Assembly (NCBI GenBank): GCA_965178125.1
Contig: OZ237764.1
Location: forward strand, 434,001-498,000
Origin: Bilabrum cf. latius
Taxonomy: Eukaryota
Reading direction: 5' to 3'
DNA: 64,000 nucleotides
Part shown: in pieces, positions 1 through 64,000 of the stretch
How positions within the stretch are numbered: the stretch's first letter is position 1
How the letters are laid out: each line of letters starts with the position of its first letter
The notes under the pieces: generated by a model
Database searches by the model: none
Seen by the model: only the letters and a program-made list of their open reading frames with translations
What the model was told of the DNA's origin: nothing
Made by a program: the position numbers and the translations under genes

Positions 1-864
1 ACGGATCCCACGGATGACGCAGACGACGAGTGGGGCGGCAAACCGGGGGCAGCGCCGGCAGGGAGCCCTCAGAGCGTCGTCGCTGGTGTGACGAGTGATG
101 GTGTGACGAGAGCATCTTCGGGCGCGGCAGTGGCATCGTCCTCGGCTCCGAGGTACAAGCACCTCGAAACCGACGACGGCTCCCACCTGCCTCCCATGAG
201 GCGTACTAAGCATGTGCCTGACATTGAGCCCGCCGGCAGTTCTCTTCAATCGAAATCGGGCAGGGGGCGTGGATCCAAGAGAGGGAAGAGGAGTCCCATG
301 GCAAGCAGCAGGAGCAAGGGGGGAGAACGAACAACCGCTGCCAAAAGCACAAGCACAAGCAGAAGCCCAACATCGAGGTCGAGTCCAAGCCAACAAGAGC
401 ACAGTGAAACCTCAGTAGACCCTCGGCAGATGCACGTGCATAAGGCAAAGTGGACGGACGGTGGGCTGGCTAGCGTTAGCCGCACTGGTGTGACGAGTGC
501 GCGACTGAACATGCGGCTAGGTGGCGATGGTGAAGACAAAGACGATGAGTCAGGCTCGCCAGCCAAGACCTAGCGCGGTGGCAGTGCCGAGGCTCGTGGG
601 GCTCGCGGGGTCGGCGTTCCTCCCGGATCCATGGGTAGTCCAGGCGCGGGGCGGCTTGTTTCACGCGGAAGCATAGGCAGGGGTTCGTCCGTTTTGCGCG
701 CGTCGAGAGGCGCGCGGGGCACAGGGCATGGTCTGTCGGGGGTGCGCACTGGCAGCGTGCATGGTCCAGGGCCAGGGCCAGGGCCAGGGCCAGGGTCTGG
801 CAGTCGGATCGGCGATGCCATCGCAAAGGCGGTCGAGGAAGGCGCACTGGGGTTCAATGGGTGA
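1..864 (+). CDS. 3' part of a low-complexity (S/G/R-rich) hypothetical protein; 5' end outside window
   Basis: Frame 1 is open from base 1. ORFs 88..573 and 631..864 are in frame, separated only by TAG 571-573. Ends TGA 862-864. Confidence 0.6.
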
Positions 865-1153
865 TGCGATGCATGCCGGCAAGAAAATCGGAGCTCTGAT
901 GCCTCAAGCGCTATGTAGGCCGAGCCAAGGCTACGACGCTGGGAGTGTGGCTGGGGGTCGGGAAGGAACCGGGATGAGCTGCGTTGCTTGTCGAGTGTGT
1001 TTGCGCTTCGGATGGGTATGCGCAACCGTTCGGGCAGGACAGACCTCCCTGAGGGCAAGTCAGACGGGTGGTGCTGGTCTAGACTCTAGATTACTATTGC
1101 GTATACAAATACCTTTGGATCTACAAGCAGTACAAGTATGCCATGCCACGGGA

Positions 1154-2758
1154 TCAAGAAATGATGCACGAACCGGGGCGCGGATTAGGCGGCAATGGGC
1201 CCGCCCTACCGGCCCCCGGATAAGAGGGCCCCGCTGACGATTGGTAACCACTTGCGTGCGATGGCATCCCCAGGTTGGGAAGTGGCCTTGGCCTTGCGTG
1301 GGCGATGGGAGGCCGGCCTGGTCTCGCCCCGTGATGCGTCGAGTGACCGGTTGCTGGTGCACCACCTTGCGCTGCGCCAGGCACCCCGTTCACTCCACTG
1401 CTCTGGTGAATCGGCTCGAAGTTGCCATTGCAGTACGTTGTGTCCCCCTTGATATCGTCTAGCCGCTCCCACACAACCGACGGCGCACCCTGTGCCAGGC
1501 CCTGGTCAGTCACGAGAAGGAACACCCTACCTTTGTGCACCGTCATGGTGTTGTAGTGTAGGTTCCTAAAGAATACCGCGACGTCGTGCTCCGCCAGCGA
1601 GTTCTGCAGCGCGACCAGCCCTGGCATCGTGATTTGCCCAGCGGTTTCCCGGAGGAACCTGCCCACTGCCTCCGACTGCACCGAGCGCGGTATTCGGGGC
1701 GATTTCGATTCAGAGGCAGATCCGCTGCCAGATACTTCGGCGGGCGGTGGCAAGCCTGTATCGGTACCTGACGATGCCGCTGCTGCCCCGTTTGCTTCCG
1801 CTTGAGGACCACTAGAAGCCCGCCGAGCAGCAGAGCGCTCTGTTGCCGCGCTTCCGGTGGCCGGCTGTGTGCTGGGTGTCGATCCACTAGAAGATAACAA
1901 TGGTACGTCCTGCCGTTGAGGAGCACGAGGGGGTTCGAATGGAGCAGCTGCTCGGGAGGACCCAATCCCCGGCTTGCTCTCCTCCACGGAAACAACACCA
2001 CTGGCACTGCCGGCGGCAGCTGGGATGCCAGATGTGCTTTCATCTGGATGCGACGGGACCGTCCCACCGGAAGCCTTGGCGCTGTGGGATTCAGTCCCTG
2101 GCTTGTCATAGACATTCCCGAGGTGCTGCTCGTACGTTGGGAGCGATGGCGGGACTGATGCAATGGGACCATCTGCCGAGCTGGATTGCATAGCAGCCGC
2201 CGGTGCGGCCTAACTCCCTTCTGTACAAAATAAAGCTACTCCTGGCGTCATTGGGGACACAGCTAGTTCGGTGGCTTTGTTGTATGTCAGCGTTTCTATC
2301 GAAATTCCCAGCGACTGCAGCTCTTCGCGAGTTCCGCCGCCCATCACCCAGGCATGAAGAATCCGCAGGCCCAACAGCTCGACAAGTTGCAGTTCAGCAG
2401 TAAGTTCGCATGACGATGGAGACGAAAAGCCTAAGTTTAAGTCCATTCCATGCTGCAACCGCGGCAACAGAGCGACAGACTCCGCAAGTACATGCTCTAC
2501 ATGACCTGAGGCCTCCCCGCTCGACTCTAGTTTTCTCGCTATATCGAAAAGGTAATTAGCTAGCATCTCTGCCAGAACACTCGACGGCAATCTCATTTGT
2601 TTGACGTGGGCATCAGGAATTTTAAGATTACCGCGAAGCAATAAGCAATTAGATGCAGCCACCAGCGGGCATGGCCCATTCTTGTTCTAGAGAACGATGG
2701 TTCGAGTCACTCCAGCTGTATGCACAGACTTAAGGGCGTGATACTTGTCGCCCTCCAT
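1154..2758 (-). CDS. MINDY-1/2 (FAM63) family deubiquitinase with C-terminal CaaX
   Basis: ATG 2758. IVL[TAG]NKNGPCPLVAASNCLLLRG catalytic Cys motif, LQHGMDLN, HAWV, VFFRNLHYNTM (catalytic His), LVTDQG, VVWERL. Ends CIIS-TGA. In-frame TAGs at 2689-2687 and 2212-2210. Confidence 0.92.
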
Positions 2759-2885
2759 GGACGATATATACTGGTGGATGAATTAGTTTACTGGAGCTTT
2801 CCGCGATATTTCGGCGAAGTCTGTGTTGCGTGCTGATATCGAAAATAATAATATTTAGCGGCACCTTCCCCATGCACTATAAATC

Positions 2886-3161
2886 ATGGATACAAAGAAC
2901 ATCCACGAAAAAATAGACGAGGATTGCGATAAAATGTTGGAAGCCATGAAGACTGTCCTGCAAGCAAGCAAACTTGGTGGTGCGGACAGGTTCAAGCCGG
3001 CTGAATTGCAAATCGCTGCAGCAACGCAACAGATCTCAACTGGGGCGTAGGGGCTTCTTGGTGTAGCCTCCTAGCTGCGAGACTCATCAGCAAGTGCAGG
3101 CGTCTCAAGTGTGCGTGAAACTGGCTCCGAGACCGCTGAAGGACACAACTCCACCACGTGA
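2886..3161 (+). CDS. Small helical protein, Mediator subunit MED22-like (91 aa)
   Basis: MDTKNIHEKIDEDCDKMLEAMKTVLQASKLG...ELQIAAATQQISTGA[TAG]GLLGVAS[TAG]LRDSS...TGA. The two-helix pattern resembles Med22. Absent from the ORF track because of TAGs at 3048 and 3072. Confidence 0.5.
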
Positions 3162-3218
3162 TCCTAGTACGTGGTACCAATCCGGTGCCAATCAAGAACT
3201 TTTCGTAGTTTAAAAGCA

Positions 3219-4830
3219 TCAATCACTAGAGATAACCGGATTGCCAGCACTTGCTCCGGGTGAAGCGCCGCCTTCACCTTCAGCGACCGTGGAAGTCACT
3301 GCCGTAGCCTCCGGCCTTGCTGCAGCAGGCGGTGCTCCTCCGCCACCACCAGATTCGCCTGGTCCAGGGACTTCCCACTGCGGCTGCGCCTGGCCACTGG
3401 TGGCACCTGCAGCGTTTGAGCCGGGTACCCCGTGGTACTGACCGTGCACGGTGCCGGCGCCGGCAGCGGCTGGCGCAGTGGCGGCGGGTGCGCCGTGGGC
3501 GGGTGGCGGTTGGTGTCCTGGGAGACCCTTGCTCGCTTCCCCCGCGGAGGCAAGCGGCTGTGCCTGGCCATGTGCAGGGGGCTGTGCCTGGTCATGTGCC
3601 TAGTGCTGGTACTGCGGCTGGGGCTGGTACTGCGGCTGGGGCTGCGGCTGTGCCTGCGCTGCGTATTGCTGTGGAGCGCCTGTGTAGGGGCCAGGGGGCG
3701 GTGGCTGGTGGGACGGTGGCTGCTGCTGCTGGTACTGCTGGTGTTGCTGCTGCTGGTGCTGCTGCTGCTGGTGCTGCTGCTGCGGCGGCGGTGCCCACTG
3801 GCCCTGTGGATGTCCCTGTGCTGGCGCCTGGCCTGTTGCTGGGGGTGGAGGGTGCCCCGTAGCGTATCCCGGGGACATCACCATGCCCTTGCCTGCGTCT
3901 GCCCCCGCTCCGGGGAGGGGTCCCGCCCCCGGCATGGGGTCCATTCCCGGGTGCACCCCGGGGGTGCCTGGGGGAGCCATAGATGCCGCGCCAGGGGCTG
4001 CCCCTGGGATGGCACCGCCCTGCGTGGCAGCGGCCTGGGTTGCAACCGGTGGAGGGGGGAAGAGAGGCACGTCTGGCAGCCTCCTTACCACCCCCGTGGC
4101 CATGAATGCCTCGATCCATGCGTCCAAATCGCCCTCTGATGGGAGGCAAATTTCCCACGCGAGTCCGGCTGGACGCCTCAGCACCACAGAGTATGGCGAG
4201 CTGAGCTGCGGGTTGACGAGCCACGAGGACATCCCGTCTCGAGGGGCGAGCTTGAGGCCACGCTAAAGGGAGCAGTCATCGAGCAGGAACGCGCCTTTTG
4301 GCTCGGATTGGGTGTGCGTAGCCTGCGAAAACGAACTATTCAAGCGTAGTACTGGACCATCATTCATGCTGGCACTGCAAAATGCATTAGGTAGCGATCA
4401 TTTGAAGGAATGCAGGGCCGAAGCTGCTGGGCCTCACGTAATACAACAGAATGCTCCCCCTCTGAACCAAGAATCGCCTCTGGAAATTTGCCCCAGCCAC
4501 ATATTTGTTGACGTATCCATATGCAGCGGGTTTTCTATAGTCGGAATCGAACCCTTCGAGAAGTGGTCTGGTGAGGACCACATTTGGGTGTGTTTGCGGC
4601 GCCGGAGCCGGAGCCGCTTGGCGGGGCTCAGACTCAGTAGCTGTAGCACTGGTGGCGTCTGCAACGCTTCCGGCAGCAGTACCTAAATCTGATGAACTCC
4701 CTGCATGCTACAAATGCTGTGGGGTTGGGGATGAGGTCGCCGGAATGCTAACAGATCTAAACTCTGGTGGACTCTACATTCCAGCAGCACCTTCTCCCTG
4801 ACTTGAAGCATGTGCAGCAGGGCTATCCAT
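3219..4830 (-). CDS. PH-domain protein with Q/P-rich tail; one intron (4323..4437)
   Basis: Spliced product AYGYVNKYVAGANFQRRFLVQRGSILLYY|ATHTQSEPKGAFLLDDCSL[TAG]...EICLPSEGDLDAWIEAF fits a PH fold. TAGs at 4776, about 4713, 4265 and 3602. Ends TGA 3221-3219. Start is ATG 4830 or upstream ATG 4965 (uncertain). Confidence 0.75.
4323..4437 (-). other. Spliceosomal intron (115 nt)
   Basis: GTGAGG...TTTTCGCAG; removal restores the PH-domain frame. Confidence 0.8.
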
Positions 4831-4977
4831 TGTAGATACGCAGGATACGTATGAATTCACCTGCAAAGCTTGTGCAAGGCAGTCTTGGGGTAGACTGTAG
4901 CTGGAGGAAGGATCCGACGATCTGGCGGCTCCGGACGAATTTCTTGACTGGAGAAAGCATGTCATTTAAATAGGTGC

Positions 4978-7900
4978 ATGGCTCTCGCCCTAGCTTTGTT
5001 TGTCATTAATTTCGCGCCAATTAGCTTTGGGGCTCGCGTGTCTCGTCTTGATGCGCCGTTACACCTTCGTGTGTCCGGATCTCATCTGCCGACCGTAGTG
5101 AACGACCAGGTTGCATTTGCTGTTGGCTCTGATGGCGGCACAGACAGCGATTTGTGGGGCTCGTCTGTTGTTGGAGCGCAAGTGATTGTCAATGAGCTGT
5201 CTTGGGACGGCGCGGTTGCCGCCTGTGCCTGGGACTCGGGCATGATCGTAATCCAATCCCCGCAAGAGCTCAGCTGGATCAAGTACGCAGGAGAACCCCT
5301 GCAGACAAACACTAAATACGCCTGGAAAGCGCGTATTTGGACCGATTCCGCCGGCCCGGATGCTCCCAGTCCGTACGCTGACGGACCGGAATTCCAAACG
5401 GGACTGCTGACCGAGCAGGACTGGAACGGTGCCGAGTGGGTAGGAAACGCAGTCACCAATCGTTCCATGCCGGAAAGCAGCGCGTCCCAGCTACTCTTTG
5501 ACGTTGAGTTCAACATTCCGGCAGGCGCAACTCTGCAGCATGCGTCCTGTTTCGTCTCGGGTCTGGGCGCCTATGCTGGCTGGCTGAGCGGCGTGCCCCT
5601 TGCCCCCGACGAGGTGCACGCAACTGTGACGGAATGGAGGAACAGGACCTTGTACGACGTGATCGACTGCACAGAGGCGCTCTAGCAGGCGCTGGCAGGG
5701 ACCGATGGCGCGGGGAGCCCTCTGGTGGGCGATTCCAGGGTCACGGTCGCATTCGAAATGGGCCGGTGGTGGTGGGCCATCTGGAACGATTACTTCTACA
5801 ACCCTCCATTTCCCATGCCACAGGGGCCGAGGATGGTCAGATTTGCCATCCAGTGGCAGACCCAGAACCCATCGGCGAACGGCACGGCCATCTCACGGGC
5901 ACAGGACGCCCGGCTGGGGGCAGGTGACCTGATTGAGGACGACATGCACCTGGGCGAGTTCAGGAGCGGCTAGAGGGCCACTCCGGGGTGGACGCAGAAG
6001 GGGTTCAACCCAGGTGGGACGCAGTGGCGGGCGGCGGACAAGCTGCCGGGGCCCACTGGAGCCATGGCGGTGACGCAGGAGCCCCCCATCCGGGTGCAGG
6101 AGACCCTCTTCCCCGAGTTTCTGGGGAGGAGGGGGGACCAGGGCCAGCTGGTGTTTGACGCGGGGAGGGAGGTCTCTGGACACTGCATGCTGGTGCTGCG
6201 GGCCGAGACTGATGCAGATGGTGCGGGGACTGGTGGTCCTGCCAGCGGGTCCGATTGGTGCACGGCCGGCACGGTGGTCAAGACCATCTATGCTGAGACT
6301 CTCTACGACAATGGCACCGTGATGCCCACACCCACGGTGCCTGACCGCAAGCATGGCGGCAGGGAGCAGCAGGTGGCCCGGTATGAGTGCGCAGGTGACC
6401 CAGGCTTGGACCCTCCCGTGGTGCCCAACCGCTTCATGTACACTGGCTATCGGTACATCGGGGTAGAGGGGTGGAAGGGCCCCTCGCCCTCCCAGTCCAA
6501 CCCCGTGCTCAAGTGCCTGTCCTTCCACACTGACCTGAAGAACGCTTCCGAGCTGGAGCTGGGGCCCGAGCTTGAGGATGCCTCGGCATCGGACCAGAGC
6601 GCCGTGAGTGCGGGGTATGCCCTGACCCGAGTGGTGAACGCCACCCGTGCATCCGGCGTGCTGAACTTCATGTCTATCCCCACGGACTGTCCCACGAGAG
6701 AGAAGCGGGGCTGGATGGGAGACAGCGGGGCGGCTCTTCTCTTCATGGCGGCTGCCTTCGACATGCAGGCCCCTTACAGGAAATGGCTCACCGATATCCG
6801 GCAGGGGCAGTCTCATGCGACCCACAAGGGAGCCGTGGGCGACATGGAACCCTCGATCTTCAACTCTGCCAGCGGGGCTTACTACGGCGAGGTGCCCTGG
6901 GGGGCTGCGTACCCGCTGATATTCGACTACGTCTGGCGCCACTACGGCGACAGTGGCATCCTCGAGGAGCACTACCAGGGCGTGAAGGACTACGTTGACC
7001 TGCTCCTGGGGTTCACCAACCAGAGCACTGGCGTGTTTATTGCGGATGCATTTCCAGGCACGGCGTACGGTGACTGGTGCGCTGCCCGTAACGTGACTGA
7101 AGGGTGCGCGCACGTGTCCAACGACATTGACTCCTATTTCCTTCTGCTGGGCCTGGACGCCGTGACTCGAGCGGCTCACGCCATGGGCGACGCACCCAGT
7201 GAGGCAAAGTACGGCAAGCTGGCAACGCAGCTGCGGCTGTCGTACCACGATGTGTACTACGACCAGACCACGGGTCAGTTCAGGGACCCTGACCTGCCGG
7301 CAAAGACCGGTCGAACAAGGGCGGTGAACATCCGCCCGCCACTCCAGACATCACAGGCAATCGGCCTAAGGCTCGGTGTGCTTCAGGACCCGGCCGAGAA
7401 GCAGCGTGCTGCCGCAGTGCTGAAGCAAAGCGTAGTTGATACCGACTACGCGATGCAGACCGGGGTGGTGGGTGCAGCTGTCCTCACAACCGTGCTGCAG
7501 ACCGAGGGCTTCGAGGAGGAAGCGGCCCAGGTGCTGACCAGGACGGGCCTGCCTTCCTACTACTGGATGGCCACCACGGGGGGAAGCACCATCTGGGAGC
7601 ACTGGTTCGGATCGTACTAGAATGGGTCCTATGCTGGCGGTTCTTGGGCGCACATCATGTTCGGGGGCTCCGTGAGCTTCGCTTACACGGGCATCGGCGG
7701 CATCCGGCCGGTAGATGACTCGGCCGTGGACCCGTGGGGCCAGGTGGTGGTGGCACCCAGGCCAGACCTGGTGGGCGTGCAGTGGGTCAGCAGCTCGAGG
7801 ACGATGGCGAGGGGCATAGTGCGGGCCAACGTGTCTGTGCCTCTGCCGCAGGAGAGCGAGGATGGAGCCGGGACGGTGACACGGGTGCAGGTCAGCGTGC

Positions 7901-8211
7901 CTCTGGGCACCAAGGCGCGCGTGATCGCGCCGGTCAGCTCCATGGAGTCCTGCAGCGTATTGGAGCGGACCAGCGGATAGGGAGGACAGTGCAGCAGCGC
8001 AGTTAACCAGCAGGGAAGCGGTGGAAACGAGGACCAGAACTGCGGTCGGTGGCACGTTGCGTTCGGCGATCGTGCAGCTGTGCTTGCCTCGCTGTCTGGG
8101 GCGGACGCAACCCAGCAGCCTTCAAGCTTGCAGAGCAGCAGCTCAGTCGCGCCTGTCATAGGCCTGACTCTCGGTAGCGGAACGTACGACCTGGCGGTGA
8201 AGTGCGCGTGA
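4978..8211 (+). CDS. Secreted alpha-L-rhamnosidase, GH78 family
   Basis: Signal-peptide-like N-terminus, YAWKARIW, FQTGLL, FMYTGYRY, SIPTDCPTREKRGWMGD, YGDWC, TIWEHW, SWAHIMFGG, C-terminal GSGTYDL. Four ORF pieces in one frame joined by TAGs at 5683, 5971, 7618, 7978. Ends TGA 8209-8211. Confidence 0.92.
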
Positions 8212-8539
8212 TCCGTTGGGAGTGGCACGGCCTGGTGAGAGGCCCTGTCCTTTTGACCCCACAGATCTTGTGGTGTGTTTTTATAAGTACATCCAGGATA
8301 GTACATTGGATCAAGTGCACCAAGAGATGAAGATCCATAGGATTAGACACAAGTCACCCGCTTTCATCACCTTGCGGGAAAGCAGTTTGCCTTGGCCTAG
8401 GCCCACCTCATGAATCCGTCTCATGAATCCGGAATTTGGATCTGATCCGTCCTTCGGATCCGGATCATACCGCCGGACTCTCCTTAGTCACATACCCATC
8501 CAGTCCCATGGGTCTCCCCTCAGCACGCTATTTTCCTGC

Positions 8540-11500
8540 TCATCTCTCTATCCTCCCCTCTTTCCCACCATTGTCGATTTGAAGGCCTGATCTTGACCTT
8601 GAGTGGCTTGCCTCCGCCAGCAGCCGTAGCACGCGCGGCAGGAAACGTCTCCGCAGCTTGGTCCTCCGTAGCTGGGAGGTAGGGGTGGCTAAACCCGTTC
8701 TGGAGCTGAACGCGCGCGTGGTCAAATACAGCATCCGAGGCATCTCACACGGCAGCAGCCCCGCCTCTTCCGCCGCCTTCCGCATCAATCTCATCGCATG
8801 CTACTGCACGTGGCTGTGCCTGCACAGCGCCCTAAGGTCGAGCTGAATGTCCTGTGTTGCCCTCTCGTCAGCACCAAAGAAGTACGCGGCCTCGTGGTCG
8901 ACGCTCACGCACGCCGCCATGCCCCACGCAGGCTCCTTGGCCACGTGTGTCCCGAGCAACCCACGGTTCCCCTTGAGGATATAGCCGTGGTCTGACAGGC
9001 GCTCGCCCCTTAGATTCAACAAGTACACGCTCTTGCACAGCTATGATGCGTGGCATAGCACGGCTTCCACCTCCTCGCCGACGCAGTAGAGCCTCCTGCC
9101 ATCAGGGGCCCTTGCAGCGCACGCGATGTCAGGGCGATGGTCCGGCTCGCGCACTGCCGCACTGCGCGATGAATCCCCGTCATAGCTGCTGTCAAGTGCA
9201 TTCGCGCCTGACGCATGCGTGGTCGTCACATCCGCCGCTTCATACACGCTGAGGATGTCGCCGAGCACCTCCACCCGCTGGCGAGGCCGTAGCAGCAGAC
9301 CGTCTGTGGAGGGGCACGTGATGCGCACGTCAGGCGCAACAGCTTTGGACCTTTTCGTGGCTTTCATTTTCTCTGCTCCATCCAATGGTGACTTATTCTG
9401 CTTCTCGGACCCTATTACGGGCCCCTTCGTGTTGCTAGTTCCAGCGAGCGCAACAACCACGATGCCACACCTGTCGTAGATCTATGGGCCAGGCATGGAC
9501 TGTGCTCCCATGGGAGTTCGATTACTCGGATCGTCTCCTTCCGTCCCGGTTTCCTAATCGATGCAGCCAGATAGGTCCACGTTGGAGCCTCGACCAAACG
9601 CGTGTGACGAGTACACCCCCTGGCCACGGCCCTCGGTGGCCGCCGAGCCTGTGGCGCACGAGGCGTCGTCGTCGTCCAACCCACGGGTTGTTCTCGAATC
9701 CCCGTACATGCAGCGCCCCACCATCTCCATAGCAGGGTGTACCCCTGGCACCTTGGCGTCACGAACCGGATTCGTACTGCTACTGGGCTCTAGTCTAGCC
9801 TTTGCACCTGTGCCGCTACGTTGTGCTGCCTTGGCTGCCACGGCACGCCGAAGCGATCTGGGCTGCAATATGCACAGCTCTCCAACGACTGCCTGCAAGG
9901 GACTACCAGCAGGAGCATAGCCACTGGAAACAGTCGGGGGGCGGCCTCGCCTCATCGATGATATTAGGGCCTGGGCGCACCGTGGTGCCACTGTGGCGTT
10001 TGTGCCGCCCAGCCTGAACGTGCCGATTCCACATGCCTGCTAGTGGCTTGCTTTTCCCTACTCTTCGCCATCCAACTTCCGTGGAAGAGCCTTCTATACC
10101 TTTTCTGTCTGCTACTTGCTATTTTCATCGTTTTCACCGCGCTGAGATTCCTTAGTAGCCGGTGCATCGGACCCTCGGTCGGGGAGGGGTAACCGGGCCG
10201 AGACTTCCACTGGGAGCACACCCAGCTGCAGACCCGGCACGCCGGACAGTGTCACGGAATACTTGTGGGGATCCAGCTTCCCCTTGAATTGACCCGCGAT
10301 CATCCGAATACCCCTGGAAATGATCTTTTTCGATTTGCGCAAGGATCCGCTGCTTGAGCTGAAAGAAGAGGATCCGTCTTCTCGGCTGCTATGGCTATTG
10401 TCTTCTTCTCTGAGAACCTGCGGCATCGATACCGCTACAAACCCGTATTCAGGAGCCGTGATACCCTGCACCATGGGCACGCACATGGACAGCTCAACTG
10501 TCTCGCGCACCGCTGGATTCACGCTCAGGGTGCGGCAATGGCTGCCCATGACAAGGATAAACCGGAATGCGCTGGATCCGATCACCCTCTGCAGGCCCCT
10601 GAACACGAGCACATCGCCCCACGAGTCCTGCCTGAGGTACCCAGGGTGCCCCTTGCTCCTGTACTCCTTCTGTTTCTGCTGCACCGCAAGCTGGTATGCC
10701 ATTCGGTAGGGCAAGGACCAGGACCGCTGGATCCTCTGGAGGTGCAGCGACACTGCCTGCAGCATCCTGCTGGATGCCGTGAGGAATGTAGGCTTCAGGT
10801 CGTGGATGGCAGCTGCCAGCTGGTCAAATCTGTTCGGGGGTACAAACCCGATGGACATGCCCAGTCTCAGCGCCAGGAGCACCATCGCCCTCTCGCCCTC
10901 GTACGCGAGCGGCAGGTACGAGCAATGAACGTCTTGCGAGCGCAACAGGCCGCCAAGTGGGTGTGCCCTCAGTCGGAGCGCCATCGCACACAAACTGCCC
11001 TACGTGTGGTCGATCCGTCTCACGCCGTCATCCTGAGTCCATTCGAACATGACGCTGGCAGGGGCCTCTGGGCTGTCTGGTGCCCTATGCCGGAGGGGGT
11101 ACGCCCTGCCCGCCGCGACCACGAACGAGTAGTCTCTCAGCTCCACACCGGCTTCATGCGCCAAGATCTGCTCGTCGTATCCAAGAGGCTGCGTCTGGAT
11201 GACCAGCTTGATGCCGGGGCAGTGCCCACTCGCGATCGCCTCGATGATCACAGGCACCCAGGACCTGTCGCACACGATGGCACCAAGGTTGCACAAATCC
11301 AGCACCTCGGTCAGCAAAGCGGACGAAGGTGCGTGCAGTGCCACAGACACGAGCTCAAAGCACCAGCATGCGGCGTCCGTGATCACCCACTGGGGGCAAT
11401 TCGGAGCCAGAATTCCCACCTCTGTTCCTGGTCGCAGACGGCCTAGGTGCACGAGCCCCGACCCGAAAAATGACGCCTTCGCCTGCAGCTCGCTGTAGCT

Positions 11501-14500
11501 CAGCCAGTCGAAGCCACCGCTCGTCACACTAAGGCTGGCGTCCGACGGGTCGATTCCGGGTGCAGCCCCCGTCGGGTTTCCTAAGGCGTCTCTGTACCCA
11601 AAGAGGGCGGCACCCTGCATCAGTAGATCGTAGGCCGTCTCTGGGACGGGCATTACCGTGGCAGTGCACCCTGTTTGGGCCGTAGTACTGAGAGCCTCCC
11701 TCGCGGTCTGAAGTCCTGCTGGTGCCAGCTGCCTTGGGACTGCCTGTGCCACCATAGAAGCGCTCGGTCCATGTCCGACTTGGATGCGCACTGGCATCAG
11801 CGATCGAACACGACCGTAAATACCTGCGCGTGATGCAGCATCCAAGCTGCCTCCACTGTCGAACCCACACGCGCTTCCACTTGATAGTTGTCCAAACAGC
11901 CAGTGCCCGGCATGCGCTGCATTAGAGGGGACCGCCACGGGCCTGCCATCCCCGACCCGCCTCCACACATCACTCGTCGTCAGTGGCCGAAAATACCTCC
12001 CACTCCCGTGCACATCCCGGCGCATGCCTCTGCTGTGGGGAGAGACGTACAGCTGTACGGGCACAGGGAGCTGGCCCCTGCCAACGCTGAACAGAGACCG
12101 CCACAGGCAGGCCCACGCCCTCGGTGGCTCGCACGAGCGCCACGCGCACCAGGCCGATGTCCCCATGACACAGACGATCACTGCCACGGCGCAAATAAAC
12201 TATAGTGCATGAATCCAGCTCATTGAATGGCACAGAAACTCTTCCAAGCTGGCTTCGAGACCATCCACATCCTCGATGTCAACACTGGCATCAGCATCCG
12301 GACGACCGACCACGGAATCACCTTCGTTTTCGTGCAACCTCCCGATACCGGTCCAGTTCCGCAGCTAATTGACGTCATCCTTATCATCTTGGTGTTGGTT
12401 GAGCACAGGAGACCCAAGCCCGATTCTACGAGCGGCATACTCCAACACACTCTGCAGCGTGCAGCTCTGCATGCCCCTGGCCAAGCCGCAGGCCATGGTG
12501 TCCGACGCAAGGTGGACAATACCACCACCATGCGATGCACCTGCATCCTGCGCGCTGCAGGAGGCCAGTGGGACGAGAGCTCCGAGGCCGACGACCAGCA
12601 CGGCAGCGACCAGCAAGGCAGAGCACAGGATCGAGGGCAGCACCATCGACGAGCCGTGCCTGCCCTTGCCAGTGCCGTACTGATGGAGGGCAGCAGAACT
12701 CAGCGGGGCAGGAAGCAGGTTCTCTTCCTTCTGTGCGCTCAGTACCTCTTGCAATGCGATGATTTGCTCCAAAACGCGGTCGGGGTCGGGCAGTTGCACC
12801 CGTCCGTCTACATCCCTGCGATCGAGTGTTCGAGCTCTTACTCCAATCGCATCCTGCCCGCTCGTCACACTCAATACAACGGCACTTCCCGGGTTGCCTT
12901 GCAATCCCTGGGAACTTGCACCATCGCGTGAAGGCCTCGGATGCGTCGGTGGGAGCGTGTTTTGTTGGCTTGACATCCGTGTGGAGCACCCGCTCCTGGA
13001 CTCTAGAGCCAGAGCATCCTTCGACCTTGAGAGCACAACTCCTCCATTACGCACAGAATGCGGGTGCGACGAGATGGATGCTTGCCTCTGTCCTGCTCCA
13101 ACGGAGGTAAACGCTCGCGCGGCACCGATGGCGGTGAGCGTGTGCCTCACTCGTGTCCTCCACCCAATGGCTGGCTGGTAGTCTGCATGCGTTCCACTGT
13201 CGCTTCCTTGCTCATCGTTCAAACCTCGGCTGGTGCTAAATCTCCCCAATGGCGCCCCTTCGTCAACACGATGGGCGCTGCTTCCACGCGCCGTGGCAGG
13301 GTCCTGCAGCCGAGTCAGCTGACCCATCGAGACCAAGCCCCCGCTCAGCGAGCCCCACCCTCCGCTCGCGGCCCGCTTCAGCGAGGTCTCCACGACCGTC
13401 CTCAGCTGCCTCGCCGCAGGAGGTGAATCTAGCTTGCCCATAGCGACCAGGGGTGGAGGCAGCTACTGGTCCCCTCCTTCGCTTGCTCCTCGTTCGGAGT
13501 AGGCTGGCAACGCTGTTCCGGCCTCGGTTCCGGAGTGGCTCTAAGAACGCTTGGTTCGCGGCTGCAGCAAGGCGGATGATCCAGCCAGAGCATGAGGCAC
13601 TCCTGCAACATGCATGCTACCGTCTCTTGCTGATTCCTGGTCGTTCGCCGCAATACCGTCGCTGCTACCTTCCCTGCTGTGGCCTAGTGCCAGCGGAGTG
13701 CCATTGAATCCATCGCCAGCCCCGCCTGCGATGTCGTCAGCATCCGTGTCACCATCGCCCGCTGAATCAATCATGTCCATGCCAGACACGTCGTCGCCTT
13801 CAGCGCTGCCGTCGGATTGCTTGGAAAGGCCATCGCCGCCCCGACTTCGAGATCCGGCGGCAGCCCAGGGCGAGGAGGTGTCGGCCGCATGGCCGCGCAA
13901 AGACAGGCTCCGCAGCATATCCGGACTCGGAGCCGAAAGGCGCCGCCGACGCGTTCCAAACATCTTCTTGCGAGGGGAAGTGCTGCCCCTACCTGCTGGG
14001 CTAAGACGGCCTGCTGCGATTCGGAGCTCGCGCTGGACGGCACCGGACCGACTTGAGTGCAGCTCTTCGATTCGACTATCCCGCGGCTCGTTCGGAGGTG
14101 GAGCAGCGCCGGACGGAGAAGCCGTGCGAGGCCGCCAGCTAGCAGATGAAGACGCAGCGTTCAATTTCCACAGTGACGCCTCGTTTATTTCATCGATGCC
14201 TTGCATGCCAGACCGGAGAAGACCTCGCCACGAAGTCTGGGGAGGAGCGTCTGCAAGCCAAGGCGTCGCGTTGATGCGGGTTAGATCCGATGGAACCTGC
14301 TGCAACTGCTGCTGTATGAAACGATGGCGGAGCATGGGCGACTGCTGCAAGCTCGGCTTGATCGCAGGCGATTGCTCATGCAGCCGTTGCTGCATAGAGG
14401 CCGAGTGTGAACCTTGCCTATCGTCGTGATCTCCACCAGTCAGTTCATCTGCATCCCATGCCACGTCAGTGTGTTGTCGCCGAATCAGCACCTCGATGGC

Positions 14501-17500
14501 GAAATGGTCTGACAGGAACTCATAGGGGCGCTTACGATGGCTGTTGCCGGTGCCTGACAGGAACGCCGAAGAAGAGCTCGACGGACTGCCTGAACTGCTT
14601 TTGGTGTGCTTCCCCCCTCCTCTATGCTATGGGCGATCGAGGCCCGAAACAGCCGCGGCGACCTTCCCAGAGCCGCTCCACTTCTACTGGGCCGCCTTTG
14701 CATGGCTCCGGTGATCCACCCGGAACTCGACCACCCTCGTCTCTTCCACGATTGGCAGCAGCGACGAGGCGGCTCCCTGGCACCACCACACGATGTCCAG
14801 ACGCATGGGATACTTGTGCTTGAGGGCGTACCGCATGTCCTGTGGAAACTGCAGGCGTGGAGGCCGGGTGCTCACATGGCGCCCGAATCGTAGTTTGAGC
14901 AGGTCTGCAATGCCGTACGCAGCAGCTCCGGCCTGAGCCCCGGCCGGGGCTAGTGCCCTGACGAGGTCTCTGTACTCATCTGACTCGCCCACCCCGTCAG
15001 CAGCGGTGTACAGCGCCAATCCGCTGCTCTCCGATATGTCGCTCGCGATTGCATCTACGTTGAAATCGCCCGTCAGCATCCACGGATGCGCCTTGCCGTG
15101 CGTTTTCCTGCGAATGAAACGGACCAGCTCGGCAACCTGCATCGACCTGACGTCAGTGTACGAGCTGCCTTTGCCTGCAGACCGAGTATGAGTCGCCTGC
15201 AGATGGACGTTGAACACATCCACGCACGTGCCCTGAGCCAGCTGTACCCTGGCGAAGATCACCCCTTTGGCTGCCCCCGCATCGAGCGCCACCCCGGCAG
15301 AAAATGTGAAGCTGTCCGACTCCACGATGGGATGCTTGGAGGCGATCAGCAGTCCAGAGTCCGTGATGTGCCCTTTGAGCAGGTTGGGCATGGGAGACCG
15401 CACGAAGTGGCTGTAGCCTCCCTTCACCCGCAGCAGCTTCATGAGTCTCTCCTGGTTGCAAATAGATGGCATGAACGGAGACCGGAAGATCTCCTGCAGC
15501 GCAAGCACGTCATAGATGCCTGTGGTAGGCATGCGTCGGCGGCTTCTCAGCGTGCTCAGCTGGCCGCACATACTACGAAGTCCACGGGACATGGCTGTCC
15601 ATCCGCTAGTCGCTCCTTTAGCCTTGCTTCTCTTCCTGCTGATGGAGTGACTGGCCCGCACTGAGTCCTTGGGTTCAGCGGCCACTGGCGTGCCGTCTCC
15701 CGCTTGCATGCCCTATGGATTCGCTGCGGCCCCTCTAGGAACTGCGTCTCGCTCCGATGGTACAGGTGAGGGCCCAGGATACCTGCCCCGAGGCTCGTTC
15801 GATGCATTGGCCCCAGCGATATCGCTGCCACCAGACAGGCCCGGCAATCCAGGGCCCGCCCTTGGTGTGCTGCCATCACTCTCGAAGCCTCCCTCTGAAG
15901 ACCCGTCACCGTCCGAGCCTACACCAGAGAAGAGGCCAACTCCATCTGGGTCCGAGTCGTAGGACACTCCTTCGCTGCCCACACGCGAATCGACTCCCGC
16001 GTGCGCCCGCCATTCCTAGTCCATGCGATCCGCCAGCTCATCCGGCTCGGCAAGCCGCAGCTTGTCCTCTGCGCTCCTCTGCCTCATCATCATCAGAGAT
16101 GGCGTCTCCGAAGCCTGACTCTGCCCGCGATCACCGTTTCCAGGGTAGGTTTCTGCACCGAGCTGCTGCAGATCAGCGGCATCAGCAGAGGCAGCAGCAG
16201 AGGCAGCAGCAGAGGCAGCAGCAGAGGCAGCAGCAGAGGCAGCAGCAGAGGCAGAGGCTGCTCGGAGCTCCTCTCTCTCGTCGTCAGCAAGCTCGTCATC
16301 ACCGTCATCATTGCCATCTTGCTGGATCCAACCAGTGCACCGGTTAACGCCCTGACGGCCCTAACCGGAAACACCACCGTCTCTGCCACCAACATACGTC
16401 GCCGTGCCAGGAGTACTCGCCCCACTCCTCGCACCCGCACCTGCACGTGCACCTGCGCCTCCCCCCGATTGCAGCTGCCCTGTGCCAGCCTACTGTTCCC
16501 CCAACGGGCTATCCATAGAACCTAACTCCCTAGGCCTAGTGCCGTGTGCCTTGTGTCTCACTATTCTTCGCACGAAGTCTCTGAGCCTCTGCGTCCCGTA
16601 TTGCCCGTGGCCCGCCACGAAGAGCTCGACGCCTGCTGCCAGCACGTTGAGGTTGTATGACAGTATTCGAAACTCGTCTTGCTCCTGCTCCTGCCCCTGC
16701 TCCTGTTCCTCCTCCTGCTCCTGGTGGTCAGCTAAGTCTCGCTACCGACTCTCTTCAACCACAACCTCGGAAACATGCTATATATGGTCTTGGTCTGGTG
16801 CACTCGCGTGAGTTGTACCAGGTGCACTGGATTGAGTAGATGTGACCCCATTGCGCCCTTTCTATCCGGTGCCGTGTGTACCATTGTCAGATATCCTGTG
16901 TGGTTGGGTGTCACCACCACCACCGCAGTTGTCTCTAGTCTATGCCCCGCTACTGGCCTGCCTACCTGGTGAATCCACGCCTGCATCCATCGCTGCATCC
17001 GCCGTTCCATCGCTCACGTGGGCGGCCACACCATCCACTTTGCCGTGGGCCTTGTCCCGCGAGGCATCATCATCGTCCCCCGATCGGAGCCCCGCCAAGC
17101 CATCCTCTAGCCTCCTGGCCAGCCCAGACCCGTCCTGCCCGAAACTATGGCGCCTCCCTGCGCCCGATTCTTTGCCTAAATCGAGCAGGTCCATCGTGCG
17201 GGCCCTCCCACGCCTCGAGGGTGATGACCCGTCTGCCCCGTCCGCACTCGTCACACCAAAATCACCCAGGAACCGACCGGGACCGCCGCCACGCTGGTTC
17301 TGCAGGCTGCTGGCGATGATATTCTGCTTGGTCCGGAGCCGCTGCAGGCGCCGAAACAGAGCAACTATACCGCGCACTGCAGTGCGGTGCGACAGCCCGA
17401 ACCGGGCGAACTCGCGCTCCTGCCATAGGTTCACGAACGTTCCCTGTGACTCGCTGCTTGAGGCGGTGGCAGCCGCCGGTGCTGTTGCTGGGCCTTGCTG

Positions 17501-18220
17501 AGGATTCTGGGCCAATGATACATTAGAAGGAGTTGTTGTGCCTGCAGACACGCTGGCATGCACGCTAGCAGCCACAGGCTTAGGCAGGCGGGCCCGGGGC
17601 GGCTGGGCGTACACCGCTGTGACATCCTCCACTCGCATCCAATCGACCCTCCTTGCCGTGGATCGGCACACCCTGCGGCGCTCGCTGTGCGACATGGCCC
17701 ACCAAGTGCCATCTCGCATGAGCTGCTCCGCGGCCTCGGCCTGCCGCTGCAGCTCCCTGTTGACGTGCCCGAGATCCGGCTGAAGAAGCTTGCGATTATC
17801 ATCCTGGAATGCGACGTACTGCCACACAACGAAAATGATACCGCGGTCAGGCTGTCGAAACTCGACTTTTGCAAACAAAGTTGCCCTCAAACGGTCAGCC
17901 ACCGCAGGAAATCCGAGCTGAAACAGCTGATACGAAAGTGTCTCGCTGTGGTCGCGTTCGCCACCGACGCGCTGCCCGCCGAGCAGTCGAAGCTCGCCGG
18001 GGAATGAATGAAAGGCTGGTTGGTCACGAGTACTACGAACAGGATCCAGCACATTGATTTGGCTCAACAGAACCTCATCCATAGGATCTTGTGAAGCAGT
18101 TGCAGATGGGAACGACCGAGCTGATGGAAACGTGCGGCGCACCTGTGCGGATGAGCGCAGCGCTGCTAGCAGAGCTACATGACGAACCTCAACTTGTGAG
18201 CTAGAGCCAGAATGCTCCAT
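8540..18220 (-). CDS. Giant 3226-aa protein: EEP/neutral sphingomyelinase-like domain, transmembrane segments and degenerate long-chain acyl-CoA synthetase-like domain
   Basis: Single frame from ATG 18220 to TGA 8542-8540 with about 23 TAGs and no TAA/TGA. EEP motifs FRILSYN, DVLALQE, DSGLLIASKHPI, AAKGV, NVHLQA, TGDFN, RLD, LSDHFAI. ACSL-like WLSYSE, GILAPNCPQW, SYLPLAY, GLATPTSQLRR. Confidence 0.85.
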
Positions 18221-18288
18221 TGCTGCGCGATAACCAAGTCAGCTTGTTGCGTTGTGACGTGACGAAACGATTTGCCGGATGGATTCAG

Positions 18289-18318
18289 CGAACCTCATAC
18301 CGAACCTCGCCGAACCTC
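18289..18318. promoter_or_regulatory. Triple CGAACCTC direct repeat in a 155-nt divergent intergenic spacer
   Basis: CGAACCTC at 18289, 18301 and 18311, between ATG 18220(-) and ATG 18376(+). Regulatory role is inferred from position only. Confidence 0.35.
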
Positions 18319-18375
18319 GTGACCGTTCCGGCAGCATGACAGGTGGTGGATAGCGAAGCAACTTCCCGCCGATCT

Positions 18376-21300
18376 ATGAGTGACCGCGCATTGGACAACG
18401 CGCAGCGTGACGTATGCTAGGTGGTAGCAGAAACTGTATTTAAAATTATTGAGGCGGCACTGGCGTACAGGCTCAGTTCAGATGGACTCGTGGCCTTGTC
18501 GTAGCACGACCGACCGCAACCAAGAATGGGCGTGTAGGTAAGCGAGCTCAAGAAGGTTCGACGAGAGCTTGCCCCGTGGCAGAAAGCCATACGAAAACCA
18601 CTAACTGTAGAAATGCTTTGGCCGGTGGACGGCGGTGCCGGCCGCTGCATGGTCGAGCGATACTTTTTCCAATTTATAGACCACGATGCCTAGGAGGATC
18701 ACAGGCCCCAAGGGGCCCCCTTGCCAGACTCTGGCTTGTTTTATCGCGACGCTGGTATTGTATTGAGATCCGCTATAGCAATGCTGGCGTGTTTGCCTGG
18801 TAGGAAACTTGTGCGCGCTTCCGCAAACGAAAGCATCTACGAAACGCTTGGAAGACCGCCACCCGATTCGTCCGGCAGTGCGGCCATTAAACCGGCATCT
18901 GGGGCCGCAGAGGGCGGAGCAGGTATGCTTTCACCGCAGCACGGCGGATCGCACGCGGCACCGCCCGTTTCAAAGCCGGCAGATCAGCCGCAGAGGCCGC
19001 GGATGGCCTATCGCCTTCTCTTGTCGCATCCCGCCCGACCTAGCAAGCGAGCGGCCAAGTTCCCCGCATGGGCCGACGTGACAGAGATCCCATTTCCATT
19101 GCTATCGTGTTCCTTCGGGCAGCTCGTAATGGCCGTCTCTTTCATAAGCAACGTGGAGCCGTTGGTGCGAGCACCGCCCGCTCCCTCCCTCGAAGCATCT
19201 GCCGCGCGCGTTGCCGAGGCGGTCGCAAGGGAGGGAGGGGTGGGGGCGGCAAAGGGGGGGGCGGGTCCGTCTAGCTCCGATCCAGGAGAAATGCCTCACC
19301 ACGGGATGATGCCTGGGGGTACTGGCACCGGCACAGCGACTGCGACCGCGACAGCCACTGGTTCCAGATCCGCGGCAGGCTCTTCTTTGGCCGGTTCTTC
19401 CGAGGCTAGGGGTTCCGCAAGCGTGGGTCGTCCTCCGGAGAGTGTAGGTCATCAAACGGCGGCACCCACCTCTCACGCGGGCAGCAACTAGGTACGGGGG
19501 GAGGGGGGACCAGGGGGGTCTGCTTCTGCCACGGCGGCTCAGGCGAGGAAGGTGTCAGTGTCCGGCGTTTCCGTGTCCGTGTTTGAGGGCTACGCCACGG
19601 AGCAAGGGAAGGAGTCTCCTCCCAGCGAACGTTCGTCAGGGGCCGCCCCGGGTACCTCCCAGCCGGTGGCCATCCCCGGCGCGGGGTCTCGAGGGACGGG
19701 TGGGGTTGCGGGTGCAGCGGTGGGGAACAGGAGGCGGACCAGCAGCGGGTCCGTGCTTGGCATGGGGATGGGGATGCTGAGCGGGGCAGTGGCTGGGATC
19801 GGAGAACTGGTCGGGTCCGCGGGGGGCCGAAGTAGCGTGCCGTTTAGCACTTCGTCTGGCTGGGCGGGGGGTGGCCGAGCCGCAGTAGACGTGAAGCCGC
19901 AGCACCCCCCCATTGGGTCCATGCAGCCAGAAGGGGGGGTGCCACACCCCTGGGGCGGGGGCTCGGGCTCCTCCTCCTCCCAGGGTGGCAGAGGCGGGGC
20001 ACTGCCCGGGTCCCTTGGGCAGCCAATGTCGATGCCGTCCTCCGCTGGTGGTGTGACGAGTGCTGGCGGGGGCAGGGGGCTCGGGGAGGCGGCACGGCAG
20101 GCGCTGACGGGGGAGGAGGGTGGCGGTGTGACGAGTGTTGATCGTGGTGGGAAGCTGGGTGGGAACTCCTCGTCGATGTCGACCGGTGGATTGCGGGGCA
20201 GCCCGGGAGTGGGGTCTGGTGGGGCCGGGCCTGGCCGTGGTGGGTACCGCGGGGGTGCAGGGGGGCTTAGGGGGCGATCTGCGAGCGAGCAAATCGGGCT
20301 CACGGGTCGATCGACGGGTGCATCGCACGGTGGTGCCGGTGCGCAGGCGCGGCATGCCGCTTCCAGCGGCGACATGGACGAAGAGGAGGACGAGGAGCTA
20401 GAGGGCGTGACGGGAACGGATGCAAGTCCTGGAGGAGGTCTAGGACGTAACCCTGGGGGACTTGGGGTCATGGCCCCCACAGCGGGGGGTGAGCCGAGGG
20501 CACCATCCCAGGCCTCCTCCCTTGGCTCCTCCCAGCAAGAGGCGCGATCGCACTCGTCACACCCCGGCATGGAGGTCCCCGGCATCGCGGGATCCCGGGC
20601 CACTCCGCGCGGGGGCAGGCGGGTGTCCCAGGACATGGATTCGGAATCGAATCAGGTGGGCGCGGCGGCCGATGCAGCAGCTGCGGGCGTTGGTGCAAGT
20701 GCCGGTACCCGTGCAGGGCAGCAGCAGCAAGACGAGGAGATGGGGGTCGGGGCTGGCACAGCGGAGGGCACAAATTCTAAGGGTGGGCAAAGTGGCACGG
20801 CAGGGGGGGTTGAGAGGCCGCAGCGTGGTTCGTTCAGTAGCGGGTGGTCGCAGGAGGAGGGGGGGGATGCAGCCCCCGTACGGGGGGACTCCCAGGGGTC
20901 GCTTGGGGTCGGGACACCACCCCCGCACTCGAGAACACGCTCGTCACACAGGCGCCACAGCAAAACCGGAGGCGCGCAGCACTCGTCACATCTTCCCAAC
21001 AGGACACGGTTCCTGTCATCCTCGGAGGCGGAATCGCCAGCCTTCGCGCCGGCCTCGCCGCCTCTGGCTGGGAAGGGTCGGCGCTCGGACAGTGCCACCA
21101 GCAGCCCGAAAGACGTCGTGTCGGGTGTGACGAGCGCGGCCCACAGCCACCGGCCGAGTCCGCTGGCAGGACCGTCACCGGCGACTGCATCCAGCGGCAG
21201 AGATAAACAAGCTGCCGGCTCCGAATCCATCCCACCGGCTATGGCGCTGGGCCCGGCAGTGCACGGCACTGCAGCACGGTAGGATGACCCGGAATCGGAA

Positions 21301-23784
21301 TCCCAGCGGGGCTAGAACGCCACCTCGTCGCGCGGCGGGCCGGCTGCGGGACACGCGAGCCAGCGGACCGCAGCACTCACGGCGAAGATCCACACTCGTC
21401 ACACCAGCCAAGGCTCTGACTTGGACGCCTCGGGCAGCAGTGGCTCAGGCGGCGGCGGTGGCGGAGGAGGGGGGAGTGGTGCAGGTGCTGGTGTGCTGAG
21501 GCAACAGGCACCCACTACTGCTGGCGAGGCCGAGCCCTCGTCACACCGCTCGCAGTCGCTCCCAAGCTCTGGCCTAGAAGCCGCTCGTCGGGCCTCGTTG
21601 GCGAGCGTGGAGCGTGGAGCCGGTGCGGGGGCAGTTGCTGCCCAGGGGTTTGGCAGCACAAGCTCAAGCTTCGGGGGCGGCATAGCCGGGGTGGGCGAGC
21701 TGATTTGGGGCTCCGGATCCAGGTCCAGGTCCAGGTCTGGCAGTGGGAGTGGGGCGGGTGCCTCCGCTTCGGAGAGTGGTGGTCCCTAGAGGCGCGGATC
21801 CGGAGCCGGGTTCAGCCGTTTCCTTGGCCGGATCACGAGCGCGCTGGCCCCACCGATGGTGCCTGTGAGGCCGGACACACCACCACAACCGTCCTCCTCC
21901 TCCTCGCTCTCGCACCACGCCGGTCCCACGGGTTACTATGGTTCCCATGGTCACTCATCACAGTAGCAGTCCCTGTCGCAGGTGCAACGCACTGCAAGTC
22001 GGCAACGGTCTTGGTCGCACAGCTCACACAGCAGCAGCAGCACGGGCAGCAGGGGAGGGGGGGGCACCCACAGCGGGAGCCAGCACTCGTCACACCACGA
22101 TGCCCTGGCACCGCCCACTCGTCAGCGGGCAACGAGCGAGCCGGACGCAAGGACACCCCCGTCCCGTGCCCGCGGCGCCGCGCAACGCGGTTCCGCAGCT
22201 GAAGCAGAGGACGTTCGCTCCGCCGCTGCAGCCGCTGGGTCCCTGGCTGGTGTCACGAGTGCATCCCGGCGCCAGCAGCTGCAGACGCCCCACATCGGCC
22301 CCATGGACGGACCCGGAGCCGAATTGGTCCCGCCGCCGCCCCTGCCCATGGGAGCGAGCGCGCAGGATCGAACCCGGCTGGCGTGGCAGGTGCAGCAGAC
22401 CGTGGTCGAGGTCGGCTCTGCGCTGGAGGCGAACGACTCGGAAGCAAGTTCCGCTACTGGATTGCGCGGCGCCGATAGGTCGCTCCCGCCCGGTTCCGTC
22501 GCCGATTCTCGCGCGTCGGGGCAGCAGCAGCAGCGGCGCGGCAGCCGCCGCAGGAGGGGGGGTGGGCCCGAGGGCCGCGGCAGGGTGCGGGAGGTGGGGG
22601 GCGACCGAGGCCGAGGACGCCGCGACGGCGAGGACAAACATGAGGATGAAGATGAGGACGACGTTGTTCTCTCGAAAGGAGAAGGAGAAGGAGACAGGCT
22701 AGGGGCTCAGGGGATTGTGTCGGGCAGAGCCGACCGCCCGGGGTCTCCGAATTCTGACTCCGAGTCGTTCCAGTCGATGTCATCTGATGATGTGGGTATG
22801 CTCAGAGCTGGTGCTGGTGCTAGCGCTGATGGTGCTGGTGATTCGGGCCCTGGATCGAGAGGAGCAGGAGAAGGAGAAGGAGAAGGAGATGGAGGAGCAA
22901 TCGAGATCGACTCGGCCTCCCTCCCTGTGGCCAGCGGAGATGACACTGGGCCCACCTCCACACCTACCTCAACCGACGGGAGCTCCAGCCCGAGCCCAAG
23001 CGCCAGCGCCAGCCCCAGCGGTAGTGGAAGTGGCAGCGACCAGGGCGCGATGGATCTGGCGAGGCACCTGTCCGCTGGATCCTCTGCGAGCTAGGCGAGG
23101 AGGGTGGTGGGGGATCATGCCAGTGATGATCCTGCGGCGAGGACTGGGAGCCACGGAAGTGACGGCGGGAGCAGGCGCAGCAGCAGCAGCGGCTGTGGCG
23201 GTGCCAACGCAGCAGCTCCCGCCAAGATCCAGGGAACAAGCGCATAGAGGCAGCCGAATGCGCGCGCCTCCTCCCCGCTGGGGCGAATGCGCGGCGCCGC
23301 TGCGGAACCTGTAATGGATCAAAGGGAGACGACCAAATCGCGCGGCGCCCAGCAGGTTCCGCTGTGCCTGGCATCGCTGGCCGTCGATGCTGATGATGAT
23401 GACAATGGCACGGTTGACTGGCAAGTCGATCGCCGCGATGGCTTCGTGGCCGCACCTGCGGTGCATCGCATGGTGGCGCGTGCCGCTGTGCTGGATGACC
23501 CGCTGGCGGTGGACGTGTCAGCAATGCTGACGAGTGGTAGAGCTGACGATGGTGTGACGAGTGCGGCGGCCGATGCCATGCAGCGGCTCGCAGACCTGGC
23601 CTATGCCCTCGCGGGCGACGACGAGGTGCTTGCGAATTGCCTGGCAGATGCCGCCGCGGGGGAGCGTGGTGACGATGACGGCGAGAACAGTGAAAGCGGC
23701 AGTTCTGCTACAGGTGCCGAGGCGGGGACTGGTAGCGGTGGTGGCAAAGCGACTGCCGTCGGTGAAGACGAAAAGAGCACGTGA
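18376..23784 (+). CDS. ATG13-like protein (N-terminal HORMA-like domain, long disordered tail), about 1802 aa
   Basis: VVAETVFKIIEAALAYR...LAPWQKAIRKPLTVEML...MVERYFFQF...FYRDAGIVLRSAIAMLACLPGRKL...FPLLSCSFGQLVMAVSF follows the order of ATG13 HORMA elements. All ORF pieces share a frame, joined by TAG only. Ends TGA 23782-23784. Confidence 0.65.
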
Positions 23785-23833
23785 GCAGCGTGTGCTTTCT
23801 GGTGCTTGGACTTGATCTGGATCGACCATAGGG

Positions 23834-24120
23834 CAGGTGGCCCAGCAGGACGCCGAGCGCTCCAAATTCGTGGTCATGCACGCCGAGAAGGAGAAGAAAG
23901 CAGCCGTGATCCAAGATGAGGGCGAGGCCGAGGCTGCTCGCCTCATCTCAGACTCGCTGGCCAAGCACGGTGACGCGATCATTGACGTAAAGAGAGGATT
24001 GAGGGACTTTTTTTTTAGGCCACGCTGTCCAAGTTCCCCAACGTGGTGTACCTGTCCGGCTGCAGACGTGGTGATGCGGCAGCAGCGGGGGCAGCGTGTC
24101 CCTGGTTTTGCTGCTGAGCG
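23834..24120 (+). pseudogene. Prohibitin C-terminal fragment, 5'-truncated and frameshifted
   Basis: QVAQQDAERSKFVVMHAEKEKKAAVIQDEGEAEAARLISDSLAKHGDAIIDVKR, then ATLSKFPNVVYLSG in another frame. There is no room for the N-terminal SPFH domain (previous gene ends 23784). Confidence 0.75.
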
Positions 24121-24240
24121 GGAGCTGCATTCGATAGCTGTCTTGGCTCCGTTAGCTAGCTACTAGACTGCTTTTCATTGGCGTGCACAGGAATTTGGTG
24201 TGTGATAGGACCAGTGTTGAGACCACACACTTGCAACCCC

Positions 24241-27200
24241 TTACGTAGTCCCACCCATCAAGAACCCATCCATGTACCTCTGGGCCTCCTCCATCCTGCC
24301 CTCGTCCACCAGCAGCCCCACCAGCTCCTGCACCCTGCCCCTGTACTCCTAGCTCTGCTTGCCCTTCTGCAGAGCAAGGGTCTCCTCTAGGTGGATCAAT
24401 ACCTCGATGGTGCAGGAGCGAGGAATAGGTGAGGACCGGCAGGTATGTAGCATGTTGTTCAGTACAATGGCATAGTTGGGGTGTTGCTTGCCCAGCAAGC
24501 ACTTGAAGATCTGCCGGCATTGCTCATACACCTCCATGGCCTCGCTGTACTGGCCCTGGGAGAAGAGACATCCAGCCATGTTGCTCAGCGTGGTGGCGTA
24601 TGAGGGATGCTGCTTGCCCAGCGCGGTCTGCAGCATCTGTCTGCATTGCTCATACACCTCCATGGCCTCGCTGTACTGGCCCTGGGATCTGAGACACTCA
24701 GCCATGTTGTTTAGCGTCATGGCGTACAAGGGATGCTGCTTGCCCAGCGCGGTCTCGCGAATCTGCCTGCATTGCTTCCAAAGCTCCATGGCCTCGCTGT
24801 ACTGGCCCTGGGAGAAGAGACACCCAGCCATGTTGCTCAGCGTGGTGGCGTATGAGGGATGCTGCTTGCCCAGCGCGGTCTCCTGGATCTGCCTGCATTG
24901 CTCATACAGCTCCATGGCCTCGCTGTGCTGGCCCTGGAACTCGAGACACCCAGCCATGTTGCCCAGCGTGGTGGCGTATGAGGGATGCTGCTTGCCCAGC
25001 GCGGTCTGCAGCATCTGTCTGCATTGCTCATACACCTCCATGGCCTCGCTGTACTGGCCCTGGGATCTGAGACACTCAGCCATGTTGTTTAGCGTGATGG
25101 CGTACAAGGGATGCTGCTTGCCCAGCGCGGTCTCGCGAATCTGCCTGCATTGCTTCCAAAGCTCCATGGCCTCGCTGTACTGGCCCTGGGAGAAGAGACA
25201 CCCAGCCATGTTGCTCAGCGTGGTGGCGTATGAGGGATGCTGCTTGCCCAGCGCGGTCTCCTGGATCTGCCTGCATTGCTCATACAGCTCCATGGCCTCG
25301 CTGTGCTGGCCCTGGAACTCGAGACACCCAGCCATGTTGCCCAGCGTGGTGGCGTATGAGGGATGCTACTTGCCCAGCGCGGTCTCGTGGATCTGCCTGC
25401 ATTGCTCATACAGCTCCATGGCCTCGCTGTGCTGGCCCTGCGAGAAGAGACACCCAGCCATGTTGCTCAGCGTGGTGGCGTATGAGGGATGCTGCTTGCC
25501 CAGCGCGGTCTCCTGGATCTGCCTGCATTGCTTCCAAAGCTACATGGCCTCGCTGTACTGGCCCTGGGATCTGAGACACTCAGCCATGTTACTCAGCGTG
25601 GTGGCGTACGAGGGATGCTGCTTGCCCAGCGCGGTCTCGTGGATCTGCCTGCATTGCTCATACAGCTCCATGGCCTCGCTGTATCGGCCCTGAGAGAAAA
25701 GACACCCAGCCATGTTGTGCAGCGTGGTGGCGTACTCGGGATGCTGCTTGCCCAGCGCGGTCTCCCTGATCTGCCTGCATTGCTCATACAACTCCATGGC
25801 CTCGCTGTATCGGCTCTGGGACCTGAGACACGAAGCCATGTTGTGCAGCGTGGTGGCGTAGTCGGGATGCTGCTTGCCCAGCGCGGTCTCCTGGATCTGC
25901 CTGCATTGCTCATGCAGCTCCATGGCCTCGCTGTACTGGCCCTGAGACTCAAGACACCCAGCCATGTTGCCTAGCGTGCTGGCGTATGAGGAATGCTGCT
26001 TGCCCAGCGCGGTCTCCTGGATCTGCCTGCATTGCTCATGCAGCTCCATGGCCTCGCTGTACTGGCCCTGAGACTCAAGACACCCAGCCATGTTGCTTAG
26101 CGTGCTGGCGTATGAGGAATGCAGCTTGCCCAGCGCGGTCTCCTGGATCTGCCTGCATTGCTCATGCAGCTCCATGGCCTCGCTGTACTGGCCCTGAGAC
26201 TCAAGACACCCAGCCATGTTGCCTAGCGTGCTGGCGTATGAGGAATGCAGCTTGCCCAGCGCGGTCTCCTGGATCTGCCTTCACTGCTCATACAACTCCA
26301 TGGCCTCGCTGTACTGGCCCTGAGACTCAAGACACCCAGCCATGTAGCCTAGCGTGCTGGCGTATGAGGAATGCAGCTTGCCCAGCGCGGTCTCCTGGAT
26401 CTGCATGCACTGCTCATGCAGCTCCATGGCCTCGATGTACTGGCCCTGGGACCTGAGACACGAAGCCATGTTGTGCAGCGTGGTGGCGTACTCGGGATGC
26501 TGCTTGCCCAGCGCGGTCTCCTGGATCTGCCTTCACTGCTCATACAACTCCATGGCCTCGCTGTACTGGCCCTGAGACTCAAGACACCCAGCCATGTTGC
26601 CTAGCGTGCTGGCGTATGAGGAATGCAGCTTGCCCAGCGCGGTCTCCTGGATCTGCCTGCATTGCTCATGCAGCTCCATGGCCTCGCTGTACTGGCCCTG
26701 AGACTCAAGACACCCAGCCATGTTGCCTAGCGTGCTGGCGTATGAGGAATGCAGCTTGCCCAGCGCGGTCTCCTGGATCTGCCTTCACTGCTCATACAAC
26801 TCCATGGCCTCGCTGTACTGGCCCTGAGACTCAAGACACCCAGCCATGTTGCCTAGCGTGCTGGCGTATGAGGAATGCAGCTTGCCCAGCGCGGTCTCCT
26901 GGATCTGCATGCACTGCTCATGCAGCTCCATGGCCTCGATGTACTGGCCCTGGGACCTGAGACACGAAGCCATGTTGCCCAGCGTGCTGGCGTATGAGGG
27001 ATGCAGCTTGCCACGCGCGGTCTCCTGGATCTGCCTGCATTGCTCATACAGCTCCATGGCCTCACTGTACTAGCCCTAAGACTCAAGACACCCAGCCATG
27101 TTGCCTAGCGTGGTGGCGTATTAGGTATGCTGCTTGCCCAGCGCGGTCTCCTGGATCTGCATGCACTGCTCATACAGCTCCATAGCCTCGCTGTATCGGC

Positions 27201-30200
27201 CCTGGGAGAAGAGACACGAAGCCATGTTGCCCAGTGTGCTGTCGTACTCGGGATGCTGCATGCCTAGCGTGGTCTCGAAGATCTGCCTGCATTGCTCATA
27301 CAGCTCCATGGCCTCGCTGTACTGGCCCTGGGACCTGAGACACGAAGCCATGTTGCCCAGTGTGCTGGCGTACTCGGGATACTACTTGTCCAGCGCGGTC
27401 TCCTGGATCTGCCTGCATTGCTCATACAGCTCCATGGCCTCGCTGTACTGGCCCTGAGACCTGAGACACGAAGCCATGTTGCCCAGTGTGCTGGCGTACT
27501 CGGGATGCTGCTTGCCTAGCGTGGTCTCGAAGATCTGCCTGCATTGCTCATACAGCTCCATGGCCTCGCTGTACTGGCCCTCGGTCTTGAGACACGAAGC
27601 CATGTTGCCCAGTGCGCTGGCGTACTCGGGATGCTGCTTGCCTAGCGTGGTCTCCTTGATCTGCCTGCATTGTCATACAGCTCCATGGCCTCGCTGGACT
27701 GGCCCTGGGACCTGAGACACGAAGCCATGTTGCCTAGCGTGCTGGTGTACTTGGGATGCTGCTTGCCTAGCGTGGTCTCGAAGATCTGCCTGCATTGCTC
27801 ATACAGCTCCATGGCCTCGCTGTACTGGCCCTGGGACCTGAGACACGAAGCCATGTTGCTCAGCGTGGTGGCGTATGAGGGATGCTACTTGCCCAGCGCG
27901 GTCTCCCTGATCTGCCTGCATTGCTCATACAACTCCATGGCCTCGCTGTATCGGCTCTGGGACCTGAGAGACCCAGCCATGTTGCTCAGCGTGGTGGCGT
28001 ACTCGGGATGCTGCTTGCCCAGCGTGGTCTCGAAGATCTGCCTGCATTGCTCATACAGCTCCATGGCCTCGCTGTACTGGCCCTGGGACCTGAGACACGA
28101 AGCCATGTTGCTCAGTGTGGTGGCGTAGTCGGGATGTTGCTCGCCCAGCGCGGTCTCCTGGATCTGCCTGCATTGCTCATACAGCTCCATGGCCTCGCTG
28201 TACTGGCCCTGAGACTCAAGACACCCAGCCATGTTGCCTAGCGTGCTGGCGTAGTCGGGATGCTGCTTGCCCAGCGCGGTCTCCTGGATCTGCCTGCATT
28301 GCTCATACAGCTCCATGGCCTCGCTGTATCGGCCCTGGGACCTGAGACACGAAGCCATGTTGCTCAGTGTGGTGGCGTAGTCGGGATGTTGCTCGCCCAG
28401 CGCGGTCTCGAAGATCTGCCTGCATTGCTCATACAGCTCCATGGCCTCGCTGTATCGGCCCTGGGACCTGAGACACGAAGCCATGTTGCTCAGTGTGGTG
28501 GCGTAGTCGGGATGTTGCTTGCCCAGCGCGGTCTCGAAGATCTGCCTGCATTGCTCATACAGCTCCATGGCCTCGCTGTACTGGCCCTGAGACTCAAGAC
28601 ACCCAGCCATGTTGCCTAGCGTGCTTGCGTACTCGGGATGCTGCTTGCCCAGCGCGGTCTCGAAGATCTGCCTGCATTGCTCATACAGCTCCATGGCCTC
28701 GCTGTACTGGCCCTGGGAGAAAAGACACCCAGCCATGTTGTGCAGCGTGGTGGCGTATGAGGGATGCTGCTTGCCCAGCGCGGTCTCCTTGATCTGCCTG
28801 CATTGCTCATACAGCTCTATGGCCTCGCTGGACTGGCCCTGGGACTCAAGACACCCAGCCATGTTGCTCAGCGTGCTGGCGTAGTCGGGATGCTGCTTGC
28901 CCAGCGCGGTCTCGAAGATCTGCCTGCATTGCTCATACAGCTCCATGGCCTCGCTGTACTGGCCCTCAGAGAAAAGACACCCAGCCATGTTGTTCAGCGT
29001 GGTGGCGTAGTCGGGATGCTGCTTGCCCAGCGCGGTCTCCAGGATCTGCCTGCATTGCTCATACAGCTCTATGGCCTCGCTGGACTGGCCCTGGGACTTT
29101 AGACACCCAGCCATGTTGCTCAGCGTGGTGGCGTATGAGGGATGCTGCTTGCCCAGCGCGGTCTCCTGGATCTGCCTGCATTGCTCATACAGCTCCATGG
29201 CCTCGCTGTACTGGCCCTGGGAGAAGAGACACTAAGCCACGTTGTTCAGCGTGGTGGCGTACTCGGGATGCTGCTTGCCCAGCGCGGTCTCCTGGATCTG
29301 CCTGCACTGCTCATACAGATCCATGGCCTCGCTGTACTGGCCCTGGGACCTGAGACACGAAGCCATGTTGTGCAGCGTGGTGGCGTATGAGGGATGCTAC
29401 TTGCCCAGCGCGGTCTCCTGGATCTGCCTGCACTGCTCATACAGATCCATGGCCTCGCTGTACTGGCCCTGAGACTCAAGACACCCAGCCATGTTGCTCA
29501 GTGTGGTGGCGTAGTCGGGATGCTGCTTGTCCAACACGGTCTCCTGGATCTGCCTGCACTGCTCATACAGCTCCATGGCCTCGCTGTACTGGCCCTGGGA
29601 CCTGAGACATGAAGCCATGTTGTTCAGCGTGGTGGCGTACTCGGGATGCTGCTTGCCCAGCGCGGTCTCCTGGATCTGCCTTCACTGCTCATACAACTCC
29701 ATGGCCTCGCTGGACTGGCCCTGGGACTCGAGACACGAAGCCATGTTGGTCAGTGTGCTGGCGTAATCGGAATGCTGCTTGTCCAACACGGTCTCCTGGA
29801 TCTGCCTTCACTGCTCATACAGCTCCATGGCCTCGCTGTATCGGCCCTGGGAGAAAAGACACCCAGCCATGTTGTGCATCGTGGTGGCGTACTCGGGATG
29901 CTGCTTGCCCAGCGCGGTCTCCCTGATCTGCCTGCATTGCTCATACAACTCCATGGCCTCGCTGTACTGGCCCTGGGACTCGAGACACCCAGCCATGTTG
30001 CTCAGCGTGGTGGCGTACTCGGGATGCTGCTTGCCCAGCGCGGTCACCTGGATCTGCCTGCATTGCTCATACAGCTCCATGGCCTCGCTGTACTGGCCCT
30101 GGGAGAAAAGACACGAAGCCATGTTGTGCAGCGTGGTGGCGTATGAGGGATGCTGCTTGCCCAGCGCGGTCTCCTGGATCTGCCTGCATTGCTCATACAG

Positions 30201-33200
30201 CTCCATGGCCTCGCTGTACTGGCCCTGGGACTTTAGACACGAAGCCATGTTGCTCAGCGTGGTGGCGTATGAGGGATGCTGCTTGCCCAGCGCGGTCTCC
30301 TGGATCTGCCTGCACTGCTCATACAGATCCATGGCCTCGCTGTACTGGCCCTGGGAGTAAAGACACGAAGCCATGTTGTTCAGCGTGGTGGCGTACTCGG
30401 GATGCTGCTTGCCCCGCGTGGTCTCGAAGATCTGCCTGCATTGCTCATACAGCTCCATGGCCTCGCTGTACTGGCCCTCAGAGAAAAGACACCCAGCCAT
30501 GTTGCCCAGCGTGCTGGCGTACTCGGGATGCTGCTTGCCCAGCGCGGTCTCCTGGATCTGCCTGCATTGCTCATACAGCTCTATGGCCTCGCTGGACTGG
30601 CCCTGGGACTTTAGACACCCAGCCATGTTGCTCAGCGTACTGGCGTATGAGGGATGCAGCTTGCCCAGCGCGGTCTCCTGGATCTGCCTGCATTGCTCAT
30701 ACAGCTCCATGGCCTCGCTGTACTGGCCCTGGGACCTGAGACATGAAGCCATGTTGCTCAGCGTGGTGGCGTAGTCGGGATGCTGCTTGCCCAGCGCGGT
30801 CTCCAGGATCTGCCTGCATTGCTCATGCAGCTCCATGGCCTCACTGTACTGGCCCTGAGACTCGAGACACTAAGCCACGTTGTTCAGCGTGGTGGCGTAC
30901 TCGGGATGCTGCTTGCCCAGCGCGGTCTCCTGGATCTGCCTGCACTGCTCATACAACTCCATGGCCTCGCTGTATCGGCCCTGGGAGTAAAGACACGAAG
31001 CCATGTTGCTCAGCGTGGTGGCGTACTCGGGATGTTGCTTGCCCAGCACGGTCTCCTGGATCTGCCGGCATTGCTCATACAGATCCATGGCCTCGCTGTA
31101 CTGGCCCTGGGACTTTAGACACGAAGCCATGTTGCTCAGCGTGCTGGCGTACTCGGGATGCTGCTTGCCTAGCGTGGTCTCCTGGATCTGCATGCACTGC
31201 TCATGCAACTCCATGGCCTCGCTGTACTGGCCCTGGGACCTGAGACACGAAGCCATGTTGTGCAGCGTGGTGGCGTACTCGGGATGCTGCTTGCCCAGCG
31301 CGGTCTCCTGGATCTGCCTGCATTGCTCATACAGCTCCATGGCCTCGCTGTATCGGCCCTGGGAGTAAAGACACGAAGCCATGTTGCCCAGCGTGCTGGC
31401 GTACGAGGGATGCTGCTTGCCCAGCGCGGTCTCGAAGATCTGCCTGCATTGCTCATGCAGCTCCATGGCCTCGCTGTACTAGCCCTAAGACTCAAGACAC
31501 GAAGCCATGTTGCCGAGTGTGCTGGCGTATGAGGTATGCTGCTTGCCAAGCGCGGTCACCTGGATCTGCCTGCATTGCTCATGCAGCTCCATGGCCTCGC
31601 TGTATCGGCCCTGGGACCTGAGACACGAAGCCATGTTGCCTAGCGTGCTGGCGTACTCGGGATGCTGCTTGCCTAGCGTGGTCTCGAAGATCTGCCTGCA
31701 TTGCTCATACAACTCCATGGCCTCGCTGTACTGGCCCTGGGACCTGAGACACGAAGCCATGTTGCCCAGTGTGCTGGCGTACTCGGGATACTACTTGCCC
31801 AGCGCGGTCTCCTGGATCTGCCTGCATTGCTCATACAGCTCCATGGCCTCGCTGTACTGGCCCTGGGATGTGCGACACCCAGCCATGTTATTCAGCGTGC
31901 TGGCGTAGTCGGGATGCTGCTTGCCCAGCGCGGTCTCGCGGATCTGCCTGCATTGCTCATACAGCTCCATGGCCTCGCTGTACTGGCCCTGGGACTAAAA
32001 ACCGCCAGCCAAATTGAACAGGGCCCTTGCAAACACTTCCGAGGCTTCGCCCGAGTCGCCGTTGGCAACACCTATTGCTTTTCTGTCACATTCAAGTGAT
32101 AAACAAGCCATACCGACATACCCAAGCCCGACAGAACGTTTGGTTACCCCGAGAAGCGCTTTCTGAACGTCACTTCGACCTGCACCTCCGATCCGCTGCG
32201 TGTGCGCCAGCTCTACAACAACTGCAATCGCACCCTCGGATGGGCTGCTGCGGTGCACACCACCGGCAGCAGCAAGATTCGTACCTACACATGAGTCGGA
32301 TGAAATCACAAACCGGTCCATCTCCTGTCCAGTACGCGAGGCCCAATGCATATATGAAGCCCCTGAATCTACCACACCAGCTCGAGCAAAATACTAAGCA
32401 ACCTCTGCGACGCCTCGAAACATAGTCTTGACTTCTGCACCACAGTTACTGGTCTCCAATGCATCCTGGTCGAATGAGAGCTACGGTCTACAGCTGCATC
32501 CCACAGCTTGTACCGCCTGCGATGATTCCAGGTCTCCCTTCAGCTGATCCACAAGCAGACCCACATGCCGCAGTCCCAGTCCAAACGAATGCATCACACG
32601 CTTCAGTACTCCACGATGCACCTCGAAATCAGCCTGCACATCCACATCCACAGTGCGACACACCTCTAGCGCCAGCTCATCACGGTACCGATCCACCACC
32701 TCGGCACGAGCCTTCGCATACAGCTTCCCGATGCACTCTCGAGCTCGTGACCTGGCCCCAGCATCCCCTGCCATGATCAGGTCAGGGCTCAGGCCCTCAA
32801 ATGCATCGTCACCCACCAGCTCCCGCAGCCGATGCGCGGCCTCAGGAGGCAGCAGGCACGTCATGGAGGCTGACCCAGAGTAGTACCACCTGGGACATGC
32901 CACAATCGCCAGCATGACCACCTGCCCGCTGCTGTCCTTGGCGCTGGCACTGACACAGCCTGTATCCATGTGGCGCTGCATGTCATCGGGCTGGAAGCGG
33001 ATGCCAGTCAAGCCATCGGTGGATTCACACCAGCGCTGCAGGGCTGATGATACCTCTGGCAGCGACATACCTTTGCCATCAGATGCCAGGCACCACAAGT
33101 CCAGCTGTCCAAGATACATGGCTCGTTCCATGCCAGGATCGGCTGCAGCACCTGACCTTGCATCGATCGCCCACACCCGCGGCTTGGCCTCATCTGACCT

Positions 33201-35465
33201 CATCCAGTCCATCCACACCACATCTGGGATCAGCAGACGGTGCGTGTCCAGCACCAGCCGCTGCCCGCTCGACAGCTGGTGCACCTCCACGTCAAATGGA
33301 AGTCGCGACCTGACACCTACACCATGCACTTGCTCGCACAAGTGCTCCACGTCAGGCAGTGACTTCCTGTAGTCCAAACTCACACCCGTCCTCTCGATTG
33401 CGGCGTACACAGCCCGGGCCAGCTCCTGCTCCTGCGGTGTGAGTCTCTTCTCATCTTCCTCAAACAGTCGCATGCGGCCGGGATGCAGTGCCTCCCTGAT
33501 GCGCTGCACACTGGCTGGGTGCATGCCTTGGTCCTGCAGCACATCCAGGAATGTGCGTGCAGGCGTAGGGCCAGAGCCAGCCGCGGTTGCGTCTGACGTA
33601 CCATCGCCAAGGCTCGATGCAACATATTTGTGCTTTACCAGTGCTTGAACATTTCGATCCACATAAGATGCGATCCCGAAGTGCCGGGCCAGTGGCTTCA
33701 CCACGTCCTCCAGCTGCTCCTCGTCTCGATGCATGCTGATGCCGCCATCCGATGAGCCTACGCGCAGAGTCGTCTCACGAACGGATGCATCAAATGCAGC
33801 CTGAAATGCTCCAGCATCAGGCCCCCGCCCATCGTGCTGCTCCCGATACGACGTCTCAAATGCAGCCGCATCCCATGCCATGCAGCCCCGCACATCCACG
33901 CGAGCAAACGCCTGCACACGAAGCACATACTAGCCACCACCCGACACCTCCACTCGCACATCCACGCACTCCAGCAGAGGCGTCGACACATGCACGCTGT
34001 CCATCACATGCACCCATCGACTCGCCGCCGCCTCCCGCTTGGCCGCCTTGGCCGCCATGCGCGTGCTGCCGTAGATGCCCAGGTGGTCGAAGGCGAACTT
34101 CAGGAACAGACCCCGGCCCTCATGCACAGCCTTGATACCCCCGGCCATGCCCCCCGCATCGATGAACTTGAGACCCAGTGTCTCCTCGATCTTGGCCTTG
34201 TCCTCATCGGTGAAGCCCACGGGGTCCAGCGACCTGTTCCCGTGTCTCCATTTCATCTCCACCTCAGGGAAGCCCTTGCTGGCTTTCAGCGCCTTGCGAA
34301 CGTCCTGCCTGAAGAGCACCCCGATGCGGTCTAGCTTCCGCTTGCGGTCCTTCTGCTCGTGCGGCCACAGGGCCACGGTGCGCTTGGCGGCCTCGAAGGC
34401 GGGCTGTCGGCCTCGGGGGCTGGGAGCCTCGTCGCCATCGTCATTCCCATCATTATACGGCGCGTTAAAGCTTTGACCGTCCCGTGCCGAGCCAGCACCG
34501 CCTGCTGCACCAGTGGATGCCCCTGCATACCGGAGTGGGGAGGGCGCGGGATCATCTGCCCCTGCACCAGATGCAGCGCTTGAGGCCGCAAAGCGAGGGG
34601 ACGATTCGCGGGACACAGTCGCTCCTTGGGCGCTGCTAGCCTCGCCGACACCTGCTGCACCCCTGACAGGGTAATATCCAGTTCCATCATCGTGATCTCG
34701 TGGCACCCCCCCTCGAGATGCAGTTGTCTCTCTGCCGCAACCATGTCGAGCCGGCCCGTCGACACGAAGAGGGTCACCTGGGCCCGGCCAGCCGGTTGCT
34801 GTCCCATACGGAGTGGTGCCACCCCTGCTGGTCGATGTCTCTAAGACTGCCCCCACTTGCAGCGATGGCTGTCCTGGCACCAAGGGGCTTGGTACCGCGC
34901 TTGAGGCCGCAGAGCGAGGGGACGATTCGCGGGACACAGTCTCTCCTTGGGAACTGCTAGCCTCGCCCACACCTGCTGCACCCCTGACCGGGTAATATCC
35001 AGTTCCATCATCGCGATTGCGAGACAGCCCCCCTCGAGATGCAGTTGTCTCTCTGTCATCCGACCCGTGGACACGAAGAAGGTCACATAAGCCCGGCCTG
35101 CCGGTTGCTGTCCCCTACGGAGTGGTGCCACCCCTGATGGCCGATGTCTCTGGGACTGCCCCCGCTTGCAGCGATGGACGTCCTGGCTCCGAGGGGCTTG
35201 GTACCGCGCTTGAGGCCGCAGAGCGAGGGGACGATTCGCGGGACACAGTCTCTCCTTGGGAACTGCTACCAGCCCCAGCTGGCCCAAGCTCAGCAGATGC
35301 ACCTTCAACGGCAGATCCAGGACCAGGCGCCGCACCTGAATCGTCCCCCTTTGGTTGCAGATATCCGTGGTTTGGTGTAGCTGGTTCACTCCGAGACGAT
35401 GCTTCAGCGGAGCTCGATGAGCCTTCCGTCTACGCATGATCTATCCCTTGGCTGGAGGACGCCAT
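24241..35465 (-). CDS. Clu-domain protein with a C-terminal 42-aa TPR array; distal array disrupted
   Basis: ATG 35465. Clu-like motifs GGMAGGIK..LFLKFAFDHLGIYG, VGSSDGG, DVEVH..LVLDTHRL, MHSFGLGLRHVGLL. Open (TAG only) to the first TGA at 29810-29808 (about 1885 aa). Further TGAs, a frameshift near 27672 and TAA 27123 follow. Original end TAA 24243-24241. Confidence 0.7.
24450..31997 (-). repeat. Tandem array of 60 x 126-bp units encoding kinesin-light-chain-type TPR repeats
   Basis: Unit SQGQYSEAMELYEQCRQIQETALGKQHPxYAxTLxNMAxCLx. First unit start 31994, last 24561, i.e. 59 x 126 minus the 1-bp deletion. Confidence 0.97.
34570..35265 (-). repeat. Internal tandem duplication, about 309-321 bp, about 2.3 copies, in the Clu gene N-terminus
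   Basis: ACGATTCGCGGGACACAGTC recurs at 34601, 34922 and 35231 with similar flanks. Confidence 0.85.
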
Positions 35466-36125
35466 TGTGGTTTCTGATACTTTAATACCTACGCTTACTC
35501 TATCAAGCACGCTGTCAGCTACAGGCGGTCCTAATCTGGTAACTTGCTCTCAGAGTAGTTCCTAGTTGCGATCTTTGCCTGACAGCTAGATACGAAGTTA
35601 TTGAGCCACCCGAGACGATATTCCGTTCGCTTGCTTAATCAACGTGGGTATTGCCGAGATGATCTAGCCACACCAAGCTTCAGGGGCAAAACAATCAGGC
35701 TGCGGCTCTTCCTATCTGCGATGCTCAGCAAGTTGAGACTTTCCGCTTAGATCTGTGCATTTGGCCAAGCAGAAGGGATCAAGTGCAGTTTGAATACATG
35801 CTTTATCGGTAAGAGTCCTCAAGAATGATGCAATGCTCACTTTCTAGGGCTACGCGGTATGAAACGGAATTGTCCAGTCGATGGAATCCATCGGATCAGT
35901 TGCAACCGCCGGCGCAAGAAAAGGTTGGTTGCAACCGGTCGATCGGCGAGAGGGGGACTTTGCGGCCGACTGCGTGTATTGAACGAAATGATAAGACCCA
36001 CTGCAGCATGTTGAATCTCCAAAACTCGTTTTTTGTAGGCAATTTTCATCTCGACCTCATTCCGAGTCGACAAGCTCAAGCGCTGCCCCACACCACTCAC
36101 GCACCGGCCGTCGACCTCGCGTGTG

Positions 36126-36796
36126 GGTCCACCACCGCCGCCTCCCCCGACTCGGACCCCACCAGGGCACAGTCGCAGTGCTGCAGGAGAGCCACGTGCA
36201 GGTCCACCACCGCCGCCTCCCCCGACTCGGACCCCACCAGGGCGCAGTCGCAGTGCTGCAGGAGAGCCACGTGCAGGTCCACCACCGCCGCCTCCCCCGA
36301 CTCGGACCCCACCAGGGCACAGTCGCAGTGCTGCAGGAGAGCCACGTGCAGCTCCACCACCGCCGCCTCCCCCGACTCGGACCCCACCAGGGCACAGTCG
36401 CAGTGCTGCAGGAGAGCCACGTGCAGGTCCACCACCGCCGCCTCCCCCGACTCGGACCCCACCAGGGCACAGTCGCAGTGCTGCAGGAGAGCCACGTGCA
36501 GGTCCACCACCGCCGCCTCCCCCGACTCGGACCCCACCAGGGCACAGTCGCAGTGCTGCAGGAGAGCCACGTGCAGGTCCACCACCGCCGCCTCCCCCGA
36601 CTCGGACCCCACCAGGGCACAGTCGCAGTGCTGCAGGAGAGCCACGTGCAGGTCCACCACCGCCGCCTCCCCCGACTCGGACCCCACCAGGGCACAGTCG
36701 CAGCGCTGCAGGAGAGCCACGTGCAGGTCCACCACCGCCGCCTCCCCCGACTCGGACCCCACCAGGGCACAGTCGCAGTGCTGCAGGAGAGCCACG
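36126..36796. repeat. Minisatellite, 9 x 75 bp, nearly identical units
   Basis: Unit starts GGTCCACCACCGCCGCCTCCCCCGACTCGG at 36126, 36201, 36276 ... 36726. The minus-strand reading is ALLQHCDCALVGSESGEAAVVDLHV. Confidence 0.95.
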
Positions 36797-37459
36797 CAGC
36801 CGTGGGGCGGGGCCAGCACTGGGTCCCTGGGGATCAGCGAGGGCCGCACCAGCAGGCTAGGGGCCAGTAGCCTCCCGTTCTCACGGGGATCCGCCCACCT
36901 CGCCAGCTGGGGCACACTCGCGGGCTTGCCGGCCACGATAGAGGAGGACAACAGCCCACCACCTGCAGCCCCCGCCGCAGCCGCAGCCGCCCGCGCGTGC
37001 AGATCCCCAGGCAGCAGCAGCAGCAGCCTCACCACCCCCGCAGAGTCCAGCGCAGCCAGGCATGGTCGCCTGGCGTGCTGTCGTAGGGTCTGTACGCCAG
37101 CTCCAGCACGTACCTGCCTCCTGCCAGCGGCACGTCATCCGTGGCAGGATGCAGCCCATTGCCGCCGCCCCTGCTCCCTACTGGACATGTTTCTTAGCGG
37201 TGTGTATGTTTGGTTGAGTACGAGCGGGCGGCCGGATGCAAGTCGCCACAATATTGAATCCAGTGTCTTGAATTGCAACGACCGCACCCGAGCTGCATGG
37301 TCACCCACAGCAGTGAGCAGAGAAGAATGGCAAGGTGCCAGTGGCAACTCCCATTAGCCCATGTCCCTCTCCCTCTCACACCCCGGCCAACCCATACTCG
37401 GGAATGCACAGTCGGTCATGCAGACTAATCCGTCTCGTTCGATATTCCCGCTGTTCCAA

Positions 37460-39251
37460 TCAGTAAGGCGGCAGGTGCAGGCTCCTCTCGTACTCCACAC
37501 TCCGGTTGCGCATCACCACCAGACCGGCCAGCACGACCAGAAAGGAGGTTGCAACCGCGGGCCAGGACCGGAAGAACCACAGCAGCGACGGCCGGAGCCC
37601 GTTCGTCGGACTCGTCACACCTGCGGCCCGCTCCAACCGGACCGCGTAGTTGTAGGCAAGCACGCCTCCCACAGCCAGCACCGCCCCGATGCACTGCATT
37701 GCAGTGAGGCTCTGCCCCAGGAAGATCGTGGATGATCCGATCACGACCACGTGCTTCATGGCGTTCGAGATGGCGTGCGTGGCGGGCTGCAGGAAGGTCA
37801 GCACCGCGAAGGAACACGTCGTGTACAGGGCGTGAGAGAGACCGGCGAGGCCCATCAGCATCGCGGCGGGGTCACTCGTCACACTGGCGGGATAATCCAG
37901 CACCTGCTGTGTGCCGCCTGGTGTGACGAGTATGAGGCCCACGGTATAGGCGAAGGACCACAGTGACATGACGCCGAAGACCACGTGGGGACCCGGAGCC
38001 GAATCTCCCCCCGCGGTTGCAACCAGCCGGCCCTTCGGGACAGCCGAATCGTCATACTCCTCCTATGTACTTCCGGTTTTGCCGCCCTCGCCCCCGACCC
38101 CCGCTTCCCCTGCGTGGATGTCTCTGTCTCCTGCTCCATCGATCACGGTGGGTGCAGCGGCGGCCGAGGCCGATGCCCCACCCGCCACCTGGGCTCGCCT
38201 GCCCTAGCCAAACCCCTGCTCCTCCCCCGGCTCTCTCAACTCCACCGCTTCGCCCCGCCCTTTCCTCTCATCCGGAGCCCCATCCAAACCACCACTGCCA
38301 ATAATGCTGCTACTGGTCTGGGAGACCTCCTCACCGGGAATCGATCCCGCGCTCCCTCTACTCTCCGCCTGCTGCAGCTGCAGACGCGCTTTCGTCAGGA
38401 CATTGCGGCCTGCCATCCCTACGTTTGCAATGATGGCGCTCGTGTTCCCCGGACTGAGGAAGGCCGAGATCGCCGACAGGCCACCACTGCCGACACTCGC
38501 TGCTGCACCCGCACCAGCCATTGCACCGGCACTTGCAGTGACCATCGCCGTGATTCCGGCTCCGAGTTGAAATACCTGCCCCAGCTGCGACTGCCACGCT
38601 CCCTGTTCCCCAGGCAATTGTTCCCCGGGCACTTGCTCCGAGGAGGCGAGCAAGCTGCGCGCGATCGTGCCACCCTCCGCTATGCTCCTGGGGACGTTGT
38701 CGGACCCTGCCGATGATTTCCAGCACGCCATGATGAGCCCGAGGGTGAGCGGGAGCAGGGCGAGCATGGTTCTCCAGCCGTAGGTCGAGCCGAGGAAAAT
38801 GACCGAGAGGCCGACCGCAAACAACGGCTCCGTCGCCTTGATGATGAAGGTCACCGCAACGGAACCCTGGCTCATGCTGGCAGCCGTTAGGTACGCACCA
38901 AAGAAATTAGCAAGCCCTATCAGTGCCATCAGCGGGCCTCCCGCACGCACAGCCTGCCGGATGCGCTCTATCTTGAATCCCTCTCCTATCCAGGCGGTGA
39001 GAATCCCGCAGCCAAATTGCAGCAGTGACAGCAGCTCTGGCGACATGTTTGGGTTCATATTCATAGCCTGTTTGGCAAGCAAAGAGTACCCCGTGGATAT
39101 AACGTACCTGCGAGGAGGGCGCATCCACAACACATCAATCAGCAGCATGCTACCTCTCACGTTGCTGCATTGACCGCCTAAGCTGAGAATAATAGGCTCA
39201 CCATGTGATAAAAAGAATAATTCTCTAGATAATTAGCAACGAAGGCGCCAT
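37460..39251 (-). CDS. Triose-phosphate/nucleotide-sugar transporter family protein (TPT/SLC35E-like); intron 39108..39201
   Basis: MAPSLLII[TAG]RIILFITW|YVISTGYSLLAK, VAVTFIIKATEPLFAV, THAISNAMKHVVVIGSSTIF, multiple hydrophobic helices. TAGs at 38206 and about 38065. Ends TGA 37462-37460. Confidence 0.85.
39108..39201 (-). other. Spliceosomal intron (94 nt)
   Basis: GTGAGC...CCTCGCAG, phase 2; splicing yields the W-Y motif typical of the first TPT helix. Confidence 0.75.
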
Positions 39252-40107
39252 GCTCGAGGATTGTTCGCAGCACAGTTTGAGTTGAGGGTGAACCGGAACC
39301 GCTCTTGCCAGAACGCCGCGCGATATTGTGGGCAACCCTATCGACTACTAAAGTCCCAATTTATTTCATCATATTTAACTACAATTGTGCTTATACTCTA
39401 CTCGTATTTGAGATCGGTGGCGTCATTCTGACCTTTCGCTGAACGGGCCATTTTGTAAACGGGGATAGCGTGTGAGTTAGCTATCATAGTGCTGATTGGA
39501 TTGACCTGGCGTGGGGATTCGCACCGTGACTCCGTATTGAAGTTCTAGCCCAGCCGGGTGCCAGCTAGCGAGGGTTTACAGTCGAGGAGGAGGAGGCTCC
39601 GCGGCCCGATGATGCTGCGGAGGAGTACCACTGGCCCGCCGGGCATTAATCCAGATATAAGAGAGGCCCCCGGTTGCCTGATCGTTTGATCTTTACTAGG
39701 CCAGCAGAGACGCATGGCCTTTCAAACGCTATGCGGGCTGAGTCGAGCAGAGGCCTGAGGCTGGCGGTCATTCACACCATGATGCCGTGCAGTTGCACTA
39801 CCACTCAATCATGCTGTAATTGTATGACATTGTGCACGATATTGTCTTTCCCACGGCAAATCTGTGAGGAATCGCAGGCTTTAAATCTCGCGTCGGCACC
39901 ACCGCAACTGGTTCCGCCATTTCGTCTCTGCGCGGCGCCAACGCGAACAGTTCAGAACCCATTGATATACTCGATTTAATCGAGGGCCTTAGATCTAGCC
40001 TTATAAGAATCTTTTATATACACTATCGTACCCATAGGTCGGTTCGACTGGCTCGGATCGCACCAGATTGGTGACGACTTCCGACGATCAGGACTGACTG
40101 AGCGTGG

Positions 40108-43100
40108 ATGGATTCTTCCCTGGGTGCCCAGCAGGAAGTGGCGCAGGGATCTGCAGGGGATGATGCCGCGGAAGAATGGAACAGCCAGCCGCAGCATGCT
40201 GGGGGAGCCGCATACAATGGAGCCGATGGCATGCGATCGGCGTCCTCGGCCGCTGCTGCAGAGGCTGCACTGTAGCAACAAAACCAGCAACGCGCCGCGC
40301 TGGAGTCTCTCATCAGTGATCGTGGCGTGATCGATGTGTTTACACCGGACTAGCGCCCGAGCAGCAAGACTGGTGTTGCTCAGCTTATGTTCGCGCAGGC
40401 GCAGGCGCTTGCGAGTGACGGCGACAGCGGCTCTGTGGATACTTACGGCCAAGCAGTCGGCCTGCGAGAGTTCGAACGAGAAGTCGCTTCGACCCTTGGC
40501 ATGGAATCGGCTGTTTTCATGGTCAGCGGCGTCATGTCTTAGCTGGCGGCCGTCCGCGTGCACTCGGACGCGGCGGGTAAGTGCTCCCGCGTGGCACTCC
40601 ACCCCACCTCCCATTTGCTCCTGCACGAGCACAGGGCACTCGAGCACGTGTGGGGATTCACTCACGTCAGGATCGGCGAGTATCACAGGGTGGTGACCCT
40701 CTCTGACGTGGAGGACGTGGTGGGCCGAGGGAAGCCCAAGCTCGCGTGCCTCGTGCTCGAGCTCCCTCAGAGAGAGAACGGCGGAGCCACGCCTTCCTGG
40801 ACCGACCTAGTGGCCATCAGCGCGCTCTGTAAAAAGCACGGCATTGCGGTGCACATGGATGGGGCCCGCCTATGGGAGTGCCAGCCGGCCATCGGCAAGT
40901 CGCTCGAGACCATCTGCGGCCTCTTCGACAGCGTGTACGTGTCATTCTACAAGGGCCTGAACGGGCTGTGCGGTGCCATGCTCCTCGGAAAACGAACGTT
41001 CGTCGAGCAGGCTAGAATCTGGCAGCGAAGGCTCGGGGGGAACCTGTACACGGTGGCACCTCTTGAGGTCTCGTGCAAGTTCCAGTTCAGGTCCTTGCTA
41101 CCCACATTCCCCTCCCGCGTCGCCCGGATGCGGCAGGTGGTCACTGCAGTGTCCCAGCGGCTGGCAGCGCGCGGCGCCCACATGTGGTTCGACCCCCCGG
41201 TTCCGCAGAGCTCCATGGTGCACGTGTATCTGCCCGGTCCACGCTCCGTGCTGGAGCGGGTCTTTGCGGAGCTCGAGCTTCAGATGGGCATCGTGCTGTG
41301 CAGGCGGCTGCGGGACGTTCCGCAGTATAAGCTGCAGCCCACGGAGGACTTCGTGGATGCGGCGCCACCTGACGCGCTGCCGAGGGAGGTGCAGCCGGAT
41401 TCAATCACAGTGATGACCGGGGGCACTGGGGCAGCAGGTGGTCCCATGGACAAGTACAGGCGCGGTGCGGATGGGTCCGTGATGTACGACGCCACGACGA
41501 GGTCGTCCTCCAGCGGAATGGCGAGGGCAAGGGCCCGCAAGAAGAAGATGGAGCGAGAGCGGAACCGCCGGCGCCGCGCACGCAAGGCCCAGGGCCGCGA
41601 TGTCGGCGTGTACTCGAAGCTGCAGCCAGCGCCGCCCCAGGACCACGGTAGCGGCAGGCCGAGGCACATGCTTGGGAACGAGGAGGATCAATAGCAGCAG
41701 CAGCAACAGCAGCAGAAGTAGCAACAACAGCAGCAACAACAACAGCAGCAGCAGGAGCTGTAGGACCGCAGTGGGCGCCCAAGCCAGTCCGGTGGAATGG
41801 TCTCTGCTCCCATGGATTCCCACCAGCAACAGCAGCAGCAGTCCCACCCACCGGCCCTGCCGATGTGGAAGGTGGGTCAGCGGGCGGAGGCAGAGCTGGG
41901 GGGGTCTGCCTGGCCGGCGGGGCAGCAGCCTATGTCCAGCTCGTCCTCTTTCACCCCAGTGGCATAGACCGCCCAGGGGCCGTAGCAAGCAAGCTCGTCC
42001 GCTGCCGCAACCCCTGCTGCCGCCGTGCAGACGCAAGCCGCAGAGGCAGGCGGTCCCACCCACCCGCAATCAAGAGCAATGGTTCCGCAGGGGGGAGGTG
42101 GGATCGGCGCCGCGCCAAACCACACCCTTGCGGTGTCACGTGCTCGCCAGGCTGCGTCAGAACCGGCCGAGGGTGCAGCTGCCGATGGCCACGTGTCCCA
42201 TCTGCTGGGCACGACTTCCGATACCAACGCGGGCGAAGCGGGGCGGGGGCAAGGAGGCACCGCAAAGGGGAAGAGGGATGCTGCCGCAACGGGGTCTCAT
42301 GGATAGACGCCTGCAGATGGCTCGAATCCGCGCGCGATGCCCACCGCAATGGCTCGCGGCGTGTCTTCAAAAACGGACCAGCAGAGGCGCTGGGCGGGAA
42401 GCCAGCCGGCCGGCGGGCGCCGCGACGAGACCCTGGGTTCCGCAGCCATGCTCGGCGGGCCAGGGCTGAACACGATCGCCGAGCAATAGGCGAAGGGAGG
42501 CAGTGGTGGTATCGAGCAGGGCGCAGCTCAGAAACCACCTGCTGCTGGGAAGGCGTCCGCGGCACGTGGCAAATCCATGGGGAAGGGTGGCGAAATAGAG
42601 GAGAAGGGTGGGGATTAGGATGAGGATGATGACGACGATGATGATGACGGCGACTTGGAGCACGAGGACGAGGACTGCGAGACTGGGGATCGGGGCGATG
42701 GTCGGGGCCGAGGAGGAGCAGGAGGTGATGGCAGCAGCGATGGCAGCAGCAGTGGCAGCGGTAGCAGCAGCGGAAGTAGCGACATCGTCGGGGCAGACGG
42801 GAACGGTGCTGTGGAAGCTGGCCAGTACATGCGCGGCGGCATGCCTGCTGCGCAGGTGAGGCCTCACAGGCAGCCCATGGCCTGGGAGCAGTACATCGAA
42901 TGGAGCATCGGCCCTTAGAACGTGCAGTACGACGAGGAGGTGTTTGTCGCCTGCTGGGCGCTCTTCTGGCACACGTGGGACGCTCTCACCGGAAACGCCG
43001 TCTCGCGTGGGTTTCCCGACGAGGTGACGCAGGCGTCCTCCGTGATCACGCGGCTGAGGTACAACCGGGCCAGGAGGATCCAGCACTCGTCACAGGGACG

Positions 43101-43995
43101 GGAGACCTCCGGGGCGGCTGCCGATGGGGGGCAGATGCAGGGGCCGCAGCCCGTGCCTGCGCAGTACTTGCAGCAACGGGAGCAGCAGCAGCAGCAGCAG
43201 TAGCAATAGCAGCAGTATGAGAAGCAGGTTGCAATGGCAGGAGGACCTGTGCCCGGCAGTGCAGTGCAGCCGCTAGAGAGCCAGGCGCCCGTGGGCGTGG
43301 GTCCTGTTTTGTCGCTACCGCAGCAACTGACTGGGCCTGGACCAGGGGCGGTCCGTATGGACCCCATGATGCGGGCTACGATGGCCTCCGCGGGCGATGG
43401 CAGTGCCTCCACGGCTGGGATATCCGCGGTGCAGCCACCGCAAGGTCCTATGCAACAAGGACGCATGGGTGCGCAGGGGGTCGGTGCAATGCCGTGGTCG
43501 CAGGTCAGGCAGCTGCCCGGTGCTGGGCTGCCACCGGGCGGCATCGACGATGCGAGCTTGCAGGACCATGGTCAGGGAGTACCAAGCGATTTGCAAGCCA
43601 ACGAGCCAGACGGGTAGAGCGCGTCAGGGCCCCCTCGCAAGCGCGCAAGGACAGGCAGGGGTGAAAGCAGAGGCGAAGGCCAGGACGTGCAACCGACACC
43701 ACAGCAAGCGCAGCATACCGCGATGGAGGCAGGCCGGATCGCCGCAGGGAGCGCCTCAGGACGGGCTACTGGCGATCGCGACGCTGCGGGCAAGGAAGCA
43801 ACAGCTGGTGATGCGGACGGCAAGCGCCAGCTTCCTGCTAAGCGCCCGCGGGCCTCCAGGGCGAAGGGTAAAGGCAGCAATGCGACGAAGTCAAAGACGG
43901 CTGAGGCTGAGGACGGGCCGAAAGGCAGTGCTGGGAATGGAAGCAGGAAGTCGGGCAGGAGGCCTGCCACCAGGCGGAAGAGCTCTCGCACATGA
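40108..43995 (+). CDS. PLP-dependent low-specificity threonine aldolase-like protein with large low-complexity insertion and tail (about 1295 aa)
   Basis: DTYG..FEREVASTLGMESAVFMVSGVMS[TAG]LAAVR, HPTSHLLLHE, ELPQRENGG, HMDGARLWE, FDSVYVSFYKGLNG (PLP Lys). One frame, TAG-only interruptions. Ends TGA 43993-43995. Confidence 0.88.
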
Positions 43996-44302
43996 TGTAG
44001 ACGGTTGATAAGTTATAAATCATAGATCAAAGGGTGTCGCCATTCTTTTTATCCTTGGGTCCTGAAGTCCCTCCTCCGTTTTCTGTGTGAGTCTTGTAAA
44101 ACCATTCCGATCTGAACTGTTCTTTATCGAAATCCAACGCAAATGAAATAAACAAACTGAGTTCCCACCTGCTTCCCACAAAACCTCACAGCCACTCAAC
44201 CGGCCTCCCCACAGCCTCAGCATTCCAATTTCTTTTCTTGACCACCAGAAACATCGTCCATCCGCGCGTCGACCCGCCGGCACACGCGAGCGCCCGCCTT
44301 GC

Positions 44303-47300
44303 TCACGACAGGTCCGTAACCACCCTCTGCCCGTTGCCTCGGATGAACACGCAGGGGGGGAGCGAGTGGCTCAGGGTCTCCATCCACGCGCTCAGGAGGC
44401 CGTCGGGCAGCCCCGGGATGAACGGCAGCACGATGAAGATCACCGTAGCCGCCTGTGAGTTCTAACGGATCAGCTCGCCGGTCCTGACGACGCGCTGCGT
44501 GAACTGCCTGGCCTGGGGGTTCATGCCGCCGGCAGACAGCCCGCGGTTGGGGCCATCGAACGGGGAGCGGGTAGGCATGCTCGAGGCGAGGTCCCGCCTG
44601 CCCCCGTCCCCGCCGCGGGCCGCCTGCGAGGCCTGCACCAGGGGGCTGTCCGACCCCCTGGGGGGGGCACCCGCCGAGGGCGCCCCCGCCTTGGGGACGG
44701 GCGCGGTGCCCGGCTTGCCCTGTGCGTCGCTGATGACTCCCGGGTACATGGCGTTGAATGCGTCGATGGACTCCTGGTACGTCTCGCTGAGCCTCAGCTT
44801 GAGCGAGTTGGGCTTGGCGTCGAAGCGGAGGTCGTTGAGGTACTGCTGCAGCTTGAGCTGTCGGTTGTTGGCTGCGACGGTCAGGTCGTTCCCGCGGTCC
44901 GAGGCATCGAGCTCACCCACGGTGAAGATGTTCAGCTTGTGCTCCGACCGGAACTGGGGGTTGGCCCTCAGTAGGAAGGGCACGAGGAGCGCCAGCCCGC
45001 CCTCATCGAACAGCCAGTAGACGTGCACCTCCTTCTTGCCTGCCACCTCCATGCCTTGCGGCTGCACCTGGCCGATCATGCGGGGCTTGAGCCAGTTGTC
45101 GAAGAAACGCTCCGTCTCGTCGCGGACGACCATCACTCCCATGTTGGCGGCCACGGAGTCCCGGATGACTCCCTCGAACTCGGCCACCTTGCCGGCGGGC
45201 TTGCTCCACCACTGCCGCTGGTAGCCCAGCACCGACACGTTGGGTCGCAGGCCCGACATGCCGGCCAGCTGCAGCATGTTGCGGGCACCATCACGGAAGC
45301 TCTTGGCGGCCACCACCTCGGCGTGCAGCACGTTCCGCTGGCGCGGCGCCAAGACCAGCTTGCGCTCCAGGTACTCGTGGTTGTTCTGCCGGACAGTGAC
45401 GGCCCGTGCCAGTAGCTGCTCGTCCACGCCGCTGCGGCCGGAATTCGCGGGGGGCAGGACCACCTGGCCCACCACGGTGGCCCCGCGGCCGCGGTACAGC
45501 TTGGTGACGAGTGCCAGGGCCATCTTGCTGGGGGTGTGCCCTCCCGCTGGGCGGCGGGCGGCGGCGGCCCCCGCCACCGCCACGGAGGAAGCGGGCTCCG
45601 TGCGGTCGTCCTTGGCCAGCTCATCGGCGAACACGAGGTATGCGGGCCTGAATGTCTTGATGTGGCCCTTCTGCGCTTTGAGGACGGCCATGGCGTTGAT
45701 GGCAGACACGTAGGCTCTGCTCTCTCCCGCGGTGCCCCACTCCTTGGTGACCGAGGACGTCTCGATGTAGCTGTACAGCAGCACGCAGAGCACGATGGAC
45801 ACGCCCCCCATGATGGGGTCGAACCCGAACATGATGCCGATGCAAAGGCCGGCGCCCACCAGAGACACGTACTTGTTCCAGTAGTTGAAGGAAGGCCTCC
45901 AACCGGGCGAATCGCTCCACGACGCAGCAAAGCAGGCGTAGTTGGTCAGCGCGTACGAGATCATGAAGAAGTTGGAGATGATGGGCGCGATGGCGTTCAG
46001 CTCCCCGATCATCACGCACCCGAGCGCGATCACAAAGGTCAAAAAGTAGCCGCGCACGGGCTCGGGAGATTCCGTCTCCTCCTCGTCCTCCCCGTCGTTG
46101 GCGGATGCGCCGGCTTTCTTCGACACAGACGCATCAGCTCCCGCCTTGGAACGGTCCGAAGGGCCCGACGCCACTTCTGCGCCGGAGGAGGCATTGTTGT
46201 TCCCCGACCCGAAGTAGTCGTCCATGGGCAGCTGTGCAAAGTAGTAGAACCACCAAAAGTCGAAGATGCGGTCCTTAGCGAGGGCCTGCAGGATCCTAGG
46301 GGCGCCCACGAGGGAAGCCAGAGCGGAGGATAGGGTGGCTGCAAACACGCCCGTGTAGACCAGCGGGCTCCACACCGACACGTTCGCCATGATGAGCGAG
46401 TTGTACACGAGGCCGCCGAGCTCCAGCCCGTCCTCCTCTTTCTCCCGCTGCACGGTCCTCGTCCAGTCCTTGCTCCCGACGATGCCCTCGTTGCTGGTGC
46501 TTGACCCAGGGACGCAAAACACGCCAGTCTCGTCTGCGCAGATCTGGCAGGAAGCGCCGATCATCCAGAGGAGGCCAAGGTACGAAATGAAGGTGATGAC
46601 GATGCCCCATAGGGTGCCCTTGGGGATGGCTTCCGAGGGTTTGGCGAGGTCACCCGACATGTTGGCGCCGGCCATGATTCCCGTGACGGCGGGGAAGAAG
46701 ATGGCGAACACCGCGAAGAAGTTGGTCTCCGTGAGGGTGTCCACGTCAGTGTAGTACTTGGCCTTGAGGGCGTCACTCAAGTCGCGGTCCGCGTACCCCA
46801 CGAACCCGGCCGCCCGGTTGGTGGACTCCCCGCCCACCTTGGGCAAGAATGTGCCGATGATGACCGAGGCGATGGAGATGATGAGGATGACGAGCAGCAC
46901 GATCTGGCACTTGGCATACCAGCCCACTCCGATGAGTGCGACGCCCAGGAGCATGACGCAGGTGGCGATGCCCACGATCCGCATGTCCCACATCTCGTCC
47001 CCCATGAAGGGGGCGTCCAGGGCGGACTGGTAGAGAAGGTTCAGCAGCGACTCGGCGAACCCGATCACGTACATGGAGGTTGCAACCGCCTGCGCGATGA
47101 AGAAGAGCAGCCCGATGGCCCCTCCGAAGGCGGGGCCCAGGGCCCTCGAGATCAGGTAGTAGGCGCCGCCACCCTTCACGGCTCCGTTGGTTGCGATGGC
47201 GCACAGTGACAGGGACGTGATGGTGGTCACCACGTTGGACAGGATGATGATGGCGGAACCCTGCAGGATGCCGGCCTGGCCCACCACCCAGCCCAGGCGC

Positions 47301-47747
47301 AGGAACATGATCACGCCCCACTGCGCGAACCAAAATGGTGAGATTATAAAACAGAGTAAGAACGGGCGTCATCCGATGCTAATGAAAAGGGCTGACGTAT
47401 CGCAAAGGGTACATCAGGTGGTCCTGTCGATCACGCCCTTTCGCAGCACAACGCTTGATGGCGGATTTGCTCGAGCTTGTGGCCAGCTCAGCATGCAGGC
47501 ACGATCAGCATAGATGTGCCACAAACGCAAAATCCGACCAGTCTACGCATTATAGACCGCCAGACGCGACGTGCATCTCAACGCAATGAACTGGTCGTCG
47601 TGGCTATCACACGACATAGCGGGTACCTCCCCGCGAGAGACTCACAATATTCAGCAGAACAGGTACCATAACTCCCGAGAACCAGTCCAGTTTGGTCGAC
47701 GAAACCTCCTTCTTGGCTTTCAGGGGCGATGCGGCTGAGATTCCTGC
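44303..47747 (-). CDS. SLC12 cation-chloride cotransporter; intron 47321..47645; 5' exon(s) unresolved
   Basis: KLDWFSGVMVPVLLNI|WGVIMFLRLGW, ATNGAVKGGGAYYLISRALG, FFPAVTGIMAGANMSGDL, WLFDEGGLALLVP. After TAG 44464-44462 comes the canonical tail WMETLSHSLPPCVFIRGNGQRVVT, then TGA 44305-44303. Confidence 0.93.
47321..47645 (-). other. Spliceosomal intron (325 nt)
   Basis: GTGAGT...TTCGCGCAG; joins LLNI to WGVIMFLR. Confidence 0.85.
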
Positions 47748-48480
47748 CTACGGTACCAGAGCAAAACATTGCACCAGAGAGCCACATTAGCTAATGAAGC
47801 ATGCTCATTGTGTATGTATTAATAGCAAGTACGCAGTTGTCAAGAAGCGCGCGTTGTACATGGAGTAAACGGCGGTCTTAGGCGCATGCACGTGCAGTGG
47901 CGGCGACTCAAGGTTGAGCAAGTTGCAGCGGCAATCAATAGCTTTCAGAGGCTTTACTCAGCACAAAAGTGCTATCACTGAGATAAATCTCATACTGATG
48001 CATGTATACACGCTATCGAATCATTGCACACGTACGGGCCGAACTCCCGAAGCGAAAGTATGCACAACACTTGGTGCCGACAAGTTACTGCAGCACGCAC
48101 AGCTGGCTGATGTTCTCACCCCGCCATCCTTCCAGTCAACTCCAACGTCTGAGCTAGCCGCAGCTTTTCCTTCATTGTCGAGCTGCGGTCATAAATAGCA
48201 ATTTAGCACAGTCGTACGCTCCCATCCCAGCGCAGGGCTTTGGTCGTCTCGCCATCCGAATTCCAAGGGCAGCTTGATCTTGCACATCCTCTCACCGAAC
48301 GGCTTGAATTGAATATGTTATCTACACGAGTTTTGCGATCGCTAGTGGCGCGCGCAGCGGAGTCCATGCCGCACTTTGGGCAAGTGCAACACTGGTATCG
48401 ACGCGCTGCTCTCGCGGCAAAAAAAACGGGTCTCGGTCGCAGATACCAGTTGCACGCTACAATGCCAATGGCGCATCAGC

Positions 48481-49653
48481 CAATCCTATGCAATTTGGGG
48501 ACACCAAATGTGTCCCCAAATCCCCAAACAAGCCTTTCCGAAAACAATTATTTGGGGTTTATTTGGGGACGTCCTGATTTGGCAGGAAACTATTATTTGG
48601 GGGTTATTTGGGGACGATCCAGGGACGTCTCACTGGCCCTTCCGATCGGCAGGCCGAGGGGTAGCAGCGTGGTGGAGCTCCTTGCGATCCAATGCAGGAC
48701 ACTCGTGTGTGTGCCAGAACATCCGGGTACTGCTTCCTAAGCGCCTCATGGTACCGGCCATTGCCTACAGACAGCGTGGGTACACTTCCTAAAGACGACG
48801 AGTCCAGGGGGGACCCCCCAGCGCCCACCTTGGGGCGCCCTGGCACCGGCAGCCTATACTTGTGCCAACGCTCGCGTTCTTGCACGGGCAATGGTAGGCT
48901 CCCTAGGCCCTTGCTTGCCTTTCGAAGATGGCATGATACAATGGTAGATTAAAAATAGATCAGAGGGCCCCACCACTCTGTCTTGTCGCTGACGGCTGTA
49001 CCGCTGCGTCCGACATCTGTGACTGCCGAATCTTCCGATGACGGCCTCTGGACTGGGAGAATGTATCCTCTCCTATTCTCCCAATCCAAGCCCTAGGCCT
49101 GAACCTCTCCGGGTCGCACCACCCCTTCCCACATTCCTGCCCTGTCTTTGCCCACCTGCCACCTTGCCCACCTCTCCCTCCATTTCCCACCCCCCTTTCT
49201 GACTCACCCCCATCATGCCACACGACTTGTCGACTTGCCCAAGCACTGCGCCCAGCGCGCAACCTCAGCCTCAAAGGCGCGAACCCCTGACGCACAGACT
49301 CAGTGCGCGACAGCTGACCTACCAACCTCGCCGGGTACCCAAGAAAAGAGCAGCTGGCCCAGGCTTTCCGATGTAGGATCGTCAGTGATTTCACGCATCT
49401 GAATCGCCTTCGCCCTAGGAAAAGGAAAGCAAGTATACGTGGCATAAGTTGCATAGTCTAGGACGACGCAAGCATACCCGGGTCCCGGAATCCAGCTCCG
49501 GAATCCGGATTCCGGATCCAGTATATAAGTACACATTACTACCAAATAAATACAGATTTAATACGTATATGAATGTAACGTGTATATATGTCACTGTCCC
49601 CAAAAGCTTATTTGGGGATTATTTGGGGACGGTCCCCAAATTGCATAGGCTTG
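48481..49653. mobile_element. Non-autonomous DNA transposon (1173 bp) with 22-bp TIRs and 8-bp TSD
   Basis: Left TIR CAATCCTATGCAATTTGGGGAC (48481-48502). The right TIR reverse-complements to CAAGCCTATGCAATTTGGGGAC (49632-49653). TSD GCATCAGC at 48473-48480 and 49654-49661. Subterminal TTATTTGGGG repeats. No transposase recognised. Confidence 0.9.
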
Positions 49654-50123
49654 GCATCAGCCAAGCAGGGAGCAGGCGGCGTGTTGGCGCCTGCGAACCT
49701 CGGGGATAACGCTGGGGATTACTTGTTATCTAATAGGTTTGCTTATCTCTTGGCATACGAAAAAGAAGGCCACCTCAAGTCCAAGAAGCTCCATGAGGCG
49801 TCAGGCTGCAGCACTGGCGCCGAGCGGCACCGGGGCCTATGCCGCTCGGCGCCACTGCTGCAATGCGTTCTACTAGACTTGCATGGTAAGCATAAACGTA
49901 TCCTTGCAGATGGCAATTCAAGGCTCCTCCAGTCGCCGGCAGCGCGCTCGCCTGGCGTCCCGCCGGGCCGCCGGGCCGCCGGTCCGGCCCGTCCGGGATA
50001 TAAATGTAAGGTGCACTTCAATAAAAATCACTCGGACCATGCACGAGGTGTTTGAGCTGCAGCTCTACCTGTGGTTCCACGCAATTCGGATAATCTCTTT
50101 CAAATTTTGTATAATATATCATA

Positions 50124-53100
50124 ATGGTGAGTTGGACGCCAAATAATTGGCGTAAATCCGGGGTTTTTGGTGCCTTGCAAGCATCGATCCACGTTGTTTT
50201 GGATAACAGGCACGTTTGCTCTGCCGATGGCGGCCGGGGCAGATAGCTGCAGGCTTATGCTTTTCACACACCTCCTTTGTAACGGTTCAAGAGGCGCACG
50301 GGCCTATGGTCGCCATTCGGACAGCATTCAATTGTGGGCACGTCAAGCGAACGCCTGTCAATGCTGTTGCTCGTTTTAGGCGACCTATTGATTAATGCCA
50401 GACCAAGTTGCTCGTGCTGTATCTGGCTCTGTATGTGTTCGCAGTCTCTCGATCTAAAGATGAATCAGGAGATGCACTTGACCACGGACCGTGTGAAGAG
50501 CTGCGACTTCCATCCGACTGAGCCTTGGGTGCTGCTGGGCCTGTACACGGGCCATGCTGTGATTTATAATTTCGAGACAAAGAAAGAAATCAAGCGATTC
50601 GAAGCTACGGATGCCCCCGTCCGATGCGCCCGATTCATCGCGCGGCAGCAGTGGATCGTCGTTGCGAGCGATGACCTCTTCATCCGAGCGTACAACTACA
50701 ACACGCAGGAGAGAGTTGCCATGTTCGAAGCCCACCAGGATTTCATCCGATATTTGGAACCGCACCCTACCTTGCCGTTCCTGATTTCCACCTCGGACGA
50801 CATGACGGCCAAGCTGTGGGACTTTTCCAAGCGGTGGAAGCAGGTGCGGGTCTTCGAGGGGCACGGCCACTACGTCATGATGGCCAGGGTCAACCCGAAG
50901 GATTCAAACACATTTGCGACCGCCTCTTTGGACGGTACCATCAAGGTGTGGTCCCTGAATGCCGACGAGGCCAACTACACACTGTCGGGGCACGAGAGCG
51001 GCGTGAACGCTCTGGATTTCTACCCCGGGGGCGACAAGCCCTACCTCATCTCTGGCTCGGACGACCAGACCGTCAAGATCTGGGACTACCAGACTCGAAG
51101 CCAGGTCACCACAATCTCGGGGCACTCTCAGAACGTGACTGCCGTGCGGTTCCACCCAAGGCTGCCTGTGTTCATCTCCGGCTCCGAGGACGGCAACGTC
51201 AGGATCTGCCACTCGGCCACTTACAAGGTGGTGCACCAGATCGACTACTCGATGGACAGGTGCTGGACCGTGGATGCCGCGATGGGGAGCAACAAGGTTG
51301 CGATCGGTTACGACACCGGGTTCGTGGTGATTAAGCTGGGGTCGGAGATGCCCGTGACGAGCTTGGACCAGAGAACGGGCAAGCTGGTGCTCGCGCAAGG
51401 GAACACGATCCAGGTCGGCACATTGAGGCAGCCGGGTGCCGGTGCTGCCGCGGGGGGTGCCGCAAGCGGTGCTGGTGGCGAAGACGACGACGATGCGGCC
51501 GTGGAAGACGGCACCAAGGTCAACCTGAACCTCAGGGAGCTAGGAAGCGTGGAGGCATACCCCAACCACCTGAACCATAACTCGAACGGGACGTTCCTCG
51601 CCGTAGTGGGCGACAAGGAGTACGTGATCTACACTGCGTCTCGTCTCAGATCCAAGAGCTTTGGGCAGTGCCGGGGGTTTGCATGGTCCAGCAAGGCCTC
51701 GACGGATTTCTGCGTGCTGGAGGGGAGGGGCGTGCAGGTGTTCCGAAACTTCGAGAAGGGCAGGGTGATCGCTGTGCCGGCGGGAACCGACCGCGTCTTT
51801 GGAGGCGCGCTGGTGGGCGCGGCTTCGCCATCGGGCGTGCAGCTGTACGACTGGGAGGCAGACATGTTCGTGCATCAGTTTGAGGTGGCTGACATCAGGG
51901 GTGTGCATTGGTCGGACGACGGGCAGCACATGGCCATCACCACAGGGCAGGGCACTTTCATCCTTAAGTATGACAGCGACGCTGTGGTCGCGGCGCAGCA
52001 TCTCACCGGTGTAGAGGCCGAGGAGGTGAAGCAGAACGGAGTGGAATCTGCGTTCGAGCTTGTCACTGAGCTCCCGAACAAAGCCTCCACCGCTTCCTGG
52101 GTGGGAGAATGCTTCCTGTTTGTGGACGACGATGGGAAGCTGTCCTACTACATCGGAGGGCAGGTGGTGACCGTGTCCCACCTCAAGAGCTAGCAGTTCC
52201 TACTGGGGTATTACCCGCAGGAAAGCAAGTGCTACGTCATGGACAGGGACGGGGGCGTGTTTGCCTACAGCCTGTCTCTGGATTTCGTCAACTACCAGAC
52301 GGCGGTGATGAAGAAGGACTTTGTCGCGGCCAACTCGATCCTGCCTCGAGTGCCCCGAAGGCTGCACACCGAGCTGGCCAAGTTTCTGGACAGCCAGGGC
52401 TACAAGGAGGAGGCCCTCGGTGTGACGAGGGACCTGGACCACAAGTTCGACCTGGCGGTGCAGCTGGGCAGGCTGGACGAGGCCCTGGACATCGCCAGGA
52501 GCATGCAGGCGGAGAGCGACGAGACAGAGGTGCAGGCGAGGTGGAAGCAGCTCACCGACCTCGCGTTGTCAAAGAGCGACCTCCAGCTGGCCGAGAGGTG
52601 TGCCCTGGCAGGGGAGGACTACGCGTGTGCCCTGATGATATACACCTCTACTGGGTCCCGGCTGGGTCTGCTGCAGCTGGCAGGGATGGCGAGGAGGGCG
52701 GGCCGCATCAACGTCGCGTTCATGTGCCTCTTCCTTCTCCAGCGCACCGAGGACTGCGTGCAGCTGCTGCTGGACGCGGGGAGGATTCCGGAGGCCGCTT
52801 TCTTCGCGCGGTCTTACGCCCCTTCCATGGTGTCTGACACAGTAGCTGCTTGGAAGGGCATGCTGACTGGCACGGCGGACAGAGCTGCCCAGGCCCTTGC
52901 TGACCCAGCCGAGTACCCCAACTTGTTCGAGGACTTTGAGACGTCCACGAGGGCAGAGGGCGTCTTTGTTGCCAACAGGGACCGGGGCATGCCCACGGCC
53001 GCCGACTATGCCACGGCTGCGTCGCAGCTGGACCTGGATTTGATCGAGCTGGTCAAGCAGGCGTAGGCGGCTGGGCAGCTGGGCGCGCTGTCTGCCGGTG

Positions 53101-53801
53101 CTGCTGGTGGTGCTGCAAGTGCTGATGGGGCGGTGGAGGGAGCTCAAGGCGGAGCGGCAGGCCCCGACGATGGGCCGCAGGAGGACGATGGTGTGACGAG
53201 TGAGGATGCTACTCCGCAGTCCCCTTCCGGCGGGGGACAACAGGCGGCATCAATTCAGGAGGATGACAAGGAGGCGACAGAAGCCGAGCCTGCCCCGTCC
53301 TCCCCTGCCCCTGCCCCTGCCCCTGCCCCTGCCCCGGCAGCCGTTCCTGTCGCATCACCGGCCCCGGCCCCGGCTCAGGAGCCAGCACCGGCCTCACCGT
53401 CGCAGCCCTCGGGATCCGGTTCCGCAATCGCCGCGGCGCCGCTTTCCCCGTCCTCCGCGCAGCCCCCTGTTCCGCCGGTGACGGCCGTTCCTGGCAGTCC
53501 GCCCGCCTCACCCGGCGCGGGGCAGCCTTCCATGCATCCTTCCAACGGGTCGCCGCAGGGAGGGGCAGGAGCCTCGTCTGCGAGCACGCCCGCAAAGTCG
53601 CCTCCCGGGCCATCGGCGGGCGCCGGATCCGGAGCCGCTGCCACCCCCGAGGAGGTCGCTGATGGTGAGGGCGATGCGGCGCCGGGTAGCGATAGCGGCG
53701 GGGCGGCGGCACCAGGGGAATCCACCGCGGATTAGACAGCTGCTGAGATTGAAAAGGAGCTGGCCGAGGCTGGTTTGGGGCTCGATGACGACTGGGAGTG
53801 A
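50124..53801 (+). CDS. COPB2: Coatomer subunit beta-prime (Sec27); probable ATG-only first coding exon, intron 50127..50444
   Basis: DRVKSCDFHPTEPW, FEAHQDFIR, FEGHGHYVM, NPKDSNTFATASLD, GGDKPYLISGSDD, RIPEAAFFARSY, LADPAEYPNLF. TAGs at 52191, 53064, 53733. Acidic tail LDDDWE-TGA 53799-53801. Confidence 0.96.
50127..50444 (+). other. Probable spliceosomal intron (318 nt)
   Basis: ATG|GTGAGT...GTTCGCAG|TCT gives M-SLDLK. The acceptor is well supported; the donor choice is less certain. Confidence 0.6.
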
Positions 53802-54002
53802 GCGAGCCAGCGAGCGAGCTCACTTGGTTTGTGGCTCGGTGGCTTCGTTTTGAGGTTGGTGTTCGTAGTGAAGAATTAAAAAAAAGCTTGAGTTTTTGTC
53901 AAGAGCAAAATATTATCTTATGTTGATTCTAGCTACTGCGCTTTTCCGGATTTGGCTCCGACCCAAACCACCGAGGGCACGCTAAACATTGTAGTTGGTG
54001 GC

Positions 54003-55172
54003 ATGGCTTCAGTGGCTGAACCAACCGATGATGCCGGTATAGTTGAAAAAGGGAAGCATGGCTCCGAGAGCGATTTGCGGCTTCCCGACGAGCTGGCAGC
54101 GACCTACGCAGATAGGATCGACGGGTGGTCCAGAGACGCCATCAAGCAATCTCCGCTGTTAATTAAGAGTAGGGTGACTGGGCACAAAATTCATCACGAC
54201 GGGTACGTATAGTTTGTTATTGATACGGTAATTCCTGGCCGAAAGGAGCCGATCGTATCGCTGCGGCGCTTCTCTGAGTTTGAGGCATTTCGAGATTCAT
54301 TAAAGGAGGGCATTCCGAAGGAACGGGCCAGTGGTATTGCACGATGGCTGCCCAGCATGTTAGGTGGGAAATAGTCCGAGGTCAAGTCGACCACGGATGG
54401 TGCTCACAGCCCCGGGCACGCGGTGCTCGCTGCCAACGAGCAGCTACTCGTGTCTCTGGGGTACCGGCCGGATGCACCTTCGCGAGTTCGTCGGGTAGCT
54501 GCGTCCAGGGAGGAGCCTAGCAATCCATTTAAGGTCCCAACAACTGTTGCTGACCGCCCAAGCCGATGGATGATCAGGGATTTGCCTCCGAAGACCTGGA
54601 CCTCGAGTACAGATTCTGCCTTTCTCAAAGAAAGAGCATCGTTGCTGTCGCAGTGGATCAAAGAGGTCGCTGGAATCCCGTTCCTTGTGCATTTTCCTGC
54701 ATGTAGGGACTTTCTTGGTTTGAACGAAGCTTGCATCGCACAAGCAGAGAAGACCGCCGCCCAGCGAGCATCCGGCGCCGGAGCAGCCGCCTCGTCCTCC
54801 GATTCCTCGCCGTAGGCGGGGGAAGATGGCGCGGCACAGTCAGATGACGATCGGCACATCCACCTGCCCGCGAGCCCTGCCACGGCAGCTGACGCCTCCC
54901 CGGGAATGTCGAGTGCAGGCAGCTCGGATGCCAGCAGGGCAGGCAGCGCGTCCGGCACGGCGTCAGGCATGTCTTCTTCCGGATTTGGAGCGTAGGGCAC
55001 TGCCGATGAGGCAGCAGCTGATCCGGCAGCGGGTGCTGCAGGTGCAAGCCCCGCGGCCGAGGGTGAGGCAGTGCCAGTGGGCACTGCCAGTGGAGAGGAA
55101 GCAGCAGCGGGGCAAGGCGAAGAGCCACAGGGGGCGGAGGCTGGCACGCAAAGCGACGACGAGCAGGTTTGA
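54003..55172 (+). CDS. PX-domain protein
   Basis: GYV[TAG]FVID..SLRRFSEFEAFRDSL..LPPKTW..FLKERASLLSQWIKEV..CRDFLGL. TAGs at 54210, about 54372, 54813 and about 54993. Ends TGA 55170-55172. Confidence 0.82.
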
Positions 55173-55782
55173 GAGGTTGCGGGGGACAAGGCAGGAGTTA
55201 AATGCCTTCTGAATGTGTAGGAAGGCGAACCAGGCATGTGTGTGCACTGGTCGGTTGTTTATGGCGCGCGCAAACCTTTTTGCTTTGTTTTGGTATGGAT
55301 TGCCAGGCGTGTCTGAGTATCGATTCGATTCGAGTCGCTGCATGCACAGGCCACGGCTCAGTCGGCCGCGACCTGTCCACGCACAGTGCAAGGCAACACA
55401 CACAAACACACACACACGACCACGCGCCCCCGCAGCTGTTTCGCTGCAGAGCCGCGCCTCGCGTCCTCCGGCATTGCGCCCCTCGCTCTACACGCCCCGA
55501 CCTCGATCCTAACAACCTCCTCCTCCTTCTCGCCCTCCTGCACGACTGCCCCTACAAGCACAACTTCACCAACGCGACAGAGACACACGATGCATCGCCA
55601 CATCCCTGCCTTTGCCGCGGCACGCCCGCAGCTGCCAGGTGCTCGCACACCGGCAGGCTGCTCCGAGCCCGCGGCCCCCTACGGCACGCACCGCCTCAAG
55701 CAGTGCGCGCCCGCCACACCGTCCTGCACCAACCCTCCAAATGACAAATGACGCGACTGCCTATCCTATGACATCAGGCAGC

Positions 55783-56787
55783 TTACTTGCGGGCGGCGGA
55801 CTGCTTCCTGGAGCTGCGCCTAGACTCGCGGCGGGCCTTGGCGCGGGCCTCCATGAGCGCCTTGTACTGGGCGGCAGCCTCCTTGCTCCTGGCGAGCGCG
55901 TCAATCTTGGCCTTCTTGATCTCGGCCTTGTGCTGCACGCGACGGGGGGTCACGAGGCGCTGCACGTGGGTCTTCTTGGTCTTCTCCACGCCCTTGGCGT
56001 TGGTGTACTTGTAGGGCACCACAAACTCCCTGGGGTCCTGCTCCTTGGTCAGGCCGAACATCTTGCGGATGTTGTTGGCGCGCTTGGGGCCGAGGCGGCG
56101 GGGGCGCTCGCTCTCCTTGTCGGACAGGCCGGGCACGGGCTCGTCGCCCACCTTGGTGACGACCATGGCGAGGGCGGCGATATCGCGGCTCACAATGCAG
56201 CCACGCACGGACTTGCGGCGGCGCTCGCCCTTCTTGCGGGCGCGGAAATACACCTGTCCGGGGTTAAGAAGCAGGCGCACGCGGCGCGCGGACAGAACAC
56301 CCTGCATCATGGGGAAGCCCTGCTTGTCGAAGCCGCCAGTGATCCTGAACTTGTATCCCTTGAACTGCTCGCCAAGGCCATCGCCGTCCACCTCCTGGGA
56401 GATACGCTTGTCGTACACGACAGCACTGCGATTACAAAGAACGGGGGAAGCCGGAGTGAATATCAGGTGCAATCAGCGAACGAACGGCAGCAAGCGCAAT
56501 GGCGCAGCAACTGCCCTCTGCAGCCGCGCGCAAACCACCAATGCAACAACCGCGCGATCTCACAGCTTCTTCTCATCGTTGATGTCGAAAGGAGCCTGGG
56601 CACCCGTCTCCGGGTTGGCAATGTTCAGCTGCGATACGAAAGGCAAGCACAGGCAAGGTCGTTGATGATGGTTGGCATCCAAGAAAAGGTGCCATGCTTG
56701 CAATATCACCTAGTTTTGGATGGTTTCAGATGCAAGAACATATAAATGATTTGAATCTGGCCTAATGCCAATGAATCTTACCTTCAT
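55783..56787 (-). CDS. RPS6: 40S ribosomal protein eS6; exons 56787-56782, 56628-56564, 56425-55783
   Basis: MK|LNIANPETGAQ..DEKKL|AVVYDKRISQEV..GGFDKQGFPMMQGV..RKSVRGCIV..PRRLGPKRANNIRK..QRLVTP. Introns GTAAGA..TATCGCAG and GTGAGA..AATCGCAG. Ends TAA. Confidence 0.98.
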
Positions 56788-56930
56788 GCTTGCTGATCCC
56801 CCTGGTAACGTGGTTGGTGGGGCTTCTGGTTCGCTGAGATCGGATCGAAGTAGGGAGATATTATGAGAAAACCGTTTTTATTTAGAATCCGAGTCCAACG
56901 GAATCCAATCAAAACTTGCCGGATACAGCG

Positions 56931-57930
56931 ATGTCTTCTTTGTAGCTGACTCTTAAGTCGGCCGCATAGGGTGGATCAATAGGAATACACCGCGGTGGGG
57001 GCGCTCAACTTCCTGGCGAACCTGCACATGACTATGCGCACCGCAGGTTTGTGCAAGGGTGCGCTTCTTTATTGTCCAAACTCGCTCCCAGCGTGGCTTC
57101 TAGTGCCTCTGTCTCCGGATTGGCATCTTTGCTCCCTGATGAAAGTGCTGAGATTGAGCTGGGCCGGCGAGCGGCCGAATCAGTTGATGCGCTGTGGGGC
57201 TCATGCATCCGAAACGGTGGAGACAGACTTTTTCTGCCGATAATTGAAGTGAGGTATTATCACTTGGAATAATATATCGCATGGTAGGTCATAGCGTGCT
57301 TTTATTTGCGATACGATCGCGCGTACATGGTCAAGCAGCTGCGCCTGCATACCCAGCCGTTGCAAGTCACCGCCCCTTTTGAGTGGCTCGCTGGGCTGCT
57401 GCGGATCGCTTCGTATTGACCCCTGACTTTTGCGAGCAATATTCGATCCATGTTTTGCCCCTATACCGCAGTTGGGACGAGCATTGAGCGAGCAGTGCGG
57501 GTTGCACCAGACGGCCAGACGCTCCTGCTTTGACCGAGCAGCGCTGCAGCCGGAGCAGTTGCGCGAGCTGGCCGCCGCGGGGCCGGGCCCCAGGCACGGA
57601 GCCAGGCTTGCATTGCATTGCGCTGCCGTTGCAGCCGATGCCCGCGCCGCTCTCAGGGTGCATCGCACTGCAGACCCCTCGCTGCAGCGGGCGAGCGCGA
57701 GGACGGAGCTGGCAGGGTGCCTGCGCAGCTGCTCGAGGGCCGCGTGGCTGCTCGCTTCCGCTGGGGGGGAGCCAAGGGACAGCGGCGCCTGGGCCGTCAG
57801 GGAGGTTGCAACCGCCGGAGCGCTGCTCGCGGGAGCCCTTTGCGATTCCGAGTCGTGGCCGGCAAGCGCCACCCACGGCCCCGGGCTGTGGGCGGCCGAG
57901 GCGGCCGCCGCGTCCGCGACCGCTGCCGCT

Positions 57931-57965
<35 letters not shown>

Positions 57966-60900
57966 AGGCGCCCCGATGGACGACTCGGAATCAAAAGCCA
58001 GCGGGGCGGAGGGGGAGGGCGGAGGCTCTGGGGAGGATGCTCCGATCGGTGAGGCATCGAGCGGGGCGCTGCTCCGAGCGGTCGGCGGGGGCGCACCGGT
58101 GCCCCGGTGGCGGGACACGCTGGTCGCAACCGCCCCCGCGCTGTCCCTGCTCCTGCTCGCCGCCCGCGCCTGCCCCCCGCTGCGAGCTCCCAGGCACTGG
58201 CCATGGAGGGCGCGGCTCGCGGCCCAGCTGGCGCGGATGCAGGCGCTGGGGGGTTGGAGGGAAGCGGCGCTGGCGGTGCTGGACGAGGCCTCTTGTTCCC
58301 TGGGTTGTTCCCTGAAAGAGGTGGAGCAGGTGCCCCCCGTCGCTTCGGGGGTCCGCTGGGCCCTTGGGCATGCCTCCGCCACCGTGCAGGTGGCGCGCTT
58401 CGCTGTGGAGGCCGGTGGATTCGGAGCCGGAAAGGAGGCCGCGCTGCGGAAACTGGTGCATGCCGGTGGCGAAGAAGGCGAAGGAGGAGGAACAGGGAGC
58501 GAGGACGGCGCGACGCCCGAGGTTCCGCAGCCGCCGCGCGGCGCCGATCTCTCGATGCCGGCGGTCCGAGCCACCAGAGACGCCCTCGCACAAGCACCGG
58601 CCAGGTTCGGAAACCGGCCGCAGCTGCTGCTCATGGCGATGCTGTCCGCGATGCCGCCATGCGCGGCTCCGCTCGGCTCGGCTGGTGGCGGACACGGCGC
58701 CGGTTCGGAGCTCTTTGCGGTCAGTGGCGGCGCTTCTGCGGAACCAGCTGTGGAGGCCGACTCGGAGAACGCGCGGCGCCTATCTGCCCGTTTGCTGCTC
58801 CGCGCTTGCTGCGCCGTGGTGGTGCCCCGCATGGCCCCAGAGACCGCCCGTCTGGCCTGCGCCGCCATCGCGGCCGTGGGCGGGATGGGCGGCGCCCCCC
58901 TCGGTATGACCGTTGGGAGGGGGGGCAGGGAGTCCAGGGAACAGCGGAAGAACAGGGTGGATCGGCAGCGCAGAGCAGCGGCGGAGGCCGCGTGCCCGGA
59001 CCTGGCCAAGGTGGCATCGAGGAGCCGCTGCCCGCCCAGCGGCACCACCTCGGAAGAAGCGACCGACGGACGGTGGTGGCAGGCGCAGCGGCGGAGAGCC
59101 ATCGAGGCGATCGAGGGGGCCGCGGGCATCCGAAAGAAAGAGGGACTGTCAGGGGGGGAGGCGGGTGGAAGCGCGGGCGACTCGGAGTCGAAATCCTCCG
59201 AAGGGGCTGGCGAGAGTCGCCAGCAGCTGGTGGATCGGATCTTCCGGGCGCTGCCCCTCGACCCCCCGGGGCTAGAGGAGGAGTGCCCGTGCGCCAGCGA
59301 CCGGATCTTGCTCCGATCACCCGGAATCGCAATTGAGATGGCTCGGCGGCGCGCCGCCTTGGCCCCGCTGCTGTGGCGCCGCGCAGCGGAAGCGGAACAG
59401 CGGTCCGTCCGCACCCGACGCGCCGCTGCGGCCAGCCGCGCGGAGCACCGCATGAACGAGGCCGAATCGCGAGCGAACGTTCTCAGGGAACAAGCAGAGG
59501 AGGCCAAGCGCAAGGCCAAGGCCTAGGAAGAAGCGGAGGAGGCGGCTGCTGCCGCCGCCGGCGCAAAAGGCAAGAGCAAGGGCAAGGCGAAGCCCAAGAA
59601 GGGCGCCAAGGGCAAGGGCAAGGGTAAAGGGGGAAACGATCCGGAGCCGGGCGAGGAGGAGCTGGCCCAGGCAGAGCGGGTCATGACGGAGGCCCGTGAG
59701 GCGAACGAAGCCGCTGCGAGAGCCCTGGAGCAGGACCTGAAGGAGAGCAAGGCCAGGGTGCAGGCGATGCGAAGGAGGGCGAAGTCAGCTGCCGTGGAGG
59801 CTTCCTCCGATGACAGCGGGGGGGTGGCCGAATTCGAGGCCACCAAGGCGGGAAGGGACGTTCCGCTTCCGCTCATGGTGACCCTCGTGCGGAACCTGTG
59901 GCAGTGGGGCGACCGCTCGAATGCGCGGCGCCTCCTGCCAGTGGCGCTGGCGCGAGTCACGGCGGCCCGCGCCGCACTCGCGCGCCAAGCTGTCAAGGAG
60001 GCGAACTCAACGGAACTATCGGCCCCGGGCTCGAAACTGCCCCACGCGGTGCGGCTGGCCGGCACGGTGTACGGAGAGGCGGGCGAGGCCGGGGCGGCGG
60101 GTCACCACCCCGGGTCACCACACGCCGGCGATGGTGACCCGGCCGCGCTGGCAGCCGCTTCCGTCCTGCAGATGCACACCCGCGGAACCGGCGCCGCGGC
60201 CGCCGGCATCACCCCGTCGTCTGCGGACGTGGTGCCCGGCGTGCCCGGCGCCGGTGCTCCGGGCGTGGTGCAGGCGGCCACAGGTGCGCTGGCAGCCACG
60301 GGGCGGGCGGACCTGGGCCACGACCCGACGGGTGACGCGTCCAGGCCGGGCAGTCGCGCCGTTGGAATGACGTCAGGCGCGGCGGGTCACGATGCGCCCC
60401 TGACCCAGGCCCGCCTTCCCGCGCCCTCCGCCATCCTGCCCCCGGCCACTGCCGAGAGAGACGCTGCCGAAGCCCTCGGGCGGATGGCTGCCGAGCTGGT
60501 GCTGCTTCGGAGGCTGCTGGCCCTGGAGACCGCGCTGGCAGAGACTCGAGCCAGGAGGGGCGGGACCGCGGCAGCAGAGGGAGGTCATGCGGGGAACAGC
60601 GGGAGGGCAGCGTCAGGCGCGGGCGGGTCGAATACCAGCCCCGGGACAAAGGGGTAGGGGGAGGGGGAAGGCGGTAAAGAGAAGGAGGATCAGAATCAAC
60701 CTCGAAAGGGCTGGCTGGACGAAGACCCCACGCAGCTGCTGCCCCGCCACGGCTTGCTCCTCTGTCCACCGGTGGATTTTGCGAGGGAGGGACAGGCCGC
60801 CACGGACGCGGGCGCCAGGCACCCGCCTGACGTGGTGCCTGTGGCACGGGTGCGGGCGCTGGCTGCGGCAGCGTGCGCGGCTGCCAAGCACGGCGCCGGG

Positions 60901-63900
60901 GATCGAGCCCCGATGGTGCTCGCCTCCGCAACGGCCCTCTGCTGGCGCGCCTCTGCCCGCGCGGACGCCCTGCTCCGATCGATGGATGCCTCAATTGCGG
61001 AGGGTCGTGCTAGGGGTACCAAGATCGCAGCCATGGCCGTCGCTGCGGACGGAGCGTCGGCCGTGCTGGCGGCCTCGAGCGTGTCCGGGCACCTGACGGG
61101 CTGGCGGCGGCAGTGCCGGGCGGGACTGGTCCTGGCGCGTGAGCTGCTTTCTGCCGGGGCACACAGGGCCGCGGTCTCAGCGGCGAGGCGGGCCTTGGAG
61201 GCTGCGGAACTAGGTCGCGGCGCCGCGGCGGAGGAGGCCGTGGGGCAGCTGGCCAGGGAGCGGGCGACGGGCGCGAAGGGGGCTGACGAGTGCTGGCAGG
61301 AGGCGGCCGCGCTGGCGCTGCAGTGCACTGCAGGCGGCATGTGGACGTCGGACGAGGGTCCGCTGCGGGCCGGTCCCACGGAGAGGCACCTTCACGAACG
61401 TTCGCAGAGCGAGGGCGGCCAGGGCACCAAGCCGGGCCACGGGCCCACTGGCAGGGACTCGCGGGCCGTGGGCCCCGGCCAGGTGGCTTCGCAGGAGGCC
61501 GCGTGCCTGCACTTTGACGCGGTTGCAACCTATCTCAGGGCACAGATGGCCTCGGCCGCAGCGGCGCAGGCGCAGAGGGACAGCCTCCGCGAGCCCCCGC
61601 CGTCGGACCCGGTCGCAAGGGCTGCGCACACGCGCGCCAAGAGGCGACTGGAGCTGGCGGCGGCTGGGGCGGGCCGCGTCAGGCGCGGGGCCTCCGCCAT
61701 TGGGAGGCAGAGGAGGGCCGATTCCGAGGACGATTCCGAGGACGAGGAGGGGCAGGAGGGACGAGCGGGTGCTGGCGCTGATGGTGTGACGAGTGAGGAG
61801 TCGGGGGACCCCTGGGGCCCCGCTGCCTCTGGACCTGACGAGGCCTCCCTCATGGCCTTGCGGGCGTGGGCGGGGGGGGACGCAGGCTGCCTTGCTCTGG
61901 TGCACTTGTGTGCCCTGAGGTACGACCGGTCCCCAGCTCAACGGCTAGATCGGCTGGAGGAGGCCTTGCGATGCGCCGACACGGCGGCCGAGCTTGCCGC
62001 CCGCGTGCGGCAGTGCAGTGCAGCTTTGGTGCTGGACGCAGCGGGGGACGTGGACGTGTCACGCCTGCAGCGGGGATCGAACCTGGGCGGGACGCAGGGG
62101 TCTGAACCTGAACCGCTCCTGTTGGCCCGGTGGGGCGGCGGCGCTGCATTCCTGGTCGCAAGACCCGGAGCCGCAGGATCATCATCCTCATCGTCATCCT
62201 CATCGTCATCGCTCGGGAGCTCTGCAGGAGAGAGAGAAGCAATCGATGGGTCGGCGAGCTCCGCCTGGTGCTCCCCTCGACGGGCGGGGGCCTGGGTGTG
62301 GTGCAGGGAGGGACGGGCCAGTGTGACGAGTGGCGGACAGCGGGGAAGGCAGGACCAAGGTGAGGGAGCCGGGTCGGGTGGCAGCGGAACCTCGTCGGGC
62401 GCCGCGCAATCGATCGGAGGCGGTGGACTTGAATCGGTCGCCCGCGGGCAGGCAGAGCTCGCCGGGTCTGGACCGTCGTGCCCGGTTGCAACCACGTTCC
62501 TCATGCCCGAGCACGGCAGCAGCAGGAACACCACCCACGGGAAGGCAGAGAATGCACCCGGAGGCCACCGCGAACGTTCGCCAGGGTTCGCCCAGCGGCA
62601 CGTGGTGTGCGTGCTGCGGGGAGGCAGGAGCAGGCAGACCGTGTTCGTGGCAGCCGACGGGGCCGGATACCCGGAGCCGAAAACATCCCAGCAGCCCGTG
62701 GTGCTGTCTAGCCCCCTGCCCCTTTGCATGGTATGGGGAGCCGTGGCGATGGAGGCCTGGAGGTGCGGCGAGGCAGGGTTGGCACGGCGCGCGGCGATGC
62801 GGGCGGCGGCGCCCTTCCTTCTGGTGGGTCCCCCGCGACCTTCACTCTCCGCAGTAACCGCCGGGGCGCAGCTCGCGCTGTCGGCGGGGCTGGTGCAGCG
62901 CACTGCGGCGCAGATCGCCAGCTAGCTGCCCTGGTGGCTGATCGTGCTGTCTGCCACGGCGGAGGGCGGGGCCGCCATCGGCTCCGGGATCGGCGAGGCC
63001 GGCCTGGGTCTACCGGGCGGGGGGACAGCGGGCGCAGCGTGGGAGTCGCAGTCGGGCGCGAGGCATCGCCTGGAGGCGGAAGAGGACGTCAAGACCAAAT
63101 GGAGGTGGGACGCCTGGGACTCTGACCGGGCTGGCTGGGGAACAAGAGGGCCGGCGGTGCACCCGCAGCTGGGGTACCACTCCGGCGCCCTGGCGCAGCC
63201 CATTAATCGCACTCGTCACACCGTCGATCTCACCCGGGCCCAGGGACCCTACGTCGACCCGCCCATCGGCGGGTACCCCGGGCCTGCCCCGGCGGAGAGT
63301 GATGGTCGTCATGGTCAGTCGTCCCCCACGGACCGCAGGCGTGTGGGTCTGCCCGCCCACGCCCCGACGAACCACAGGGGATGGGCCGCCAGCGCGCGCA
63401 GGCTCCATCGGTGGTACACGGGGTCGTGGTCCCATGCCCAGCGGCCTGTGCGAGCAGACGGGGGTCCCGCCTCTGCGGCGGAGGCCTCCCGACTCGCTGG
63501 AATGTCGCCCGCGGCGCGATTCGCCGCCGCCGCCTGTCGGCGGTGCGCCACGGCGGCTGCCGCGCTCGAGGCGGCGGCTCTGGGCCTCGCACCCACCGCT
63601 GGGGAACAAGCCCTCGCCGCGCTGGTCACTGCAGCCACGCCGCTCCTCGCGATCGGGTCCTAGGAGAGTGTGACGAGTGCGCTGCTGCAGCCGTGCCTGC
63701 GGGCGTGGGCGGCGGTGGGCTCCCTGGCCCGGGACACGCTGCAGTTCAGTGCACGCGGGAGGTCGCAGGTGCTGCGCGCTATGGTCGCACGGCTTGGTCT
63801 GCTGGTGGCGCACGCGAGCGCTGGGTAGGGCCTGTCTGGCGCGTCTGGGGGCGGGGCGGGTGCAGCTCTCGCGCGTTGGCAGAGAGAGGTTGCGACCGGC

Positions 63901-64000
63901 GGTGCGGGTGCAGGCGTGGGATCGGATCAGCTGCCCCGCGGTGCCTCTGGCCCTGCTGGACTGAGCCTCGTCCGCGGCGGCGATGAGATCGGATCAGCAT
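56931..64000 (+). CDS. Very large Ala/Gly-rich helical protein, CFAP54-like N-terminus; intron 57249..57471; runs off window
   Basis: ATG 56931; exon 1 contains 2 TAGs. GTGAGG..TACCGCAG intron. ORF pieces in one frame joined by TAGs at 59524, 60655, 62923, 63661. LGRALSEQ..SCFDR, DPSLQ and PPLRAPRHWPWRARL recall CFAP54 (by eye). Confidence 0.55.

What the first reader, a model, noticed from the sequence alone, without database searches (positions are those of the whole stretch)
1..64000. Variant nuclear genetic code: UAG = Gln while UAA and UGA stay stops
Seen: in nearly every gene, consecutive ORF pieces share a frame and are broken only by TAG, including about 23 TAGs and no TAA/TGA across 9.7 kb at 8540-18220. 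Complete genes end in TGA (most) or TAA (RPS6, original Clu-TPR end), never TAG. Essential motifs lie downstream of TAGs (SLC12 tail, EEP SDH motif, COPB2 C-terminal half, GH78 catalytic domain). Established: in most nuclear code variants UAA and UAG are reassigned together; UAG-only reassignment is rare (assignment as in NCBI table 15; reported for the fornicate Iotanema). Inference: this may be an independent case needing a tRNA-Gln(CUA) and an eRF1 that discriminates UAA from UAG. The organism cannot be identified from this window.
Basis: partly seen in the sequence, partly recalled or inferred. Interest (0 to 1): 0.95.

Follow-up and report, generated by a model that had tools for sequence, protein, structure and literature searches.

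The report
UAG read as glutamine, GC-rich eukaryote
This stretch of a GC-rich eukaryotic chromosome comes from an organism that reads the stop codon UAG as glutamine while still ending its genes with UGA or UAA, a rare kind of genetic-code change seen so far in only a handful of lineages.

Summary
In 14 coding frames (16,086 codons) there are 83 in-frame TAG, 0 TAA and 0 TGA. TAG is as frequent in frame as out of frame. The ORF at 8540-18238(-) has exactly 23 TAG.

Spliced transcript contigs from three runs in two studies keep all 8 TAGs they cover unchanged, so editing, micro-introns and assembly errors are excluded for those sites.

TAG means glutamine:
- It sits on a column that is Q in 120 of 120 threonine-aldolase-like homologues.
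- It sits on the Gln of the MINDY "Q..NGPCPL" motif.
- It lies inside poly-Q runs.
- It pairs with CAG at 4 of 5 sites against an 87%-identical relative, which has its own in-frame TAGs.
- It falls on CAG-consensus columns in 9 of 13 TPR-repeat cases.

TAA is not sense: about 19 would be expected under UAR=Gln, and 0 are seen.

The code itself is a known kind (NCBI table 15). The organism differs from the described carriers: 62% GC and UGA as the main stop. The tRNA, eRF1 and the organism's identity could not be examined.

The parts
1154..2782 (-). MINDY deubiquitinase ORF with 2 in-frame TAG (first bases at 2689 and 2212); ends in TGA
   Evidence: Pfam PF04424, E 4e-57. The TAG at 2689 aligns with the Gln of 'iitQstNGPCPL' in MINDY-1 chain 5jkn_A.
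4948..8211 (+). GH78 alpha-L-rhamnosidase ORF with 4 TAG (5683, 5971, 7618, 7978); ends in TGA
   Evidence: Pfam Bac_rhamnosid6H, E 6e-58. The TAG columns are variable or R-rich and do not decide the residue.
8540..18238 (-). 3232-codon ORF (Exo_endo_phos plus AMP-binding domains) with 23 in-frame TAG and no TAA or TGA; ends in TGA
18340..23784 (+). 1814-codon low-complexity ORF with 11 TAG; no Pfam family
29808..35549 (-). TPR_12/TPR_10 repeat gene with 10 TAG; ends at a TGA that sits in a Cys column of the repeat
24241..29807 (-). Continuation of the 126-nt TPR array downstream of that TGA. It holds further TAGs, 4 more TGA at the Cys column, 1 TAA and a frameshift near 27645. It is probably an untranslated or decaying part.
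37460..39232 (-). Triose-phosphate-transporter-family ORF with 2 TAG; ends in TGA
40102..43995 (+). Threonine-aldolase-like (Beta_elim_lyase) gene with a long Q-rich tail and 15 TAG. The TAG at 40540-40542 lies in the 'SGTMAQQ' motif. TAGs at aa 531, 540, 1034 and 1036 lie inside poly-Q runs.
   Evidence: Pfam. The column is Q in 120 of 120 homologues. PDB chains 3pj0 and 3lws have Q there. Poly-Q context.
44303..47320 (-). SLC12 cation-chloride cotransporter, last exon, with 1 TAG (first base at 44464) 53 codons before the TGA stop. Upstream introns are at 47321-47645, 47747-48118 and 48183-48295.
   Evidence: Pfam. Spliced contigs of X5, X6 and X7 cover 44105/8-47320 with 0 other letters.
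50445..53801 (+). COPB2 (coatomer beta') exon 2 with 3 TAG (52191, 53064, 53733); ends in TGA. Intron at 50126-50443.
   Evidence: PDB 5a1u_D, E 3e-249. RNA contigs. The TAG at 52191 is CAG in relative L001. A conserved acidic C-terminal motif follows the last TAG.
54003..55172 (+). PX-domain gene with 4 TAG (54210, 54372, 54813, 54993); ends in TGA
   Evidence: Pfam PX. RNA contigs cover all four TAGs unchanged.
55783..56425 (-). RPS6 exon 2 with no TAG. TAA stop at 55783-55785, followed two codons later by TGA. Intron at 56426-56563; poly(A) site near 55318.
57427..63999 (+). ORF of more than 2190 codons running off the window, with 5 TAG; no Pfam family
1..864 (+). 3' end of an unknown gene with 1 TAG; ends in TGA
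3219..4397 (-). Q/P-rich ORF with 2 TAG; ends in TGA

Best explanation
The window is nuclear DNA of a GC-rich (62%), intron-poor eukaryote whose cytoplasmic translation reads UAG as glutamine. UGA, the main stop here, and UAA still end genes.

Shown:
- TAG is kept in mature, spliced, polyadenylated transcripts.
- It occurs in frame at the neutral (off-frame) density.
- It lies upstream of conserved domains and C-termini.
- It aligns with glutamine.
- A relative at 87% protein identity shares the trait at different sites, so TAG and CAG interchange like synonymous codons.

Inferred, not shown:
- A tRNA-Gln with anticodon CUA reads UAG. A CUA anticodon does not read UAA, which would explain why UAA stayed a stop.
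- eRF1 has lost recognition of G at the third stop-codon position.
- The change may have been eased by GC pressure that made UGA the usual stop and UAG stops rare (codon capture).
For: 1. Frames. There are 83 TAG, 0 TAA and 0 TGA in 16,086 in-frame codons. At off-frame density 87, 41 and 270 would be expected. One ORF has 23 TAG in 3232 codons.

2. Transcripts. Contigs of X5, X6 and X7 (two studies) are spliced at five GT..AG introns, carry a poly-T loose end at 55318, and vary about 1000-fold in depth between genes. The genomic run X1 is colinear at even depth. Each of the three runs covers 8 of 8 TAG sites in SLC12, COPB2 and PX, with 0 other letters and 0 gaps in those pieces.

3. Meaning.
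- The TAG at 40540 falls on a column that is Q in 120 of 120 homologues and Q in PDB chains 3pj0 and 3lws.
- The TAG at 2689 falls on the Gln of the MINDY-1 active-site motif. That this Gln is catalytic is my recall, not a call.
- 20 of 166 residues next to a TAG are Q, against 5.4% background, with TAGs inside poly-Q runs.
- In 58 TPR units, 9 of 13 TAG lie in columns whose consensus is CAG.
- Against relative L001, 4 of 5 TAG sites pair with CAG and 1 with CGA.
- A 98%-identical fragment, P0246, has Q where the window has TAG.
- A rough log-odds sum over these sites puts Q far ahead: +38, with R next at -19.

4. Stops.
- About 19 in-frame TAA would be expected if UAR=Gln with the same A/G third-base bias. 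None is seen (P about 4e-9).
- RPS6 ends with TAA where its relatives end.
- COPB2 and SLC12 reach conserved C-termini and then TGA.
- Transcript contigs end 100-200 nt after these stops.
Against: - No tRNA gene lies in the window or in L001, and no eRF1 was available, so the mechanism is unverified.
- There are no peptide data.
- Several TAG sites fall on columns that are not Q: GH78 aa 342 is R in 98 of 121 homologues, though the closest relative has G there; GH78 aa 246 is R/K/Q/H; GH78 aa 891 is mixed; COPB2 aa 637 is T/V/P/K. One orthologous pair is TAG with CGA.
- 'UAG never terminates' rests on only 3-4 genes whose true C-terminus can be judged.
- The run kinds are guesses, and the tool flags X6 as 'probably DNA'.
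- Contigs show the majority sequence only, so partial editing cannot be excluded.
- The zeros for TAA and TGA are partly built into how the ORFs were chosen.
Confidence: 0.9

Rival explanations
1. Both UAA and UAG encode Gln (the ordinary UAR=Gln code, table 6), and TAA is missing from this window only because the genome is GC-rich.
For: GC is 62% and A-ending codons are under-used (CAA:CAG = 0.23). The only well-supported TAA stop, in RPS6, is followed two codons later by TGA, so on its own it does not prove termination at TAA.
Against: With the same A/G bias, about 19 in-frame TAA would be expected beside 83 TAG. None is seen in 16,086 codons (P about 4e-9). Off-frame TAA occurs 82 times in the same DNA.
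Confidence: 0.03
2. UAG has a dual, context-dependent meaning: Gln inside genes and stop at some gene ends, or it is read by efficient near-cognate readthrough (tRNA-Gln CUG) with an unchanged eRF1.
For: In this window I cannot detect genes that truly end at TAG, because every TAG was read through to the next TGA or TAA. Only COPB2, SLC12 and RPS6 have independently recognisable C-termini. No tRNA or eRF1 data were available.
Against: TAG is not depleted in frame (0.0052 in frame against 0.0054 off frame). It occurs 22 codons before the COPB2 stop, with a conserved C-terminal motif after it. Up to 23 TAGs lie in one ORF, where even 90% readthrough per site would leave under 10% full-length product (arithmetic).
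Confidence: 0.05
3. The code is standard, and the TAGs are assembly or sequencing errors, pseudogene mutations, or are removed or edited in the RNA.
For: CAG to TAG is a common transition. The distal TPR array does look decayed (TGA, TAA, frameshift).
Against: The DNA run X1 and three transcript-like runs from two other studies give identical letters at all 8 TAGs covered. No TAA, TGA or frameshift accompanies 83 TAGs. Essential single-copy genes are affected. A relative has TAGs at other positions of COPB2 and SLC12.
Confidence: 0.01
4. UAG is a sense codon but encodes another residue, such as Arg, Glu, Leu or Ser.
For: GH78 aa 342 aligns with R in 98 of 121 homologues. One orthologous pair is TAG with CGA. 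TPR columns 20 and 30 are E-rich. UAG=Leu and UAG=Ser are reported in other eukaryotes (passages of PMC11687900).
Against: An invariant Q column (120 of 120), the MINDY Gln, poly-Q embedding, 4 of 5 pairs with CAG, and a log-odds of Q +38 against R -19.
Confidence: 0.01

Closest known systems
Iotanema spirale (Fornicata) nuclear code: UAG=Gln, UAA and UGA stops (Panek et al. 2017, PMC5304391; abstract, section 7 and passages read)
   Same: Only UAG is reassigned, and to glutamine. UAA and UGA terminate, and UAG is not seen as a terminator. In-frame UAG partly falls on conserved Gln columns and partly on variable ones, as here.
   Different: I. spirale ends 104 of 119 scrutinised genes with UAA and 15 with UGA (section 7). 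This window has 12 TGA against 3 TAA (Fisher P = 1e-7), and it is 62% GC. It is therefore very unlikely to be that organism. The T32G change in the eRF1 GTS motif proposed there could not be checked here.
Phyllopharyngean ciliates (Hartmannula sinica and a second lineage) and Protocruzia tuzeti: UAG=Gln only (McGowan et al. 2024, PMC11687900; passages read)
   Same: The same codon reassignment, inferred in the same way from in-frame UAG at Gln positions. The same argument applies that a CUA anticodon leaves UAA untouched.
   Different: In those ciliates GC is 27-54%, UAA is the commonest stop and UGA the rarest (1.7-13.1% of genes). Here UGA dominates, GC is 62%, and the DNA is a long multi-gene stretch with genes on both strands. 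COPB2 and RPS6 best hits are not ciliates, but no ciliate sequence was in my trees.
UAR=Gln codes (table 6: many ciliates, Hexamitinae, Streblomastix, ulvophytes; Amoeboaphelidium as cited in PMC5304391 and PMC11687900)
   Same: Stop-to-glutamine reassignment, and enrichment of the new codon in Q-rich tracts.
   Different: In those codes UAA is sense as well. Here there are 0 in-frame TAA where about 19 would be expected.
UAG reassigned to other residues with UAA kept as stop: Rhizaria sp. exLh and TARA phyllopharyngean MAGs (Leu), Scotinosphaera (Ser) (passages of PMC11687900)
   Same: UAG is decoupled from UAA.
   Different: The residue differs; here it is Gln.

Membership tests
UAG=Gln, UAA/UGA=stop nuclear code (NCBI table 15 assignment) | In-frame UAG inside conserved protein-coding genes, present in mature mRNA | tested here: met
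   83 TAG in 13 of 14 frames. 8 of 8 covered TAGs are unchanged in the spliced contigs of each of 3 runs.
UAG=Gln, UAA/UGA=stop nuclear code (NCBI table 15 assignment) | UAG positions correspond to glutamine | tested here: met
   Q in 120 of 120 homologues at the BEL site. MINDY Gln. 4 of 5 orthologous pairs with CAG. 9 of 13 TPR cases in CAG columns. Log-odds. Some sites fall on variable or R-rich columns.
UAG=Gln, UAA/UGA=stop nuclear code (NCBI table 15 assignment) | UAA is not used in frame and terminates genes | tested here: met
   0 in-frame TAA against about 19 expected. RPS6 ends at TAA where its relatives end. Only one well-supported TAA gene end lies in the window.
UAG=Gln, UAA/UGA=stop nuclear code (NCBI table 15 assignment) | UGA terminates genes | tested here: met
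   12 ORFs end in TGA. COPB2 and SLC12 reach conserved C-termini just before TGA. Transcript contigs end 100-200 nt later.
UAG=Gln, UAA/UGA=stop nuclear code (NCBI table 15 assignment) | UAG is never a genuine terminator | tested here: inconclusive
   None of the 3-4 genes with a recognisable C-terminus ends at TAG. That sample is too small, and the other ORF ends were defined by reading through TAG.
UAG=Gln, UAA/UGA=stop nuclear code (NCBI table 15 assignment) | Cognate tRNA-Gln with a CUA anticodon | not testable with these tools
   No tRNA in the window or in L001. No genome is held.
UAG=Gln, UAA/UGA=stop nuclear code (NCBI table 15 assignment) | eRF1 N-domain altered so that UAG is not recognised | not testable with these tools
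   eRF1 is not in the window, no genome is held, and no usable query sequence was available.
UAR=Gln code (table 6) | In-frame UAA as well as UAG | tested here: not met
   0 in-frame TAA in 16,086 codons.
Identity with Iotanema spirale | UAA is the predominant stop (104 of 119 genes, PMC5304391 section 7) | tested here: not met
   12 TGA against 3 TAA here. Fisher P = 1e-7.

The most novel reading that the evidence does not exclude
This is a further, independent origin of the UAG-only to Gln code, in a lineage outside ciliates and fornicates. The lineage is a long-branch eukaryote whose nearest named COPB2 and RPS6 relatives are stramenopiles. It would be the first GC-rich case in which UGA, not UAA, is the main terminator. 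At least three related taxa share the trait, so the reassignment could be dated and its tRNA and eRF1 changes compared among relatives. Loss of UAG stops under GC pressure (codon capture) would then be a second route to the same code.
Probability: 0.45. Interest if true: 0.75.

Novelty: new member of a known kind. Interest (0 to 1): 0.66.

Why it matters
Nuclear codes in which UAG and UAA have different meanings are few. The passages I read name Iotanema, Protocruzia tuzeti, some phyllopharyngean ciliates, a rhizarian and Scotinosphaera. These codes bear on a long-standing question: why the two codons are almost always coupled, and how eRF1 can tell them apart.

A GC-rich carrier with UGA as its main stop is the mirror image of the AT-rich, UAA-terminating carriers. 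It would test whether mutational pressure, rather than the peculiarities of ciliates, can free UAG.

DNA and transcript-like data for this organism, and contigs of relatives, are already public. The tRNA, eRF1 and timing questions are therefore directly answerable.

In practice, standard gene callers cut this organism's proteins at every TAG. The database holds only fragments between TAGs, for example P0246 and probably the GH78 fragments of relatives P0366-P0369.

Tried and rejected
- No whole genome is held for the window, so genome-wide codon inference and the tRNA and eRF1 searches were impossible.
- ARAGORN found no tRNA in the window or in L001. Rfam gave no match at gathering scores.
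- The look-up of sequencing runs listed no holder on record as RNA. The kinds of X5-X7 are guesses. I treat them as transcript-like only because of the splicing, the poly-T end and the depth profile.
- The COPB2 TAG columns (120 homologues) are variable or gapped and say nothing about the residue. The GH78 columns likewise.
- A PDB search with the acyl-CoA-synthetase-like part of the giant ORF gave no hit (after a frame slip).
- A genome-contig scan with RPS6 found no relative.
- Comparing ORF totals under 'TGA sense' or 'TAA sense' was not a clean control. In 62% GC DNA, removing TGA lengthens ORFs in all frames. I used frame-specific counts instead.
- Placement failed. In a 35-row COPB2 tree (33 rows picked by hand from 120 hits: all named higher taxa plus the top unnamed ones), the window and L001 sit on a branch of length 1.0 beside two unnamed metagenome proteins and next to stramenopiles. 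The tree held no alveolate, rhizarian or metamonad. The best named RPS6 hits are ochrophytes, at 60% identity or less. I reject naming a lineage.
- I considered TGA=Cys because of 5 TGA in a Cys column of the TPR array. I rejected it because TGA ends the conserved genes, and the array beyond the first TGA also holds a TAA and a frameshift.
- Literature: six searches found no description of a GC-rich, non-ciliate UAG=Gln organism other than Iotanema. Supplements were not seen, and subscription journals are not in the library.
Full report
**What is in the window.** The 64 kb are 62% G+C. They carry eukaryotic nuclear genes on both strands:
- a MINDY deubiquitinase
- a GH78 rhamnosidase
- a giant ORF with Exo_endo_phos and AMP-binding domains
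- a large TPR_12 repeat gene
- a triose-phosphate-transporter-family protein
- a threonine-aldolase-like enzyme with a Q-rich tail
- an SLC12 transporter
- coatomer beta' (COPB2)
- a PX-domain protein
- ribosomal protein S6
- several low-complexity ORFs

The Pfam assignments are, and the RPS6 ORF. No tRNA and no Rfam family is present.

**Checking the observation.** Under the standard code no ORF reaches 1000 codons. With TAG read as sense, ten do, the longest being 3232 codons. That ORF, 8540-18238(-), has exactly 23 TAG and no TAA or TGA.

I examined 14 coding frames, trimmed to the exon starts known from RNA. The in-frame counts over 16,086 codons are 83 TAG, 0 TAA and 0 TGA. The other two frames of the same DNA hold 173 TAG, 82 TAA and 539 TGA. 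TAG is therefore as common in frame (0.0052) as out of frame (0.0054). At off-frame density, about 41 TAA and 270 TGA would be expected in frame.

The ORFs were chosen as TAA/TGA-free stretches. The strength of the result therefore lies in their lengths and in the Pfam domains found downstream of TAGs, not in the zeros alone.

A control in which TGA or TAA was read as sense was not clean, because removing TGA lengthens ORFs in every frame of GC-rich DNA.

**Are the TAGs in the RNA?** One run search gave a genomic holder (X1-X4, one sample) and three further holders from two other studies (X5; X6 and X7). Their kind is only guessed as RNA, and the tool flags X6 as 'probably DNA'.

I laid X1, X5, X6 and X7 on 44001-57500. 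X1 is colinear with the window, introns included, at an even depth of 12-20. X5, X6 and X7 differ in three ways:
- Their contigs skip five GT..AG intervals: 47321-47645, 47747-48118 and 48183-48295 on the minus strand, 50126-50443 on the plus strand, and 56426-56563 in RPS6.
- Their depth ranges from under 10 in intergenic DNA to hundreds or thousands over RPS6.
- X7 carries a poly-T loose end at 55318, the RPS6 poly(A) site.

I therefore treat them as transcript assemblies.

Their listed pieces cover all eight TAGs of SLC12 (44464), COPB2 (52191, 53064, 53733) and the PX gene (54210, 54372, 54813, 54993). They show 0 other letters and 0 gaps, in each of the three runs. So these TAGs are not assembly errors, are not spliced out, and are not edited in the majority transcript. 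Contigs cannot exclude minority editing.

**Which residue?** The evidence comes from five independent directions.

1. *Invariant column.* The TAG at 40540 lies in the 'SGTMAQQ' motif of the aldolase-like enzyme. In an alignment with the 120 best homologues, the column is Q in 120 of 120. The two closest solved structures also have Q, while more distant threonine aldolases have N. One of the 120, P0246, is a 98%-identical fragment from a near-identical strain. It reads Q where the window has TAG. It also stops just before the window's next TAG, which shows how gene callers truncate these proteins.

2. *Active-site motif.* The TAG at 2689 aligns with the Gln of 'QxxNGPCPL' in MINDY-1. That this Gln belongs to the catalytic site is my recollection, not a tool result.

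3. *Poly-Q context.* TAGs lie inside poly-Q runs (aa 531, 540, 1034 and 1036 of the aldolase-like ORF). Overall, 20 of 166 residues flanking a TAG are Q, against 5.4% background.

4. *Paralogues.* The 126-nt TPR array gives 58 aligned units. Of 13 TAGs, 9 fall in three columns whose consensus codon is CAG. The other 4 fall in variable or Glu columns.

5. *Orthologues.* A metagenome contig, L001 (4975 nt, 54.6% GC), encodes COPB2 at 87% identity with SLC12 upstream, as in the window. It has its own in-frame TAGs. Across the two organisms there are five TAG sites: four pair with CAG and one with CGA.

Sites that do not point to Q also exist:
- GH78 aa 342 is R in 98 of 121 homologues, although the closest relative has G there.
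- GH78 aa 246 is R/K/Q/H.
- GH78 aa 891 and COPB2 aa 637 are variable.

Panek et al. saw the same mixture for genuine Gln codons in Iotanema (PMC5304391, section 7). A rough log-odds sum over all sites gives Q +38 and R, the next best, -19. Without the TPR columns it is Q +19 and R -5.

**Are UAA and UGA stops?** If UAA were also Gln, the A/G third-base bias of two-fold boxes (0.18-0.29) predicts about 19 in-frame TAA beside 83 TAG. None is seen (P about 4e-9).

- RPS6 ends with TAA at the position where its relatives' proteins end. A TGA follows two codons later, so this gene alone is not proof.
- COPB2 runs through a TAG 22 codons before its end, reaches the conserved acidic C-terminal motif, and stops at TGA.
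- SLC12 reaches what I recall as the usual C-terminal tail of this family and stops at TGA.
- Transcript contigs end 100-200 nt beyond these stops.

Whether UAG ever terminates a gene cannot be settled from 3-4 judgeable C-termini. Still, 23 TAGs in one ORF argue against leaky readthrough.

**Who is it?** COPB2 finds nothing above 48% identity. The best named hits are oomycetes and ochrophytes. RPS6 finds one unnamed relative cluster at 91%, with everything else at 60% or less, and named hits are mostly ochrophytes.

In a 35-row COPB2 tree, the window and L001 sit on a very long branch beside two unnamed metagenome proteins and next to the stramenopiles. The tree held no alveolate, rhizarian or metamonad, so the placement is open.

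At least three related taxa exist:
- the window's organism
- a strain at about 98-99% identity (P0243, P0244, P0246)
- the 87-91% relative (L001, P0122)

**Comparison with what is known.** UAG-only to Gln is the table-15 assignment. According to the passages I read, it is described for Iotanema spirale (PMC5304391), and for Protocruzia tuzeti and two phyllopharyngean ciliate lineages (PMC11687900).

All of those use UAA as the main stop. Iotanema has 104 UAA against 15 UGA. In the phyllopharyngeans UGA is the rarest stop and GC is 27-54%. Here there are 12 TGA against 3 TAA (Fisher P = 1e-7 against Iotanema) at 62% GC. The window is therefore very unlikely to be any of those organisms.

Six literature searches found no report of such a GC-rich carrier. 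Supplements and subscription journals were not visible.

**Mechanism (inferred).** A tRNA-Gln(CUA), one base away from tRNA-Gln(CUG), would read UAG but not UAA. This is the argument made in PMC11687900, and it would explain the decoupling. eRF1 must have lost recognition of UAG. Candidate positions from PMC5304391 are T32 in the GTS motif and L69. GC pressure favouring UGA stops may have emptied UAG of terminator use first. None of this could be tested here.

**Verdict.** The finding is a real and well-supported case of UAG=Gln with UAA and UGA as stops. It is a new member of a known kind, with an unusual compositional setting and relatives that share the trait.

Noticed in passing
window 24241-31996 (-): The 126-nt TPR array has 59 copies. 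It continues in frame past the TGA at 29808 that ends the long ORF. Five units have TGA exactly where 52 units have TGC (Cys). One unit has TAA, and there is a 1-nt frameshift near 27645. It looks like a recently truncated gene with a decaying distal array, or a mis-assembled repeat. TGA=Cys was considered and rejected.
   Followed up: partly
window 48485-49400: The intergenic stretch between SLC12 and COPB2 has about five times the depth of its surroundings in the genomic run X1 (about 110 against 20). It shows many loose ends and variant contigs, and almost no transcript depth. It is probably a dispersed repeat or mobile element.
   Followed up: no
window 36126-36796: A 75-nt tandem repeat of 8.9 copies at 98% identity lies inside an ORF-like frame with no Pfam match. 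It is a minisatellite or a repetitive protein.
   Followed up: no
window 8540-18238 (-): A single 3232-codon frame joins a sphingomyelinase-like Exo_endo_phos domain and an acyl-CoA-synthetase-like AMP-binding domain, with long low-complexity linkers. Whether it is one protein was not tested with RNA.
   Followed up: no
L001 495-1211 and 2-526 (-) against window 44303-47368 (-): The relative keeps the SLC12-COPB2 synteny. It has an extra intron inside SLC12, after 'FPAVTGIM', where the window's gene is continuous. Its GC is 54.6% against 62%.
   Followed up: partly
window 4948-8211 (+): The GH78 rhamnosidase starts with a hydrophobic, signal-like N-terminus. Apart from fragments of close relatives, its full-length homologues are about 25-35% identical. 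It could be a secreted enzyme of bacterial ancestry.
   Followed up: no
window 47321-47645, 47747-48118, 48183-48295, 50126-50443, 56426-56563: The five introns seen in transcript contigs share GTGAG at the 5' end, and four of the five end in CGCAG. Three of them lie in the 5' part of SLC12.
   Followed up: partly

What the first reader, a model, noticed from the sequence alone, without database searches (positions are those of the whole stretch)
86..63677. Highly iterated DNA word GTGTGACGAG embedded in coding sequence on both strands
Seen: at least 25 exact copies plus near matches (20982, 22250, 43086, about 45503, about 51353). A rough base-composition estimate (GC about 64%, judged by eye) expects about 0.1-0.2. 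It is translated in four different frames (G/S-VTS, x-SSH, TRHT, LVTP), so it is not only a peptide motif. It has no TIR, TSD or shared flanks, so it is not a transposon. It clusters at 20-23.6 kb (9 copies), 37.6-37.9 kb and 61.8-63.7 kb, and I found none in the Clu-TPR gene, RPS6 or the transposon. Inference: a genome-wide cis-signal analogous to bacterial Chi, DUS or HIP1, possibly a protein-binding, methylation, recombination, replication or self-marking site. It contains a bZIP-type TGACG half-site.
Basis: partly seen in the sequence, partly recalled or inferred. Interest (0 to 1): 0.85.

Follow-up and report, generated by a model that had tools for sequence, protein, structure and literature searches.

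The report
Exact 10-base word saturating protist genes
An exact ten-letter DNA word sits inside the protein-coding genes of an unidentified high-GC protist hundreds of times more often than chance allows, on both strands and always spelled identically. This resembles the hyper-abundant "genome words" of some bacteria.

Summary
GTGTGACGAG occurs 25 times in the window against 0.10 expected. A codon shuffle gives 0.08 and a dicodon Markov model gives 0.41, with a maximum of 3 in 500 runs.

There is no halo of decayed copies. I found 6 one-mismatch variants against about 4.6 expected, and 47 two-mismatch variants against about 61 expected.

The organism reads TAG as a sense codon. Read that way, all 25 copies lie in long ORFs:
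- 17 copies are sense, all in one frame: GGT GTG ACG AGT, giving G/S-V-T-S/R.
- 8 copies are antisense, spread over three frames.
- No copy lies in a frame that would need Cys or a stop.

13 of 15 [GS]VTS peptides are encoded by the word. It is therefore a nucleotide word, not a peptide motif. It is also not a splice signal, a mobile element or an assembly artefact.

Two metagenome contigs from a TAG-sense relative carry the same word in the same frames. The window holds further exact 10-mers of the same kind, for example GGTTGCAACC, which encodes 7 of 9 V-A-T tripeptides.

My best reading is a double-stranded-DNA recognition word kept exact by selection or by a conversion drive. Its function is not shown, and genome-wide abundance was not testable.

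The parts
86..95 (+). word copy, sense, frame G-V-T-S; first unit of a 15-nt tandem pair
101..110 (+). word copy, sense, frame G-V-T-R; second unit of the tandem pair
488..497 (+). word copy, sense, frame G-V-T-S
   Evidence: codon-usage score tied
9602..9611 (+). word copy, antisense to ORF 8540-18238(-), read as S-S-H
11520..11529 (-). word copy, sense, S-V-T-S, just N-terminal of the AMP-binding domain of ORF 8540-18238(-)
12861..12870 (-). word copy, sense, S-V-T-S, in ORF 8540-18238(-)
17247..17256 (-). word copy, sense, G-V-T-S, in ORF 8540-18238(-)
20051..20060 (+). word copy, sense, G-V-T-S, in G/S-rich ORF 18340-23784(+)
20126..20135 (+). word copy, sense, G-V-T-S, same ORF
20553..20562 (-). 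word copy, antisense in ORF 18340-23784(+), read as S-S-H
20940..20949 (-). word copy, antisense, read as S-S-H; a one-mismatch copy lies 42 nt away at 20982
   Evidence: codon-usage score tied
21125..21134 (+). word copy, sense, G-V-T-S, ORF 18340-23784(+)
   Evidence: codon-usage score prefers another frame
21395..21404 (-). word copy, antisense, read as T-R-H-T
21537..21546 (-). word copy, antisense, read as S-S-H
22086..22095 (-). word copy, antisense, read as S-S-H
23552..23561 (+). word copy, sense, G-V-T-S, near the C-terminus of ORF 18340-23784(+)
37611..37620 (-). word copy, sense, G-V-T-S, in the TPT transporter gene 37460-39232(-)
37875..37884 (-). word copy, sense, S-V-T-S, TPT gene; forms an inverted pair with 37921 (36 nt between)
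37921..37930 (+). word copy, antisense in the TPT gene, read as L-V-T
52420..52429 (+). word copy, sense, G-V-T-R, in an ungapped conserved block of coatomer beta-prime; no insertion relative to 13 homologues
53191..53200 (+). word copy, sense, G-V-T-S, in the disordered tail of coatomer beta-prime
61784..61793 (+). word copy, sense, G-V-T-S, in Ala-rich ORF 57427-63999(+)
62321..62330 (+). word copy, sense, S-V-T-S, same ORF
63212..63221 (-). word copy, antisense in ORF 57427-63999(+), read as T-R-H-T
63668..63677 (+). word copy, sense, S-V-T-S, same ORF, directly after an in-frame TAG
4038..4047 (.). second word GGTTGCAACC (palindrome), read as V-A-T
35927..35936 (.). second word GGTTGCAACC, outside the long ORFs, next to a 9-of-10 copy at 35899
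37547..37556 (.). second word GGTTGCAACC, TPT gene, V-A-T
38015..38024 (.). second word GGTTGCAACC, TPT gene, V-A-T
47078..47087 (.). second word GGTTGCAACC inside the AA_permease domain of SLC12; uses T- and A-ending codons in a gene with 89% GC3
57804..57813 (.). second word GGTTGCAACC, ORF 57427-63999(+), V-A-T
61521..61530 (.). second word GGTTGCAACC, same ORF, V-A-T
62484..62493 (.). second word GGTTGCAACC, same ORF, V-A-T
19626..19635 (.). third word CGAACGTTCG (palindrome), read as E-R-S
40993..41002 (.). third word CGAACGTTCG, read as R-T-F
61395..61404 (.). third word CGAACGTTCG, read as E-R-S
62571..62580 (.). third word CGAACGTTCG, read as E-R-S

Best explanation
GTGTGACGAG is a recognition word in double-stranded DNA. 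Its soft extension is (T)G-GTGTGACGAG-TG. It is one of a small set of exact 10-bp words in this lineage. A sequence-specific factor, most likely a DNA-binding protein, is inferred to read it.

How copies arise and persist:
- New copies arise mainly by point substitution at near-matching sites inside genes, not by insertion of a mobile element.
- A force acting on the nucleotide sequence itself then keeps them letter-perfect. That force could be selection for site density in gene bodies, or a short-patch repair or gene-conversion bias towards the word.
- Protein-coding constraint only filters where a copy can sit. Frames that would give a stop or Cys are empty, and the benign G-V-T-S frame is the fullest.

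Shown: the enrichment, the exactness, the nucleotide-level nature, the frame filter, the presence on both strands, and the presence in a relative.

Inferred: that a factor binds the word, and what the binding does.
For: Enrichment survives every null model:
- 25 observed against 0.10 from dinucleotide shuffles
- 0.08 from a codon shuffle
- 0.41, maximum 3 of 500, from a dicodon Markov model
- for the 9-mer, 25 observed against 1.16 from an order-4 Markov model

It is a nucleotide-level word:
- 13 of 15 [GS]VTS peptides use the same codons, although GGT and AGT make up only 19% and 10% of Gly and Ser codons.
- 17 sense copies lie in the V-T-[SR] frame, and there are 25 V-T-[SR] tripeptides in all.
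- 5 of 8 S-S-H tripeptides are its reverse complement.

Both strands are enriched. Over the codon-usage null, sense copies are about 790-fold enriched and the three antisense frames 160-490 fold. The sense frame that needs Cys has 0 copies, and so does the frame that contains TGA.

There is no halo of decayed copies. One-mismatch variants number 6 against about 4.6 expected, and two-mismatch variants 47 against about 61.

One copy did not arise by insertion. The copy at 52420 lies in an ungapped conserved block of coatomer beta-prime, and its Gly (a T-ending codon) is found in 0 of 13 homologues.

A relative has the same word. Contigs L006 and L007 have TAG-sense ORFs, the same extended word, the G-V-T-S frame in sense and S-S-H in antisense, and also carry GGTTGCAACC.

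The window holds a set of such words:
- GGTTGCAACC: all 7 copies that lie in ORFs are in one frame, and it encodes 7 of 9 V-A-T tripeptides.
- CGAACGTTCG: 4 copies.
- GGTTCCGCAG: 7 copies.
Against: - No binding, modification or phenotype was measured.
- Only 64 kb of this genome plus 10.6 kb of a relative were seen. The relative's contigs were found by searching for the word itself.
- Sense copies outnumber antisense 17 to 8, where the codon-usage null predicts about 44% sense. L006 and L007 together give 12 to 2. This also fits an RNA-level role.
- No copy lies in about 10 kb outside the ORFs. A purely DNA-level site need not avoid such sequence, although that DNA has lower GC.
- Tandem 15-nt arrays at 86-110 in the window and in L006 show that some copies spread by local duplication.
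- Calling the sequence coding depends on reading TAG as sense. A codon-usage score agrees with the assigned frame for 22 of 25 copies.
Confidence: 0.45

Rival explanations
1. It is an RNA-level cis-element. The word is read in the mRNA by an RNA-binding protein or a small RNA, for export, stability, localisation or translation in an intron-poor organism with very long transcripts. Antisense copies would be by-products or would serve antisense transcripts.
For: Sense copies are in excess: 17 of 25 in the window, 7 of 7 in L006 and 5 of 7 in L007. All copies lie in ORFs and none in about 10 kb outside them. Only one spliced joint was seen in 20 kb.
Against: Antisense copies are themselves 160-490 fold above the codon-usage null. 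Two of the companion words are perfect palindromes, which suits a dimeric DNA binder. No run is on record as RNA and strand information is lacking.
Confidence: 0.2
2. It is the product of a repair or methylation-linked drive, like the short-patch repair bias proposed for some bacterial words. A sequence-specific enzyme corrects near-matches towards the word, so the word accumulates wherever the protein tolerates it, without benefit to the cell.
For: Tolerant sites look saturated. 7 of 9 V-A-T tripeptides are the palindromic word, and the other 2 are one-mismatch variants of it. The first word occupies 17 of 25 V-T-[SR] sites. Near-variants are at or below chance. The words use T- and A-ending codons against a GC3 of 84-89% in SLC12 and coatomer.
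Against: No such system is known to me in a eukaryote (recalled). No methylation data could be read. Large populations can reach the same saturation by weak selection. Two synonymous one-mismatch copies persist at 22250 and 20982.
Confidence: 0.17
3. It is a tiny insertional or minisatellite unit. A 15-nt in-frame unit (D-G-V-T-S) is inserted or duplicated in disordered protein regions, and single copies are seeds or remnants of arrays.
For: There are tandem 15-nt arrays at 86-110 in the window, and arrays of 3 and 4 units in L006. Most copies lie in lineage-specific low-complexity segments, for example 9 copies in the G/S-rich ORF 18340-23784.
Against: The copy at 52420 sits in an ungapped conserved block. 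GGTTGCAACC sits inside the AA_permease domain of SLC12. Conservation ends at positions -2 and +12, so single copies do not carry the 15-nt unit. Antisense copies occur in three frames.
Confidence: 0.1
4. It is a short peptide motif (G/S-V-T-S) selected at the protein level, for example a modification or docking site in disordered regions.
For: All 17 sense copies share one frame, and many lie in disordered segments.
Against: 13 of 15 [GS]VTS peptides carry the word, and 10 of them use the identical 12 nt. Independent codon choice would give that 12-mer a probability of about 0.004 per site. 8 antisense copies encode unrelated peptides. Companion words behave the same way with unrelated peptides.
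Confidence: 0.03
5. It is due to chance, composition, or an assembly or adapter artefact.
For: High GC and low-complexity coding sequence inflate some k-mers.
Against: All null models give 0.41 or less against 25 observed. Logan contigs of four runs from three studies cover the word sites in 4201-24200 with no differences listed there. Independent metagenome contigs carry the word.
Confidence: 0.02

Closest known systems
HIP1, the highly iterated octamer palindrome of cyanobacteria (knowledge recalled, not read here)
   Same: It is an exact short word, hugely over-represented, mostly inside coding sequence, filtered by reading frame, and kept beyond what codon usage explains. Its function is still debated, and methyltransferases are suspected.
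   Different: HIP1 is a single 8-bp palindrome in bacteria. Here the words are 10 bp, the main one is not a palindrome, there are several, and the host is a eukaryote with introns and a coatomer gene. The HIP1 octamer itself is not enriched here, with 4 copies.
DNA uptake sequences of Neisseria and Pasteurellaceae (DUS/USS; recalled)
   Same: They are non-palindromic words of 9-12 nt on both strands. They are common inside genes, in tolerated frames and in less conserved protein parts. They accumulate by a molecular drive rather than by benefit of each copy.
   Different: They depend on natural transformation machinery, which is unknown in eukaryotes. By recall, one-mismatch variants of USS are also abundant, whereas here they are at chance level.
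Chi sites of enteric bacteria (recalled)
   Same: An over-represented exact word read by a DNA-processing enzyme. It is frequent in genes.
   Different: Chi is an octamer and is oriented with replication. No replication-linked polarity is visible here, and orientation follows genes only weakly (17 to 8).
Minisatellite core or recombination-hotspot motifs of eukaryotes, including CRE-like hotspot sites bound by bZIP factors in fission yeast (recalled)
   Same: A 10-15 nt core shared by dispersed short tandem arrays, such as the 15-nt arrays here and in L006. The word contains a TGACG half-site.
   Different: Those motifs are degenerate, mostly non-coding, not saturating, and are eroded rather than accumulated. 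Here the full 10-mer is invariant, not just the half-site.
Palindromic elements inserted in frame into genes (Rickettsia palindromic elements, mitochondrial GC clusters; recalled)
   Same: Selfish nucleotide sequences that are tolerated inside protein-coding genes and translated.
   Different: Those are elements of 30-150 bp with recognisable bodies. Here only 10-13 nt are shared, and at least one copy is not an insertion.

Membership tests
HIP1-type iterated palindrome | The word is the HIP1 octamer | tested here: not met
   That octamer occurs 4 times among 283 palindromic 8-mers and is not enriched.
HIP1-type iterated palindrome | The word is a perfect palindrome | tested here: not met
   GTGTGACGAG is not self-complementary. 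The companion words GGTTGCAACC and CGAACGTTCG are.
HIP1-type iterated palindrome | Hyper-abundance inside coding sequence beyond codon usage | tested here: met
   25 observed against 0.08 (codon shuffle) and 0.41 (dicodon model).
DNA uptake sequence (DUS/USS) | Preferential uptake by a competence system | not testable with these tools
   No genome is held and no experiment is possible.
DNA uptake sequence (DUS/USS) | Bacterial host | tested here: not met
   There is a spliced GT..AG intron. Coatomer, SLC12 and RPS6 genes have eukaryotic best hits.
Transposon, MITE or SINE remnant | Shared flanks, terminal inverted repeats or target-site duplication | tested here: not met
   Information content is at most 0.57 bit per column outside positions -2 to +12 across the 25 oriented copies. 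Only one close inverted pair exists, at 37875/37921.
Splice signal or intron element | Transcripts are joined at or near the word | tested here: not met
   The only clean spliced joint in 4201-24200 is the intron 4322-4436. The other 12 joints listed have short sides or unknown letters between, and none has the ends of an intron. Contigs run through the 14 word sites there. The RNA nature of the runs is only a guess.
Peptide repeat or short linear motif | Synonymous codons vary among copies and copies lie on one strand only | tested here: not met
   13 of 15 [GS]VTS peptides carry the word, 10 of them as the identical 12-mer. 8 of 25 copies are antisense.
bZIP / CRE binding site | A TGACG half-site within a palindromic or near-palindromic full site | tested here: inconclusive
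   The half-site is present but the second half is absent. The conserved unit is the 10-mer plus TG. Binding is not testable.
Known RNA family | Match to an Rfam model or a tRNA | tested here: not met
   0 Rfam matches at gathering threshold and 0 tRNAs in the window.

The most novel reading that the evidence does not exclude
A eukaryotic nuclear genome carries a lexicon of exact 10-bp words, including GTGTGACGAG, GGTTGCAACC and CGAACGTTCG. A sequence-directed conversion or repair drive, or selection on each site, propagates them and keeps them letter-perfect. They come to occupy nearly every position that the encoded proteins can tolerate. This would be a eukaryotic counterpart of bacterial HIP1 or uptake sequences, conserved across species of a deep lineage that uses a variant genetic code.
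Probability: 0.3. Interest if true: 0.9.

Novelty: new variant of a known kind. Interest (0 to 1): 0.78.

Why it matters
Hyper-abundant exact words such as HIP1, uptake sequences and Chi are, to my knowledge, a prokaryotic phenomenon. Each has led to a specific piece of DNA-handling machinery. A set of such words inside the genes of a eukaryote would point to an unknown sequence-specific system acting on gene bodies, whether by binding, repair bias, modification or recombination.

The words override codon bias and shape which tripeptides exist. They would also give a direct handle for finding that system: use the word as bait, or compare word-creating with word-destroying changes. The same organism reads TAG as an amino acid, which makes the lineage interesting in itself.

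Word searches of the open literature for the 10-mers and their reverse complements returned only primers and unrelated constructs among the listed titles and abstracts. I opened none of these papers.

Tried and rejected
- Whole genome: none is held.
- Splice-signal idea: rejected. The only clean spliced joint in 4201-24200 is the intron 4322-4436, with an ordinary GT..AG.
- RNA evidence: no RNA holder is listed. X5-X7 are only guessed to be RNA, so expression, strand and transcript ends could not be read.
- Loose ends of contigs at 17257, 22100 and 23565, next to word copies, hint at look-alike sites elsewhere in the genome. I do not count this as evidence.
- Codon periodicity by GC3 alone labelled much of the window 'non-coding'. 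That was misleading: G/S/A-rich coding sequence hides GC3 periodicity, and TAG read-through shows long ORFs.
- The absolute-position mod-3 regularity of copies is explained by copies sharing ORFs and was dropped.
Most are an unrelated low-GC family with a 16-nt subrepeat, or local tandem repeats. Only L006 and L007 show the same extended word. L110 has a 15-nt array but many stops in all frames and was set aside.
- Viral contig scan: 11 loci, all local repeats. None has the second word.
- Rfam and tRNA scans: nothing.
- General palindrome excess: none. There are 283 palindromic 8-mers against 282 simulated, and 92 palindromic 10-mers against 78.
- Literature searches for the words and for the genetic code: nothing bearing on the words. 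I saw search listings and abstract starts only and opened no paper. Supplements were not consulted.
- In one search the frame of the first ORF was mis-set by one base. This was corrected.
- The 10-of-10 identity island in the L007 internal duplication may be an alignment anchor, so I treat it as weak.


Full report
**The observation.** GTGTGACGAG occurs 25 times in the 64-kb window, 14 times on the + strand and 11 on the - strand. Dinucleotide-preserving shuffles give 0.10 copies, with a largest value of 2 in 100. Allowing one mismatch adds only 6 sites; 4.74 sites with at most one mismatch are expected by chance, of which 0.10 are exact. Allowing two mismatches brings the total to 78 against 65.4 expected, and 12 of 100 shuffles reach 78. 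The exact word is therefore about 250 times over-represented, while its one- and two-mismatch neighbours are at or slightly below chance. After masking the TPR repeat gene, it is the most frequent 10-mer that is not a CAG-type microsatellite. Aligning the 25 oriented copies shows a soft extension. G at position -1 occurs in 18 of 25 copies, T at +10 in 18 of 25, and G at +11 in 22 of 25. Nothing is shared further out, where no column exceeds 0.57 bit. GC is 62.4%.

**Gene context and the genetic code.** The window is eukaryotic. It encodes:
- coatomer beta-prime, an SLC12 transporter, a GH78-type rhamnosidase and a TPR array
- a TPT transporter, a MINDY deubiquitinase, a PX protein and a beta-eliminating lyase
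- RPS6
- one cleanly spliced 115-nt GT..AG intron

The best coatomer hits are only 49-50% identical. RPS6 has one unnamed relative at 91% identity and then nothing above 60%. The lineage is therefore deep and poorly sampled.

The stop codons that bound the long standard-code ORFs are TAG in 22 of 25 cases checked. TAG also falls inside conserved parts of coatomer and SLC12. Long frames hold 97 in-frame TAG codons against 2 TAA and 11 TGA in 17,563 codons. In the TPR repeats, 3 of 5 repeat-embedded TAGs sit where the other repeats have Gln. Reading TAG as sense gives giant ORFs of 3232, 1814 and at least 2191 codons. These end in TGA in 11 of 14 cases and in TAA in 3.

**Where the word sits.** All 25 copies lie in these ORFs, and none lies in the roughly 10 kb outside them.
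- Seventeen copies are on the sense strand. All 17 are in one frame, nGT GTG ACG AGn, which gives G/S-V-T-S/R.
- Eight copies are antisense, read as S-S-H (5), T-R-H-T (2) and L-V-T (1).
- A codon-usage log-odds score, trained on homology-supported genes with the word masked, picks the same frame for 22 of 25 copies. Two of the other three are near ties, and at 21125 it prefers another frame.

Measured against a codon-usage null, the sense frame is about 790-fold enriched and the antisense frames 160-490 fold. The sense frame that would read Cys-Asp-Glu has 0 copies although its null expectation is similar. The frame that contains TGA also has 0. The same holds for the companion words: every frame needing a Cys codon is empty.

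**It is a nucleotide word, not a peptide.**
- Of 15 [GS]VTS peptides in the ORFs examined (which left out the 5'-open ORF at 1-570), 13 carry the word, 10 of them as the identical 12 nt. GGT and AGT are minor codons, at 19% and 10%.
- 17 sense copies lie in the V-T-[SR] frame, and there are 25 V-T-[SR] tripeptides in all. Five of the 8 S-S-H tripeptides are its reverse complement.
- The copy at 52420 lies in an ungapped, conserved block of coatomer beta-prime. Homologues there have [AQET]-[VL]-[ST]-x. The window's Gly, encoded by T-ending GGT in a gene with about 84% GC3, is found in 0 of 13 homologues. This copy arose by substitution, not insertion.

**Controls.** A codon shuffle within ORFs gives a mean of 0.08 and a maximum of 3 in 300. 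A first-order Markov chain on codons was trained on the real ORFs with the word copies left in. It gives 0.41 and a maximum of 3 in 500. An order-4 Markov expectation for the 9-mer is 1.16 against 25 observed.

**What it is not.**
- Not a splice signal. Logan contigs of four runs from three studies were laid on 4201-24200. They run through the 14 word sites there without joints or listed differences. The only clean spliced joint is the ordinary intron at 4322-4436. Whether X5-X7 are RNA is only a guess.
- Not an assembly artefact, for the same reason and because independent metagenome contigs carry the word.
- Not a mobile element, because there are no shared flanks.
- Not a known RNA: there are 0 Rfam hits and 0 tRNAs.

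**Relatives.** Most hits belong to an unrelated low-GC family with a 16-nt subrepeat, or to local tandem repeats. Two contigs, L006 and L007, are different.
- They carry the same extended word (TGGTGTGACGAGTG).
- L006 has 15-nt tandem arrays encoding (G-V-T-S-D)n, like 86-110 in the window. It also has an 800-codon frame with 4 TAG and no TGA or TAA, and all 7 of its copies are in the G-V-T-S frame.
- L007 has 5 sense copies (G/S-V-T-S) and 2 antisense copies (S-S-H) in TAG-containing ORFs.
- Both contigs also contain GGTTGCAACC, 1 and 2 copies respectively.
- In the internal duplication of L007, two word sites are kept in the near-identical part. One further word site appears as a 10-of-10 identity island in the diverged part. 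That island may be an alignment anchor, so I treat it as weak evidence.

A scan of viral contigs gave 11 loci of unrelated local repeats.

**A set of words.** Screening the window for dispersed over-represented words found others:
- GGTTGCAACC has 8 sites. The 7 that lie in ORFs are all read as V-A-T. It encodes 7 of the 9 V-A-T tripeptides, and the other 2 are one-mismatch variants. One copy lies inside the AA_permease domain of SLC12. There it uses T- and A-ending codons in a gene whose third positions are 5% A and 6% T.
- CGAACGTTCG has 4 sites, 3 of them read as E-R-S.
- GGTTCCGCAG has 7 sites, often within about 25 nt of CGCGGCGCC.

Palindromes as a class are not enriched, so these are specific words.

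**How it most likely works.** The pattern has five parts:
- exact words with no halo of decayed copies
- comparable enrichment on both strands
- empty Cys and stop frames
- near-saturation of tolerant sites against codon bias
- presence in a relative with lower GC

It is the pattern expected of a word that matters as double-stranded DNA, is generated or favoured everywhere, and is removed only where the protein cannot bear it. I therefore favour a sequence-specific DNA-level recognition word (confidence 0.45). It would be kept either by selection for site density in gene bodies or by a repair or conversion bias towards the word; I list the drive separately at 0.17. Nothing here tells those two apart.

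The excess of sense copies, 17 to 8 against about 44% expected, keeps an RNA-level role alive (0.2). The milder nature of G-V-T-S compared with His- and Arg-containing antisense readings could also explain that excess. Local duplication of a 15-nt unit clearly happens but cannot explain the copies in conserved, ungapped positions (0.1). A peptide motif (0.03) and artefact or chance (0.02) are nearly excluded.

**Comparison with what is known.** In behaviour, the closest things are bacterial hyper-abundant words: HIP1, the uptake sequences and Chi. Their properties are recalled here, not read. The word is not a member of any of these families. The sequences differ, the host is a eukaryote, and the main word is not a palindrome. 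Word searches of the open literature for the four 10-mers and their complements returned only primers and unrelated constructs among the listed titles and abstracts. Two searches on the genetic code gave nothing on such words. I opened no paper and no supplements.

**Limits.** Only 64 kb of this genome and 10.6 kb of a relative were seen, and the relative's contigs were found through the word itself. No genome, no stranded RNA, no polymorphism data and no modification data were available.

Noticed in passing
whole window, e.g. 52191-52193, 53064-53066, 59524-59526: TAG is used as a sense codon, probably Gln. 22 of 25 ORF-bounding stops are TAG. There are 97 in-frame TAG codons in 17,563 codons. 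TAG replaces Gln in 3 of 5 repeat-embedded sites of the TPR array. Real ends are TGA (11 of 14) or TAA (3 of 14). A UAG-only reassignment is rare among eukaryotes.
   Followed up: partly
4038, 35927, 37547, 38015, 47078, 57804, 61521, 62484 (10 nt each): The exact palindrome GGTTGCAACC is about 355-fold over the codon-usage null. All 7 copies that lie in ORFs are read as V-A-T. It encodes 7 of 9 V-A-T tripeptides and is also present in L006 and L007.
   Followed up: partly
19626, 40993, 61395, 62571; also 22171-22198, 23290-23310, 41170-41208, 53418-53440, 58521-58545: The palindrome CGAACGTTCG occurs 4 times. The word GGTTCCGCAG (7 copies) repeatedly lies within 0-25 nt of CGCGGCGCC, in either relative order and orientation, as if the pair were a two-part site.
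   Followed up: no
8540-18238 (-), 18340-23784 (+), 57427-63999 (+): There are giant ORFs of 3232, 1814 and at least 2191 codons, mostly low-complexity G/S/A-rich sequence. The first combines an endonuclease/exonuclease/phosphatase domain with an AMP-binding domain. The other two have no Pfam match.
   Followed up: partly
about 35900-37000: A tandem array of a 75-nt unit, read as a 25-residue repeat in one frame, lies outside the long ORFs.
   Followed up: no
26097-29681 (-): Within one open frame, the TPR repeat array switches to a different reading of the same 126-nt repeat about two thirds of the way along. This suggests a frameshift in the array or an assembly slip.
   Followed up: no
5500-8000: The rhamnosidase gene is the only part of 4201-24200 with many listed differences between sequencing runs. 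It carries none of the words. That would fit a recently acquired or fast-evolving gene.
   Followed up: no
4322-4436 (-): This is the only clean spliced joint in 20 kb: a 115-nt GT..AG intron that looks AT-richer than its surroundings when read by eye.
   Followed up: yes
L013, L018, L023, L055, L096, L106 and many other low-GC metagenome loci: An unrelated repeat family has a 16-nt subrepeat (GTGTGACGAGTTGACC) that happens to contain the same 10-mer. It occurs in arrays and inverted pairs typical of a transposon's subterminal repeats.
   Followed up: no
L007 1-1300 and 3800-5300: An internal duplication of a gene segment. It is about 97% identical over the first 460 nt and then strongly diverged, with extra tandem units in one copy.
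   Followed up: partly

Follow-up and report, generated by a model that had tools for sequence, protein, structure and literature searches.

An in-frame TAG at the oxyanion-hole glutamine of a MINDY1/2-type deubiquitinase gene and evidence for UAG as a glutamine codon in the nuclear genome of a probable stramenopile

The genomic stretch of 64,000 nucleotides analysed here, referred to as the window, contains a deubiquitinase gene of the MINDY1/2 type in which the triplet TAG occupies the position of an essential glutamine codon. This arrangement raises the question whether TAG is a local defect of a single gene or a sense codon in the nuclear genome of the host. The gene is located on the minus strand at positions 1154..2758 and comprises an intronless reading frame of 534 codons, extending from the ATG at 2758 to a TGA at 1156-1154. 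Residues 6-447 of the deduced protein, translated with X at both in-frame TAG triplets, matched the Pfam MINDY_DUB profile with an E-value of 6e-56 and a PF04424 score of 190 bits (cut-off 27). A genome-wide search with PF04424 returned this gene as the sole match, without a second MINDY1/2 copy. The nucleotide sequence on which the original prediction was based, CTC TAG AAC AAG AAT GGG CCA TGC CCG CTG, was retrieved from the minus strand between 2692 and 2663, and the TAG (2687..2689, minus strand) was confirmed as codon 24 counted from the ATG at 2758, with Cys30 encoded at 2671-2669.

The deduced protein contains all of the catalytic Cys, His and Thr residues along with the column of the oxyanion glutamine. 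The catalytic Cys30 (2669..2671, minus strand) corresponds to human C137, the role of which was described in PMC4942677, and is conserved in 148/148 homologs, whereas the catalytic His401 (1556..1558, minus strand) aligns with human H319 in 5JKN and is present in 148 of 149 homologs. Thr417 (1508..1510, minus strand), equivalent to human T335 and thus the third residue of the triad, belongs to a nearly invariant column and is located 16 residues past His401, which is the spacing of H319 and T335 in the Cys-His-Thr triad described for human MINDY1 (PMC8550791). The catalytic domain is interrupted by a Ser/Ala/Pro-rich insert of about 170 residues (1724..2242, minus strand), as indicated by two separate stretches matched to PDB entries and by low pLDDT values at residues 173-345. 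This low-complexity insert harbors the second in-frame TAG at codon 183 (2210..2212, minus strand), which is uninformative on the code, being placed in an unconserved column with a pLDDT below 50. A structure model derived from a 104-row alignment was confident except for the long insert; it replaced a single-sequence model of the N-terminal part that had attained a pLDDT of 38. The top Foldseek matches of the alignment-based model were all MINDY1/2 proteins or yeast YGL082W (E 1e-18 to 3e-14), and comparison with MINDY1/2 crystal structures yielded TM-scores of 0.83-0.90 by target length (E 1e-18). Human MINDY1/FAM63A and MINDY2 (PF04424; 5JKN, 6Z49) share with the deduced protein the Q-x-x-N-G-P-C motif, the catalytic Cys/His/Thr residues and the fold; they differ in that the Gln codon is TAG in the present gene, that the insert lies inside the catalytic domain and that a MIU motif was not recognised in the C-terminal tail. 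Judged from its sequence, the gene is an ordinary and intact one encoding a predicted K48-type deubiquitinase.

An alignment with human MINDY1 (5JKN) placed the Q of the peptide I-I-T-Q-S-T-N-G-P-C opposite the X at codon 24. Among the 149 homologs examined, which represent 150 hits minus the fragment P0258 starting at residue 55, Q was found in all 148 sequences aligned at this column. The query of the homolog search carried Q at codon 24, resulting in a small bias of the set toward Q, whereas X was used in the Pfam search, the 5JKN alignment and the column count; as G28, P29, C30 and P31 are likewise invariant in the same alignment, the Q column cannot be attributed to chance. The 5JKN structure, the homologs and the alignment used for the structure model agree with the earlier assignment of the TAG to an invariant glutamine. 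[quoted passage not shown] The residue had been termed a catalytic oxyanion-hole glutamine, of which the oxyanion-hole part is retained; membership in the Cys-His-Thr triad is not consistent with the assignments given in PMC8550791. Similarly, the proposal that TAG specifies Gln is in accordance with the invariant column, but a single site is not sufficient to establish a code, and it is the genome-wide count that settles on Gln: a TAG in the eRF1 gene, at the position of Leu69, would by itself point to Leu. Five TAG triplets of the window were aligned to homologs, two in the MINDY gene and three in a COPI beta' gene, and only MINDY codon 24 is part of an invariant column, as all three COPI beta' triplets fall in unconserved ones. 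The fragment P0258, a Logan protein of 128 residues that is 90% identical to MINDY residues 55-179, ends right before codon 183; its start after codon 24 and its end before codon 183 are consistent with a close relative that may have the same TAG codons.

Splicing across the TAG was examined by means of assembled contigs. Contigs of the runs X1, X2 and X3 span the triplet with 0 gaps and 0 other letters and extend 55-78 letters upstream of it, and single contigs cover the gene at 1099-2767 (X1), 1099-2746 (X2) and 1163-2744 (X3). The DNA run X4 matches at the TAG as well, likewise free of gaps and of other letters. The contigs drop rare variants, and the RNA status of X1, X2 and X3 is presumed, since none of them is recorded as RNA. 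X1 and X2, which belong to one study, contain the spliced joint of a 115-base GT-AG intron in a neighbouring gene (4322..4436, minus strand) that is absent in X4 and was not present in X3. As X1 and X2 carry this joint, the TAG is present in spliced RNA, contrary to a removal by splicing.

The 13 long ORFs of the window (1154..63999) together contain 85 in-frame TAG, 685 CAG and 159 CAA triplets, with TAG representing about 9% of the Gln codons. Twelve of these ORFs are closed, eleven by TGA and one by TAA, but since TAG was treated as sense in delimiting the ORFs, their stop usage is no independent test. A 3226-codon ORF on the minus strand (8540-18220) with exo/endonuclease-phosphatase and AMP-binding domains includes 23 TAG, and part of it is covered by one X1 contig spanning 8315-15970 unbroken. 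A bacterial-type alpha-L-rhamnosidase gene at 4978-8211 contains numerous differences at roughly half of the depth, the DNA run X4 included, which suggests a divergent allele or a second copy. On the minus strand at 24200-35465, a TPR array of at least 55 units of 42 residues contains TGC-to-TGA stops and frameshifts and looks partly decayed or misassembled.

For an independent test of the meaning of TAG, the 30 top-ranking loci were taken from each of three families (65 Ras, 95 kinesin and 43 DEAD matches), and the respective paralogs were aligned. These 90 matches contain 79 in-frame TAG, 2 TGA and no TAA. Of the 79 TAG, 72 are located in columns to which 10 or more other paralog rows contribute, and the 26 TAG in columns that are at least 60% conserved face Gln in 24 cases and Glu and Pro in one case each. 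The log-likelihood was best for Q (+58), followed by a value of -10, and the same decoding method was correct for 11 control sense codons. The switch-II Gln of small GTPases is the site of eight of these TAG. With the preceding base matched, 13.4 TAG were expected at conserved Gln, compared with the 24 observed, and this excess argues for efficient and accurate decoding. Q neighbours TAG in 16/72 and Q itself in 126/638 instances, the values for E, L, Y, K, S and W being 7-12%. The share of TAG among Gln codons depends on the preceding base, amounting to about 4-6% after G, 11% after C and 16-25% after A or T; the excess at conserved Gln persists after correction for this preference. Positions outside Gln columns were observed as well: the GluRS gene (L148, G000:C15 at about 942-945 kb) has an in-frame TAG facing W and Y in the two nearest homologs of solved structure, and only 7 of the 12 TAG in 49 stop-free units of the TPR array occupy Gln columns. 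Along with the eRF1 position Leu69, these sites may represent ordinary replacements by Gln where the proteins tolerate change.

These data make it very probable that the nuclear genome uses a code of the NCBI table 15 type, in which UAG would specify Gln, the residue suggested by conservation, and in which UAA and UGA serve as stops. In-frame UAG at conserved Gln was detected genome-wide in 24 of the 26 columns, and a sense function of UAA is not indicated, given the lack of in-frame TAA in the family alignments and of a tRNA with the anticodon UUA in the pattern search described below. The TAG at MINDY codon 24 is one site of this genome-wide code. The MINDY gene, the tRNA-CUA gene and the eRF1 gene reside on separate contigs (C30, C23 and C35), each of which carries TAG-containing genes.

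Gene ends defined by homology were obtained from the 30 Ras loci, 20 of which end with CC, CxC or CaaX and an immediate stop; the stop is TGA in 16 cases, TAA in 4 and TAG in none. These prenylation-related ends were counted by eye, and the other ten loci are partial exons or do not have the motif. In locus L085 a TAG is read through 12 codons upstream of the CaaX-TGA end, and the last internal TAG of nine window genes is located 22-352 codons upstream of the stop. Within this small sample of 20 ends, UAA and UGA terminate and UAG does not, as in table 15, and the ends at TAG (0/20) that characterise an ambiguous stop/sense code of the Condylostoma or Blastocrithidia type were not encountered. 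As only 20 ends are defined in this manner, rare termination at UAG is possible.

A tRNA gene with the anticodon CUA was detected at G000:C23:907607-907679 as a single-copy gene scoring 69.8 bits. It was the only one with CUA among 48 matches of an Rfam search in which 63 of 780 candidates were scored. The cloverleaf is its minimum-energy fold, and a T-run is located downstream. Two pattern searches of the genome revealed no second CUA tRNA gene, and no UUA anticodon occurred among the 12 hits of the first search. The second search, aimed at CUA tRNAs with an intron, returned 11 hits that all failed at the ARAGORN default score; a poorly paired candidate on C7 appeared at a relaxed threshold only and was rejected. 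The tRNA-CUA has no long variable arm and was labelled 'Pyl' by ARAGORN, which in our reading stems from the anticodon alone. In the same survey two distinct nuclear tRNA-Ile(GAU) genes were recovered (L011 on C32 and L044 on C4) and no AAU gene, the usual tRNA-Ile anticodon in eukaryotes being AAU.

Among 28 other distinct tRNAs, tRNA-Tyr(GUA) is most similar to tRNA-CUA (51/74 identical positions), followed by tRNA-Glu (43/73) and the two canonical tRNA-Gln (42/73 and 42/74), which are themselves only 55% alike; accordingly, the closest recovered relative is not a tRNA-Gln of the same genome. An overall identity of 69% is reached by 11 of 331 different-isotype pairs and for this reason constitutes weak evidence for a Tyr origin. 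Across the acceptor stem and the anticodon stem combined, tRNA-CUA and tRNA-Tyr agree at 20/24 positions, a level attained by 0/331 different-isotype pairs (maximum 17), according to a measure chosen after the alignment had been seen, and C1:G72 was found only in these two among the recovered tRNAs. Nuclear tRNA-Asp, tRNA-His, tRNA-Leu and tRNA-Glu(UUC) were not recovered in the survey, so that a closer relative may be missing, and no tRNA-Tyr gene besides the known one was detected in a dedicated search. With respect to identity elements, the eukaryotic Tyr determinants are A73, C1:G72, G34 and U35 (PMC9976931 Table 1), of which tRNA-CUA keeps C1:G72 and U35 and has G73 and C34 instead of the others. 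For Gln, PMC9976931 lists a bacterial set and no eukaryotic one (G73, U1:A72, G2:C71, G3:C70, G10, U35, G36, A37 and U38); with the reservation that the host is eukaryotic, tRNA-CUA has G73, G2:C71, G10, U35 and A37 and does not have U1:A72, G3:C70, G36 and U38. Relative to tRNA-Tyr, A73 and G34 are lost and G73, G2:C71 and A37 are gained, and the D stem is identical to the one in tRNA-Gln(UUG) (8/8 positions). A derivation of tRNA-CUA from tRNA-Tyr is slightly favored by these sequence comparisons, and charging with Gln is highly probable given the protein evidence.

The eRF1 gene is a single gene on C35 with four predicted exons bounded by GT-AG ends, 438 codons and the stop TAA; the other match of the eRF1 search was read as pelota. 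Its translation requires two in-frame TAG to be read through at codons 48 and 73, both in the codon-reading domain. In the column of codon 48, 108 of the 110 homologs have Q, and codon 73, at the position of Leu69, faces L in 105, Q in 3 and N in 2 of them. The TASNIKS motif is changed to TAVNIKS, with V in 0/110 homologs, and GNGTS to ADGTS, while GTS, E55, NIKS, S70, the YxCxxxF motif and T32 are retained. In yeast eRF1, L69A was described to increase readthrough slightly more at UAG, and N30A was without effect (PMC4381064); TAVNIKS is likewise found in eRF1b of Euplotes, a factor that has given up UGA and not UAG (PMC4695839 Table 2). Since Gln at position 69 is moreover present in standard-code homologs, the eRF1 changes are not claimed to be causal. 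A metagenome search with eRF1 exon 3 yielded no close relative, the best match being 71% over the full exon, and TAVNIKS or a TAG at Leu69 was present in 0 of the 76 motifs read in the matches.

The GlnRS gene (L147, G000:C33 at about 558-561 kb) encodes F-F-G-L where the human and Thermus enzymes have K-R-L. By position and by this K-R-L motif, the segment was mapped to the loop with Lys401/Arg402 of E. coli GlnRS, which reads G36 (PMC2978374). No in-frame TAG was found in the part of the gene examined. Plant GlnRS also has Gly at this loop position, and the Phe-Gly loop may therefore reflect a predisposition and need not be an adaptation.

Four other explanations of the TAG codons have to be weighed against the assignment of UAG to Gln. 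A local event at the MINDY TAG, be it pseudogene formation, an error in sequencing, editing of the RNA or a short intron that ends there, could draw on the pyrimidine run preceding the triplet and on three upstream GT from which in-frame introns of 39, 24 or 9 bases would result. Such an intron would remove the invariant Gln, however, and the agreement of the DNA run X4 with the RNA-type contigs refutes a local event at the contig level; the lack of a second MINDY1/2 copy and the genome-wide occurrence of in-frame TAG reduce its probability to a practically negligible level. A meaning of Leu, Glu or pyrrolysine is hardly conceivable either: the mostly-Leu column of the eRF1 gene, the single Glu among the conserved columns and the ARAGORN label can be cited in its favor, but the predominance of Gln in these columns, the loss of MINDY1 activity in Q131E (PMC4942677), the short variable region of the tRNA and the origin of the 'Pyl' label in the anticodon speak against it.

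The Tyr-like features of tRNA-CUA, namely the shared stem positions and the conserved C1:G72 and U35, along with the GluRS codon at a W/Y position, would be compatible with a reading of UAG as Tyr or as a mixture of Tyr and Gln. This reading is nevertheless extremely unlikely, because 0/26 TAG in conserved columns fall at Tyr or Phe, because TAG is enriched and not avoided at essential Gln and because, of the four Tyr determinants of eukaryotes (PMC9976931 Table 1), A73 and G34 are missing from the tRNA; low-level Tyr leakage at UAG is possible. A dual function of UAG, with Gln inside genes and termination close to the ends of some transcripts, the situation in Condylostoma or Blastocrithidia, is rated very unlikely. 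The retention of GTS, E55, NIKS, S70 and YxCxxxF in eRF1 means that some recognition of UAG may persist, and the homology-defined gene ends number only 20, but none of these ends uses TAG, the L085 gene reads through a TAG shortly before its end and the internal TAG of the nine window genes keep their distance from the stop.

The host is very likely a stramenopile and probably a bicosoecid. An eRF1 tree, comprising 41 rows chosen from 111 and thus based on one gene with one named bicosoecid, grouped the host with Bicosoecida sp. CB-2014 and unnamed rows in a clade with 99/99 support, in which the host forms the longest branch (0.85). The best named matches of the COPI beta' protein are mostly stramenopiles (46-48%), and a search with cox1 yielded no named match exceeding 78%. 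The mitochondrial contig G000:C111 (L050-L053) of 38.4 kb, with gene names assigned by reading the translations, contains tRNA-Trp(UCA), the order atp8-atp1-atp6 and a short nad11 of 288 residues, features that were described for the bicosoecids Cafeteria and Cafileria (PMC6723347). The recognisable genes of this mitochondrial genome are located on one strand, and ARAGORN found only 10 tRNA types, which implies heavy tRNA import. A second eukaryotic rDNA was present on G000:C95 (L241, L242; 17.9 kb), the 1802-base 18S sequence of which shares 77-83% identity with the 18S array on C12 (1700 bases). This rDNA probably belongs to a co-cultured or contaminating eukaryote, which may be dinoflagellate-like.

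The distribution of TAG, its presence in mRNA-type contigs, the occurrence and fold of the tRNA gene and the changes in eRF1 were observed, and from these we infer the inserted residue, the charging of tRNA-CUA with Gln and a weakened recognition of UAG by eRF1. In the proposed mechanism, the single nuclear tRNA-CUA would pair with UAG and not with UAA, would be charged with Gln by GlnRS and would outcompete the altered eRF1, which presumably still terminates at UAA and UGA. As to its origin, a duplicate of tRNA-Tyr(GUA) may have been turned into an amber reader by G34C and may then have switched to Gln identity through A73G, the exchange of U2:A71 for G2:C71, G37A and remodelling of the D stem, possibly aided by a GlnRS with Phe-Gly in place of Lys-Arg in the G36-reading loop. 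A stage at which UAG meant Tyr, or both Tyr and Gln, may have preceded the present code, and the eRF1 gene, whose codon-reading domain contains two TAG, one of them at the UAG-linked Leu69, would rely on the reassignment that it permits. That the genome represents the first nuclear stop codon reassignment in stramenopiles and that it took this unreported route, from a tRNA-Tyr(GUA) duplicate via an amber reader to a GlnRS-aided Gln identity, with a possible Tyr or Tyr/Gln stage and an eRF1 dependent on the reassignment, is a proposal with somewhat less than an even chance. No nuclear code change in stramenopiles was found in the searched literature, mostly open-access main texts and including those of PMC12152300 and PMC12153298 as far as accessible, and a term search of the Halocafeteria preprint gave no mention of a code change; the existence of an earlier report of this code is rather doubtful, though conceivable. 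The code belongs to a known type, the lineage appears to be new for it, and the tRNA is unusual.

Genetic codes in which UAG and UAA differ in meaning are rare. In the texts available, the change of UAG alone to Gln has been described without an identified tRNA, whereas the codons, tRNA-CUA, eRF1 and GlnRS can here be studied in one near-complete genome. How eRF1 loses UAG yet keeps UAA and UGA, and where reassignment tRNAs originate, are questions that have become testable. If true, a Tyr-derived Gln tRNA would represent a natural identity switch, as opposed to the expected one-base change in tRNA-Gln(CUG). In practical terms, gene calling with the standard code cuts off most genes of the host and its kin, of which P0258 may be an instance.

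Reassignment of UAG alone to Gln (NCBI table 15) has been described in Iotanema spirale, Hartmannula sinica, Trochilia petrani and Protocruzia tuzeti (PMC5304391, PMC11687900). These systems resemble the present one in the meaning of UAG as Gln, in UAA and UGA as stops, in the wide use of UAG as a minor Gln codon and in that a dual meaning was not seen; they differ in that the host is a stramenopile and not a fornicate or ciliate and has a GC-rich genome with TGA as the main stop. The UAG tRNA of Iotanema was predicted by Panek et al. as derived from tRNA-Gln(CUG) (PMC5304391), whereas a tRNA-CUA gene was found here; for the phyllopharyngeans H. sinica and T. petrani, a suppressor tRNA was reported as not detected (PMC11687900). 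Iotanema eRF1 carries T32G, while the protein of the present host keeps T32 and differs by TAVNIKS instead of TASNIKS, Gln instead of L69 and ADGTS instead of GNGTS. The ciliate suppressor tRNAs (PMC10553269, PMC11687900) and the tRNA predicted by Panek et al. share with tRNA-CUA the anticodon CUA, one nucleotide away from a canonical anticodon, and a 73-base cloverleaf. The ciliate suppressors most closely resemble tRNAs for the amino acid that they insert (PL0344, PMC10553269; PMC11687900), whereas the nearest recovered relative in the present genome is tRNA-Tyr.

The putative origin of tRNA-CUA has counterparts among amber suppressors that are mischarged with Gln. The G73 mutants of supF belong to these suppressors. 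Others are the amber derivatives of E. coli tRNA-Trp, tRNA-fMet and tRNA-Ser (PMC9976931) as well as yeast tRNA-Tyr amber mutants that accept Gln in E. coli (PMC1483225). [quoted passage not shown] The known examples are laboratory mutants in bacteria, whereas the tRNA described here would be a natural, genome-wide and eukaryotic case.
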